Shown one piece after another: positions 1 through 64,000 of a stretch of DNA of 64,000 nucleotides. Under the pieces are notes generated by a model, which was given only the letters and a program-made list of their open reading frames with translations, was not told the DNA's origin and did not search any database. Each line of letters starts with the position of its first letter. The first letter of the stretch is position 1. The translations under genes were made by a program, and so were the position numbers. The stretch covers positions 124,001 to 188,000 of the forward strand of contig JAYWIR010000094.1 of NCBI GenBank assembly GCA_036172245.1, given 5' to 3'. Origin of the DNA: Raillietiella orientalis. Lineage: Eukaryota.

Positions 1-1630
1 TTCCGCTTTCATCGTTGGAGGTAGACGCCACCTTGTCGCCGTCTCTAAAGAGATCGTCGTCCAGTGGATGGCGTCCCTGCATCTTGGGCCTCTTCTTCTA
101 ACGTGCCACCTTTGCACAATGTCGCGCACGCTGCAATGGACTGCTAGAGACGCAGCAAAGCGCAGGCCGTCACGCAGAAAGAGGCGAAGGAAAATTTCCT
201 TAGGGTCGCCTACTGGAAGATGGAGGATTGCGGCGATTCGACTCCAGAGTCCAACCAGGGCGACACACTCGAGGATGAGATGAGGGATGGTTTCCCTTTT
301 ATTGCACTCGACACAGCGTGCATCCACATTTCCCAGTGTCCAGTGAGATAGGCGTGCTCTGCTTAACAGTACCCAGTGCAGAAATAGCAACGCTGTCTCC
401 TACCACTTTAATGGAAGGGTGACGCTTTCCCAACACGCTGCGGGCCACTTCACCTCCTCCGGAGGTATAGCGAGCAGCTCTTTCCAGCGCGAAACCCCTT
501 GAGACGGGACGCTCGGGGTGACAGCGTCTGCTGGTTCCCGAGTCGTCCACGTTCTTAAAGGTTTTCTCCTGCCTCGGATGAGGCAGCACACTTCTTACGA
601 TGCCCGCTCTTTGCTGCTCCTAATGTTTTTCAGGGAGGACAGAACGGGGGCAAGAGGGGTGAAAGAATTCCACAGAAAATTCCGGGGCGTGTTGATAATC
701 TCCTTCAGCGGCTGTCGAGCGTACGGTCCTTGACGTAACCAGTTGTATTCCGCCTGGCTCGTGCCGTTGATCTTAGCCCAAGCGGAGACTGACTCCTGAA
801 GCCAGGTAGTGCAGTTCACGGGGAGGCAGGAGATCCAAATATTCTCCCTCTGCAAATCAGGGCGATTATCTGGCGCAGATCGAAGCCACAGTTGTTGCAG
901 AGGCTGCGCTGGTAGGCCATGAGGATCGAGGACAATCCTTCGCAGCCGGTCATTCTTCTGGCGAGAAGCCGTGTCGGTTTGCACCATGGCGTCATCCATA
1001 AGCTAGCCGCAAGGGGTAACTTGCGAAGTGTAGTTTGCAGTTCGATGCGCTCCACCGTGAGGAGGCTCAATCCACCGTCGCTGCGTGGAGCGCACAAGTC
1101 TTTCAATCAGACTCGCGACCTCGCTGTGCCCCAAAAGGCAGTCCTGGAGAGGACTTTAGTCCGTGTCTGTATGATGGAAGGGGCGGGGCAAACAAAAAGT
1201 AACAGGCGAAGGAAGGGGGCCGCGAACGCGTTCCACACCGCGGCCCGGTCCTGCAAGTAAAACTTGCCGTTCCGGAACAGGCCGATCGCCATCTCCACCT
1301 TTTGGAGGGAGTCGGACCAGGCTTCTGCAGCGCAGAAGTCTTCCAACCGAACGCCAAGGTACTTGAAGCAACTGCCCGTGGGAATCCTTAAGCGGATCCA
1401 GTCCGGCCGGCCGTCCCAAGCCGTAGTCGAAGATGTCGGAAGAATCATGGATTTCACTCTGTTTACCTCGAAACCCGTCCCACGGTTCAGCAACTGAAAG
1501 AAATCTTCGAACGTCGATGCCGGGATGGACCCGGGAAGCAGAAGCAGAAGGTCGTCGGCATAGGCCCACACGGGAGGCGTACCTGGACACGAGCTCGGCA
1601 GGGTTGCCAGAGTCTCCCTGTATGCCCATG
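1..1630 (-). mobile_element. Family A (Tx1/L1-clade LINE) ORF2 fragment: RT from YADD through the C-terminal Cys/His region, disrupted
   Basis: AYADDLLLLLP, KYLGV and DLCAPRSDGGL in ORFs 1107-1643 and 816-1106; close direct copy at ~58000-59620. Confidence 0.9.
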
Positions 1631-1634
1631 TGGT

Positions 1635-2200
1635 CGTAGGCAATTACAACGTTCGCTTTCATGAGAAACGGACGTGATTTCGTGTCGCTTCGTTTATCCG
1701 CTGTTTGGTTGTTTGTGCGTCCCACTGCACTTCTCTACGGATGAGCAGTGAACAGCGCAACGTGGAAGACCTCTAGCCTGTGGTTCAGAAACTTCCCGCA
1801 GCTGGAGCGATTGCGACAACCTGTGCGAGCGCCGCGCCACCGGTCAGGAGCTTCGCGGACATGGCCACATCTGAGGCCGTGCAAGGATGCCTCCCCAACC
1901 AGATGCCAATTTCGTTTCTGGCATGAGGAGCACCGAGGAAACACGTCCTGATAAGCGTAAAGCATTCGAATGCGTTGATGAGGAAGTGCATGTTGAGATT
2001 TATTCATGCATGAGATTTCCTGCCATCTTCCTTGTCTACCTACGCTCCTGCATGCGCAATGCGTACTGGATAAGCTTAGATATCTCTAATGCAGGGTACT
2101 TCAAGCTCCTGGGCGCTTGTTGGGGGACTTCTGCGCCGGAGAATCCTAGTGTGTTCGTATCCAAAAGGTGAAGTTGGCAATCGGTTAGTTCCGGGAAGGC
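1635..2200 (+). mobile_element. Family A 5'UTR and start of ORF1
   Basis: gctttcatgagaaacggacgtg...ccgctgtttggttg...cggatgagc matches the reverse complement of ~14300-14450, the 5' end of the element at 3500-14450. Confidence 0.7.
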
Positions 2201-2214
2201 CAGGCACGGAGCCG

Positions 2215-2413
2215 GACCGAACCGAATAGAACTTATTCTTACCTGCCCTAACCTATCCTTACCAAACTTAACCTACCCTAACCTACCTAACTTCATCCAT
2301 GTTAACCTGCCCTAACCTAGCAACCTTCTCTAAGCCACCCTTAACTAACCTTACCTAACCGAACCTTACCTAACTTCACCTACCCTATCCTAGCCTAACC
2401 TAACTTTACTAGG
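2215..2413. repeat. Degenerate (CCTAA/AACCT)n, i.e. TTAGG-like pentamer tract
   Basis: cctaacctatccttacc...cctaacctacctaac...cctaacctaac. Confidence 0.85.
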
Positions 2414-2484
2414 TTTAGTTTTGTACATTTTAGATTTACCCTTTGAAGATTCTTGTTTTTCTTTTTATTTGCAGTTTTTCCTTC

Positions 2485-2871
2485 TTACTCGTTTTTTACT
2501 ATAATCCAGGTGTACAGTAAAAATAAGAGATGTCTCAGTTCATCCAGGATCTGCGTTCGTTGATCTTGTATGAGGTTCGCCATTGTCCACAGAAACCGGG
2601 ACGATACATAAGAATTATTTCTGAGTTCTAGGTGTAGATCTCCCAAAGTGTTGATTCCAACTGTTTGGAGTTTTCTTATCATATAGACAGAAATGTCTGG
2701 TATTCTTTCAATGACGTCAGATTGGATTAGTTCTGAGAAGAAATCCCGAAAGTTCCAGTGGTGGTATAAGGGGGCATAGTGACTTCTCTCCAACCAGCGG
2801 GACAATCTCATGTGTCCTGTTATGACATTCCACTGCTGAAAATAATTTAAATTTGAAATATTTGCCTCCAT
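2485..2871 (-). CDS. Orphan 128-aa ORF with a possible BAF-like helix-hairpin-helix DNA-binding motif
   Basis: Open frame in AT-rich DNA; strong Kozak context accgccATGg; segment FRDFFSE...IERIPDISVYMIRKLQTVGINTLGDL. Confidence 0.4.
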   Translation of the reverse strand: MEANISNLNYFQQWNVITGHMRLSRWLERSHYAPLYHHWNFRDFFSELIQSDVIERIPDISVYMIRKLQTVGINTLGDLHLELRNNSYVSSRFLWTMANLIQDQRTQILDELRHLLFLLYTWIIVKNE

Positions 2872-4776
2872 GGCGGTTGAACACACAATTTCAGAATTCT
2901 TATGGTTGCTTTTATGTAATACTTAGTTGTTTAGATTTTTTGAGGGGTTTATCTAAAATTGTTAGTAAGATGAAGCTAAGTAAATAGACTAAAACGGAGA
3001 ACTGAAGTTAGGTATTTTGAGTTGGTTTCCTAGGTTATGCTGCATTTTTGTTCGCTTTTCTTTTAGCCATAGAACAGACTCTTCCCTCTTATTTTTCCTT
3101 GTCTCATTCTTGTTTTTATTTTGTTGTGCCGACATTTGGTTTTGTGTTAATGTTAATTTGGTTTCGCAAAAAGTCTGCGAAAAGCTGCACCGTTGTTTTA
3201 ACTTAAGAACTGACCTCCATGTTGCTTCACTTCTTTGAAATGGAACTCATGAAAGGAGTTGTAGATTACGTTTTTCCTCTCAAAGGAAGGAGTCTTTGTC
3301 GCAACTTCTCAAAATTATCTACTTGGAGATGAACTGGTGGTTTTCCTTCTTTCAAAGCCATCAGCATGCGTCATGAGCCGCCTCCATCTCATCAGTTATT
3401 TGAGAGCTTCTTTTGTAAGTGTTGGTTGTAGGACGGATGTTTCCTTCATTAGTATAGAAGATCTTTCTTTAAGTTTCAAGAACTGCTCCGAACAGCAGCC
3501 ACGGTGAATCCACCTTTTACCAAAGGGCTCTATTTTTCCAAAATTGCTAGTCCGTTCCCTGGAATTCCCAATTCAGTAGGGGAGTCTAGGAAAAGGATCT
3601 TAGGGATAGCACTAAAAGGCACAAAGATGAGCAATAGTACCGAAAAGTCGACAGAGCAAACGGGGATGCGATAGGGGTGGACGAGAGGTTGCAGGGGTCA
3701 CGGGATTACCGCGTTCTCAAAAGTCTGTAAACCTGCGTTGAACGCCGGGGATGTCCTTCACCTCGTCACGAAGGTTAGGTCACCTTGCAGTCCTCTCCAT
3801 GTATGCAGCTGCAAGCAGGTGTGCTCTTCGCTCTGCTCACAACTACACGGCGTAGCAAGCCTTTACGATGGCGCGAATGCAACCTATGGTTGCGACAATC
3901 GCACCTACCAAAAATCCATTTCTGCTGAGGAAGCGTCGCAGCACATCAATGGCGGTGCCTCCCTGCGGCAGGACGGCTGAAATCAGCCTTCGCCACAGTT
4001 CACGGAGGTCAACGCAGCAAAGCAAGAGGCGCAGAAAAGACTTGAACTCTCCGCACCTCAAACAGTTTGCCGGAGCAGCACCCCCGGAAACTATGCTTAG
4101 CTGCCGATTACAATGGAAACCCCAATACAAAAACAGCTACACATCTTGCAACCATTTCAAAGGGATAACGGTACTGTTTAAAGAAACGGTGGGAATCACT
4201 ATCTCTGCGGGTGCACAGTTTAATGTTCGTTCCACCGAAGCAGACCCCTCCTTCGATTCCGAGGAGCAAGGCTTCCACCAGCTCCTCTATCATCCAACCT
4301 CCGAGGAGCTTAGACACTCCTGTAATTGTTCAGGAGAACTTTCATTCCGCCGGTAGGCAACTATCGTTGCTTGCCCTGAAGGCAGACAGCGCTGCAGCGA
4401 GTGGTGTGACGGCCTGACTATTCGTCTTATTCTTGTCCCGCATTGCATCTTCCAAGGGATGACACCGGATAAGTCTAAGGCGTCGAAGATATTCCGGGTG
4501 CATTCCTTTGAAAGCGGCTCACCATGCTAAGGATTCCTGCCGCCACTCCGACTCTAGCCTGTGATGGTCAGGAAGTCCGGATGGCAATCTGCCTCTCCTT
4601 GTTACACGAGAGTGCAAGTTGTCATCGAGGAAGATGTGACCTTTCCATCTCAGCTACACCGACCATCAAGTTGACAGCGCGTACTGACGTGCACATCTCG
4701 ATGGTTGACGTGCGCTCCCTCGGGCAGCTCTATTCATCAGAGAGCAGGTGGACGTTGAAGTCTTCTGCGACGAGGT

Positions 4777-6835
4777 TTTTCACCCGGGTGAACCAAAGCT
4801 TTTTTTATTAATAGTTTTACAATACAAAAAATTTCATAATAAAGTCTTGATTTTTGAGTAGTAAAGTTTTCCTTGTTTTGCTTGTTCTCCAGTCGGAACA
4901 CATGGAACAACTGTTTTGAAGCACTTGTCCTTATTTACCCGCAGGCCGATAAGGTCCCCCACACAGGCACAGGGGCGAGAAAAACAAAAATAAAACAAAA
5001 AAAGAAAACGCCTGGGGGGAGTAATGTTCTTTAAGCGGAGAGGGGAAGGGAGGGGATTACGGTACGCCGTTAGGAGGCCTCTGCATCCTGTTTAGGATGC
5101 GAACAAGTGCTGGCAAATGCTTTCGAATTCGGCGCCAACGGCAGGCCTTCTCCAAAGAGATGGTTGCCCAGTGAATGGCATTCCGACTGGTCCGGCCTCT
5201 CCGTGACGCGGTCCACTTGGCCAGGATTCCGCGTATGCAACAAAGAACTGCTACACACCCGGAGGCTGACAAGGCGTATCGCATCAGAAGTCGTCTAAAA
5301 ATGTTCTTGGGATCGCCCACCGGAATGTTCAGGATCGACGAGAGTCGGTCCCACATTAGGCGGAAGGTGACACAATCGATGATTAAGTAGAAAAAGGTCT
5401 CCCATTTCCCGCAGTCTGCACATTTAGGATCCGCTCTCTAGGATGTCCAGTGAGACAGGCGGGCTCTGCTGAGAAGTCCCCAATGGAGCAGAAGCAACGT
5501 CGTCTCCTGCCACTGCAGGGTAAGGGTGCCGTTATCCCAATCCGCTGGGGGCCACTTCACCTCCTACGGAGGTACTTCGAGCAGCGTGCCCCAGCGTGTA
5601 AGTCCATTCAGCGGGACAGGGGGTGTACTAGCGTCCGCTAGTTCCCGAGACGTCCACGCCTTCAACTGTTTTTTCCTGCCTTTTATGAAGCAGGACACTT
5701 CCCACGATGCCTCCTGCTGGCTGTCCCGAGCTTACCTGAGGGAAAGGAACACTGAGGCAAAGGGGGTGAAAGATGTCCACAGAAGTTTCCGTGAGTTTTG
5801 GACGATATCTAGCAGTGGCTGACCAGCTTATCTGCCTCTACGGAGGCAGGAGAAGTCCTCCATGCTGGAGCCGTTGATTTTAGCCCATGCGGAAACGGAT
5901 TCCTGGAGCCAGGTAGTTCAGTCCGCAGGGATGCAGGACATCTACGGATTGTTTCTCAACAGGGCAATTAAGGTTCGCAGCTAAAACCCACAGTGGTTCA
6001 GACTACGGTCGTTGGCTACTAGGATTGAGGTGTATCCTTGGCAAACGGTTGCCCTGTGAGCGAGGAGCCTTGAAGGTGCACACCAGGGTGCGGTTCAATA
6101 CTTTGTCACAAGGGCAAGTTCTCGGAATTGGAGCTGTCGCTCCATGCGTTCCAACGTCAGGAGACCAAGTCCACCGTCCCTGCGTGAAGCGCACAAGTCT
6201 TTAAGCCGGACGAGGGGCCTCCGATTGCCCCAAAGGGCTTCTCTAATGAGGCCCCTTGTCCTTTTCCGAATTTGGGGTGGGGTTGGGACGCAAAAGCGTT
6301 AGACACCGAGGCCCGTTCCTGCAAGTAAAACTTGGCGTCCCGAAACGGGCCGATCGCCAACTCCACCTTTTTGAGACGGTCGGACCAGGATTCTGCTGCG
6401 CAGAAGTCCCCCAACGGAACGCCAAGGTACTTGATGTACCTGCCCGTGGGGTTCCCCAAGCGGATCCAGTCCGACCGTCCTGCCCGCGACGAGTCCGATG
6501 AAATGATCGACGACTTCGCCCTGTTTGCCTCGAGGCCTGTTTCACGGCGCAGCAACTCGAAGATGTCCTCGAGCGCACTCGCCGGTGTGGACCCGGGAAG
6601 CAGCAGCAGAAGATCGTCTGCATAGGCTGACACGGCAGGCGTGCTTGCACACGAGCTCGGCAGGGTTGCCAAAGTCTCCCTGTATGCTCTCAGCACCAAC
6701 TCAAAGTAGATGCTGAAGAGCAGGGGGCTGAGGCTGTCGCCCTGCCAGATGCCGCGACGAACCGGCACGCCGTACACGTGCCGGCCGCTAAAATTAATGT
6801 TAATAAACGGGAAACGCCATCACGAGCGCAGGTGC
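4777..6835 (-). mobile_element. 5'-truncated family A copy nested in the host APE
   Basis: GIWQGDSLSPLLF, AYADD, KYLG; 3' end ...CACCCGGGTGAAAA; 7-bp flanking duplication acgaggt at 4770-4776 and 6836-6842. Confidence 0.85.
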
Positions 6836-8009
6836 ACGAGGTGCGCTACTTGAAGAATGCATTTTTTGAGACAGTGGCATTTCACTTCCTCGAAGAGAGC
6901 AATTCTATCTTCGAGGTAGCGGGAGCCACTCGGCGCGTAGATGTTCGTGGTGATGAGATCGATGGACTCGGACCACTTGACAACAAGTTGGCCTACCCGT
7001 CCTTCGCAGTTGAAACGAACACTACGCACCGCTTTCGCCATTTTTCCTCTTGTGAGAAACGGGACGCCGAACGTGCGTAGGGCGCCGCACCGCCAAAGTA
7101 GCGTTCCGCCTGCGCGTTCCTCGATTTCCGGAGCCTGCTGGTCGGAGATTACGTGGATCTCATACAGGAACGCAAGGTCAAAAGGGAGCAAGGTGTTCGG
7201 TGCCAATCACCTCTTCCCCTCTTTCTGCAATCCATTCACGTTCCAACAGGCGACGGAAAGGCGACAAAAAGAATCCATTCCCCGCATTAATGCTGGACAG
7301 TTGGCTGCTTTTCTCCTGCTTTTACCGGCGAGCGGACGGTGAGCAGCACTGCTGGCTGGAGATCACGGTCGCCATTGTCCTCCCTGGTGCTGCAAGAATT
7401 CGATTGCTCGTCTCCGTGTAACGTCGCGTGACGCTCCGAGGTGAGCTCTCGCTCCTTCGCGGCCTGCGCTGCGCGGCTCAGGGACTTATCCCGTCGAACT
7501 ACGGCTTTTGCGCGGGTGATCCAACGTGCGGCGGTGATCTGAGACTCCGTTCGGGAGTCTGATTGACGCGCGAGCTCTTCACGTCTTACCTGCCGCGTCG
7601 ATATGGAATGGATCGCGATGTTACCGTGGTCACCTCCTTTTTCGTGGTCAACGGGGTATCGCTGCCGGTGAGAGCGGCTTTTGAGATATGCGCGATCAAG
7701 GCGGTGCCTTTTGCGACAGCGGAGGGAGAACTCGCGCGAGTCTCCTTCATCGGGCGACTGTTCATTGCCTTGCAGTGGCTCTCTCAAAAAAAGGTTGTGG
7801 AGCATTTTGAGGACATTTTACTTTTCTCCCTTTCTCAACAACCGTTCACACGCCGTTTGTTTCCTTGGAGGGTTCCACGATTGTCGTCAGAAACGCCTCC
7901 AGAATATCCCTCAACCAACTATGGCGCAGCTTTCGCCGCACCCTAAAGAGGCAGCAGTGGCGCACCCTCCTCGAAAGTCAGGAAATTGCTCGTCGACTGA
8001 TGAGACGAG

Positions 8010-11000
8010 AAAGTAGTGCTTAAACTGCGTGTGCTTAGAAATTGTTTGTGCTTTTTTTGAAATTTACAGACGCCTTTAGAATTAGAAGGACCCGCGGAGA
8101 CCATTTCGGAAAATCACAGGAAAATAGCATAGAGAAGTGCCCACCGGAGCCGTCGAAGGAGGTAACTGCGGTGGCGTTCGGAGCAGCCACTTCGATTTGT
8201 TCGTACGCAGCGGTGACGGCGGCACAATCGACGAGTTCAGACGTTTCAGCGTTGACGATGGCGAGAACAGCAATGCCCTTCGTAATTAAAGTAAAGCAAG
8301 TCAAAGAACCCATGTGGAAGATGGAAGCATATGTAAAAACTGTTACCTTAAAAACTGACATGTTTAAAATACAGAGTTTCCGGGATATGTGTGTCGCGTT
8401 GCACGAATAAAAGCTCAAATTTAGCGATATTAAGGCCATCATTGCAAGCGCAATAGGTTTTGCAATCTCCACCAATAATGAGGAACTTTAGGAAATGCTT
8501 TTGGAACATGGTTTGGTTATAAACGGACATTACCTATGCCGAATGGGAGAGACAAGTTACACCTCCGTGTTCTTAACGAGAATTAGTGGCTTCACGAAGC
8601 AAGAGGTTGTGCGGGATATTTTATCCAAATACGGAGAAGAACAGAAGATGTCCTTTCGTTCTTTAATGATGGGAGTCTTCACCGGGGAAGTAATGGCCAA
8701 AATCAGGCAGTTTGAATGTGCGAGGATACAGACGTCTGTCTGTATAGATGCATACTCTAAACACCTGCTGGTACGATACCGTATGCAGCCCACATTTTGC
8801 GCCGGATGTAAGCAGTTTGGTTATCGGCTGGGTTCATACCGAGAGCACGCTGTTTCCAATGTGGTCAGCATGACAATTTTATCAAAGCCTGCACGAACAC
8901 CCCTCAGTGTCACCACTGCAAGGAATCGAAGCGTATCAAGTGAGAATGCCCGAGATATTGGGAGTGGCTCGATGCTCAGAAAATTCCTCCGTTGCCAAGA
9001 GTTAAGAGAAAAGAACAAGAAAAAGTAGTAGAGAAAGTCAGCCCAAGCGCGGCTGCCTTATCCACGGAAGCAAGAAAGAAGAAAGAGAAAAGGAAGAGAA
9101 AAGAAGTTTACGAGGAACTTTCTCCTATTTCAGCAGCATCGGAGGAATTGGGCGTAACTGAAAGGGAGAAGCAACAAACAATGAATGAGTTAAGGGCAAT
9201 GCAGGATGAGCAGTTGCTCCTGTCCTCACCGAAGTGCAAAACCTTACCCACGGTAGTAATCGACTGCATCGAAGTTCGAGTAGAGGAGGTTCCTGAGGCG
9301 TTGACATCCAGAACTGCAGCCTCGGAAAAAAAAGAGCTCTCTCTCAGGCCGACAAAGCGTGCAGGCCGCAGAGTGGTTATGATGGAAGAAACCCCAGCTG
9401 AAGACATCACGGATCTCCTGGAGTCTGGAAGCGAAATGGGGGAAGAGACTTCTGCTTGGAAGAAGCCAACGAGATCTCCAAAGTAAAAAAATACCAGAAC
9501 ATCAAGAACTAAAAAGTGATTTCCCATGTGTTCCTTCCTGTCTTTCTCAAGAAGTGTCAAGATTGCCTCCTGGAACGTGAATGGGATGCGCGATCAGGTA
9601 AAATGAAGAAAGAAAGAGCGTAATATCGGGCGTGAGGACATCATTTGCCTGCAGGAGACCCTCGAAACAGACTACCAGATCTGTTCCAAACTGGAACAGC
9701 GACTGGATGCTACACTGTACTTGAGTTCGGGAGAGAGGCAGATTTAGGGCGTTGCGATCCTCATCAAGAACAGGATCGCGCACACCGTTCTGGAGTTCTT
9801 TTCTCCGTTCATCGGACGCATCGTTAAACTTCGGATGTCCTGGTCCTGCGCGGTTTACCTTTTTCTGGTCAACGTTTACGGACCCCACTTGGAAATGCAT
9901 CGATGTGCAGACGCTGTGCGGGATCTCCTGAGGTCCCACCAAAGGACATCGTCGTTATGGTGTGCGATCTGAATATATCGGGCATCAACACCCAGTGCAG
10001 GAACATCGAAGGAAAAGTGACGTGTCGGAAGCTCTCCGACGAGTTTCGACTGCTTTGGCTAACGGCCAAACACAAACCAATCGACCACGTAATCTTTAAT
10101 CAGGAAATCGAGAACGGCGTGCAGGGATTCCGAGACACCCAGATTCTGCTCTCGGATCACCCGTTGCTGCGGTTCACGTTGCGACCGGAGAACTCCGAAA
10201 GCAAGTAGGCACAAGGGCTGCACTCAAGTGTATGCCTTCCTGGTTTGAAACCCTTCTTTGTCACCAGGAACTCATCAAAACGATACAGCGCGACACAAAA
10301 ATTTGCAGAGTCGGGGACTGGGACAGGTTCAAGCACACCATCCACGTGTTCTATAATGCGCAATTAATAAACTGGAAGATAAGGAAGGAAGCGTACCGAG
10401 AGCAAAACACCGAAAACCGCTTTCTCTCTAAATACTGGGAATAGTCCTTGAGCCGGTCCGTATACTGCAACGTAAAAGGGGAAGTAGGCTTGCAGGAGAA
10501 GAGAAATCTTTCAACGGATATCTTTTGCATCCAACACAGAGACCGGTTGCGACACACGCCAGAAGAAATCACGGAGGCCTTCCTTCAACCTTACAACTCC
10601 CACTTTCGAAGGCGTGAATTGTCAAGAAGCAAGCAGAGCGATTTTTTTCGATTCCTGCAGAAACGAATCACTCGGCAACAGCAGGAAAGAAGAAGGAGTC
10701 TCAATGGATGAAGTGCAGCAGGCATTCGTTAGACTCCGCAAGGACATGGCTGCAGGCACTGATTGCGTGCCAATATCGCATTATCATAGGTACCTAAACG
10801 CCTACATGCGGTTGTTCCAGGAGCTCACACTTCGCATCCAAGAAGAACGAAAGCTTCCCGAGTCGTTCCACGAGAGCCGATTGAGGCTGCTGCCTAAGAC
10901 AGGAGACCTGACTCAGGTCTACCGATGACGGACCATCTCCATCATGAACACGGACGCCAAATGGTTAGCCAAGATCTCGGCTAACCGTTTAAGCAAGACG

Positions 11001-13090
11001 TTGCCATCCGTCATTTCTTTAATGCAGACGTGAGCGGTGCTTGTACGTAGCATTTATGACAATGTGAAGTGTGTACAAGCAACGTTAGGTTACAGTCGCC
11101 ACATAGGCGACAACCTGGTGCTGGTCTGCACGGATATGGAGAAGGTGTTTGATACAGTGGACATGGAATGTTGCTGAAAATACTGAGGAAACTGGGCTAC
11201 CCAGAATACTTCGCCGATTACGAGGAGAAGAATCTCAAAGGACAGTACAGCAGAATAAGAATCAACGGAAATGATACTGCAGACATCAGGATGGAAAGGG
11301 GAATCCATCAGGGAGACGCTCTTAGTCCGATGCTATTCGTGGTTTATATGAAAGCTGTTTCGTCACTTGTCCACCATGGCAGACGTATCCAAGGAATACG
11401 CCTTGAAGACGACAGGTTGATGCACCTGAAGTATGCGGATGATCTGCTCTTCTTCTTGAAGGCAGACAAAAATCAGCATGCGTTCCTTGGTGTCGTCGAA
11501 TCTACGGAGAATGGTTTGAGCTTGAAGATCAAAGCCCAGAAATCCCAGCTGCTGCCCATCGGAATCCTGTACCTTACCGCCTCAGCGGAAGCAGGATTCT
11601 GAACAGTGGATGACATCAAGTACCTGGGAGTCCACATCGGCGATGCCTTGGCTTCGCAGGAAATGTGGAAGGAAATCCTGGAAAAAACAAAAGGAAAAAC
11701 TGCAAAATACGTCGACTCGACTTCTGACTGAAGCAAAGAAAAACCTATGGAACGGAGTTCTCCTTCCTAAGGTGCTCTTCAAGGCAGCCTTTTATCAAGT
11801 ATAAAAGGGAACGTGCCGGCAGGTGGAACAACTGCAACGGAGATAGGATAATATGGAGGGAGTTTATGCTGCGGGTCAGGATGAAACTTTTGTGCCGACC
11901 GCGAGACATAGGCAGGACCGAGATGAAGTCGCTCAAATGGTCCGTGCAGCTTTTAGACGGGCTACAAATCTTGGAACTTGCCACCATATGGGATGAGTGG
12001 CCTTATGCGGCGCACAGAGCTTACTCGCATTTGGTCAACAATACGAGAGGCCTGATGTCCACCCCAATAGCCAAATAAGGACAGTGGAAAAACATCGACT
12101 CACTTGGAAACGGAAACAGGTACTGGTGAACACGCATCACCTCAGAATAGTGCCTAGATGTAAGGAAATTTGGGATGACGAATTGGTTAGGATTATCCCT
12201 TGGTTTATGCACGTCCCTTCGGGCACCAGGAAGTGGATATCCAAGAATCCAAGTAACACCATGAAGGAGTGCGCGCAGTTCATATTAAGTGGCAATTGCC
12301 AAAAAATGAAACTGTATCAGCTAACTACGGAGATGGTGGGAAGATTCACCCACAAATATCGAGAGATCTGGACCAATTAAGAATCCAGCTGCTGGCGCCT
12401 GATAACCAGGAAAAACATACGAGAAGCAGTAATGAAGGAACCAGACGACGACGACGCGGTGTTTGCGGCCACCAACCGATAAGGATGCCGCCAGGTGGAA
12501 CCGCTGGCGGTTGGCACCTCGGTCTGGACGAAGAACTCACCACCGGACACTGAAGATGAGCTACTGATGTTTTATCACGGTGGCATTCTGAGAGGCACTA
12601 GGACCAAACACTGGACCGGAGATCTGCAGGAGAAGTGCAATGCCTGTGGAATCAGAGAAACTCAAATTCACGTACTCACCTGCCCGTCTCTGCGCCAAGA
12701 CTGGGCTAGTCTAAATCAAGTGATAGGCTTGCAGTCGTTGCGGCGGATGGAGATTCTTGCTGGCATGGTCGAAGGAGACGGCAACGTTCCACGATACAAC
12801 CCGATGGTCCACAGCATCATTGCCATCTTTATCAAGAGTATCGTGATAAGGAGGGCCAAAATGTGGAAAGGAATGAGCCAGGTGGCTGCTAGGGAAATAT
12901 TCATAGGTCTCGTGAAAAGGTAAATGGGAATCAGAAGCCGTGGAGGATTTCCAAATTGGATGTACTGCCATATCTTGCAGAGGATTTCAGAACATTGAGA
13001 AAAGTAAGGAAAAGAGTAAATAAGGAAAGCAAAAAACCATTGTAAAACTGTAAAGATCGATAAATTCTTCCCTCTGCAATTCGCACACGG
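8010..13090 (+). mobile_element. Family B (Tx1/L1-clade LINE) near full-length copy 1, many stops and frameshifts
   Basis: ORF1 FCAGCKQFG; APE WNVNG/CLQET/SDH at ~9560-10200; RT GIHQGDALSPMLF, YADD, KYLG; CNACGIRETQIHVLTC. Confidence 0.9.
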
Positions 13091-14479
13091 GAGAAACTGC
13101 CGCGTTGGAGAGGATGCGGCTGGTTGCGTCGGGTTTTAAAACAACTTGCCGCCGCTTTTTTCTCCTTTTCTCGTCGGAATTCCAGCTGCCTTTTTAAGAT
13201 TTCCTAGCAAATACCTCGAAATGGACAAGTGGCAGAATGAGTCAGTTGTAGCGAAAGTACGATTCGCGTGTTCCCATTCGCTCTGTCGCACGGTGATACT
13301 AGCTGCACTGACCTCGTTCACGGGGCGGTAATTCCGCTTTCAGCTGCGAAATGAGTGAATGCACGCGCGCAGCCCTCGTGCCCCTATTTAACAGGCTTCC
13401 CTGTCGAACAATTTCCCTTTCGGGGATTTGCTGCAGATGAAGCCTCTTGAGACGCTACGTTCCTGCTTGGCATTTTCACAAACTTTCGAGCGTTTTCTCG
13501 TTTTTTCGAGGCTGCTGCTTTCCCTTCTGCGCTCTCTTTGGCGCGCCGGAGTTTAGCAGCGTCCTTCTTTTTTGCAATGTACGAGCACTGTCTGATTTGG
13601 TGCCAGGACACCTTGCAATAGCGGCACATCGGGGAAGGGCATTTTTTCCCCCGATACTCTTCTTTGCAGCATTGCTTGCACGCGTGAGCTATGCCTGCAA
13701 ACCACAGGTGAACGAACGTGTTATTGGACTGTAACGGGGCAGATAGCATGCGGCAGTTAGGAACAGTTATCCTAACTGCAGCAAATCCTGTGTGTACGGA
13801 GGGGAATTTCCTGTGGGAACTCCTTTTCCTCCACACCTCATAAACGGTGATGAAATTCGACAACGCGTCCATCAACTGTTTTTCGTTGATCTCCGGCTCT
13901 ACGTCCTAGTAAACAACGACAAAAGACTGGTCCATCGCAAAGAGAAAACTTTTTTTCCGCGGATGGACAAAGGAGTGCAGAGGAGCCGCTGCACAAAAGC
14001 AGCCTGCTTGCATCGGACTTTGACATTGCCCAATGCAGGAACACGCATGAGTTCTAACAGGTCCTCCTCTTGCAATCCCACACAGAAGAGTTCGTCCGCG
14101 AACTGCTCCTTCGCTTATTTTACAGCACTTAAATGATAGCAGAGAGCAGGTTTGTAGCCCTGAGCTACATATGCCTACATCTTCGCCTAATAGAGGAAGC
14201 GTCCTTGTAGGGCTGCAGAGGTAGCCCCTTCCGAGGAGCTTCTGGCCGTTGCATGGGACTCGCACAGGTTGTGTACATCGTTCTAGCTGCGGGAAGTTCC
14301 TAAACTACTAACTCGACTACTTCCACGTTGTGTTGTTCACAGCTCATCCGCAGAACTAGGCAGTGGGACGAAAAGGCACAACCAAACAGCGGAGCAACGG
14401 AGCGACGCGAATGCACGTCCGTCTCTCATGAAAGCAAAAGTTAGAATTCCTTACTTAGTCACGCTAGGACGCTTATTTT

Positions 14480-14634
14480 CATAAAGAGTGTTTTCGAACC
14501 AACAGTGACGTGGTCGATGCTGCGGACCATTCCCTTAGTGTTCCCGAACAAGTACCACGCACGCATGGAGGTGCTCAACTCGTTCGTTGCGTTCTCCTGC
14601 GTTCCATTCTTACCTGAGAGCAGCCGGACATTGA
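14480..14634 (-). mobile_element. Short family A APE fragment
   Basis: NVRLLSGKNGTQENATNEL...MVRSIDHV. Confidence 0.75.
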
Positions 14635-16410
14635 GCAGTTCGGTTACGCCGAGGCGTTTATTTATAACAAATCGGTCTGGGACAATGTCATCAATCGACG
14701 AAAGGACAAGTAACAAAGAGAAACTACTGGCACGCAGGTCTGGTAAACAAACCGCTTGCAACACTGAAGGAGTAAAGGGATAACAAAACAAAAATACAAG
14801 AACTGGAGGGAAGGGTAACAGGTCTTTGGTGAGGGTCCGTACACACGGGGATTAAAACGACGAGCACCTGGGATGTTTCAGAGCCTAAGGGGACGGAAGT
14901 GGGAAGAAAAAAAATAAATAATGGAGCGTAAGGTCAGGATAACCAGGATGGCCGCTGTAGAGCGTGTGTGAACCGGCGATGTATGCCCGTGAGATCCCAT
15001 CTTGACTCCTATGTCAAATGAGGCCATCTGGCGTCCGCTTCCATGTAGGAGGATGCTTTGCGAATTACCTCTTGGAGCTGTTCATTGATAGTCAGCGCCT
15101 GACGGACTGAAACTATTGCGCGTATGCAAGCGATGGTTGCAAGCCTTGCGCTTGTAGACAGTTCGCTCGGCGTGAGGAATCGTCGCAGCAAGTCTCTTGT
15201 GGTGTCCACGGGATGCGAGAGTGCTGTTTCCAGCCTCAGCCAGGGTCCTTGTATAAAACCGCACTCCAGAAGTAAATGAAGAATCGACTCCGTCGTCCAG
15301 TACCGAACGCAGTTGCATTTGCGAGTCCCCCGGAGACACGATGCCAGCGCTCGTTGCACTGAAAACCCCAGTGAACGAAGAGCGAGAGCAGCAAACTGTC
15401 AACACACTAAGGAGGAACTACAAGTTCTTCGGTGTTGACATCAAGTTGCACACCCCACTGAAGGAGTCCCTTTACAGTAGCACGAGGAGTGGCGCCATCC
15501 GCCAGCATGCTCGTCTTACAGGTGCTCAGGAGTTTCATTCTTCCTGCTATTATGCAGGAAAGCTCCCACCTCACCGGTTAACAACTGTCATTTCTTGCCC
15601 TGAGGGCAGACAGCGCTGCGGCGAGAGACAAGGCGATCAAAGTGGAAAACTTCACCTCGTCCTGCAGTACCACTTCCTGAGATCGCGGAACAAGATGGCG
15701 CAGGAGACGAAGATCTTCAGAGCGCATTCCATGGAAAGCCGCCCAAGATTCAACAGACTCCTACTGCCAAACGTACAAGTTTATTGGGCGGTAGGTGGTC
15801 CACGAGTAGGCCTTCAGAAGTGCGACCAATTGACGCGAATGATAGACGAAACCTCGCTTCCTGTATTGCTAGCTTGGCAACAGCGAGAGCAGTCCTCCGC
15901 TGCCGGCGCATCTTTACAGTAGAATGCTTGCAGGCACAAAACAGGGGGGATGTCTTGAGCTCAGTACAGTGCCAGCAGTCGGAACTGCACCTGCAGTCAG
16001 ATTCGTTCCATTGTCAGCATACCCAAATCAGCATCTCGACGTGGAGCAACCAAGTCTTTAAGGCAGATTCTGGATCTCGTCGGACCCCAGAGAGTGTTCC
16101 TGCGCAGGCGTTTAGTTCGCTGCTTTGCCGCATCAAGGGGTTCCAAAACAAAAAACAGGAAGCGGAGGAAAGGGGACGCAAAGGTGTTTCAAACAGTTGC
16201 CCGTTTCTGCAAGGTAAACTTGCCGTTAATAAACGGGCTGACGGCCAACTCTGCTTTCCGAAGGCAGTCCGACCACGCTTTGGCTGCGCCGAAAGCGCCC
16301 AACGGAACGCTAATGTACTTAAAGTACCTACCCGTGGGGATCCCCAGGCGGATCCAGTCGGACTTCCCCTCCCATGACGCACCCACAGGAACGACCACGC
16401 TCTTCCATCT
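14635..16410 (-). mobile_element. 5'-truncated family A copy (post-RT region and 3'UTR)
   Basis: KSVVVPVG...DWIRLGIPTGRYFKY; HLLLECG; end AATAAACGCCTCGGCGTAACCG. Confidence 0.85.
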
Positions 16411-17291
16411 GTTCACGCGATGTGAAGCGAGCCCAAAGCCTTTACATATCGAGATGCATGTAGTGGGCGAGTAGCCGCTCGCGTAACTCTCCTTGGAAAC
16501 GTACAAATTTCATACAAGCTGGAGATGAACCACCAGCTCGTTGCTCCCTGGTACTTGGAGAAGGAGAAATATTGCGAGCTATGTAACACGTTTGGGCATA
16601 TCAAGATGAAATGCCCTGAAGCCAGGTTCCCAATGTGCGGCGGGAAGGGCCACACCAGCGTTGTGTGCCCCAAAAGCGCCGTTCCATCGCAAGAAACCCC
16701 GAAATAACAGAGGGGGGTAAAGAGAAAAATATAATACCACGCGACCTCTAATCATCCTCAGAAGAAGTCGTGCAGCAGGAGCAGGACTCCCAAAAGGAGA
16801 CTTCTGAGCCTAATGCCGACGAGGACGGGTGGAAGACGTTAGAAAACAAAACAATAAACTCTATAGATAACACAAGAAAAAACCTGATGTTGAAGCAAGC
16901 CCTGCATGCGCACAACCCGAGAAGCCCGCCTCTATGGAGGACGGCGATCAAATAGGAGCGACCACACATTAGGCCGACTCAAATGAAGCGTCGACGACAA
17001 TGGAGGAGGCAGACCAGGTGCTCGAAACACCTTCTTCTATACCTCCTAGCGTCCAGCCTCAGCAGGTGGCGGACGACGAAACGCCGGTTTCCCAGCATTA
17101 GCAGCTCGGTTCGCCTGTCGCCGTCGGATACGCGTGGACTGTTGGAACGTCCACGGGCTGCGCGGCGACGGCAACAGACGGGATACGGGCGACACATTAC
17201 GTCAGTTCGAACTGACCCTTCTTCAGGAGATACACGTGATCAACGCGGTGGACATCCAGTATTTCGAAACGACCGCATGCGGTCGGTTGTC
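16410..17291 (+). mobile_element. Tx1-like ORF1 knuckle region and APE N-terminus
   Basis: CELCNTFGHIKMKC, CGGKGHTSVVC; CWNVHGL...LLQEIH. Confidence 0.8.
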
Positions 17292-18365
17292 TATCACCCG
17301 GTTGCGCCTAATTATTTATTACAAAACTATCGGGAAGAGAGTTCCCGGACAAAGGATACAAAAGAGACGAAGAGGGTGGGATCCCAGACACACAGGTCGT
17401 TATACCGAAAGTCCGAAACAAGAGGGAGGAGACAAAAAATACACTAGTATAAAAAATAAAAACAAAGATATGGAATGCAAGGGACAGGGGACTCTGGTAC
17501 GGCCGTTCCTTCCTTTCAGAACCGACGATGGATGCCCGCGATCTCTCTACTCACGCCCTCTGGTAGACGGGCCCACTCGGTAGCCAACGATATGTTTGCG
17601 CTGACTAATCCGGTGGGCTGACAAAGGATGGCCAGCCTTTCCAACTCTCGGTGAGCCTTGTCGATGGCGCGGCTGCAACACACGGTTGCAACGACAGCAC
17701 CTAAAAACAGCTTGCCTGGCGTGGAGAAGCAACGCATCAAGTTTCTCGCGGTGTCCCCCTGGTGCAGAAGAGCTGAGGCCAGCCTTCGCCAGAGTCCTAG
17801 AAGGGCACCGCAGTGCAGGAGCAGGTGCAAGAGCGTTTCCACTTCCCCGCACCGCTTACAGTTTGGGAAGTCAACTCTCCCGGAAACACGGTTCGTCCGC
17901 TGGTTGGAGTGAAAACTTTAATGCACCAGCATGATGACGTCCCGCTTCCACGAAACGGGGAACACAGTAGTGTTCAAACAGGAGGGAGGGACCACAAGTT
18001 CTTCGGAGGGCACACTCAAGTGTTCACTCCACCGAAGTAGTCCCTTCGAGATGTGGCGAGGCGTGGCGGCGTCTGCCAGCTCGCAAGTCCTCCAGCCGCC
18101 AATAGGTCGCGTTGTTCCTGCAATGGTGCAGGCGACCTCCCATTTCGCCGGTTTGCAGCTGTCATCTCTTGCCCTGAGGGCTGACAGCGCGTCGGCGAGC
18201 GGCGTGACGGCCAGGCGAGTCCACTTCTGCTGGCTGTTGCACACCTCACCCACCTTGCAGTACGGGGAGAGGTGAGCGCAACAGATTTCCAGAAGGGAAA
18301 CATCCTTGTGCTTTGCCGAGGCATGTAATGGCTTTTGCCGCAAGGATTCAGAGTTCGTGGCTACC
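17292..18365 (-). mobile_element. Family A 3' fragment
   Basis: CKRCGEVETLLHLLLHC; close inverted copy of ~54400-55462. Confidence 0.85.
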
Positions 18366-18435
18366 ACTCCTGCGGAGTGTCCTTTCTGCTAAAGTCAGCC
18401 GTCACAAATGCGGTGCGCACTATACAGTTCTACGA

Positions 18436-19760
18436 TTTCACCCGGTAAAGCCTGGGCATTTATTTTAGGAAACTTGCAGGGTTTACGGTACAAGGCTCCG
18501 CTGCGGATAAAAGTTCTATGGAGCTGTCGGGTGATCGGTGCCCAGACCGACTCAACACTCCACTTCGACGGATGGGATTGGGGGGAAGGAAAAAAAAGAC
18601 AAACTAAAAACACTGGTCATTTGCAGGGTCGGAAAGAAATGAGTGTCGGTTTCGCGGAGCTTGCATCATTTGCAGCATGCCGACGAGGACCTGGTACAGA
18701 TTTTTTAGGTGGAGCGAACAAAATGTTATTCTCAGAAAGCAAGTGCATACTCCATGGCATCCCTTCCGTTTAAATCCTCTGCTTCGTCGGATCTACACCA
18801 AGCTGCCACAATACCGCGTACGCAGCAGAAAGCTGCTATTACAGAGGCTAGCTGCAGGGCGTACCGCACGAAAAGGAGCCGAAAAACGTCTCTGGGGAGG
18901 CTATCTTCCAGGATCCCTAAGCTAGAACCAAAGCGTTTCCACTAGGGTCGGAGGGCAGCACAGTCAACTAAAAGGTGCAGGAGGGTTTCTTTCTCCCCAC
19001 ACCAGGCACAGATTCGGTTCACACTTCCCCGCGTCCAGTAGTGGCGGCCGGCATTGCATGTAAATCTTCAATGCAACAGCATGAGCGCCGACTCCTGCCA
19101 TTTTAGGGAAAGGATTCTTATTTTGGTCATCACTAGAGGCCGCTTCAGGTGATCCGTCGTGATGCTCAGCAGCTCGCCCCATTTTCTAAGTACTTGCGGA
19201 AGAAGGCAATGTGTTTTGGCGTCTGTCAGCTGTACTATTGTACACCCGCTCTACAATTTTTCTCTTCGTGCGATACGGAAAGAGATTTGCCACCTCGGCA
19301 TTTGGCTGCTGAAGAGGGCCCTACGAAGGAAGGGCAGCACCGTCGCTACATAGGTCGTCTCTGCCCAACTGCTCCTGGCTGGACACTCCAGGATATCGCA
19401 TAGAGTGCAGCGAGCGTATCTGCCGCGTCGCAGGCTATTCCACCTCTCGTGGCTCCTCTGATTCACTTCCGACCACGTGCTAACTGTTTCTTCTAGCCAT
19501 GCGTTAGAGTTCACGGGGCTGCAGATCATCAGGGCATTGTCCTTCGACTAAGTGGCTACTCGCCCAAGGAGAAGGTAGCTTCTTCTTATCTTCTTTCCAC
19601 GACATAAGAGAAGAGATGCAAGTCCGCCGGTTACGGATTCCGGTCTGGCGAGGAAGCGGGCAGAAACACATCAGGGGGTGGATCACAACTTCGATGCGAT
19701 GGCCAAGGTTTGCCATCGCAGCTGAATCTTCATGCACTCCAACGTCAGGAGGCCTAGACC
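18436..19760 (-). mobile_element. Family A 3' fragment
   Basis: C-terminal ORF2 similarity (NAWLEETVSTW); end AATAAATGCCCAGGCTTTACCGGGTGAAA. Confidence 0.8.
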
Positions 19761-19764
19761 ATTA

Positions 19765-21135
19765 TCATGACGCGGTGCCTCAGATGCCTGAAGAGGACTT
19801 CGTCGCCATGGATATCCCCAACACCTGCCCCGCAGCAGGTGCTGCAACGTCACTTTCCCAGCAATACTGCTGGGAATCGCCTCCCGTTGTCATTTGCTGA
19901 TCGTCTGCTGGAACGTCAACGGGATAAGCTACGATGGCAAGAGGCGAGACGTGGCCGCCACCCTGGCATCCTTCGAACTGGTGCTGCTGCAGGAGATCCA
20001 CGTAATCACCACAGATCAAGCACGGGAGATCGAACGAACCTCGGGTGGACTGCTGCTGTGGCGCTGCGGCACTGCGAAATCAAGCGGTGTCGCCTTTCTG
20101 CTTCGGCCAGCCATCGAGGCCGCAGTGAAGAGCGTACGGCTGGATGACGCCGGTCGCGTCGGTCAGCTGACTCTCAGCTAGTCCGACTCAATCGACCTGG
20201 TCGTCACCAACCTGTACGCTCCTAGCGGTAAGGACGCGTTGAGGGCGAAGGCAAGAAGAGAATTCTACGTTGCCCTCGGACGCAATTGGCTGATCGAAGC
20301 AGGTGTTCGCAAAGCGCACCTGATCGCAAGTGACTTCAACCTGCACCTGCTGTCAGGTGCGCCGGATACACTCAACGACCGCGTCAACGAGTTGTGCGCA
20401 TGAATGCACACGTGCAAATTGTTGGCCGGAGATACGGCCATGGAACGCAGCATGGATCACGTGTTCCTTGATCAGCACCTTTGCATTCGCATACACAAGC
20501 GTGGCAAGGTACCATCCGAGCTGTCGGACCATAGCCGGATCGTGTTCGAAGTGCATCCGCGCGACAAAGGCCCCCCTCGTCAGCGTGGCGTCTGCCAGGG
20601 GACTGGCTGAAGCTCCCGGACGCGGCGGAACATCTTCGCACGTTTATACGAAGCTCCAGGCTGCGGACAATCCAGGATTGAGACCGCTTCAAGCGGTCGG
20701 TCTAGGAGTTCTGTGAACAGTTCCCTTTGCTTTGTCAACCTGAGGGACTTAATGTAGTGCCGCGTAACATAGGGCCAATCAACAGACCCGAAGTTTCGAG
20801 AAAACCCCGACATGCGCTGGCTAGCAAAGTATCAAGCAGGAGCCTAGAGGCAAACCTGGCAGTGCGGGTCGGCCAGCTTGCAGGACGACCAGGGCCAAGA
20901 GCTCTCGGCTCCTGCTCACAAGCGCGAAATTATCAAAAAGTTTTACTACTCCTTGTACGCCAGGGCGCCTCCGGAGCTGGATGTCTCACGACTCCTGCTT
21001 CCGGAAGGAGCTCCAGCAATCGGAGAGGAGGAGAAAAGGAACCTCGACGAGACTTTAACGTTGGGAGAGATCATCTCGGCCATCGGAAAGCTCAAGAAGC
21101 AAAAGACTCCAGGAGAGGAAGGCCTGCGCGCGTAG
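19765..21135 (+). mobile_element. Family A ORF1 end, APE and linker
   Basis: CWNVNG, LLQEIH, YAPSG, DFN, LSDH, KKQKTPGEEG. Confidence 0.9.
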
Positions 21136-21171
21136 TTTTATCAAACTATCGCGGCAGAGCTTCCCCCCTAA

Positions 21172-24152
21172 TGTCCGCGAGTTCTGCGAAAAGATCCCCC
21201 TGCACCGCCTGCCCCCCCGGATTTGGGGAGGGAGTCGAAACCATAGGGCCTATTTACAGGCCCGCCGGTACGATAGGACCCCTAATGTCCGTCGCCTGGC
21301 CGATTATCGAGCCGGGGCCGAGCGCCAAGCCTGGCAATCCGGGTCGGCCAGCATGCTGGACGACCAGGTTCGGGAGCGATCGGCCCCAACCGCGATCAGG
21401 CACCCCGTGCAGCATTATTATTCCTCCCTCTACGCTAGGGCACCCCCAGAGCGGGACGCCTCGCGGCTCCTGCTTCTGGATGGAGGCCAGGCAATAGGAG
21501 AGGAGGAGAGGATCAGCCTCAACGAGCCTTTTTCTACCGGTGAAATTCTCGCCGGTATTAAAAGGCTCAAGAGGCGTAAGACGCCATGGGAGGACGGCCT
21601 GCCTGCGGAATTTTTTCAATGCTTCGCGGCAGAGGTGGCCCCCCTGGTGCTCCAGTTGACCGGGCTGATCCGAGACGAAAGCGACGTTCCCGCCTCGTTT
21701 CGGCCAGCCCGTGTGAGGCTCCTCCCTAAGGGAGGAGACCTGAGATCCTTAGGCGATTGGCGTCCGATCACAATTGTGAATACGGACGCCAAGCTGGTCG
21801 CTGTACTGTGGGCTTGGCGTCTAGGACAGGTGGCAGACTCCATAATTAGCCCGGAGCAGACATACGCTGTTCCCGGGCGAAGTATGGATGCCAACCTGTT
21901 CTTCGCGAGCACATGGTTCTATGTGCAGCGCTGCCTAAATGAAACTGGCGGAAAGATTGGCAACCCCACTTTGGGGCCGCCAGCTGGGCTGGGAATAGAC
22001 ACCCGGGCTGGTAAGGGGGCCCTAGCGATCGTGGTCGATCTTCATAAGGCGTTCGACTGCGCTGACCAGGATCTACTTTTGGAGCTCCTGGGTCGCATGG
22101 GCTTCTCACCCTCCCTTCTCTCCTTCCTGCGCTCCTGCTGGCGCAACGCCATCGTTAACATCTGCTTTTCCAGCCAACAGGTGTACGGCGTGCAGGTGCG
22201 GCGGGGCATACGGCAGGGCGATAGCCTCAGTCCCCTGCTCTTTAGCACCTACTTTGAGTTGGTGCTGAGAGCTGAGGGTGACTTTGGCTGCCCTGCTCAG
22301 CTCGTGCCCCGGCACGCTCGCCGTAGCAGCATACGCCAACGACCTTCTGCTCATCTTGCTTATGTCCGCCCCGGCAGCCGCGGTCGAGGATTTCTTCGAC
22401 CTGCTAAGTCGTGGGACTGGACTTCGGGTAAACAAGGCGAAGTCGTCGGTCGTAGCGGTGAGTGCGACGTGGGTCCGACGGCCTGACTGGATCCGCTTAG
22501 GGATCCCCGCGGCCAGGTACCTGAAGTACCTGGGTGTCCCGTTAAGGGACTTCTGCCTCGAAGAAGCCTGGTCAGGTCGTCTCCAAAAGGTAGAGTTGGC
22601 AATCGGCCCGTTCCTGGAAGGCAAGTTCCTTCTGCCGGAACGGGCCGCGGTGTGGAACGCGTTCGCGGCTTCCATCCTCCTCTCCCTGCTTTTTGTTTGC
22701 CCCGTCCCCCGTGACATTAAAAAGAGGACTAAGGACCTACTCCGCATCGCCCTCTGGGGCAGTGGGAAGCCACGTGTGCCTCTAGATGACTTATGCGCTC
22801 CTCGTCGGGACGGCGGTCTCGGCCTCCTGACGCTGGAGCGCCTCGACATACAGCTGCGATGGCGCGCCATCGCCATCGCAGCAAAGTCATGGAGCACTCC
22901 TTAGTGCGTTTCGGCCCGACTCCTCTCCAGCCGTGTGTCCAGGACGCAAGGACTCGCGTCGTACCTTCTGTGCTCTGGCAGGAAGGTCAGAAGATGCGGC
23001 CTTCTCCTTGGGAGCATGGAAGCCCTGGTGAGAGACAACCGCTGGACGGTATGCAGCCCCGCCAACTCCTATGCCTGGCTGGAGGAATCCGTTGCGACGT
23101 GGGCCAAGCTGAGCCTCCAGACTTCCCCGTACTGGAACCGCCTGCGATTCGGCCCCAACGCCTGCTGCGCACTGCGGACCACTCTGGAGTGTCCCGCCAG
23201 GAGCACGTAGGCAGAGACTACCCCTCTAGCCTCGACTCTGCCCTTCCTACGAAGAGCTTTAACCAGTGTTTGCAAGCCAAAGTGGCAAGTCTCCTGCCGA
23301 ATCGCAGGCAAGGAAAAGAATATGAGCGGTTGGACCATAGGACAACTGGCAGATGCCACGACCCCGAGTGCCCTCCCGCGTGGACTTCGTCGCTGGGGCG
23401 AGCTGATCGGCATCCCGACGGATGACCTGAAGTGGCTTCCAATATTAATCGGATCCAGGCTTCTCCCCCTGAAGTGGCAAGAGTCGGCGCTGCTGCTGTT
23501 GCACTGAGGTCTACCCTGCAACGCGCGCCGCTTCCACTGGACGCGGGGAAGTGTAAGGCCTGAGTGTGCCAGGTGCAGGGAGCGGGAATCGCTCCCCCAC
23601 CTACTTGTTGACTGCGCTGCCCTCCGACCCCTGTGGGAACGGTTCAAGACGACCCTCGGGCTCCCAATGGGCAGCGCGCCCAGAGACGTTCTTCGGCCCC
23701 TCTTCGTGCGGGACGCCTTGCAGCCCGCCGTAGCCATTGCAGCCCTCTGCTGCATCCGGGGCATCATGGCGGCCTGGAGCGACATTCGCGACGAAGGACT
23801 GGATGCCAACGTGAGGGATGTCATCCCGTATGCAGTCTGCTTCATGCGGAGAGCTGCGAGATGGCCCCATCTGGGAAGCATGAAGATGGACCTGGAGGGC
23901 ATCCTGCGAAGGATAAGCCCTCCTCCCAGTGGATTGTGATCCCTTCCTCTCCCTCCAAACTCTTTTTTTGTTTTCCGTATCTTTATTTTTCTTTTTGTTA
24001 TGATCCCTATCCCCCTCCACTGCAGAGGAGCGTCACGCCGGGCTGCGTCCCGGCGTCCCAGCAGGTCCGGTGTTGTGTGGCGGTTAGTGGGGCCTCGTAC
24101 CACGTTTATGCAGAGTTTTTTCAATAAACGCCCCGGGCGTACCCGGGTGACA
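21172..24152 (+). mobile_element. Family A ORF2 (linker, RT, C-terminus) and 3'UTR
   Basis: WRPITIVNTDAK, DLHKAFD, QGDSLSPLLF, YAND, KYLG; hairpin end at 24123-24152. Confidence 0.92.
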
Positions 24153-26755
24153 ACCCCAAATCCCGCAGGTAAACGATGCAAAGGGAACCGGTCGCAGAAC
24201 TCCTGGACCGACCGCTTGAAGGGTCCCAGTCCTGAAGCGTCCGCATCCTGAAGTTCCGTATGAAGGCGCGCAGATGTTTCGTTGCGTTCGGAAGCTTCAG
24301 CTAGTCCCCTGGCAGACACCACGCTAACGACTTGGGGCCTTTGTCGCGCGGATGCACTTCAAACACGATTCGGCCATGGTGCGACAGCTCGGACGGTAAC
24401 TTGCCGCGCCTGCCCACGCGAGAGCATAAATGCTGGTCAAGGTACACGTGATCGATGCTCCGTTCCATGTACGTATCTCCAGCCAACAAGTTGCACGTGT
24501 TCATTTCTGCGCACAACTCGTTGACGCGGTCGTTCAGTGTATCCGTCGCACCTGAAAGCAGGCGCAGGTTGAAGTCACCTGCGATCAGGTGCGCTTTGCG
24601 AATACCTGCTTCGATCAGCCAATCGCGTCCGAGGGCAAGGTAGAATTCTCTTGCCTTCGCCCTCAACGCGTCCTTAACGCTAGGAGCGTCCAGGTTGGTG
24701 ACGACCAGGTCGATTGAGACGGACCAGCTGAGAGTCAGCTGACCGACGCGACCGGCATCATCAAACCGTACGTCCTTTATTGCGGCCCCTATGGCTGGAC
24801 GGAGCAGGAAGGCGACACCGCTAGATTTCGCGGTAGCGCAGCGCCACAGCAGCCGTCCACCCGAGATCCGTTCGATTTCCCGGACTTGATCTGCGGAGAT
24901 CACCTGGATCTCCTGCAGCAGCACCAGGTCGAAAGATGCCAGGAAGGCGGACACGTCACGCTTCTTGCCGTCGGTGCTTAGCCAGTTGACGTTCCAGCGG
25001 GCGATCAGCAGACGAAGACGGGAGGCGATTCCCGGCATTACTGCTGGGAAGGTGGAGCTGCAGCACCTGCCGTGAGGCAGGTGTTGGGGATGTCCATGGG
25101 GACGAAGGCCTCTTCAGGCACCAAAGGCAGCTGTTCGGCCTCCACCCCCTCCATCTCCTCCGTGTCCGCGCGTGGAATTATCTCGGGCGACGGGTCCCGG
25201 GAGTTTCCCAAGCTCATCGCACCCTCGCGGCCGGAAGCCATCTCTTCCCCTTCGTCGGGGTACACGATCTTCCTAGGCTTTGTGGACTTTTGTCCGGCCT
25301 TTTTGCGGGTTGCGCTGGAGATGGAAGCTGTGTTTCCGGCCTCCACCTCAAGGTCGGAAATGAAGGAATCCTGAGAATAGGCCGGACGGTTGACGGCCTT
25401 CTTGCCAGCCTTGAGGGCGGAAGGCTGCAACGAGGCAGCCAGCTCCTCCGCGGTGCGCTCGAAGGCGACGTCATCGAGCGTGGGCACGATGACGGACGCT
25501 GCCGCCTCGCTCCCTTCCTAGTTGACTTTGTCAACGGAGGGTTGAGCAGGGGCAGCAGCGAGTTCTTTAGCGCCGCATTCGTCGATGGCGGGAATCCGCT
25601 CTACGACGACGCAGCAACTTTTGGTTTTTTCGCGGCGCGGAGCGGTTTCGCTCCGTTTCGCCACGTTCTTTTCCTTCTTAGAAGAGTTTTTCTTGGGGTC
25701 GACCTCCTGCCTCCCTGGCTCTTGACACTCGCCCTCGACCTTTTCGGCGTTTTTCGCCGGGGTCTCGGGACTGGCTTTCGCCTTGGTGACGGAGGTGACC
25801 TCCTTGGCAGCAGCACGAGCTGCCAGCTTCTTTCTTTTTTAAGCCACGGGCTTTCTCGCGTTTTTTGCAGACACGACGCGGACTGTGTCTTAGAGGCACA
25901 CCAGATAAGTGTGCCCCGCTTGTTTGCATTGCTGGCACTGCACGCTCGGACACCTCATTTTAAGGTGAACAAAGGTGCTGCAGGAGCCGCAGAACTTCAG
26001 TTTCTTCCCATACCACACGTCAACGGATTCACCGTTGACGGTGAGTTTGTGGGGAAACTCACAGCCTACGCAAACCGTCACTCGCGCTGCACCCAGGCCG
26101 GCAAGCACCCCGTCGTAAACAATAAACGGAGTAGGTTTTCCCCACATCGCGTGGACCGTTGCGAATTTTTCTAATTCGTTCCGGACGGCCTTTTTCGTCA
26201 TCCGGAACGTGATACCGGTCAGGTGAATCATCACCGACCGGTCTTCAGTAATTGGGAGAAGCTTCCGGCTGCCCATAATTACGGGGGATCGCAGAAATCA
26301 CTGCGCAAGAGTTTCCTCCTTGCAGATGAATTCTACAAATTGACCCTTGCTTCTGACGGACACAGCCAGAAGCTCATCTTTTTGTACGCCGAGAACGTGC
26401 ATCGCCTGCTAGAAAACGCGCGCGTTCTAGGGAAAATATAAACCGCCTACCTTATATAGAAGGGGTGGGTTACACCCCTCCTCTAGGTGAACCCGCATCT
26501 TCGCCATAACCGCTGGCGTAGGTGCCACAGCCACGGCGTTACCAGCCCTGGGTAGGGCCGGGGGCGCATCCGTGCTGGCGGGAGCCATCACGGATGCGAA
26601 AGTTGCCACATCCATCTCCTCCGGGGGCAATGAGGTCATCGCCCCCGGATCATCACCGGTGGTGGTATAAGGCATTGCTGCCGAATCCTCCACCCACACC
26701 ACGCACAAGCACCAACGGAAATGAAACTCACGTGCAGCAAAAAGACACGTCCGCT
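24153..26755 (-). mobile_element. Family A 5'UTR, ORF1 (ATG 26675, frameshifted) and APE (ATG 25038)
   Basis: CGSCSTFVHLKMRC/CQQCKQAGH; WNVN, LLQE, AGDFN, IDH. Confidence 0.9.
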
Positions 26756-29700
26756 CGACGCTCCAGAGCCTTTCGGATTGGGACCTTTTCAAAACTTTGG
26801 TCCGGGAGTTCTGCGAGCAGTTCCCCTTGAACCGCCTGCCCCTCGGATTTAGCAGAAGTCTTCGCAACCATCGGGCCTATTTACAGGCCCGCAGGTACGG
26901 AAGAACCCCTAATTTCCGTCGCCTGGCCAAGTACCGCGCCGGGGCCGAACGGCAAGCCTGGCAATCCGGGTCGGCCAGCTTGCTGGACAACCAGGGCCGG
27001 GAATGTTCGTCCGCGGCGTGGGTACGGCATCTCGTGCGGAGTTTTTATTCCTCCCTTTACGCCAGGGAGCCCCCGGATGAAGTCGCTTCTTGGCGCTTGC
27101 TTCCGGATGGCGCCCCGACAATAGGGGAAAAGGAGAAGTTAAGCCTCAATGAGCCTTTTACCACCTCCGAAATTCTCGCCGGTATCAAGAGGCTCAAGAA
27201 GCGTAAAGCTTCAGGGGAAGACGGCTTTCCCGCGGAGTTCTTTCAGGGCTTCGCGGAAGAGCTGGCATCCCTGCTGCTTAAGTTGATCAGGCTGATCCGA
27301 GACGAAGGCGATTTTCCCGCCTCGTTTCGGTCAGCCAGAGTAAGGCTCCTTCCGAAAGGGGGAGACCTCAGGGATTTAAAGAACTGGCGTCCGATCACGA
27401 TCGTGAATACGGACGTCAAGTTGATAGCAGGGCTATGAGCTTCGCGTCTGGAGCAGGTGGCAGAATCCATAATTAGCCCGAAGGAAAATTATGCTGTTTC
27501 CGGGCGAAGTATGGATGCCAACCTCTTCTTTGCAAGCACATCGATGCACCTGCCGAGGAGAGAGAAGAAAGGGAGAGGGAAAATAGGCAATTCCACATTA
27601 GGTCCGCCAGCTGGGCTAAGAAAAGACCCCCAGGCGGAGAAGGGGGCCCTAGCGCTCGCAGTCGATCTCCACAGGGTGTTCGACTGTGTAGACCGGGAAT
27701 CTCTACTTGGAGCTGCTTGGTCGCATGGGCTTCCCACCCTCACTGATTCCCTACTTGCGCTCCTGCTGTCGGAATGCGATGACTACTATCTCTTTCAGCA
27801 GTCAGGAGGTGTATGGTGCGCCTGTGCGGCGTGGCATAAGGCAGGGAGATAGCCTCATTCTCCTGCTCTTTAGCACCTACTTTGAGTTGGTGCTGAGAGC
27901 GTACAGGGTGACTTTGTCTCCCTTGCCGAGCTCGTTCCCCGGCACGCCCGCCGTAGTAGCATATGCCAACGATCTTCTGCTCTTGTTGCCGATGTCCATC
28001 TCGGCAGCGGCAGTGGAGAGCTTCTCTGATCTGCTTAGCCGTAGGGCCGGGCTACAGGTAAACGGGGCGAAGTCGTCGGTGGTGCCAGTAGGTGCGGCGT
28101 GCGCAGGGCAGCAGGACTGGGTCCGTCTGGGTGTTCCCACGGCGAGGTGCTTGAAGTACCTTGGTGTGCCGTTGGGGGACTACTCCCCTGCGGAAGCGTG
28201 GTCCAGCTGCCTCCAAAAAGTCGAGACGGCGATCGGCCCGTTCCTGGAAGGCAAATTTCACTTGCCGGAACGGGTCGCGGTTTGGAACGCCTTCGTGGCT
28301 CTCATCCTCCGCCCCTAGATTTTTGTTGTCTTCACCACTGTAGAATCGGAGCAGAGGACAAAGGACCTCCTCCCTATCGTTCTTTGGGGAAGGGGGGGCC
28401 CCAAGTCCCGTTGAAGGACTTATGCGCTCCGCGTCGGGATGGCGGTCTTGGCCTTTTGACGCTGGAACGCGTGGAGAAGCAGCTGCGATGGTGCACCCTC
28501 GCCATCGTAGCAAAGATGTGGAGCACCCCTTGGTGCACTCCTGCCCGCCACCTGGCCAGCCGTGTGTCCCGGTGCGATGAACTCGCGTCTTTTCTTCTGA
28601 GCCGTGGCCGGAAGATGCGAAGGTGCGGCCAACTGCTCGGGCGCATGGCAACCCTGGCCAGAGAGAAGAGCTGGATGGTTTGCTGCTCCGCCAACTCCCC
28701 CGTCTGGCTGGAGGAGAACATCGGAACGTGGGCAGTCGTAAACCACCAGCCACGAGACGTGGAATCATCTCCAATGCAGTTTCTGCGCCCGCTGCAGGCT
28801 GCGAGATCACGTGGAGAGTCCAGCAAGATGCATGTGGACAGAGACGACCTGCCTGTCTACGGCGCTGCCCTTTTTGAGTAGGGCGCTTTACAGCAGCCGG
28901 ACACCAAGGTGGCAAGTCTCCTGCTGCGCCGAGGGACGGGAGAAGATGATGAGCGGCTGTACCATGGGTGAACTGGCGGATGCCACGAATCCGAGCGTCC
29001 AGCCGAGACGAATTTTGAGATATGACGAGCTGCTCGTCATCCCGTTGGATGAGCTAAAGTAGCCCCCAGTGATGAAGAAAGAATCCAGGATTCTGCCCCT
29101 TAAGTGGCAAGAGTCGGCGTTGCTCCTGTCGCACTGGGGTCTACCTTGCAACGCACGCTGCTTCCACTGGACAAGCGGAGCTGTGGATCCTGCGTGTGCC
29201 AGGTGCGGGGTGCGGGAGTCGCTCTTACACCTTATTGTGGACTGTGCTGCCCACTAATTCCTCTGGGAACGGTTCGGCAAGACATTCGGGCTCCCTACGG
29301 TCAGCCCCTTCAGAGACGTTTTCCGGCTTCTCTTCGTGCGTGACGCTCTGCAGCCAGCCGCAACCCTCGCAGCCCTGTGCTGCGTCCGAGGCATTGTGGC
29401 GACCTGGACGGACGCCAACAGCGATGACCGCGACACGAACGAGAGAGAAGTCATCCCGTATGCTGTAGGCTTTATACGGAGAGCTGCTCGATACTTCCAC
29501 CTGGGAAATATGCGGACACACCTCGAGGGCTTCATTCCATGGATGGGCACTGCTCACAGCGTCCAGTGATCCCTTCGCTTCCCTCCAAACTCTTTTCGTT
29601 TGTTTTTTCCTTCTATTTTTCTTTTTGTTTTTCCGCCATCCCCTTTTGCTGTCAGGGAGTGCCACGACGGGCTGCTTCCCGGTGTCCCGACAGGTCCCGT

Positions 29701-29776
29701 GTCTAAGGCCACAGTGGGGCCTTATACCACGTATGTGAGTTTTTCGAATAAACGCCCCGGGCGCACCCGGGTGATA
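26756..29776 (+). mobile_element. Family A ORF2 (linker, RT, C-terminus) and 3'UTR
   Basis: RT motifs; CARCGVRESLLHLIVDC; close inverted copy at 61357-64000. Confidence 0.92.
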
Positions 29777-31385
29777 ACGCCCCGAGCGGTTTTGCCAGGT
29801 ACCAGGAACGTGCGGCGTTCCTGGAAACCCTGAAGTGCAACTGGCTGGTGGAAGCGAACGTGCGCTGGGCTCACCTGATTGCTGGCGATTTCAACCTGCG
29901 CCTAGGAGAAGCACTGGGTGTTGCCCCCCAGGAACTTACAATCCCTCCTAAATGTTTGGACGGTTCATTGATTCCCCTTGCATAGAAGCAAGACGTCTTG
30001 CTCTTCTTACACTGCGGCTTGCGCTACAACGAGCGGCAGCACCGAGTTTCCGGTGGGGTGGCTTCTCCCTACTGTGCCCGGTGCGGGGCGACGGAGTCGT
30101 TCCCGCACCTTGTTATGGACTGCGTTGCCCTCCAAAAACTCTGGCGGAGGCCAGCAGCAGCTCTTTCGCTTCCGGGGGACACCGCTCGAGAAGTGCTGCG
30201 ACGGTTCTTCCAGCCACAAGGACTTTCAATGGCTGCGACGATCTCCACTGTTGGTTGCATGCGAGCCATCGTCACGGTCCGAGACATGCTGGAGAACAAT
30301 GGACAGCAATGTTGTGTTACCAGGAAGGCAGCCGACTTCATCAGGTCGGCAGCAGGGTGGCGAAACTTATGGGAAGACACAACGGAGCAGCTAACCGGTA
30401 TCCATCGCCGGATGAGAAACGGGTTAGAACGACGAACCCGGTGATCCGCCCTCACTTTATTTTTAATTGATTTTTTTTGTTTGCTCTCGCATCCTTCACC
30501 CTATACTCTCCGCAGAGGTTTTGGTGCTGAAACTTATGAGTTTCTTGGTGACAGCGGAGCGTCGGCAAAGTTCTCTGGCCCACTCCTCCAGTTTCAAAAT
30601 TTTTTTTTTTTTTTGGACTACCCTCAGTCGTTTGTGTTCTTCCGTTTCCCTGGCCTGCGTGCCAGTGGTGAATCTCCGCTGCATGTCTACATAGTTGTGG
30701 GCTGGAAGCAACTGTTTCTAGCTCGTTTATATAAATAAACGTCCCGGCGTGACTGGGTAAAAAATTTCAACCTGCGCCTGCTCCCAGGTGATGCTCACGC
30801 ACAGGAGCGGACAGCCAACGATCTGTGCGCTGCCATGCGCACGCGCAACTTGTTGGGAGATCTCCCAGGAATGGCCAACAGCATCGACCCTTGTTTTCTG
30901 GATGCTGACCTGTGTCGACGGGTCGGCAATCGGTGAGAGTTGCTGTCGGACCATTCCAGGTTAATTATCGAGGAGTGCCCGCGCGACAAGGGACCCCCTT
31001 CCAGGGCGTGGCGGCTAGCTGGGGACTGGACGCGACTCTCAGGTGCGAATGAACTCCTTCGCCAATTTATGAGAGGCGTCACCCTCCGGAATCTCGCTGA
31101 CTGGGACCTTTTTAAGGCCTCGGTCCGCGAGTTCTGCGAGGAGATCCTCTTGCAGCGCCTGCCCCCCGGATTTGGGAAGAAGGCTCGCAACCATACGGCC
31201 TATTTACAGGCCCGTTGGTACGAGAGGACCGCCAATGTCCGTCGCCTGGCCGAATATCGAGCCGGGGACGAGCGCCAAGCCTGGCAATCCGGGTCGCCCA
31301 GCCTGCAGGACGACCAGAGTAGGGAGCACTTGGCCCCGCCTGCGAGAAGGCACCTCGTGCGGTGTTATTATTCCTCCCTCTACGT
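29777..31385 (+). mobile_element. Family A APE/linker fragment split by the 29904-30763 insertion
   Basis: APSG...AHLIAGDFNLRL resumes at 30764 with FNLRLL...LSDH...YYSSLY. Confidence 0.85.
29904..30763 (+). mobile_element. 860-bp 5'-truncated family A copy with 16-bp target-site duplication
   Basis: atttcaacctgcgcct at 29888-29903 and 30764-30779; CARCGATESFPHLVMDC. Confidence 0.92.
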
Positions 31386-32380
31386 TGCCTTCCGGTCACG
31401 CCGGGGCATCTATTGTAAACTCTGTTTACAATTTGTGGTACTAAGTCCCACTACGGCCAACTCAACAGGACCTGCCGGGTCGCCGGTACGCAGACCGGCG
31501 CAACTCTCCTCAGCAGCGAAAGGGGGTGGGGAAAAACAAAAAGAAAAATAAAACATAAAAACAAAAAGAAGTTAAAGAGCGGGGAAGGGATCACAATCCA
31601 CTGGGAGGAGGGTCTACCCTTTCCTAGGATGCCCTCGAGGTCCGTCCGAATGATTCCCAGGTGGGGCCATCTGGTTGCAAGCCGCAGTTAGCGGACTGCG
31701 AGTTCGACGGCACCTCTCTCATGGCTCGGTTTTCTGTAATCGCTCCAGCTCGTCACGATCCCTCGGATGCAGCAGAGTGCTGCCAGGGCGGCGGCTGGTC
31801 GCAGGGCATCCTGCGCAAAAGGAAACCGAAAAACTTCTCAGGGCTGGCTGCCCTCCTGCAGCCGTAGGGAGGTACGAAGACGCTCCCACAGGGGTCGGAG
31901 GGCAGCACAATCAACAAGGAGGTGGGGGAGGGTTTTCCGCTCTCCATACCTGATGCAGGTGGGATTCACTCGACCCCTAGTCCAATGGTGGCGGCGTGCG
32001 TTGCAGGCTAGACCCCAATGCAACAGCAGAAGCGCCGACTCCTGCCACTTCAGGTGGAGGATCCTCGATCCAATAAAATCCGGGGGCCACATCAGGTCAT
32101 CCATCGGGATTCCGAGCAGCTCTCCCCATCTCTTTAAACCACGCGGGAGGGCACTTCGGGTAGTGGCATCGGCCATCTGCGCCGTGGTCCAGCCGCTTGA
32201 CTTCTTCACTCTGCCTGCGATTGGGCAGTAGACTTGCCACCTAGGCGTGCGGCTGCTGGAGAGCGCCCTCCTCAGGAAGGGCATCGCCGTAGCTAGGGAC
32301 GTGGTCTCGGCCCACGTGCACCGGTCGGTACATTGCAAGAAGGTTCGCAGGCTGCAGCGGGCACGGTTGTAAAATCGCAG
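31386..32380 (-). mobile_element. Family A 3' fragment
   Basis: LKWQESALLLLHWGL...LPHLLVDC; end AATAGATGCCCCGGCGTGACCGG. Confidence 0.85.
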
Positions 32381-32880
32381 GCAGTTTGTGTGGTCGAAGT
32401 TTTCCTCCGTTATCTGATCTAAGAGATCCATTGAATTTGACGCTGCACGGATCACAAGTTCTTGTTCTTTTAGCTTCCAAAGAACCATGCAGCAGCCGTT
32501 TACGCGCAGAACGGTTAGTTTTGCGATCGAAGTTGGATGCGCACAGCGGATAGGGATATATCAAGGCTTCGGGCAGGGTAGGGAGGCTTCCTAATCGGAA
32601 GGAAAACACACACTTGTGTGACGCTGGTTTGAAATCAAGTAGGTTCACTGCAAAGTCGCATTGGTCGCAGAAGGAGAGTGTCAGCTGCGAGGTTACATAT
32701 GAATTCAGGATAAGTGGTTTTTGTTATTACGCGGTTGTGCCGTTCTTTAGCTGAAGACGCAAACTTGCAACCAGGAATGGGGCATGGGGATGGTAAGGGA
32801 AATGCACAAGTACAAATGTCTGTCTGCTTCAAGGAAAGGCAAGATATTCGGAGATTATTGTTGGTCATTTTGCAGCACGT
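32380..32880 (-). mobile_element. Decayed zinc-finger N-terminus, probably of a NeSL/Utopia-like element
   Basis: CPIPGCKF...NHL...CDQCDF...HKC; Cys/His spacing resembles the fingers at 35950-36270. Confidence 0.45.
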
Positions 32881-33269
32881 TATCGTAGATTCTTTTTTAT
32901 TAGTAAATTTTTATAACGTCATTATATACATTGTTTCTCTTTCCACAGGGCGTTTACAGAATAGAAGAGAATAAAGTAAATTGTAAAAGTTCAAAACAAA
33001 AAGTGACACATTTTATTTTCACTTTTGCACACAAGGGGAGAAATTATTGAGTACACATTGATCCGTAGGTAGATCACAAGGATGCAAGGATGGCTACACT
33101 CTGACTGAGGAGAGATTCGAGAACAGCATCATTGGTTGCGCATGGATGGTTGATGAGGACAAATTGTTGTGTAGGAGATATCTGAGGAAACTCTATCACG
33201 GATTAAGGGGGAGGGAAGTCGGGGAGAAGGGTGATGAGGGCAAATTGTACCACACTGGATGGGGTTCTG

Positions 33270-33850
33270 CTATCCTGGACAGAGTGGTTAATGCAGTTGT
33301 TCCTGTACCACTTGATAGCCTGGTGGGAAGCGGAAGGGGCAATTTGCTTCACAGCCCGACTTGATTCACCTGGGAGTCCCCACGGGCAGGTACTAAGGGT
33401 ACCTGCCCGTGGGGACTGCCGTTTGGCGACTCCTGAGCTGCTGGGGCGTGGTCGGACCGCCTTCAAAAGGCAGACCATGCTCTTTCCCCGTTCCTCCGTC
33501 TCAAGTGCCTCTTGGCGGAACGGGAGGCCATCTAAAACAGCTTGGTTCTTCCGACCCTTGTTCTTTGTTTCTCTAACCCTGGCAATCAAGATGATTCGGG
33601 CGGCGTTCGAAAGCAGCCTAGCACTGCCGCCCGCATTGCACGACGTATTTGTTCGGGCACTTAGGATCGACTGAACCATGCTCAAAGGGTGTTCGCATGA
33701 AACCCTTCTCCACATCATACCTCCAGGATCTCACTGGAGTATTTGCTACTACCACCAAGCTCTCCGCCGACGGCGGCTCCAGGCGAGCTCGCGTACAAAC
33801 CCTTCTGCGCGCACCGTCGCGACCCTTCTACTCGCCGGAACCTGAGTGAC
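33270..33850 (+). mobile_element. Highly diverged family A-like RT C-terminal fragment
   Basis: AVVPV, IHLGVPTGRY, LPFGD..AWSDRLQKADHALSPF, SRISL...ADGG. Confidence 0.7.
33375..33417. repeat. Perfect 19-bp inverted repeat with 5-nt loop
   Basis: agtccccacgggcaggtac-taagg-gtacctgcccgtggggact. Confidence 0.97.
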
Positions 33851-34479
33851 CTGTCGTTCCTGCCGGAATAAAATGCAACGCTTCCTGTGTTTCAACTTTC
33901 TTCCGAGACTCTGTACGAAAATCGGAGCGAAATGCTCGGAATGCAGACACCTTGGTCATGGATGTGCGAGCTATTTCGCCTCATTAGCACTCCTGATCTA
34001 CAGATCTGATATAATATAAGCGGATATATAGGTGAAACCTAATGATATCTGTCACTTTATCATTTTTTGCAGCACTTATGGAGAAAGCACCAGGCACTGT
34101 GAAGCACTAGCGTCCAAGTGACTTTTCAGAGCAATCTGAAACGCAGGGACCTTTTCTGCCAGCAACTTCTCGTGTAACTTCTTACGCAGCTCCGCAAGCG
34201 TTATATGGTAATAACTATATCCAGTGAACTGCCAACTTGTCGTATTCCTTGAGATGGTCCCTGCAATTCGTGTTGGATTAAGTGAATTGGTTGCCAATTT
34301 TATTTTTCCGTTATACATTATTTTGGTTTTCTCTTCATTATGGCCTATTATATTTTATTAAGTTTGTTTTTGTTCTTTTTCTTTCGTTATTGATTGGTAT
34401 TTTTGTGTTCACCTGTAATGCTTTCTCATAAATGAGTATTTGTAAGATGGTAGATCTAGAGCATAATCCTCCCCCCTTC

Positions 34480-37400
34480 TTGTTTTCTTGACTGTGGAAT
34501 CTCCTTACATATTCATGGAGAGCACAATACATCCCCGGAATTCCTTGAGGCTATTGCAAATTTTGAACGTAACAAGGAGGCCTCCCAACCTCTTCCAGAC
34601 GAAATTTGTCGGTTGCCTCCGCAAGCTGAGGTTGGTGAAATCCCTGTCGGAGTCCTCCCTTCCCTTGCAATTTGTCCTTTTTCGTCTAGCGCTCCTTCCC
34701 CTTCGGTGCCTGTCTCATATGCAGACATTTTAAAGAAAACTCCTGTGGTGAAGATCAGCAAGCTTCCCGATTCTTCTTCCTTGTTTCGTTCCCTCGATGT
34801 CCGCCTCAATGGCTCCCGCATCAAGCCTTGGCTGTCCATCATTCGCAAGGTCTCATCTAGCGTAGACCTGTCCTGCGTTATCAAAAAGATCTCCTTGTCT
34901 TTCCTCAAAAAGGTCTCCCTGACTTCCTTCAACTCCTCGTCATCCTTACCGACGCCTGTCCAAGAAAACTTTGTTTCTCCGCCCACTAGTTCTGCAATCC
35001 CTGTAGTATCTCTGTCACCTCCGGGAAAGCCATCTCACCATGTTGTGTCGCCTTCTTAAATCATTCAACAGCCTCTCTTGCACTCTCCTAAATTAAATTC
35101 ATTTAACGTACCTAAACCCACAAGTTTGAACGCTCCTTTAGTAAGATTTAAACCTCTTAAGCAGGTACGCTTTTCTGATCCGAATAGTAACACCTGTGGA
35201 CATTCCTTTCTTCGTTCCTCTAATGGAGATTCTAAATCGGCGTTCCACGCTCTGTCGACTCATGCTTCCACGTTGTCTAGATGTAATGTGGTAACACCTA
35301 CCTTGAATTTTTGCGATTGGCTCCCATTTTTAATAATGACTTGGCATTGACTTCTAACCAGGAACTACCATTTCGATTTCGTGTTGCTCCCGAGATGAAA
35401 TGTATTATTTCTTTCTGCCCTTTTTTCGTCAACGCAACTTTGAAAGCTACTTTGGTCCAGAGCCTGAAGCAACACCTTTTATCTTGTCACAATCTTTTCT
35501 GTCAAAAGCACTTCCTCGTTTGCAGAAATTGCAATGATAAATGACAATTGCCAGAAATTGATATCTTTCCCTGAGAAACATATCAATTGCTGGCAAGCCA
35601 TTGTGACAGTGTGGAAAAGGTCTTTTTTGATGAGCCGCACTCGTCCCATAAAGGTTCCCAGTTCTTCCACTCGTGCCAACTCAGTTGCCACGTTTCCACT
35701 GGCTCCTGTTGCTGACGACGTCCGTCCTCCGACTTCCATCCTTAATTATCTTAGGGTGTTTACTTCTTCAATTTGTTCTCCCTAAACTATGGTTCATCTA
35801 CCTGAGCGAAGTCCGTCGCCTGCTTTTCAAAATGCCCTTCCTCGAAATTTCACCCTTCCCTTAACTAGCCTTCCGTTTTCTCCTATTGAAAATGATGACA
35901 TAATCCTCACTCAAAACAACCACTCGCATGTTAAATCTCCAGTGAACAGTGCTTTGAAGTGTGTTATCTCCTCGTGCAACTGGTTCACCAAAACCATGGA
36001 GCCGAAGAGAACTCGTAGTTCTTCAAAAAGACATAAGATTTCTTATAAACTCCCGTTTCGTATCCATGATCTTCTGTGCCGGAAATGTGAATCTAACATT
36101 ACTTTGCCGACGCAGCACCATGCCTGTTTTAAAAATAATCGGAAGCCATCGCCTCCTTTCGCCAACCTCACTCCCTCTACCTTCAAATGTTCCCACCAAA
36201 ACTGTTCTTCCTCCTTTGCACCTTTAAGGGGTCTACTAAATCACCTCCGATGGCATAAAAGGATTCTCGGGAAAGCAAAGTTAAGGAATGTTTAACTTAG
36301 TGCTGTCTCTGAACCTCTACCTCTTTCGAATCGATTTTCAGCTTTGGAAATAGAAGATACTCCACTATCTGTTCCTGGGTTGGCTGTACCTTCTCCTCCT
36401 TCTCTCGAAAAACTCTCAAGTCCTATAGTTTCGAAACCTGCTCTTGCTCGCTCACCACTTGATCGGCATTTCCCATCTTCATTTGAAAGTGTTCCCCATG
36501 ACAGGTCTTTGAGTTGTTCCCCACCGCAACATTTGTTAGATCCCTTTATTCCTGCTTTCCAATGGTCTAATAGGGTGACACCTTCCGGGGAGTCGTGACA
36601 GATTACTATGGACACTCTTTCTGAAGTAATTTCTACGATCCAGTCCAGATATCACACCCAACCTTATTCCTTTAGGCTTCAGAGCCGTACCCGGACAACT
36701 CCGAGCGCTAAAACACCTCAAAATCTGTATAGGCGTAATAAGAAGCTTGCCATTTGATCCATCCTCCAGCCTAATCCTGTTTCTTACTGTGGTCCTGCTG
36801 AGGCAGTATTTGCTCATTTTTCCGAGGAATTTTTTTTTAAGGAAAATTTTCCTTAAGGTTCTTCTTCGACTCCCTTTTCTTTCACGTATCTCCTAGTATA
36901 CTCAATCTTTCCCCTGTTACCCTTGATTAGGTCCTTTTTGCTTTAAAATTCTCGGCCAACTCCACTCCTGGTGCTGACGGAATTCCCTATTCCGCTGTCC
37001 AAAAGGCCGACCCATCTGGAAAATGTTTTCCAGCGTTGTTTAGTGCGTGTCTGCGACAAAAACGGATTCCCCAAAGTTGGAAAACATCCAGGACTGTTTT
37101 GATCCCCAAAGCTGGGTCCCTATCCTCTGAAGATCTATTCCAGTTTCGACCTATCGCTCTCAGCTTCACCTTGGAAAACTATATTTTAAAATTTTAGCCA
37201 CAAGAGTGCGCTCTTGGATTCTTGAAAATTCAATTCTGGGTCCGCACCAAAAAGGTTTCCTTCCTTTTGATGGCGTCCTTAAACAGAACTTCCTTCTTGC
37301 ATCACTATTGGAGAGGTGTAGAGTGCATCATGGAAATCTTTGCATCTGTTGGCAAGGATGCCTTCAAGGATGCCTTTTCTTCTGTTCCCCATGCCCTCAT

Positions 37401-37790
37401 TCTTTTATCCTCACGGCACTTTGGAGCTGGAGATGACTTTCTTGAGACATCAAGGACATGAAGATCATCGGATCTTCAACATGCATGTGCACTGCTACGA
37501 GTCTTTATGAATTCATCCAAATTCAAGGTGGTGTCAAACAAGGCTGCCCGCTTAGTGGCTTGCTCTTTGACATTGCCATCGAATGAACCCCTTCTTCAAT
37601 CAGTCCTACTAACATTTCCCGAAATCTTCCCCCTAGCCTATGCTGATGATATCACCCTGACATCTGTAAGCGTGTATATGTTGCAGCCTGCTGTAACTTT
37701 TTCATTTAATCATGCCCTTCAATTTGGCCTATCCTTCAACCCGAAAAAGTGAGGTTCCTTTCATTATGTTGCTGCCTTTCCACAAGTCCT
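34480..37790 (+). mobile_element. Family C: NeSL/Utopia-like non-LTR element, zinc fingers + RT, 3'-truncated (no endonuclease domain seen)
   Basis: FKCSHQNCSSSF...NHLRWH; HQKGFLPFDGVL.QNFLL; KDAFSSVPH; GVKQGCPLSG; LAYADD; GLSFNPKK. Confidence 0.8.
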
Positions 37791-39710
37791 GATGTAGATG
37801 AGTCAAGATATAGATAGGAAATTGGCCGAGATGGCATATGCGGTCCGAAACCAGATTTTGACGGCGATCTGGTGGAGGTCGAAAACAGCGTGTCAAACGG
37901 GAAGAGTGGTGCTAAAGCACAGGCTGTACCGGTGTTGGTGAGTTTATGTTAAGAATCCCACAACTAGTAATCTATTAAGGGACATGGAGATAGAATTAAA
38001 CGACGGAGAAGAGGAAGCATATCGCGTCCTCGTTAATTTGGAAGCTGATCTCGCACGGGGAGTGGAGAGGCAAAACAGGAAAGGTGTCAGCCGCTTTTGT
38101 TTAAAACAACTCGAATCAGTAAATTATAGCGAGAGCACTAAGAGTTGGCTGGAGAACAAACTAAAGATGGACTTAAATGCCATCAGGAAATATTTACTGA
38201 GTCCAGATGACTTCACATTGGATTCAAATCGTACGATAGTAGACAACGAGGAAGTTGAACAGTGCTTAAAGGAAAAACAACCGGAGATGACCTTACAAGA
38301 AATAAAAGTTAAAATACGCAATCGGCACCGGCACAATACAATCGTGGAAACATTACAAACAGCATACGAAAAAACGTTGTGGGAACTTAACGATACCATG
38401 AGAGGAAGACGTCATATTATAAGAAACTACAATGCTCGAATAAGTGGTACGGATACATCGGCTAAAATAGGAACAGTGGCTTATGGTGTCCTCGAGCCTC
38501 TGGAACCTGCCAAAACAGAACAAGCAAAATGTATAGGAGTGTACAAAGAACACGGCATTACACGGATGTATAAATTAGAGACAGAGCAGGCAGCAAAGAT
38601 CAACATAGGAATGGAAGCCGATACCATGAGAAACGTTGAAGAGGTGGGCCTGTCAAGAGAACAGATACAGTATAATGGCTGCGCTGAAAATCTGTCTGAT
38701 TGAAGAGGGCTGTTGTCCAACAATGGGAAAGACGGAAGAGGAATTATCGGAGCGGTCGGTGTTATATGGAACACTCATATCAGACAAAGACTGCGAAACT
38801 TTCGAATGAGACAGAGAACACCATCGGAGGCGATGTGCCAGAGCACGATGACGGTTTCAGGGACTGCGAACAGGATTGTAACAACAGCGAGGCAAGGAGC
38901 AGCAGCAATTAGAAGCAGAGGGAAGGATCTGGATACAAGGGCACAGTTGATAGCTAACAACATAGCAGATAAGCCACAGCGCATTATTGGCTTTCTTACT
39001 GTGCAACACAGTAACAGAGCTTGGAAAAGGTCCGTGGAGCTGCATATACAACAGATTTGGTATCTGGCAAGGACCGAAGATGGGGCACATTGCAACTACA
39101 ACCTGTCTGCAAACGTAAAGACATAGAAAACAGGCTGATTTCGAACAGCATGAACCTCGTCAAAATGTATGCCGCAGTTAAATTTGTGCCTGAAACAGAG
39201 AAAAACAATATAACAAGGTGCACAGTTGATGATAATACAGGAAAAATTAATGCGGAGAGGGAGATGAATGAGACAGGGAAGAATGACGTAAAAGCCCTAT
39301 TGAGATTTTGCAAAACATTGTCTTCGACGCAGAGCGTCGCCCTCATTAAGGCTAAAGTATGTCCTTTCTGTGTTTTCAAACGTCTATACCCTTCTACAGA
39401 AATAGGCCATGTGGATATCGTTAAGATTGGAGAAAAATTACACGAGTCGTATTCACAATAAAGTACATGCTAAAAATGGGAATACAGATCGGCCAACTCT
39501 AAGTTCCAACATGAGAGATTTCTTCTGGGATAAGGAAGTATTGTTTAGGCATCCCGACATATCAAATTCGTCACGTTATCAGAGGATGCTTAGGGAGGCT
39601 GAGACATACAATGTATTATTGGGTGATAATATCGGAAGGTCATATATCGATAATACAGGGACTTTACACCAAAGGATAGCAAGCATATAGGAAATGCAAG
39701 ACAGTAGGGC
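37790..39710 (+). pseudogene. Decayed long orphan reading frame (~630 codons), candidate endogenous viral element
   Basis: ORFs 37984-38703 and 38713-39126 share a frame across one TGA and continue via frameshifts into 39021-39461 and 39409-39690; purine-rich between pyrimidine-rich flanks. Confidence 0.45.
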
Positions 39711-40245
39711 ATTTGAACCTTTCAGTATTTGATTTCCTCTCTCCCATGTTATCCCACAGCACGTTTAATCTCTCACCTATAACCCCTGATGAGGTAAACT
39801 TTGCACTTAAGTTCTCAAACGACACTACCTTTGGTGCAAATGGCATTCCCTATTCAATCCTCCAGAAAGCCGATCCCTTTTGCAAATGTCTAGCCGCTTT
39901 ATTCACCACTTGTCTGCGGCATAAGCGCATTCCTCCAAGTTGGAAGTTTTCTCGTACTGTCCGTGTTCCCAAATCCGGTTCCCAAAGCCGGTTTCGGCCC
40001 ATAGCTATCAGCTGTACAATTGGGAAGCTGTATTCCAAAATTATTGCTAGACGACTTCGATCGTGGATATTAGAGAATTCCGTTCTAGGCACTCATCAAA
40101 AGGGCTTCTTACCGTACGATGGTGTCTTAGAACAAAACTTCCTCTTGGCTTCCTTGCTAGAACGTGCAAGAATTCATCATAAGAATTTGTGTATTTGTTT
40201 GCTGAATTTTAAGGATGCCTTCTCCTCAGTTCTTTATAGTTCTTC
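39711..40245 (+). mobile_element. Family C RT N-terminal fragment
   Basis: FRPIAISCTIGKLY, HQKGFLPYDGVLEQNFLL, FKDAFSSV. Confidence 0.85.
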
Positions 40246-41577
40246 TTAGTGTTAAATTTCCAGTTTACCTTACCCTGAAATGTGTTATTTCTTCGTGCAG
40301 TTGGTTCACCAAAACCACTGAACCCAAAAGGACCCTCCATTCCTTGAAACGACACCTTCAAACCCATCACAAGCTCTTCTTCCACTCTTACGACTTGGTA
40401 TGTCGGAAGTGCAACTCTATTATTTTACTCCCCACTCAATACCATGCGTGCTTCCAAAACAATTCAGAGCCTCCTCCCCCTCTCATGGTGAATCCCGCTC
40501 CGTCTGTTTACAACTGTTCTCATCAAAATTGTTCTTCCTCGTTTGCATCCTAAAGAGGCCTTCAAAATCATCTTAGGTGGCATAAGCGGATTCTGAATAG
40601 AGCTAAGTTGAGAAATCCTCAACTTGGTGGCTCTCCTTCACCCATTCCTCTATCCAATCGCTTTTTGGTGTTGGAAGCTTCTGATGTCCTATCAACTGCA
40701 CCCGTTTGTAACTCCCCACATCTTCCAGCTATGAATTTGCTCACCTCATTGTGCTCTCAACCTGCATGCCTTCCTTTCTCAGTTTCCCAATGTCGTCCTT
40801 CATCTCCTGACTTCATTTTCACTCACAGATTGATGAACCGTGAACTCTCTCAACATTTATTATACCCTTTCACAACCACATTTGATTGGTGTAGCTTAGC
40901 TACTCCTTCAGAGGAGTCGTGGCAAATTGCTATGGATGAATTTTCAGAAGTGATTTCTTCCAGTCAAGCTAAATTCAAGATTCGCTCATACTCCTTTAAA
41001 CCTCCGAGTCGTTCTCGTGCCACGTCAAGTGCAAAAATTTTACAAAACTTATATAGACGAAATCGAAAGCTTGCAATTAGATCAATTTTACAACCTAATC
41101 CTGTGTCCTTTACTGGGGCGGCTGAAGCATTCCCATTATTCTGAAAACTTCTCCCACAAACCTTGTGATCTCTCTTTGTTTGACTCCCTCACTCCTCCTT
41201 TATTGCAAAATTCTTATAATCTCTCTTCCATCACTCCTGACGGAGTCATCTTTGCGGTGAAATTTTCTACAGATTGTACCCCTGGGGCGCATGGTATTCC
41301 TTATTCCATCTTACGTAAAGCCGACCCTTCTGAAAAAGGTCAATCTGCGTTATTTAGCACTTGTTTGCGGCATAAACGCATTCCCCTAAGTCAGAAAAAT
41401 TCTAGAACTGTCATTATCCCTAAAAAACGTTCCTTATCCGCAGATGACATTTTCCAATTTCAACCTATTGCCAACAGCTGTACGTTGGGTAAATTATACT
41501 CAAAAATCCTTGCAAGAAGCCTTCGATCGTGGATCCTCGAGAATTCAATCCTGGGCCCTCATCAGAAAGACTTTTTT
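40246..41577 (+). mobile_element. Family C fragment (zinc fingers to RT start)
   Basis: KCVISSC...HLQTHH...CRKC; LYRRNRKLAIR; ILGPHQK. Confidence 0.85.
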
Positions 41578-41579
41578 AG

Positions 41580-42290
41580 TGCCCGCTTTTACCGGTGAGC
41601 CGACGGTAAGCAGCACTGCTGGCTGGAGATTACGGTCGCCACCGTCCACCATGCTGCTGCACGAATTCTAGTGCTCGTCTCCAGGTAGCGTAGTTTGACG
41701 CTCCGGTGTGAACTCGCGCTCCTTCGCGGCATGCGCAGAGCGCCTCAGGGCCTTAGTCAGGCGCGCAACGGCTTCCGCGCGGGTAAAACGACGTGCGGCA
41801 GTGACCTCACACTCCGTTTCTGAGTCCAATTAAACCGCCGGCGCTTCGCGACACGCCTGCCGTGTCGATTCGGAAGTACTCACGGATGCGGCCGCGGACA
41901 CTTCCTTTTTAGCGGTCAACGGGGCATCGCTCTCGGTGATCGCAACTTTCTTCCTATGAGCGGTCGCGGCGGAATCTTCTGCAATAGCAGAGGGAACCTT
42001 TGCGCGAGATTTCTTCAACGCACTGACGTTCCGTGCCTTGCAAAGGCCCTTGGATGGAGGCTGCGGAGAATTTTCGGGAGACTTAACCTTCCTCCCTTTT
42101 TGCACAACCGTCCACACTCCTCCCGTTTCCTCGGTACGTTCCGAGATGTTCGTCAGGAACGCCTCCGGGCTTTCCTGCCCAACCGCCTGGGGCGCAGTTT
42201 CGCTGCACCCTTAGAAAGCGGCGAAGGCGCAGCCTCCGCGGCAGTCGGGAGATTGCTACTCTCCTGCCAAGTCGGTGAACTTGCTTCACG
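41580..42290 (-). mobile_element. Family A ORF1 3' part, homolog of 7320-8008
   Basis: Shared tttaccgg.gagc.gacggt.agcagcactgctggctggagat; WTVVQKGRKVK. Confidence 0.75.
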
Positions 42291-42486
42291 GCTCAAAGTA
42301 TTGTGGGCTCGAGAACTTAATCAGTTAATTGTGCTCGTGTGTGCCCGGACAGGGGAAGTTTCCAGACGAAACTACAAAAAAAGCGCCCAGGAGATCGCGG
42401 CGGAAGACCTGCAGTGGTCCCGTGCAGCAAGACCAGCTGCCAGGATTCAGGCACCTAAAGGAGGAGTGGAGAGACCGTCGTCCCCC

Positions 42487-44106
42487 ATGGAAGCCATGGA
42501 GGTAACGTGCGGAAACGGCGAAGCGGTGGCAGGCATGCCGAGAATCGCGCCCGCGGCGGGCTTTGCTGCGCCGGCGGCGGCGATGCCAAGGGTCGTGCCC
42601 GCGGCGGCGACTCCGAGGATCCTGCCCGCGGCGGGGAAGGTCACGCCTGCGGCGGCGATGCCGAGGGTGCCGCCCGCGGCGGCAACGGTAGCGACGTCGA
42701 GGGTTGCGTTCGCGGCGGCGGCGTTCCAGGTAGGACCCGCGGGCGTCCACGCGGTTCAGGGCGAGACGCCATCTTGTTCGGCAGCGGCGGCACAGCACTT
42801 TTCCTATGCGTCGGTGGCGGCTGGACAAGCGAGTGTCCACCCATCAAGGAAATTCGGGAAGCCGCTATACGGCAAAGTACAAAACGTGGATCGGCCAATC
42901 GTGGATTTAGGGCCGAATGTGAAGCCCATCATTTTCAAGACTGAGCTGATCAAATTTAATAATATCAGGAAGGTGTATCTGTCCCTCGATAAAACGGATA
43001 TCAACTTTGATCGCATACAGGCGATCATACCGGCAAATAACGGGTTCACAGTCTTTACATACTGTGAAAATATTAGAGAGCGATTGATCCAGAAGAGCAT
43101 CAATATACAAGGAAGGATGGTTTGTGGTATTAGCAAAATGCCATACAGAACCGTCTTTCTGAACGCCATCTCCATCCTCACACCGCAACTAACCGTTTGG
43201 AACATTTTGGAGCAGTATGGGGAAGTTCTGGACCTTGAATTCCAGAACTTCTCTGGAAATATATTTTCTTGCGACATGATCGTCAAAATGAAGTTGAAAG
43301 AGGGAGCTGTGATCCCTGGATTAGCCGTTCCTGACGAACAATTTCAAAGAGTGAACATGCGTTACCTGCAACAACCGGTATTCTGCACCGGGTGCAAGCA
43401 GTTCGGCCACAGGGCCGGCGCTTGTCCAACGTGTCGTTGTTTCCGCTGCGGCAAAGTAGGACATCGAGTCCGAAACTGCCTGCAGCCGAAGGTGTGCTCC
43501 TTCTGCAAGAAACACGGACATGCCAAATGGAGCTGTCCGGAGTTTGCAAACTGCAGAAGGATTCGATGTCTCTATCCAGTGAGAGAGAGAAACACCAAGG
43601 AGGCGGAACCGCCTCACAAGGCAGGAAGACCGAAGAAGGTGAAACAAGCCGTCCCGGTATCGGAAGACGGCTTCATACAGGTAGGGAAGAAAGGAAAGCG
43701 TAGGATGCTCGTCAAGGAGCAAGAAACCCTTTTTATCCTGGAAGGTCAAGAGCAAGAAGGCGAGAACATGGAGGTAGCGCAGAAAGGCACGGAAGAAAAA
43801 ATAGCCGCAGATACTTCGGTTTCGCAGGAGGCCCTGCAATCTACGGAGGAGCTAGCATCACTGGCTAATGAAGTCCTAGAGGTGCAGAGCGGTCCTCAGC
43901 AAAAGAAAATCTTGCAGAAGATCTGCAATGCACAGGAGAAGGGGAACCAGGTTGTGAAGGTCACCGAGCGCGAGAAGCTAGAGGAACAGCTTCTCGACGT
44001 AAAGGCGAACTTCTGCGCCAAGGTCGAGATAGAGACGCTATCTCGAAAATTGATCGCGCGTGCCGAACACTCGACGGAGGAGGCGGAAGTAACCGACCTC
44101 ACCTGA
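42487..44106 (+). CDS. Family B ORF1 nucleic-acid-binding protein with three CCHC zinc knuckles
   Basis: CTGCKQFGHRAGAC, CFRCGKVGHRVRNC, CSFCKKHGHAKWSC; uninterrupted frame; start codon uncertain. Confidence 0.85.
   Translation: MEAMEVTCGNGEAVAGMPRIAPAAGFAAPAAAMPRVVPAAATPRILPAAGKVTPAAAMPRVPPAAATVATSRVAFAAAAFQVGPAGVHAVQGETPSCSAAAAQHFSYASVAAGQASVHPSRKFGKPLYGKVQNVDRPIVDLGPNVKPIIFKTELIKFNNIRKVYLSLDKTDINFDRIQAIIPANNGFTVFTYCENIRERLIQKSINIQGRMVCGISKMPYRTVFLNAISILTPQLTVWNILEQYGEVLDLEFQNFSGNIFSCDMIVKMKLKEGAVIPGLAVPDEQFQRVNMRYLQQPVFCTGCKQFGHRAGACPTCRCFRCGKVGHRVRNCLQPKVCSFCKKHGHAKWSCPEFANCRRIRCLYPVRERNTKEAEPPHKAGRPKKVKQAVPVSEDGFIQVGKKGKRRMLVKEQETLFILEGQEQEGENMEVAQKGTEEKIAADTSVSQEALQSTEELASLANEVLEVQSGPQQKKILQKICNAQEKGNQVVKVTEREKLEEQLLDVKANFCAKVEIETLSRKLIARAEHSTEEAEVTDLT
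42535..42745 (+). repeat. Imperfect in-frame ~27-bp tandem repeat (PAAAMPRVV) in ORF1
   Basis: gcggcggcgatgccaagggtcgtgccc-type units; related array at 48165-48420. Confidence 0.85.
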
Positions 44107-47100
44107 ACAGAGAGTGACACCGCCAGCGAGAAGCCCGCTGCTTCTTCAATGTCTGGAAGAGCACGCTCTCTCAGACAGAATAAGCTCAGGAAGGCCAAGA
44201 AATAGGTCTTCCCCTTTTATGGCCTCTTCCCTATCGACCGCCAGAAGGCTGAAAATCGGCTTCTGGAATGTAAACGGTGTGGTCGATCAGGGAAAAAGAA
44301 AAAGGAGTGTGCGGACCATCGCACTACAAGACATAGTGTGCTTGCAGGAGACCCTCAAGATGGGTCTCGAGATTAGTCAGCAAATGGAACGGCGATTCAA
44401 CGGACCGATGTTTGTCAGCGAGGGAGAACGGAACACGCAGGGTGTGGCGGTCCTAATCAAGAACAACTTTGCCCCCACTATTCTGGAAGTGTACTGTCCC
44501 CAACCCTTACGAATCATCAGCGTGCGACTGGCCTGTTCCGCTACTGTTCAACTCATCCTGGTGAAAGTGTACGGGCCGCACAGTCTGAAACATCGTTGTG
44601 CGGAGGCGCTGCATGCATCACTCCGTGAAAAAGTTGCACCCAAGGACGTCGTGATTGTTGCTGGCGATCTCAACATATTGTATGAGATCACTGACACCCA
44701 AGACGCCAGAGTAAGGACGGCGTATCGGCGGCTATCCGAAGAGTTCGTACTGGTGTGGCGAACTGCAAGTCACAAGCCGATCGATCACGTCCTGCACAGC
44801 ACCGAACTTGGCAATCTCATCCAGGGTTTTCGAGACATTATGAGCACGGTGTCCGATCACCCCCTGGTGCGGTTTTCCCTAGGAACGGAAAATCCTCGGC
44901 GGAGGCAAGGCACTAGGGTGGCGCTCATCAGCATGCCCGCCTGGTTCGAAACCCATCCCGGAAATCAGGCTGTCCTGGAGACGATTCTGAAAGCAACAAC
45001 AATCCGAATAGTCGTCGATTGGGACAGTCTGGAAAACAGGATACACTGTTTGCAAACATGGGGTTCGGGGATACACGCTTCAACCAGGTGGCGTACCGGG
45101 AGCTGAACATCCAAGATCGCTCACTCTCAAAGTACTTCGATCAGTACGAGAGTCGGTGCGTCTTGAAGAACATAAAAGGGGAAGTCGGCGTGTTGGAGAA
45201 TAGAAATCTAGCAACAGATATCTTCTGCATCCAGTACGACGGTTAAAAGCGACAGGCGTCTGAGGACTTCGTGGATGCCTTTCACAGGCATTACATGAAA
45301 CACTTGAGGCGACAACATCTCTGTCGCTCTAGTCAACAGGCCTTTCTGAGCTACCTCGAGAAGAGGACCGACGATCTCCAGCGGAACAGACTGGAGGAGG
45401 AATTCTCCGAAGACGAGGTGGAGACTGCGTTTGGTCAACTACGCAAGGACGTGGCAGCGGGCCTTGAAAGCGTACCCATCTCTCACTATCAGCGGTACCT
45501 GCATGCCTGCTTGCGTTTGTTCTTCCAGTTAACCCTCTGCATCCGCGAAGAAGGAAGATTTTCACAGTCCTTCTACGAGAGTCGGATAAGATTGTTGCCA
45601 AAAGGAGGCGACCTCACGCAGGTTGCTCAATGGAGGCCAATGTCGATCCTGAACTCCGAAGCCAAGTGTTTGGCGAAGATGTGGTCCAACCGCTTATTCT
45701 AGGTCATGTCGAGGCTCATCTCTCCGGTGCAAACATGTGCAGTCCCTGGACGTCACATGTCGAACAATGTCAAGTGTGCTTAGGCTACCGTGGAACTCAG
45801 CCGATACGTCGGCGAGAACCAGGCGCTGGTGTTCACTGACATGGAGAAGGCTCTCGACTCTATCGATCATGGGATGCTGCTTAAGGTTCCGGAGAAGCTA
45901 GGCCTTCCGGAACTCTTCAGCAACTTTGTGAGGGTGGTACTCCAAAACCAGTACTGCCGAATCAAAATCAACGGCCAGGAGACGGCAGCAATCCCGATGG
46001 AACCAAGAGTCCGGCAGGGCGATTCGCTAAGTCCGATGCTGTTCGTCATCTACATGGAGGCGTTGTCGTCCGTTATCGAGAAGAGCGGACGACTGCAAGG
46101 CATAACAATCGATGGCCAGCGTCTTACCCATCTGGCATACGCTGATGATCTTCTCTTCTCTATCAAGGGAGAGAGAAATCAACGAGCGTTTCTGGATGTG
46201 GTAGACCTGATGGATCAAGACCTGGGTCTAAAGATCAACGCCCAGAAAAGCCAGCTCTTTCCCGTTGGAATTCTCGATGTCTCCGCTCTAGCGGGGACAG
46301 GATTCCGAACGGTGGACAAGGCCAAGTACCTGGGTGTCTACATTGGCGACGTCTCTGCGTCGAAGCTATTGTGGACCGAGATCCTAGGGAAAGCGGCCAA
46401 GGAAGCAGCCAACTACACCCGAACGGACCTTGGAATGAAGCGAAAGGCCAACATATGGAACAAAGTACTCCTTCCAAAAGTGCTCTTTAAGGCGGCCTCA
46501 GCGAGGATGAACAAGGACACCAATAGGGAGTTCGACAAGCTGCAGAGAAAAAAACTGTGGGGCCACTATCGCCCAAGAGTCCGACTAAAACACCTGTGTC
46601 GTTCCAGGGAAGAAGGCGGTTCCGGGATGAAGTCGCTTGGACACTCTATAGAAATCATGGATACGCGACACATCCTGGACATTGCCTCTCACTGGGGTGA
46701 TTGGCCGTATGCGGCACACAGCGCCTTGGCGTTGTTGTTGAACAACTCGAAAGGCCTGATGACTGCGATGCAAGGCCGAACAGGCGAATGGAAAAAAATC
46801 GACCAAACCTGGACGACGAAGAACGGCTGGTGCGAAAGCACAAAACTAAGATCGTGCCGAGAAGTAGGGAACTCTGGCGTGACGAGTCCATCCTGGTGAT
46901 CCCTTGGATGCTTCCTGTCCCGCCGGACACGAGAAGCTGGATTTACCAGCGGTCCAGGGTTACCCTTCAACGAATCCAAGAGTGGAAACGAGGAGGGTAC
47001 CTACATCGCACTCGTATACTTAGGTATATAGAGATGATGTTAGGAAGGTTTACCCACATGACTCGCGAAGTGTGGTTCAACCAGAACGACTTTGCGTGGT

Positions 47101-47874
47101 CCAGGGTAACCAAAACAAACGTTCGCAGACTAATTTAAGAAGAAGAGCGTGATATCAGTGCCCTCCTGGAAGCCGCCGATCGCCATGGGAGTGAACGGAT
47201 CAACGTGTTAGCGATTGGCACGACACTCTGGAGGAGTGACCTTCAGCCGGGCACCCAGGATGACCTCCTGATGTTTTATCATGGAGGAATCTAGAGTGCG
47301 TCCCGATTGCAGCACTACACCGGAAGAAGGGAAGATCGAGACTGCACAGCATGTGGAGACATCGACACGAGACTTCACGTCTTGAAGTGTCCCACATTGC
47401 TGCATGACTGGCTGATCCTGAAAAGGATCATCGGACTCACCACCAGGTCAGTAATCGAGATCCTCGCCGGGATGTTTCAGGGGGATGGTAATGTTCCGTT
47501 TTACAATCCCATGGTGAGGACGACCTTGAAGACGTTTGTCTTTTTATCACCGCCATACTTGTGCGGTGCTGGAAAAGGAGGAAAGCCAGAAGAGCCGCAC
47601 CACCGATGGAGATCCTACAAGGGCTCTTGAAGAGGGAAATCTGCATGAGATACTGTGGGAAAATCGAAGCCTGGACGTGCCGATTCATCCTGAAGAGGAT
47701 AGAAGACGACGCCCGAGAGCAAACAGCAGGAAAGCTACCATGAGTGCAGAACTTGTGAGAACCCAAGGACTTCATAGTGGTAAAGAAAGTGCTAATGGTA
47801 TGGGCGAGATTGTAGTGTGAGTGTTTTTATATAAAAATTCTGGAAAAATAAATTTACGCCACCCCTAGTAAGAC

Positions 47875-48430
47875 TTGGAAAAAACTGTCTTGTAGGGCAG
47901 TATCGTAGGCGAGGAAGGCAACTGAGCCGCGACAATCGGTAGTTGAAAACTTTACCCAATACCCAGCCTAAGCGAGTAGTGCTGAAGTGACAGTGCCACC
48001 AAAGGACTTAAGCGACAGCAGGAGCAGCAGCACCGAGGAGCCCGAGGTGGAGAAAACTCTGCCAACTTCGCCAGAGGCAGTACGAGCTGCGACGATGCAG
48101 GCAGAAGGAACAGCGAAGAGACCGACGTCCTTTAAAAAGGTACAGTGCGGCAAAGGCGAGGAGGCGGCGATGCCACAGATCCCGCCCGCGGAGGGTATTG
48201 ACGCGCCAGCGGCGGCGATGTCGAGGGTCGTGCCCGCGGCGACGACGGACGAGGTCGTGCCCGCGGCGGCGATGCCCAACATCGCGCCCGCGACGGCAAC
48301 GGTCGCTCCGGCGGCGGCGATGCCGAAGGCTACGCCCGCGGCGGCCACAACGGCGACAGCGACGGAGAGGGTCGCGCCCGCGGCGGTGACGTCCCAGGCG
48401 GGACCCGCGGGCGTCCACGCGGAACACAGG
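47875..48430 (+). mobile_element. Family B 5' fragment in tandem behind copy 2
   Basis: PAAAMP repeats and GPAGVHA as at 42535-42755. Confidence 0.8.
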
Positions 48431-48464
48431 GTGCCAGACGGCGACCCTCTCCGTCGACGTCACC

Positions 48465-50310
48465 GTTGTCGCCGCCGTGTCGGCCTATGCAGACGATCTT
48501 CTGCTGCTGCTTCCCGGGTCCACCCCGGCGAGTGCGCTCGAGGACTTCTTCGAGTTGCTGCGCCGCGGGACGGGCCTGGAGGTGAACAGGGCGAAGTCGT
48601 CCATGGTCTTTGTCGGTTCGGCGTGGGCTGGACGGTCGGACTGGATCCGCTTGGCGATCCCCAGAAGCAGGTGCTTCAAGTACCTTGGCGTTCCGTTGGG
48701 TGAATTCTGCGCAGCAGAAGCATGGTCCGACCGTCTCTAAAAGGCAGCGTTGGCGATCGGTCCGTTCCAAGAAAGCAAGTTCCACTTGCAGGAACGGGCC
48801 GCGGTGTGGAACGCGTTTTCGGTCCCCCTCCTTCACCCTCTACTTTTTGTTTGCCTTGCCCCTTATCTCATTCGAAAACGAGCAGCGGGCCTCCTGAGGA
48901 CAGTCCTTTGTGGCAAAGGGAGGTCCCGTGTGAGGCTCAAAGTCTTGCGCGCTCCACGTAGGGACGGTGGACTTGGCGTACTTACGCTGGAGCGCATGGA
49001 ACTGCAACTCCAATTAAGGACTCTCGCCCTTATAACCGAATTGTGGGACACGCCTTGGTGCATTCCAACACGCCTCCTGGCCCAACGAGCCTGCGGATCC
49101 GGCGGACTTTTGTCGTTTCTGTCTGCGCGCGTCTGCAGAAGAGCACGCTGTGGCTCTATGCTGCGACGCATTCTCGTTGCGGTTCGGGAGAACGCCTGGA
49201 TCTCCTGCCTCCCAGGGAACTACTCTGCCTGGTCGCACGAGTCAGTCTGCACCTGGGAAAAGATCCACGTTCCGGCGAGCAGAAGGAACACTTGCCTGAA
49301 AAGGCACGCCCGCTGGACGCTGCAGGAGATCGTGCAGTCCCACGACAAGCTTCTGTGGGCCTTGATAACCCCCCTCGCCCCAGTGCTGCCCTTCCTTGTG
49401 AATGCCAGGGACAGTAGCGAGCAGGTAAAATGGACCGTGTCCGGCACCATAGGCGGCAGGACACAATCGATAAAGGCGTGGGCATCTCGGCAGCTAGCGG
49501 ACGCTGCGATGCCGAGTGTTCCGCCCAACGATATTCGACGCTGGGGCGAGCTACTCGGACTAACTATGGAGGAGATGAATTGGCCCCCAGCGTCCTGGAA
49601 CAGTGCATCCCTCCCCCTGAAATGGCAGGATGTGGCGTTGCTTGTGGTACTCTGGGGATAACCATTTAAAGCACGCCTGCACCACACCACCCGAGGGGCT
49701 GTGGATAATAATTGTGACCGGTGTGGGAAAAAAGAAACATTCCCCCACCTTCTCCTTGAGTGCAGAGCCGTCCGCTCTTTGTGGGATCGTCTCGCTGCGA
49801 TCCTGGACTTGCGCGGATGCGGCCCAAAGGACGTTTTAAGGCGCCTCTTTTGTAGTGACGCCTTGTCTTCGCCCACTAGTGTAGCATTCCTCTGCTGCAT
49901 CAGAAGAATAGTGGCGGCTTGGAACGCCACCAGAAGAAAGCGTCAGCCAACCGGCAACGCCTTACACTGGACTCGCCTTTTCGCGCGCAGTGTCTGCAAG
50001 TGGCGCCACTTGGGCGCTGAAAGGACACAGCTTGTGCGGATCCTGAACAGGATCTAGAAAACCTGTCCACGCGCACTGTGATCCCTTCCCCGCCTTCCCA
50101 CCCCTACAACATTTGTTCCCCCCCCACATTTGAGCTTTTTGTTTCTTTTTGTTTTTGTTTGTTTCCCATCCCGCGCATCGGAATGAACTCTCCGGCATGG
50201 AGCCGGTAACCAGCAAGCTGTTTTGGAGTGGTGAACCTTCGAGTTCGCCACGCGAAATTTTATGTATTTTTATTTCTAAGAAATAAATGCCCCGACACAT
50301 CCGGGTGTGA
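48465..50310 (+). mobile_element. 5'-truncated family A copy from YADD to the 3' end
   Basis: SAYADDLLLLLP, KYLG, CDRCGKKETFPHLLLEC; hairpin end 50282-50310. Confidence 0.9.
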
Positions 50311-53300
50311 ATCGCGACGGCGCGCGTCACCATGAACGACCGGAGGCTGATGCCTTCGCAGATCATCCTTGGTGACGTCGTTGTCTATCTCCGGTTTGCC
50401 GGGCAAACCCCCGCTTGCGGCAACTGTGGGAAGGAGGGCCACCATCCACGGAAGTGCCCAACACGCAGTTGCCGATACTGTAAGCTGCTTGGCCACTCGA
50501 TTACCAAGTGCGCCGAGCTAAAACGAAAGAGGAGGCCGAGAAACCTTCCCGCAACATCGCCGTCCGCGCCGACTCCATCCGCCCCGTCGTCGGAGAAGAA
50601 ATCCGGCGCGAACAAGGTTCTGCAGCTGACAAGCACAATTTCCGATCGCGCGGGCGTGTCTGGGAGCAATGCTCCTCAAAAGTCCACGAAAAAGGACAAA
50701 AAGCTACTCCAAGCTGCTAAAAACAAGCCCCGAGCAAAGCATTCTGGAAAAAACCTCGGGCAGACTGCAAAACCGCCGCTTCCGTCCGCTCTCGTTCTCG
50801 AGGGAAATAGCAGTGGCACGTTAGTGAAGTCCACCGGAGCTACAAAAAAGGGTTCGCGCGCCCATTTACCCGCGACAGGCAAGTTGGCCACGGCGGGCCT
50901 TACGCCAGCAAAATATGAAACTTCTCGCGCGACCCCCGAGAATCCCGCCACTCTGCCCGCACCTTCCGGTAAGGAGGTGCCGAAGGCAGACGTGGCGAAG
51001 GAGACACTGGCCTCCATCGCCGTATCCGAGACCTTGGAAAGGATGGGAAGGACCTTGGAAGCCCTCACGTCCAGCCGAGGCAAACAGGAAGGCGGCGCGG
51101 ATGACTGGACCTTCGTCGGGGGAAAGAAGGAGCGCAAACCGTGCGAACCTTTCCACTCCCCGTTCAAAAAGGTAGGCGGAGTGCAGAGGCAGCCCCAAAC
51201 GCCCAGAAAGGCCCAGGGAAAAGCCTCTGCTGCCGCCGCGCGCGCCACGGCAAACACCCGCGGCAAGAGGGGAGCTGCCGAAGCCGTGACCCCGAAAGGG
51301 GGATCGGCGACGAAGGCACCCTCTAAGAGTGCTGCACCAGCTTCGGGCTGCCAGCAAAAAAAGAGGCAGGCGAAACGCCCGCCGCGCGCGCGGAATTCGG
51401 ACTCCGAGGTGGAGTCTGACGGCAGCGCTAAGGCTCGCCAAGCCCCGGTCAAGGCCAGGGCTGCGCGCAACCCAAAACTTGCCAGGCAAGAGCCTGATTT
51501 TGGGAACGGTACCCGATGCTCCTCGGAGCCCGAGACAATAATCCTGAAGTCCACCGAGCCAGACGGGAGCGGCGCGGCAAGGACAGGAAGCGCTTGCGCT
51601 ACCTCATCCGCCGTGCTCCCGGCTGATGCCTCGCCGGACGGGGCGAGGAACGCACCTCCATGTCCGTAGCATCAATACGCGGTCTGGCTTCTTCCCTTCG
51701 CGTCCGAGTGGCCTGTTGGAACGTCAACGGGCTGCAGGACAACGAGAAGAGGCGATTGGTTGCCAACGTCTTGCGCGACTTCGATCTGGCCCTGCTGCAG
51801 GAGATTCACGCACTCTCCGAGCAGCAAGCGGCCGATTTGCAAGTTCGCGCAGGCGGGATGCTCCATTGGAGGTCAGGCTCCCAGAATACCTGCGGAGTCG
51901 CATTCCTTGTCCGGGTCAGGGTGGCGGGAGCGGTGCGGAGCGTTTGTTTCGACGAGGAAGGTCGTGTGGGCCAACTTGTTCTCAAGTGGTCCGAATCGAT
52001 CAACCTTGTCGTCACGAACGTGTACGCGCCGAGCGACTTCGCGCGTCGCACCGAGAAACTGGAGTTTTTCGATAGACTGCGCGACCGCTGGCTCAGCAAC
52101 TCCGGCCCCGACGTGGCTCACCTCGTAGCCGGGGACTTCAACGTCCACGCGCTATCGGAGGAGTCTCACCGTCGCCGGGAGAAACAGCTGGTGAACTACG
52201 TGTGCGCGTCCGTGCACAACTCGAATTTGCTGGCCGACGATCCCGGGATGCGTGCTTTGCCGGACCATGCGTTCCTCGAAGATCACCTGCATTGTCGGGT
52301 GGGTCGAAGAGGTCCCGTGCCGTCAGAGCTTTCCGACCACCACAGGCTGGAGTTGGAGTTACTCCCGCCTGGCAAGGGCCCTCCGACGCACGTCTAAAGG
52401 TTGCCGGCAGACAAGTTAAGAAATCCAGTGCCTGCGGAGCACCTCCGCCAGCATCTCCGGACCTTGGCCGTTCAAGAGCTCGTGGACTGGGACGATCTGA
52501 AAAGATCGGTGCGCGAGTTCTGCATCCGGTTCCCCTTGCGCCTGCTTCCCCGTGGCTTCGGGGAAGGCGTGGCCAACAGCAGAGTGTTTCTGCAGGTCCG
52601 CCAATTCTCCCGATGCCCGGACGTCTGGTACCTTGCGGAGTACAAGGCCAAGGCCGAGCGCCACGCGTGGCAGTCAGGAGCGGCTTGTCTGCTCGACGAC
52701 CAGGGCCTGGAGTGCTAGGGCGCGGCCGACGTTCGCCGCCTCCTAAAGCGCTACTACTCCTCGTTGTATGCTAGGAAGTCGACGGAACACAGTCTCTCGG
52801 AGCTGCTTCTGCCGGCAAATTCCCCTGCGGTCGACGAGGAGGAACGCGCCACTCTTGACTTGCCCTTCACGGCGGAAGAAGTGTCTTCCGCCATAGCGGG
52901 CCTCAAGAAGCTCAAGGCGCCAGGTGAGGATGGTCTGCCTGCGGATTTCTTCCAGTGCTGAGCGGCGAAACTCATCCCCCTGGTGCTAAGCCTTTCCTCG
53001 CTGATGCGGTATACGGGCAATGTACCGGCCTCGTTTCGCTCAGCAAGGGTGCGTCTCTTGCCGAAAGGCGGAGACATGCGCCATTTAAGCAACTGACGTC
53101 CCATCACCTTGGAGAATTCGGACGTGAAGTTGTTCTCCAGGTTCTGGTTCGCGCACCTAGGCAGGATCGCTGGATCCGTGGTAAGTCCGGAGCAGTCTTA
53201 CGTTGTTCCTGGGCGGTAAATGGAGGCGAATCTGTTCTTCGCGCACATGGCTCGAGCTGCAACGTTGCGTAGCGCACGACAGCCAGGCAACCGCATCTGC

Positions 53301-55462
53301 GGCTGCCAGGGCTAGGTGTTGCTGCATTCAGCCTGAGGAAGCGCCGGGTGCCTTGGCGGTCGCAGTTGATCTCCGCAAGGCGTTCGATTGCGTAAATCAG
53401 GATCTCCTGCTGGAGCTCCTGGAACGCCTCGGTCTCCCAGTGCACCTCGTGGCGTATTTGCACGCTTGCTGGCGCCACGCGCTCATTTCCATCTCTTTCA
53501 GCGGCTGCCACGTGTACTGCGTGCCGGTGCAGCGGGGAATCAGGCAGGGCGACACTTTAAGCCCGTTGCTCTTCAGCATCTTCTTTCAGTTGGTGCTGAG
53601 GGCGTACAGGCTGACGCTGGCCAACCTGCCGAGCCTTTGTCCACGAACGCCGTTCGTGGCGGCTCATGCTGACGACCTGCTTCTCCTCTTACCCATGACC
53701 ACCCTGGCGTCCAGTCTCGAAAATTTTTTCGAGCTGATCCGCCGGAGAGCGGGCATGAGCATAAACAGGAGCAAGAGCGTGGTCGTACCTATTGGTGCGG
53801 CGTAGGAAGGGCAGTCCGACTGGATCCGCCTGGGGATCCCGACCGCTTCGTCCACCCAATTTCTGGGCGTTCCGCTGGATAACATCAGCCCAGTGGAAGT
53901 GTGGTCGGACTGCCTTCGGAAGGGTACGAGTGCGCTGAGCCCGTTCCACCATGGCAGGTTCCTCCTGTCGAAGCGGGCCGTGATATGGAACACCTTCGTC
54001 GCCCCCCTCTTGCGCTCTTAGTTTTTTGTTTGGCCGTCCCCCTACTCGGCGAAGCTCCAGGCGCACAGCCTGTTGAGGAACGCTCTGTGGGGTCCTGCGA
54101 GTTCCAGAATCCGCCTGAAAGACTTGGCGGCTCCACGTCCGGATGCTGGCTTAGGCATCCTGACGCTGGAGAGAATCGAGCTGCAGGTGCAGCTTCGAAT
54201 GTTGGCCCTGTGCGCCAACCTTTGGTCCACTCCGTGGTGCGCTCCAGCGCGCCTGCTCCTGCGGCGTTGCACCAGCAGCGACGGACTTCTGTCGCTGCGT
54301 CCGCACACGAAGCACCCCACGACAAGTTTCCGTTACCCCTTGAAACCCCTCTACCGGCTCCTGGCAGCCCAAGAATGGATCTCCTGCCGCCCAACGAACT
54401 ATGAAGCCTGGTGGCAGGAACCGTTGCATGGCTGGGCAAAGCACCAGGATGTTACCCTTCTGGAACTCCGTTGCGTTCACCTCTTCCCGTACTGCACGGT
54501 GGATGAGGTCTGCAGCAGCCAGGGGAAGTGGACCGGCCTGGCCCTCACCCCCCTCGCCGACGCACTCTCAGCCCTCAGGGCAAGGGATCACAGCTGCGAA
54601 CCGGCGAGATGGCAGGTCGCCTGCACCATCGAAGGAACAACACGACCTATTGGCAGCTGGAGGACTTGCAAGCTGGCAGACGCCGCCACGCCTCGCCACA
54701 TCTCGAAGGGACTCCTTCGGTGGAGTGAACACTTGAGTGTGCCTCCTGAAGAACTTGTGGTCCCTCCCTCCTGTTTGAACACTCCTGTGTTTTTCCTTTC
54801 GTGGAAGCAGGACGTCATCATGCTGGTGCATTGGGGTTTTCACTCCAGCCAGCGGACGGACCGTGTTTCCGGGGGAGTTCTCTCCCCAAACTGTAAGCGG
54901 TGCGAGGAAGTATAAACGCTCCGGCACCTGCTCCTAAACTGCGGTGCCCTTCTAGGACTCTGGCGAAGGCTGGCCTCAGCCTTTCTGCACCAGGGGGACA
55001 CCGCGAGGGACTTCATGCGCCGCTTCTTCACGCCAGGCGGACTGTCTTTGTGTGCTGTCGTTGCAACCGTGTGTTGCACCCGCGCTATGGACAAGGCCCA
55101 CCGAGAGTTGAAGAAGCTGGTCATCGTTCGTCAGCCCACCGGAATAGCCAGCGCAAGCATGTCGTCGGCTGTCGAGTGGGCCCATCTGCCACAAGACGTA
55201 AGGAGAGATATCGCTATCATCCATCGCCGGTTTTCAAAGGAAGGAATGGACTCACCAAAGACCTCTGTCCCCTGTCCTCCATATTTTTCTTTTATTTTTT
55301 TATAGTAGTGTATTTGTGGTCCCCTCCCTCCCGTTCCGGACTTTCAGCATACCGACCTGCGTGTCAGGGATCCCACCACCTCCGTATATTGTTTTTCCCC
55401 TTTGTCCGGGAACTCTGCTCCCGGATGGTTTGTAATAAACGCCCCGGCGGACCCGGGTGACA
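50311..55462 (+). mobile_element. Most complete family A copy: ORF1 (5'-truncated, to 51669), ORF2 51660-~55300 with several stops
   Basis: CGNCGKEGHHPRKC/CRYCKLLGHSITKC; full APE motif set; DLRKAFD, QGDTLSP, HADD; CKRCEE. Confidence 0.93.
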
Positions 55463-55980
55463 AATAGCCGCCCTCCGAATATTCGTTCGATCTCTTGCGC
55501 TTGTTTTAAAGAGATCACGTGGATTTCCAGCAGCAGTGCAAGTTTGAAGAAATAAAGAAGGGTGGCCATGTCCCGTCTCCTGCCGGTGTCTGTCATGTTG
55601 TTTACGTTCCAAACAACGATGCGCAGACAACGTAGGAAGAAGATTCCCGGCATTAGTGCTGGGAAGATAAAGGTTTGGAGTAGCCAGCCTCTTGCGGAGC
55701 GGGCAGGATGTCCATGGGGGTTTCGTCCTTCTCAGGCACCTGGGGCACCTGTTCGGCTTACGACCCCTCCATCCCTTTCGTGTCCGCGCGTGAAAGTCTC
55801 TCGGGCGACGTGTCCCGCGAGTTTCCCACGTTCATGGCACCCTCGCTTGCGGAAGCTAAGATGACGGACGGGAGTCGATGACATACGTCGCCGCCGTCTC
55901 GCGCGCCTCGCTGTTGACAGAGTGAACAGAGGGGCTGTGGTCGCTAGCGGCGAGTTTTTTCTCGCAGCGGTCGGGAATAC
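55463..55980 (-). mobile_element. Family A ORF1 end and APE N-terminus
   Basis: TAATG junction at 55651-55655; VWNVNN...LLLEIH...GGRL. Confidence 0.85.
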
Positions 55981-57680
55981 GTTTCACTCTAACACCTGCA
56001 CGGTCGTGTTCTGCGTTGCTCTTCGAGAGTGATTCCTTTCCGTCTTCTTGTGTGTGTACTACCCGAGTGGGTCCACTGGAATGTCCACGTAGCCCGTACA
56101 GCTAAAGATGGATGTGAAGGCTACTACTGGCAATGGAGACTTTACTCCAGATGCCCGGTCCGCCTCTGATTCTTGTGTCTCGTCACCGGCGAGAAGCTTC
56201 GCCGCCGTCGTCAAGGCGGCGGCAGCCAACGGAGCACCGCCCGACGAAGCGGAGCTGCAGGCATATGCAGCCCACGGCTACAAGCCTGCGCTCTGCTATC
56301 TGGTGAGTGCTGCTATCTCCGACGGGGTCGGAGAAAATAAATGGGACGAGCTTTTGCGCGTAAGGGTCCGACAGGACGACCTCCTGTCAGTCATGCCGGT
56401 TAACGCGCTCCGACATTGGGAGGTGCACTGCAAAGAGACATACCTAGTTCAGCGCTTTCTCCGAACCTCGCTAAACATACGCTGGAAGGAAGTCGTTCCG
56501 TCGGCAATAGACCTGTCGTTCGTGTTCCAATTGTCCGCCGTCCAGATGGACACGCCCAATCGCGTACTCGTCGGTGCACTTAGTGCATTCGCCACGGTGC
56601 ACGCGCAGTGGGGAGCAGACAATTTGATCAAAAGGATTGCATCTCTCCACAGCGGACTTCTCATGGCGGATGTCACTATGGCGGATAGGAGGCAAATGCC
56701 TCTGCACATGCAGGTGGGGAATGCGATCGTCCACCTCAAATTTGCTGGTCAGCGACCGGCTTGCGGAATTTGCGGTGCAGAGCGCCACCGTCCGTATACG
56801 TGCCCTTCACGCAACTGCCGCTATTGTAAACAGCTCGGCCACTCCATCAAAGAGTGCGCCGTGCTGAAGAGAAAGCGTCAGGCAGAAAGCCGCCAACAAT
56901 CTACCCCGTCCACGCCAAAAAGATCCCCTGTTGTGCCACGAGAGAAATTGGGCGCGAAGGGCAAGGCAACTTCCAGTGGCGATCCCGCGAAAAAAGGTGG
57001 GGTTGCTTCAGGGAAGCCACCATCCCAGACAGCCGCGCAGACGGGAAAGATGCCACGTCGCCCTGGAGGCAAATCGCCCTCTTCAAAGCAGCCCAACAGT
57101 GCGGGCACGCACTCGCTGAATGCTGCTAAACCGTCCGCGTACGCTTCCGCGTCCAGAGAAACACACGGGAAACCGTGCGCGGGCACCCAGGGAGCTGCCT
57201 CTGAACGGCAGTCTCCTCCTACGGTGGCGGAGATCACGTCTTCCACGTTGAAGGCACGAGCAGCGAAGGCTGCTATAGCGCCTCGCGAGACGACGGCAAT
57301 GACCGTCGTTTCGCCCGCATCGGCTGGGGAGCAGGTGCAGTGCGTAACGGGGACGGAGCCGTCTCCCGCCGCGAGCGCGAAACGTGAGCCGGCATCTCCG
57401 GCCAAACAATTGAGGAGGGCGTCGGCCTCCCAGGAGGGCGTCCCCGATGCGGGCTGGACTCGCTTCTCCAGGACGGTTCTCCTTGCAGCTGCTACCCCGC
57501 AGCTTCGGAGAGGGTGTCGCGAACAGCAGATCCTTTTTGTATGCGCGTACCTTCTCCTGATGCCCGGACGTCAGGCGTCTGGCGGAGTACAAGGCCAGGG
57601 CCGAGAGCCAGGTTTTGCAGTCTGGTGTGGTTTGTCTTCTCGATGACGCTGGCCATGAATGCTTGGCTGCAGCCGACGTT
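55981..57680 (+). mobile_element. Family A 5'UTR and ORF1 (ATG 56108) joined at ~57470 to the APE-RT linker
   Basis: CGICGAERHRPYTC/CRYCKQLGHSIKEC; then LQLLPRSFGEGVANSR...AADV in another frame. Confidence 0.88.
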
Positions 57681-60665
57681 TGTCACTTGGATATGCCGGG
57701 GCATTTATCATTCTAATTATTTACAAAAATTAGATAATAAAGTCTTTAAAAAAATGTTTTCTGTAGGAAAACACTGGGTTCTCCCACCATGCTCGACGTG
57801 TCGGTTGCCGGTGCATAGACCGGTTAGGTCCATTTCCGAGGTGCATGGGAAGGGAAAACTAGAACAAAAACAAACAAAAAAAAAGATGTTGGCGAGGGAA
57901 ACAGTTATATGGGGAGAGAGGGGGGCAGGGAAGGAATCACTGGGCGCCTGGGTCGGTCCTCCGCATCCTGTGAAGGATGCAGTCAAGTTCGGTTTTTATT
58001 GTGAAATGTAAACGCCACCTTGTCGCCGTCTCTAAAGAGATCGTCGTCCAGTGGATGACGTCCCTGCATCTTGGGCCTCTTCTTCTGGCGTGCCACCTTT
58101 GCACAATGCCGCGCACGCAGCAGAAGACTGCTAGAGACGCAGCGGGGCGCAGGCCATCACTCAGAATGAGGCGACGTTAAATTTCCTTAGGGTCGGCTAC
58201 TGGAAGATGGAGGATTGGGGCGATTCGACACCAGAGTCCATCCAGGGCGACACATTCGAGGATGAGAAGCGGGAAGGTTTCTCTTTCTCCGCACTCGACA
58301 CAGCGGGCATCCACATTCCTCAGTCTACAGTGAGACAGGCGTGCTCTCCTTAATAGTCCTTAGTGCAGAAATAGCAACGCCGTATCCTGCCACTTCAACA
58401 AGAGTGTGCCGCAGTCCCTACACGCTGGGGGTCACTTCACCTCCTCAAGAGGTATTGCGAGCAGCTCTTCCTAGCGCGCCAGTCCGTGAGGCGGGACGCT
58501 CGGGGTGGCAGCGTCTGTGAGATCCCGAGTCGTCCACACCTTTAAAGGTTTTTTCCAGCCTCTGATGAGGCAGGACACTTCCCACGATGCCCGCTCGTTG
58601 CTGCTCCTAGTGTTATTCAGAGAGGACAGAACGGGGGCAAGGGGGCTGAAAGAAGCCCACAGAAACTTCCGGGATGTGTTGCCAATATCCTGCATCGGCT
58701 GTCGAGCGTGCGGTCCTCGTCGTAGGCAGTTGTATTCCACCTCGCTCGTGCCGTTGATCTTAGCCCACGTGAAAGCTCACTCCTGAAGCCAGGCAGTGCA
58801 GTTCACGGGGAGGCAGAAGATCCAGGTATTCTCCCTCATCAGGGCGACCATCTGGCGCAAATAAAGGCTGTAACAGCTGGAGAGGCTGCGCTGGTAGGCC
58901 ACGAGAATCGAGGACAATCCTTCGCAACCGGTCGCTCTTCTGGCGAGGAGCCGTGCCGGATCGCATCATGGCGTCATCCATAAGCTAGCCGCAAGTGCTA
59001 ACTTTCGAATTGTTGTTTGAAGTTGGATGCGCTCCAACGTGAGGAGGCCCAAGCCACCATCCCAGCGTGAAGCGCACAAGTCTTTCACTCGGACTAGCGA
59101 CCGAGCTGTGCCACAAAGGGCAGTCTTCAGGAGGGCTTCGGTCTGTCTGTGTATGATGGGAGGGGCGATGCAAACAAAAAGTAAGGGGCGAAGGAGGGGG
59201 GCCGCGAACGCATTTCACACCGCGGCCCGCTCCTGCAAGAAGAACTTGACGTTCCGGAACGGGCCGATCGCCAACTTTACCTTTGGGAGACGATGGCACC
59301 ACGCTTCTGCAACGCAGAAGTCCCCCAACAGAACGCCATGGCACTTGAAGCACCTGCCTGTGGGGATGCCCAAGCGGATCCAGTCCGGCCGTCCGGCCAA
59401 CGCCGTATTGTTTAAAAGTAGTAGTGATGTTGGAACGATGGAAAATTTCTCTCTGTTCATCTCAAGGCCCGTCCCGCGGCGCAGCAACTCAAAGAAACCT
59501 TCGAGCGCACTCGCCGGGGTGGACCCGGGGAGCAGGAGCAGAAGGTCGTCGGCTTAGGACGACACGGCAGGCGTGCCGAAACACGAGCTAAGCAGGGTTG
59601 CCAGAGTCTCCCTGTATGCGCTCGGCACCAGCTTGAAGTAGATGCTGAAGAGCAAGGGGCTCAGAATGTCACCCTGCCTTATGCCACGGCGAACCGGCAC
59701 GCCGTACACGTGCCTGCCGCTGAAAGAGATGTTTATTAGAGCGAAGCGCTAGCAGGAGCGCAGGTAAGCCCGGAAGACGGCCGGGAATCCCAAGCGTTCC
59801 AGGAGTTCCAGAAGGAGTTCCTGGTCGACGCAATCGAACGATTTACGCAGATCGACTGCGACCGCAAGGGCACCGGGCGCAGCTCTTCCATGAAGGGCGT
59901 CCCCTTCATGGTCAGAAGAGAATCCAGGATTCTCTTGAACTTTCTGGTCTTCGCTTTGTTGCAACTGCCACCATGTACTGGCGAAAAACAGGTTGGCCTC
60001 CATGCTTCGTCCGGGAACAGCGTATGTCTGCTCCGGACTCACCACGGATTCCGCCACTCGTCCCAGTCGCTCAGCCCAAAGCTTGGCAAGCAACTTCGCA
60101 TCCGCATTCACTACTGTGATAGGACGCCAGTTGCCTACGTTGCGATTGTCTCCTCCTTTCGGCAGGAGACGTATTCTAGCTGACCGGAACGATTTTGGGA
60201 CGTCCCCTTGTTCTCGGATCAGCATGCAAAGCCGATGCACCAGGGGGGCCAGCTCCGCCACGAAGCCTTGGTAGAACTCCGCGGGCAGTTCGTCTTCCCC
60301 TGGTGCTTTCCTCTTTCTGAGCTTTCGGATGGCGAAGACGATCTCCGCCATCGAGAAAGCCTTCTCGAGTTGATGTGTCTGCACCTCCTGTAGCGCGTGG
60401 GCGCCTTGCGACAGCAAGCGATGCGCTATGTTGTTCTACGCGCGTACAAGGAGGAGTAATTGTGCCGCAGTATGCGGTTCCCTTTCGCCGGAGCTGAGCA
60501 TTCCTGGCCTTGGGCGTCCAGCATGCTTTCCGACCCGGATTGCCAGGTCTGTCGCTCAGCCCCAGCTTTATACTCCACCAGGCGTCGAACGCCGAGAGTC
60601 CTAGAGTAGAGACGGGCGTGTTGGTATGCCCGGTCGTCCCTCAGTCCTTCGCCGAAACCTGGACT
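57681..60665 (-). mobile_element. Family A ORF2 (linker, RT, C-terminus) and 3'UTR
   Basis: KAPGEDE, WRPITVVN, DLRKSFD; end GATAAATGCCCCGGCATATCCAAGTGACA. Confidence 0.9.
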
Positions 60666-60667
60666 AA

Positions 60668-61356
60668 CGATGCGGCGCCCGCAACACTTGTGGGGTAGCG
60701 TTCTTCCTAAAGCCAGCCATTAACGCGGCCGTGAAGGGCCTGCGCTTTAGGGACGACGGACGGATCGGCAAATGGATTCTCAGATGGTCCAATTCGATCG
60801 AGCTCATCGTCACCAATGTGTACGTTCCTAGCGGTAAACAAGGATACCAGCAGCGCAACGCGTTACTGGAAACCTTGAAGCGCGAATGGCTGGTGGACGC
60901 GGACGTGCGGAAGGCGCATTTGATAGCAGGGGATTTCAACGTCCGTCTGCTCTCAGATCAGCCCGGAGCACAGGGTAACGCGATCAACGAGTTGTGCGCC
61001 GCCAAGCGCGCGCGCAACTTGTTGACAGAAATAAGCGGGATGGTCCGCAGCGTGAACCACGTCTTCCTCGACGAAGACCTGTGCACACGGGTCGGAAAAC
61101 GAGGGACGCTTGGATCGACGCTTTCGGACCATTCCCGGTTATTATTCAAGATGCGCCCGCGCGACAAGGGACCGCCATTTAGGGATTGGCGTCTGCCAGG
61201 GGACTGGACGCGCCTGTCAGGAGCGAAAGAAAATCTTCGCGAATTCCTGCGAGGCGTCACCCTCCAGAGTCTCGCAGATTGGGAACTATGTAAGGACTCG
61301 GCCCAAGAGTTCTGCGAACAGTTCCCTGTGCAACGTCTGCCCCGGGGATTCGGCAC
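60668..61356 (+). mobile_element. Family A APE fragment
   Basis: RCGARNTCGVAF, AGDFN, LSDH, ends at LPRGFG. Confidence 0.88.
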
Positions 61357-64000
61357 TGCCACCCGGGTACGCCCGGGGCGTTTATTTAGAAAAAACTCTA
61401 CAATCGCGGTACCAGGCCCCGCTCACGGCTTTATGCACGGGACCTACCGGGACGCCGGGACTCCGTCCGGCGTGACACTCCCCGGCAGCGAAAGGGGATG
61501 GGGAAAAACAAAAATAAGAACAAAAACGCAAACAAAAAAAATGTGGTTGGGGGGCAGGGAAGGGATCACTGTTCGCTGAGAGGAGGGCCCATCCGTTGAA
61601 GGAAGCCCTCGAGTTCCATCCGTATATTCCCCAGTTGGGGCCATCCAGCAGCTCTCCGCAAGAAGCGTTGGGCATATGAGATGACATCCCTCGCGTGTTG
61701 ACCCACTTCTTCCTTGTTGGTGTCGCTCTATGCCGCCACGATGCCTCGGACGCAGCACAAGTCTGCAAGGGCTGCGGCTGGGTGCAGGGCGTCCTTCACG
61801 AAGAGGGTCCGAAGAACGTCTCTAAAGGAACTGCCCGTTGGGAGACCGAGGATCGTCCCAAACCGTTCCCAAAGGGGACGAAGGGCAGCACAGTCCACAA
61901 TAAGGTGGGAGGGCGATTCCCGCTCTCCGCACCTGACACACGTAGGATCCACAACTCCTCTTGTCCAGTGAGAGCGGCGTGCGTTGCAGGGTAAACCCCA
62001 ATGCAACAACAGCAACGTCGACTCTTTCCACTTAAGGGGCAGGATCCTGGATTCCGGAAGAAGCGAGGGCCACTTCAGCACATCCATAGGGATGGTCAGC
62101 AGCTCGCCCCATCTTCTTAGTCCTCGCGGCTGGACGCTCGGGGTCGTGGCGTCGGCCAGTTCTCCTGTTGTCCAGCCGCTAATCAAATTCTCGCGTCCCA
62201 GGATGCAGCAGGAGACTTGTCACCTTGGCGTCAGGCTGCTGTGAAGTGCCCTATTTAGGAAGGACAGCGCCGTAGCTAGGCAGGTCGTCTCTGCCCACGT
62301 GCATCTTGCTGGACTCTCCAGGAGATTCCGCAGCGTGCAGCGGACGTAGGGGCTGCATCGGAGACGATTCCACGTCTCGTGGCTCCTCTGGTTAACCGCT
62401 GCCCACGTTCCAATATTCTCCTCCAGCCAGGCGGGGGAGTTGGAGGGGCAGCAAACCATCCAGCTGTTCTTCTTGGCCAATGTTGCCATGCGCTTGAGCA
62501 GTAGGCCGCACCTTCGCATCTTCCGGCCACGGCTCAGAAGAAAAGACGCGATTCCATCGCACCGGGACACACGGCTGGCCAGGAGGTGGGCCGGAGTGCA
62601 CCAAAGGGTGCTCCACATCTTCGCTGCGATGGCAAGGGTTAGCTATCGCAGCTGCTTCTCCACGCGCTCCAGCGTCAGGAGGCCAAGACCGCGGTCCCGA
62701 CGCGGAGCGCACAAGTTCTTCAGAGGGACTCGGGGCCTCCCCTCGCCCCAAAGGGCGATACGGAAGAGGTCCTTTGTCCTCTTTTTCGATTCAACGGTGG
62801 GGGGGCAAACAAAAAGCAAGGAACGGAGAATGGTAGCCGCAAAGGCGTTCCAAACCGCGACCCGTTCCGGCAAGTGAAACTTGCCTTCCAGGAACGGGCC
62901 GATCGCCGTCTCGACTTTTTGGAGGCAGCTAAACCACGCTTCCGCAGGGAAGTAGTCCCCCAACGGCACACCAAGGTACTTGAAGCACCTCGCCGTGGGG
63001 ATCCCCAGACGGACCCAGTCCTGCTGCCCTGCCCACTCCGCACCTATAGGCACAACCGACGACTTCGCCCTGTTAACCTGCAGTCCGGTCCCGCGGCTGA
63101 GCAGATCGAAGAAGTCTCCGACCGCCTTCGCCGGGGTGGACATTGGCAACAAGACCAGAAGATCGTCGGCGTACGCTGCTACGGCGGGCGTGCCGGGGCA
63201 CGAGCTCGGCAAGGGGGCCAAAGTCACCCTGTACGCTCTCAGCACCAACTCAATGTAGGTGCTAAAGAGCAGGGGGCTGAGGCTATCGCCCTGCCTTATG
63301 CCCCACCGCACCGGCACGCCATACACCTTCTGTCCACTGAAACAGACGGTAATCATCGTATTCCGCCAGCAAGAGCGCACGTAGGAAATCAGGGAGGGTG
63401 GGAAGCCCATGCGACCCAGGAGATCCAAGAGGAGTTCCTGGTCTACACAGTCGAACGCCTTGTGGAAATCAACTGAGAGCGCTAGGGCCCCCTTCCCCGC
63501 CCGGGGTTTCCTTCATAGCCCGGGTTGCGGCCTCAACGTGGGGTTGCCGACTGTTCATATCCCTTTCTTTTATCATCTCAGCAGGTACACCCATGTGCCT
63601 GCGAAGAAGAGGTTGGCATCCATCCTTCGCCCGGGAACAGCATAAGTCTGCTCCGGGCTAATTACGGATTCTGCCACCTGCCCCAGACGCGAAACCCATA
63701 GTCCTGCTCTCAACTTGGCGTCTGTATTCACGATCGTGATTGGACGCCAGTTCTTCAAATTCCTGAGGTCTCCCCCTTTCGTGAGGAGCCTCACTCTGGG
63801 TGACCGAAACTAGGCGGGAACATCGCCTTCGTCTCGGATCAGCCTGATCAACTTAAGCAGCAGGGATGCCAGCTCTACCGCGAAGCTCTTAAAGACCTCC
63901 GCGGGAAAGCCGTCTTCCCCTGGAGCTTTACGCCTCTTGAGCCTTTTGATACCGGCGAGAATTTCGACGGTGGTAAAAGGCTCGTCGAGGCTTTCCATCT
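61357..64000 (-). mobile_element. Family A RT, C-terminus and 3'UTR (runs off the window)
   Basis: QGDSLSP, YADD, KYLG, CVRCGERESPSHLIVDC; hairpin end. Confidence 0.92.

Follow-up and report, generated by a model that had tools for sequence, protein, structure and literature searches.

Target-specific LINEs have been described that insert into rDNA, snRNA genes, microsatellites or other transposons. R1 and R2 use one site each, in one orientation, with a sequence-specific endonuclease; Zepp has a poly(A) tail, and Cnl1 targets its own copies. Excerpts of PMC8226300 and PMC3446292 describe Zepp as an L1-type LINE that inserts into its own copies and builds nested arrays which, by 5' truncation, consist mostly of 3' ends. 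Cnl1 of Cryptococcus is portrayed in an excerpt of bioRxiv 10.1101/2021.08.11.455996 as a non-LTR element that piles up in subtelomeric arrays of its own copies. The excerpted text of PMC4494074 reports that the crocodilian Tx1-Mar inserts into two regions of Mariner-N4_AMi, in opposite and in same orientation and 'without recognizable similarity', and that LTR retrotransposons or Harbinger elements serve as targets for further Tx1 families. The same excerpt calls a LINE target-specific when more than 20% of its flanks lie in one sequence type.

In the window analysed here, by which we mean the whole 64-kb stretch of DNA, nearly every 3' tail of one LINE group (family A) lies inside the first third of ORF2 of another copy. 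This suggests a LINE family that favours its own relatives and does not insert at random. A real integration preference for the APE/linker DNA of self or sibling copies is the best explanation and probably the right one.

Family-A elements in the window

Judged from its translations and repeats, the window appears to be a graveyard, an old cluster of an L1-superfamily LINE group. Family-A DNA makes up 57% of it, in clusters of higher GC than their surroundings, and copy depth climbs from about 2 at the 5' end of the element to 12–14 at the 3' end. All family-A copies in the window are degenerate, the longest ORF2 piece spanning 475 aa. The group combines an ORF1 with putative CCHC knuckles, an APE endonuclease and an RT, and translations along the reference copy give the order APE–linker–RT within ORF2. 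The RT matches Pfam RVT_1 with E=1.9e-11 to 7.8e-21. For ORF1, the zf-CCHC matches (E=0.006 and 0.025) fall under the curated cut-off, and CX2CX4HX4C is visible in the translations; CCHC zinc knuckles in ORF1 are not exclusive to Tx1. Comparison with solved structures, which took in only the clades that have one, returns human L1 ORF2p with E=2.4e-31 versus 6.9e-10 for R2 proteins. From the N-terminal APE followed by RT in ORF2, and from an RT closer to L1 than to the other LINE groups compared, we classify family A as an APE-type LINE of the L1 superfamily. A protein search for near relatives gave 18 matches, among which only P0001 is close (67% identity, on a 2.9-kb metagenome contig) and the others reach at most 33%; a protein search for longer matches found none.

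The initial annotation had counted 12 family-A 3' termini. A profile built from them recovers exactly those 12 in the 64-kb window at E≤4.2e-5, with the next match at E=0.47, and a stricter fuzzy pattern recovers 8 of the 12. All share the 3' end AATAAAYGCCCCGG(G)CGY-ACCCGGGTGAY, that is, AATAAA and a short GC stem-loop, and instead of a long A tail they carry at most 1–4 A. The stem-loop folds at −6.2 to −12.8 kcal/mol, with z of 0.05 to −1.6, not significantly better than shuffled sequences. A metagenome scan with the terminus motif yielded 17 loci. At E≤1e-3 none of them (0/17) fits the family-A profile, and all are chance matches; a rough estimate for a pattern of this size predicts about that many. 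The 3' end of family A is common to at least three lineages that diverged deeply, alpha, beta and gamma.

Position of the 3' flanks

As coordinate frame (refA) we used window positions 50311–55462, in which ORF2 starts near 1290, APE covers about 1407–2030 (Pfam) and RT starts near 2750. Flanks were placed by an iterated nhmmer map and by protein alignments. Eleven of the 12 map to refA 1552–2460 of another copy, 7 of them in the APE domain and 4 in the APE–RT linker, at no fewer than seven distinct sites and in both orientations. The initial annotation had assigned 10 to this region, and its motif labels at the junctions (YAPSG, GGRL, LPxGFG, AADV/YYSSLY) agree with the refA positions. Sense flanks begin at refA 1714 (terminus 29776), 1810 (4777), 1825 (30763) and 1828 (14635). 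Antisense flanks begin at 1552 (17292), 1555 (55462), 2258 (24152) and 2252 (61357), and further at about 2425 (57681) and about 2460 (31386). Two termini had been listed as exceptions. The one at 50310 does adjoin ORF1 and is the sole flank outside APE/linker; that at 18436, previously unassigned, is followed by antisense APE sequence (window 18361–18436, refA about 1556–1645; blastp E=1.1e-5, 39% over 28 aa), which is contiguous with the flank of 17292.

Three insertions (X denotes an inserted element, Y or F a target piece) retain both halves of their target. The gamma element X1 (4778–6833, minus strand, refA 3146–5150) is a sense insertion between an upstream half at 6836–7608 (minus, refA 1039–1816) and a downstream half at 4542–4776 (minus, refA 1810–2052), with the 7-bp TSD ACCTCGT at 4777. 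The alpha-like X4 (29906–30762, plus, refA 4415–5150) lies in sense between a left part at 29777–29903 (plus, refA 1714–1840) and a beta-like right part at 30764–31384 (plus, refA 1825–2460), and its 16-bp TSD at 30763 is ATTTCAACCTGCGCCT. The alpha element X5 (17292–18360, minus, refA 4082–5152) sits antisense at 'GGRL' between a left half at 17002–17291 (plus, up to refA 1552, with ORF1-like sequence upstream from about 16460) and the right half, the APE piece at 18361–18436 (plus) described above. These halves are contiguous, and the insertion is flush, with no clear TSD. The two TSDs previously claimed were thus borne out and a third insertion with both target halves was added. Two TSDs and one flush insertion indicate integration into DNA and not template-switch chimeras.

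The beta-like X12 (18437–19862, minus, refA 3736–5150, terminus 18437) has that same right half as its flank, which means that the piece 17002–18436 was struck twice. The piece 29777–31384 (0.75 kb) was struck three times: besides X4, the beta element X3 (26753–29775, plus, refA 2152–5152, terminus 29775) adjoins its left part in sense at 'YAPSG', and the beta element X10 (31387–32365, minus, refA 4174–5146, terminus 31387) adjoins its right part antisense at 'YYSSLY'. At 'GDFN', the alpha-like X2 (14636–16418, minus, refA 3449–5145), whose terminus at 14636 is degenerate, adjoins in sense the fragment Y2 at 14508–14634 (minus, refA 1828–1960, nhmmer E=1.5e-24).

Between X12 and X3 lie three further pieces. 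F14, of lineage delta, spans 19774–21168 (plus, refA 1279–2669). The beta element X7 (21173–24151, plus, refA 2199–5152, terminus 24151) adjoins antisense, at 'LPxGFG', the delta piece Y7 (24152–26752, minus), which holds ORF1, APE and linker to refA 2258 and continues upstream past refA position 1 for about 650 nt. F14 and Y7 are 76–87% identical and stand in opposite orientation. The same 'LPxGFG' site is occupied antisense by the beta element X8 (61358–63998, minus, refA 2535–5152, terminus 61358, its 5' part beyond the window) next to the beta-like Y8 (60668–61354, plus, refA 1560–2252). The other side of Y8 is the 5' end of the gamma element X9 (57682–60663, minus, refA 2240–5152, terminus 57682), which adjoins antisense at 'AADV' the alpha-like fragment F27 (57473–57681, plus, refA 2216 to about 2425).

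The reference copy itself, X6 of lineage alpha (50311–55461, plus), was delimited by translation, by Pfam Exo_endo_phos for its APE (E=1.5e-16) and by the terminus motif. It is 5'-truncated inside ORF1, has frameshifts in ORF2 and ends at 55461, where it adjoins antisense at 'GGRL' the fragment F25 (55463–55834, minus, refA 1190–1555; nhmmer E=2e-80 and protein alignment). The gamma-like X11 (48472–50309, plus, refA 3341–5149) ends against the ORF1 of X6. Sequence before X11 (47972–48703), compared as upstream ORF1 of X6, shows no similarity to the ORF1 at 56093–57646. In 8/11 events the other target half is absent from the position expected for a simple insertion; the array is rearranged, and its full nesting order cannot be rebuilt.

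An assembly artefact that fused separate repeats into chimeric junctions has a practically negligible probability. The region is repeat-dense, which is in its favour, but all joins (12/12) fall exactly at the element 3' terminus, and two joins with TSDs and one flush join are not expected of random mis-joins. Collapse or mis-joining is also unlikely because no two long copies exceed 86% identity.

Non-random placement and independence of the events

The pre-defined interval from ORF2 start to RT (refA 1290–2700) comprises 23% of family-A DNA and 13% of the window; the narrower interval refA 1552–2460 was defined after seeing the data. For at least 11 of 12 flanks in the pre-defined interval, P is 1e-6 relative to the family-A DNA available and 3e-9 relative to the window as a whole. 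Counting distinct sites only, 7/8 fall in the interval (P=2e-4). The RT/C-terminal part (refA 2701–5152) represents 69% of family-A DNA and receives none of the 12 flanks (P=9e-7). Three pairs of sites in the same orientation are at most 6 nt apart (simulation P=0.009). All of this placement evidence comes from one 64-kb window. With 11/12 flanks in family-A APE/linker DNA, this one window lies above the 20% of flanks in one sequence type used to define target-specific LINEs.

Chance nesting in a transposon island, where segmental duplication or 3' transduction later multiplied a handful of ancestral junctions, would find ample family-A DNA to nest in, more than half of the window, and the composite 21515–24211 indeed aligns with 63992–61298 for about 60 nt beyond the terminus. 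The statistics for distinct sites and for the empty RT/C-terminal part speak against it, as do the sites used twice, by alpha at 1552/1555, by alpha at 1825/1828 and by beta at 2252/2258. Both twice-used antisense sites pair closely related elements with flanks of different lineages. X5 and X6 are 88% identical over refA 4200–4900, their flanks are 53% alike, and their 5' truncations differ (refA 4082 versus refA 1). X7 and X8 are 74–79% alike, their targets Y7 and Y8 only 62–66%; Y8 groups with beta copies (71–76%) and Y7 with F14 (84–87%). At the re-used sense site (30763, 14635), the elements are only 61% alike and the junctions lie 3 nt apart. Since related elements stand in unrelated targets, the junctions were not copied by duplication or 3' transduction, and the sites used twice represent independent events. 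Descent from a few duplicated ancestral junctions, which had been named as a possible refutation, is disfavoured, and we regard chance nesting as very unlikely.

Three elements have their 5' ends close together, X3 at refA 2152, X7 at 2199 and X9 at 2240. Tandem insertion at the 3' end of an earlier element combined with twin priming, the model for 5' inversion in LINE insertion, would make the antisense APE/linker pieces beside the termini inverted 5' parts of the next element and not targets. Y7 ends at refA 2258 and the next element, X3, starts at 2152, which resembles a twin-priming breakpoint; likewise, Y8 ends at 2252 and the next element, X9, starts at 2240. However, Y7 and X3 are 63% identical in their 106-nt overlap and X3 is 87% identical to X8. 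With Y7 akin to F14 and X3 akin to X8, Y7 and X3 do not stem from one RNA. Nor do Y8 (beta-like) and X9 (gamma) agree in lineage, X5 lies between two contiguous halves of one target and is no twin-priming product, and the sense junctions with TSDs would be left without explanation. On lineage identities and contiguous target halves, we reject this highly improbable model.

Search for a target-site determinant

By eye, no target motif is shared across the sites beyond a leading A or AA in the flanks, which may be the element's own tail; about half of the flanks have CG among their first 5 nt (by eye). The 45 nt that follow the nick are not enriched in hairpins or palindromes; their mean folding energy is −4.87, compared with −4.94 in the background (P=0.54). 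Homology between tail (last 32 nt) and target is lacking at 10/12 junctions (p≥0.155); 29776 stands out (p=0.005) and 61357 is marginal (p=0.06), and it is the site 29776 alone that brings the summed P to 0.02. The sites show no overall preference for conserved stretches (P=0.26): two sense sites lie at the 96th–98th conservation percentile, 'LPxGFG' at the 11th and 'AADV' at the 4th. The use of up to five different sites by one lineage fits poorly with simple sequence-specific cleavage.

A second LINE family, family B, is present in two copies: B1 lies within the ORF1 of a family-A element, B2 within an unrelated retroelement of low GC content. Both lie outside the hot region, which weakly suggests (n=2) that the preference is particular to family A. 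A PDB search with the family-B APE gave no match. The first 316 nt of B2 (41577–41892) are antisense to refA 1021–1342, and in B1 the same antisense family-A sequence runs on upstream into the host copy. This arrangement suggests that transcription may once have begun on the antisense strand near refA 1342, beside the hot region. Also present in the window is a retroelement whose RT is preceded by a C2H2-like motif, noticed by eye; this layout may resemble that of the mainly animal R2 group.

The bias could be real and still not be encoded by the element, if the 5' third of ORF2 were simply more accessible DNA, for instance nucleosome-poor or transcribed from an internal antisense promoter. 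The region would then be open to any nick-and-prime machinery, and local hot spots would arise from a weak A-rich nick preference. Sites without common motif, structure or homology, their number and their use in both orientations would be accounted for, and the B1/B2 antisense sequence hints at a suitable start near refA 1342. Yet this start is read from a single transduction-like structure, the two family-B insertions, of the same superfamily, lie elsewhere, and that a lineage returned to its sites with nucleotide precision suggests recognition more than general openness. We consider accessibility an unlikely cause.

Proposed mechanism and significance

Under the integration preference that we favour, family A would integrate by target-primed reverse transcription, with a bias for the roughly 0.9 kb that code for the APE domain and the APE–RT linker in resident members of the group. 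Alpha, beta and gamma would have entered copies of their own as well as of sibling lineages, in either orientation and at few hot spots, several of them used again to the nucleotide. Repeated rounds would yield a nested array in which short 5' target pieces (ORF1/APE/linker) lie among 5'-truncated 3' parts. We infer that the preference resides in the element's own machinery, the endonuclease or RNP recognising the sites, in analogy to Tx1-type multi-site elements. Within this window, self- or sibling-targeting as initially annotated is upheld for the non-random APE/linker placement and for independent TPRT-type events; it is not supported as one specific target, given the seven or more sites. 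Against an endonuclease-disabling purpose, 4/11 flanks lie in the linker and not in APE, and every copy is degenerate.

It is conceivable, if rather doubtful, that homing to the endonuclease/linker DNA of kin is an inherited, element-encoded trait of at least three anciently diverged lineages that serves both as safe haven and as interference. Host genes would then never be struck, which makes the haven safe, and each insertion would split ORF2 of a resident, possibly competing copy, amounting to LINE warfare within the family. Preferred sites would be lineage-specific, 'GGRL' and 'GDFN' for alpha and 'LPxGFG' for beta.

A LINE group that targets a defined coding region of its relatives would make the family itself the 'safe haven'. 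It would offer a natural system for regional specificity of the APE type, with several sites, both orientations and no obvious motif; Kojima left the same specificity puzzle open for Tx1-Mar. The pattern also bears on how LINE-only arrays, which in algae can serve as centromeres, are built and on whether transposon lineages interfere with one another. Should it be local to this locus, it would represent only an unusually well-resolved nested LINE graveyard.

Comparison with known systems

The closest parallels are Zepp and the crocodilian Tx1-Mar. Similar to Zepp and Zepp-like elements of Chlorella, Coccomyxa and Chlamydomonas, family A nests in itself, and the arrays in the window are likewise rich in 3' ends; this likeness is one of array structure. 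Unlike Zepp, the window elements have no long A tail. Whereas the hits in the window concentrate in APE/linker DNA, in both orientations, the excerpts of PMC8226300 and PMC3446292 describe no preferred internal region for Zepp. Cnl1 differs in that its arrays are subtelomeric, and the excerpt of bioRxiv 10.1101/2021.08.11.455996 describes no preferred internal position.

With R1 and R2 the window family shares a conserved multicopy target as safe haven that is re-used to the nucleotide, but its insertions occupy at least seven sites, in either orientation, for which the window reveals no motif. For family A the Tx1 clade is a candidate affiliation, the likeness shown here being to L1 ORF2p only. 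Two Tx1-clade elements, Tx1-Mar and Xenopus Tx1L (which targets Tx1D), insert into another transposon family. In contrast to these elements, the target in the window is not another class of transposable element but the DNA coding for endonuclease and linker of the own family and its siblings.

Family A and its 3' termini

Family A constitutes 57% of the window, and all results reported for it are drawn from this single 64-kb window. ORF1 of its members has CCHC-type knuckles, and for ORF2 Pfam and translation give the order APE, linker, RT. Among solved structures, the RT is best matched by human L1 ORF2p (E=2.4e-31 vs 6.9e-10 for R2). The sole close relative in database searches is P0001, a 619-aa RT-bearing protein with 67% identity on a 2.9-kb metagenome contig. 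Because all other protein matches are at most 33% identical, we consider family A poorly represented in the collections searched.

All 12 of the 3' termini named in the initial annotation end in AATAAAYGCCCCGG(G)CGY-ACCCGGGTGAY, followed by a few A at most. A profile built from them recovers the same 12 in the window at E<=4.2e-5, with the next match at E=0.47, and a stricter fuzzy pattern recovers 8 of 12. A short stem-loop is possible in the terminal GC part, its folding not significantly better than that of shuffled sequence.

Flanks of the termini in ORF2

The longest copy, X6 (50311-55462), is taken as ruler (refA). It is truncated within ORF1, and other copies extend at least 570-650 nt farther upstream. 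In refA, ORF2 starts near 1290, the Pfam APE match spans ~1407-2030 and the RT follows from about 2750. A clean map of 34 pieces was obtained by running nhmmer for three rounds with refA columns kept. On this map, sense flanks lie at refA 1714, 1810, 1825 and 1828, antisense flanks at 1552, 1555, ~1645, 2252, 2258, ~2425 and ~2460, and one flank lies in ORF1 at refA position 1. Hot spots are thus placed at 1552-1556 (antisense), 1810-1828 (sense) and 2252-2258 (antisense). Protein-level alignments confirm these positions and are consistent with the motif names given to the sites.

That termini adjoin the ORF2 of other copies is confirmed. The concentration in APE and linker stands, while the count of 10 of 12 in the initial annotation has to be raised to 11 of 12. 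This is caused by the flank at 18361-18436, previously unassigned, which encodes ...CGVSFLLKSAVTNAVRTIQF..., aligns to refA APE residues (E=1.1e-5) and resumes exactly at the stop point of the 17292 flank. Of the 11 flanks, seven lie in APE and the remaining four in the linker.

For the chance tests, the interval refA 1290-2700, from ORF2 start to RT, was set in advance from domain borders. At least 11 of 12 flanks would fall there by chance with a probability of 1e-6 when family-A DNA is taken as the available target and 3e-9 when the entire window is; if each distinct site is counted once, 7 of 8 lie inside (P = 2e-4). No flank of the 12 lies in refA 2701-5152, though this part makes up 69% of family-A DNA (P=9e-7). 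Three same-orientation pairs are at most 6 nt apart (simulation P=0.009). Smaller P values for the narrower interval refA 1552-2460 are not relied on, since it was chosen post hoc.

Independence of the insertions

Both target halves are kept in three insertions. Two carry target site duplications, the number claimed in the initial annotation: X1 (4778-6833) with ACCTCGT and X4 (29906-30762) with ATTTCAACCTGCGCCT. X5 (17292-18360) adds a third, inserted flush, with refA 1552 on one side and 1556 on the other.

By identity matrices computed from the profile alignment, the inserted elements fall into three deep lineages whose C-terminal regions share only ~50% identity: alpha (X6 and X5, joined by X2 and X4), beta (X7, X3, X8, X10 and X12) and gamma (X9, X1 and X11). 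Three exact sites, named by their encoded motifs, are used twice. At 'GGRL', X5 and X6 are inserted antisense and are 88% alike, with flanks only 53% alike. At 'LPxGFG', the antisense elements X7 and X8 are 74-79% alike and their targets Y7 and Y8 come from different lineages, as Y7 groups with fragment F14 (84-87%) and Y8 with beta copies, the two being 62-66% alike. At 'GDFN', the junctions of the sense elements X4 and X2 are 3 nt apart. Copying of junctions by duplication or 3' transduction does not fit, as the expected equal divergence on both sides is not seen. Misassembly is unlikely, because no pair of long copies in the window exceeds 86% identity and the joins fall exactly at termini.

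Antisense flanks and 5' ends

Antisense 'targets' would be illusory if they had arisen by twin-priming inversion, in elements that had inserted at the previous element's 3' end. The arrangement at two junctions fits such a reading, with Y7 ending at refA 2258 followed by the X3 start at 2152, and Y8 ending at 2252 followed by the X9 start at 2240. We reject it, however, since Y7 and X3 are 63% alike over their 106-nt overlap and each has 76-87% relatives in other parts of the window, Y8 resembles the beta lineage and X9 belongs to gamma, and contiguous target halves flank X5. X3 and X9 may instead be the 3' halves of elements themselves struck antisense in the linker, which is compatible with the insertion pattern.

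The 5' ends of X3, X7 and X9 (26753, 21173 and 60663) cluster at refA 2152, 2199 and 2240, beside the 2252-2258 hot spot. The X9 5' end adjoins Y8 at refA 1560, beside the 1552-1556 hot spot. Such clustering may reflect more strikes in the same region from the other side, or a hot spot of 5' truncation. The long minus-strand copy Y1 also has its 5' end adjoining a target, the APE fragment Y2 (14508-14634), near refA 1960. X7 is flanked by two APE/linker fragments in inverted orientation, at 19774-21168 (+) and 24152-25718 (-); they belong to one lineage, share 84-87% identity and have no simple insertion history.

Family B and accessibility of the hot region

Family B is related to A and has two nearly full-length copies, B1 (7315 to ~12900) and B2 (41577 to ~47700). 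The first ~316 nt of B2 (41577-41892) are antisense to refA 1021-1342 (nhmmer E=2.8e-53), and the homologous stretch of B1 (7315-7608, within 6836-7608) is 78% identical to B2. Antisense family-A sequence at B1 runs on upstream into its host copy Y1. Judged from these alignments, the family-B 5' stretch resembles a 5' transduction, or a captured 5' UTR, derived from an antisense start close to refA 1342 and thus to where family-A ORF2 begins. As that apparent start is directly beside the hot region, the region may merely be accessible DNA; against this, neither of the two family-B copies, a sample of only two, is inserted there.

An ORF1 at 13393-14252 (-) aligns with the ORF1 at 56093-57646 over residues 31-309 of the latter, and together with 6836-7608 it is probably one long copy with B1 inserted between. 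B2 is inserted in the RT region of a different retroelement, of which several copies or fragments occupy a low-GC (43%) stretch at ~34000-41575. The RT of this element is matched by Pfam RVT_1 (E=1.6e-6), and an upstream ORF shows, by eye, a C2H2-like motif, CRKC...HQNCSSSF...HLRWH; a motif at 41503-41574 repeats at 37188-37259 and 40034-40108. Just upstream of the X11 5' end, an alanine/proline-rich repeat (48096-48426) resembles family-B ORF1 in its low-complexity part (42470-42758).

Site determinants

Among motif, hairpin, tail-target similarity and conservation, no convincing site determinant emerges at the 12 junctions. A leading A or AA, which may belong to the tail of the inserted element itself, is all that the flanks have in common. 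Sequence following the nick has no unusual hairpin potential (P=0.54), and elevated conservation of the sites is not seen overall (P=0.26). Tail-target similarity stands out at 29776 alone (p=0.005; p>=0.06 at the other 11). There, the 'YAPSG'-coding target AACGCCCCGAGCGG (29776-29790) is nearly identical to AACGCCCCGGGCG, with which the 3' motif of the element itself begins, and follows an element end that itself contains AACGCCCCGGGCG.

Comparison with known systems

The proposal of a LINE family targeting the endonuclease-coding region of its own relatives is partly supported. Nothing here supports crippling of competitors as an evolved purpose. All copies are degenerate, and 4 of the 11 insertions spare the APE domain. 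A limited open-access literature search, which cannot show absence, returned no report of this target combination. What seems new is the combination itself: the family's own ORF2 is targeted in a defined coding region, in both orientations and by several old lineages. Arrays made of own copies are described for Cnl1 in bioRxiv 10.1101/2021.08.11.455996. Targeting of other transposons by Tx1-clade elements is established (PMC4494074); crocodilian Tx1-Mar is described there as using two regions of a single Mariner, oppositely oriented and 'without recognizable similarity'. The use of several sites without similarity is the same puzzle as that posed by family A, where a single lineage has as many as five different sites.
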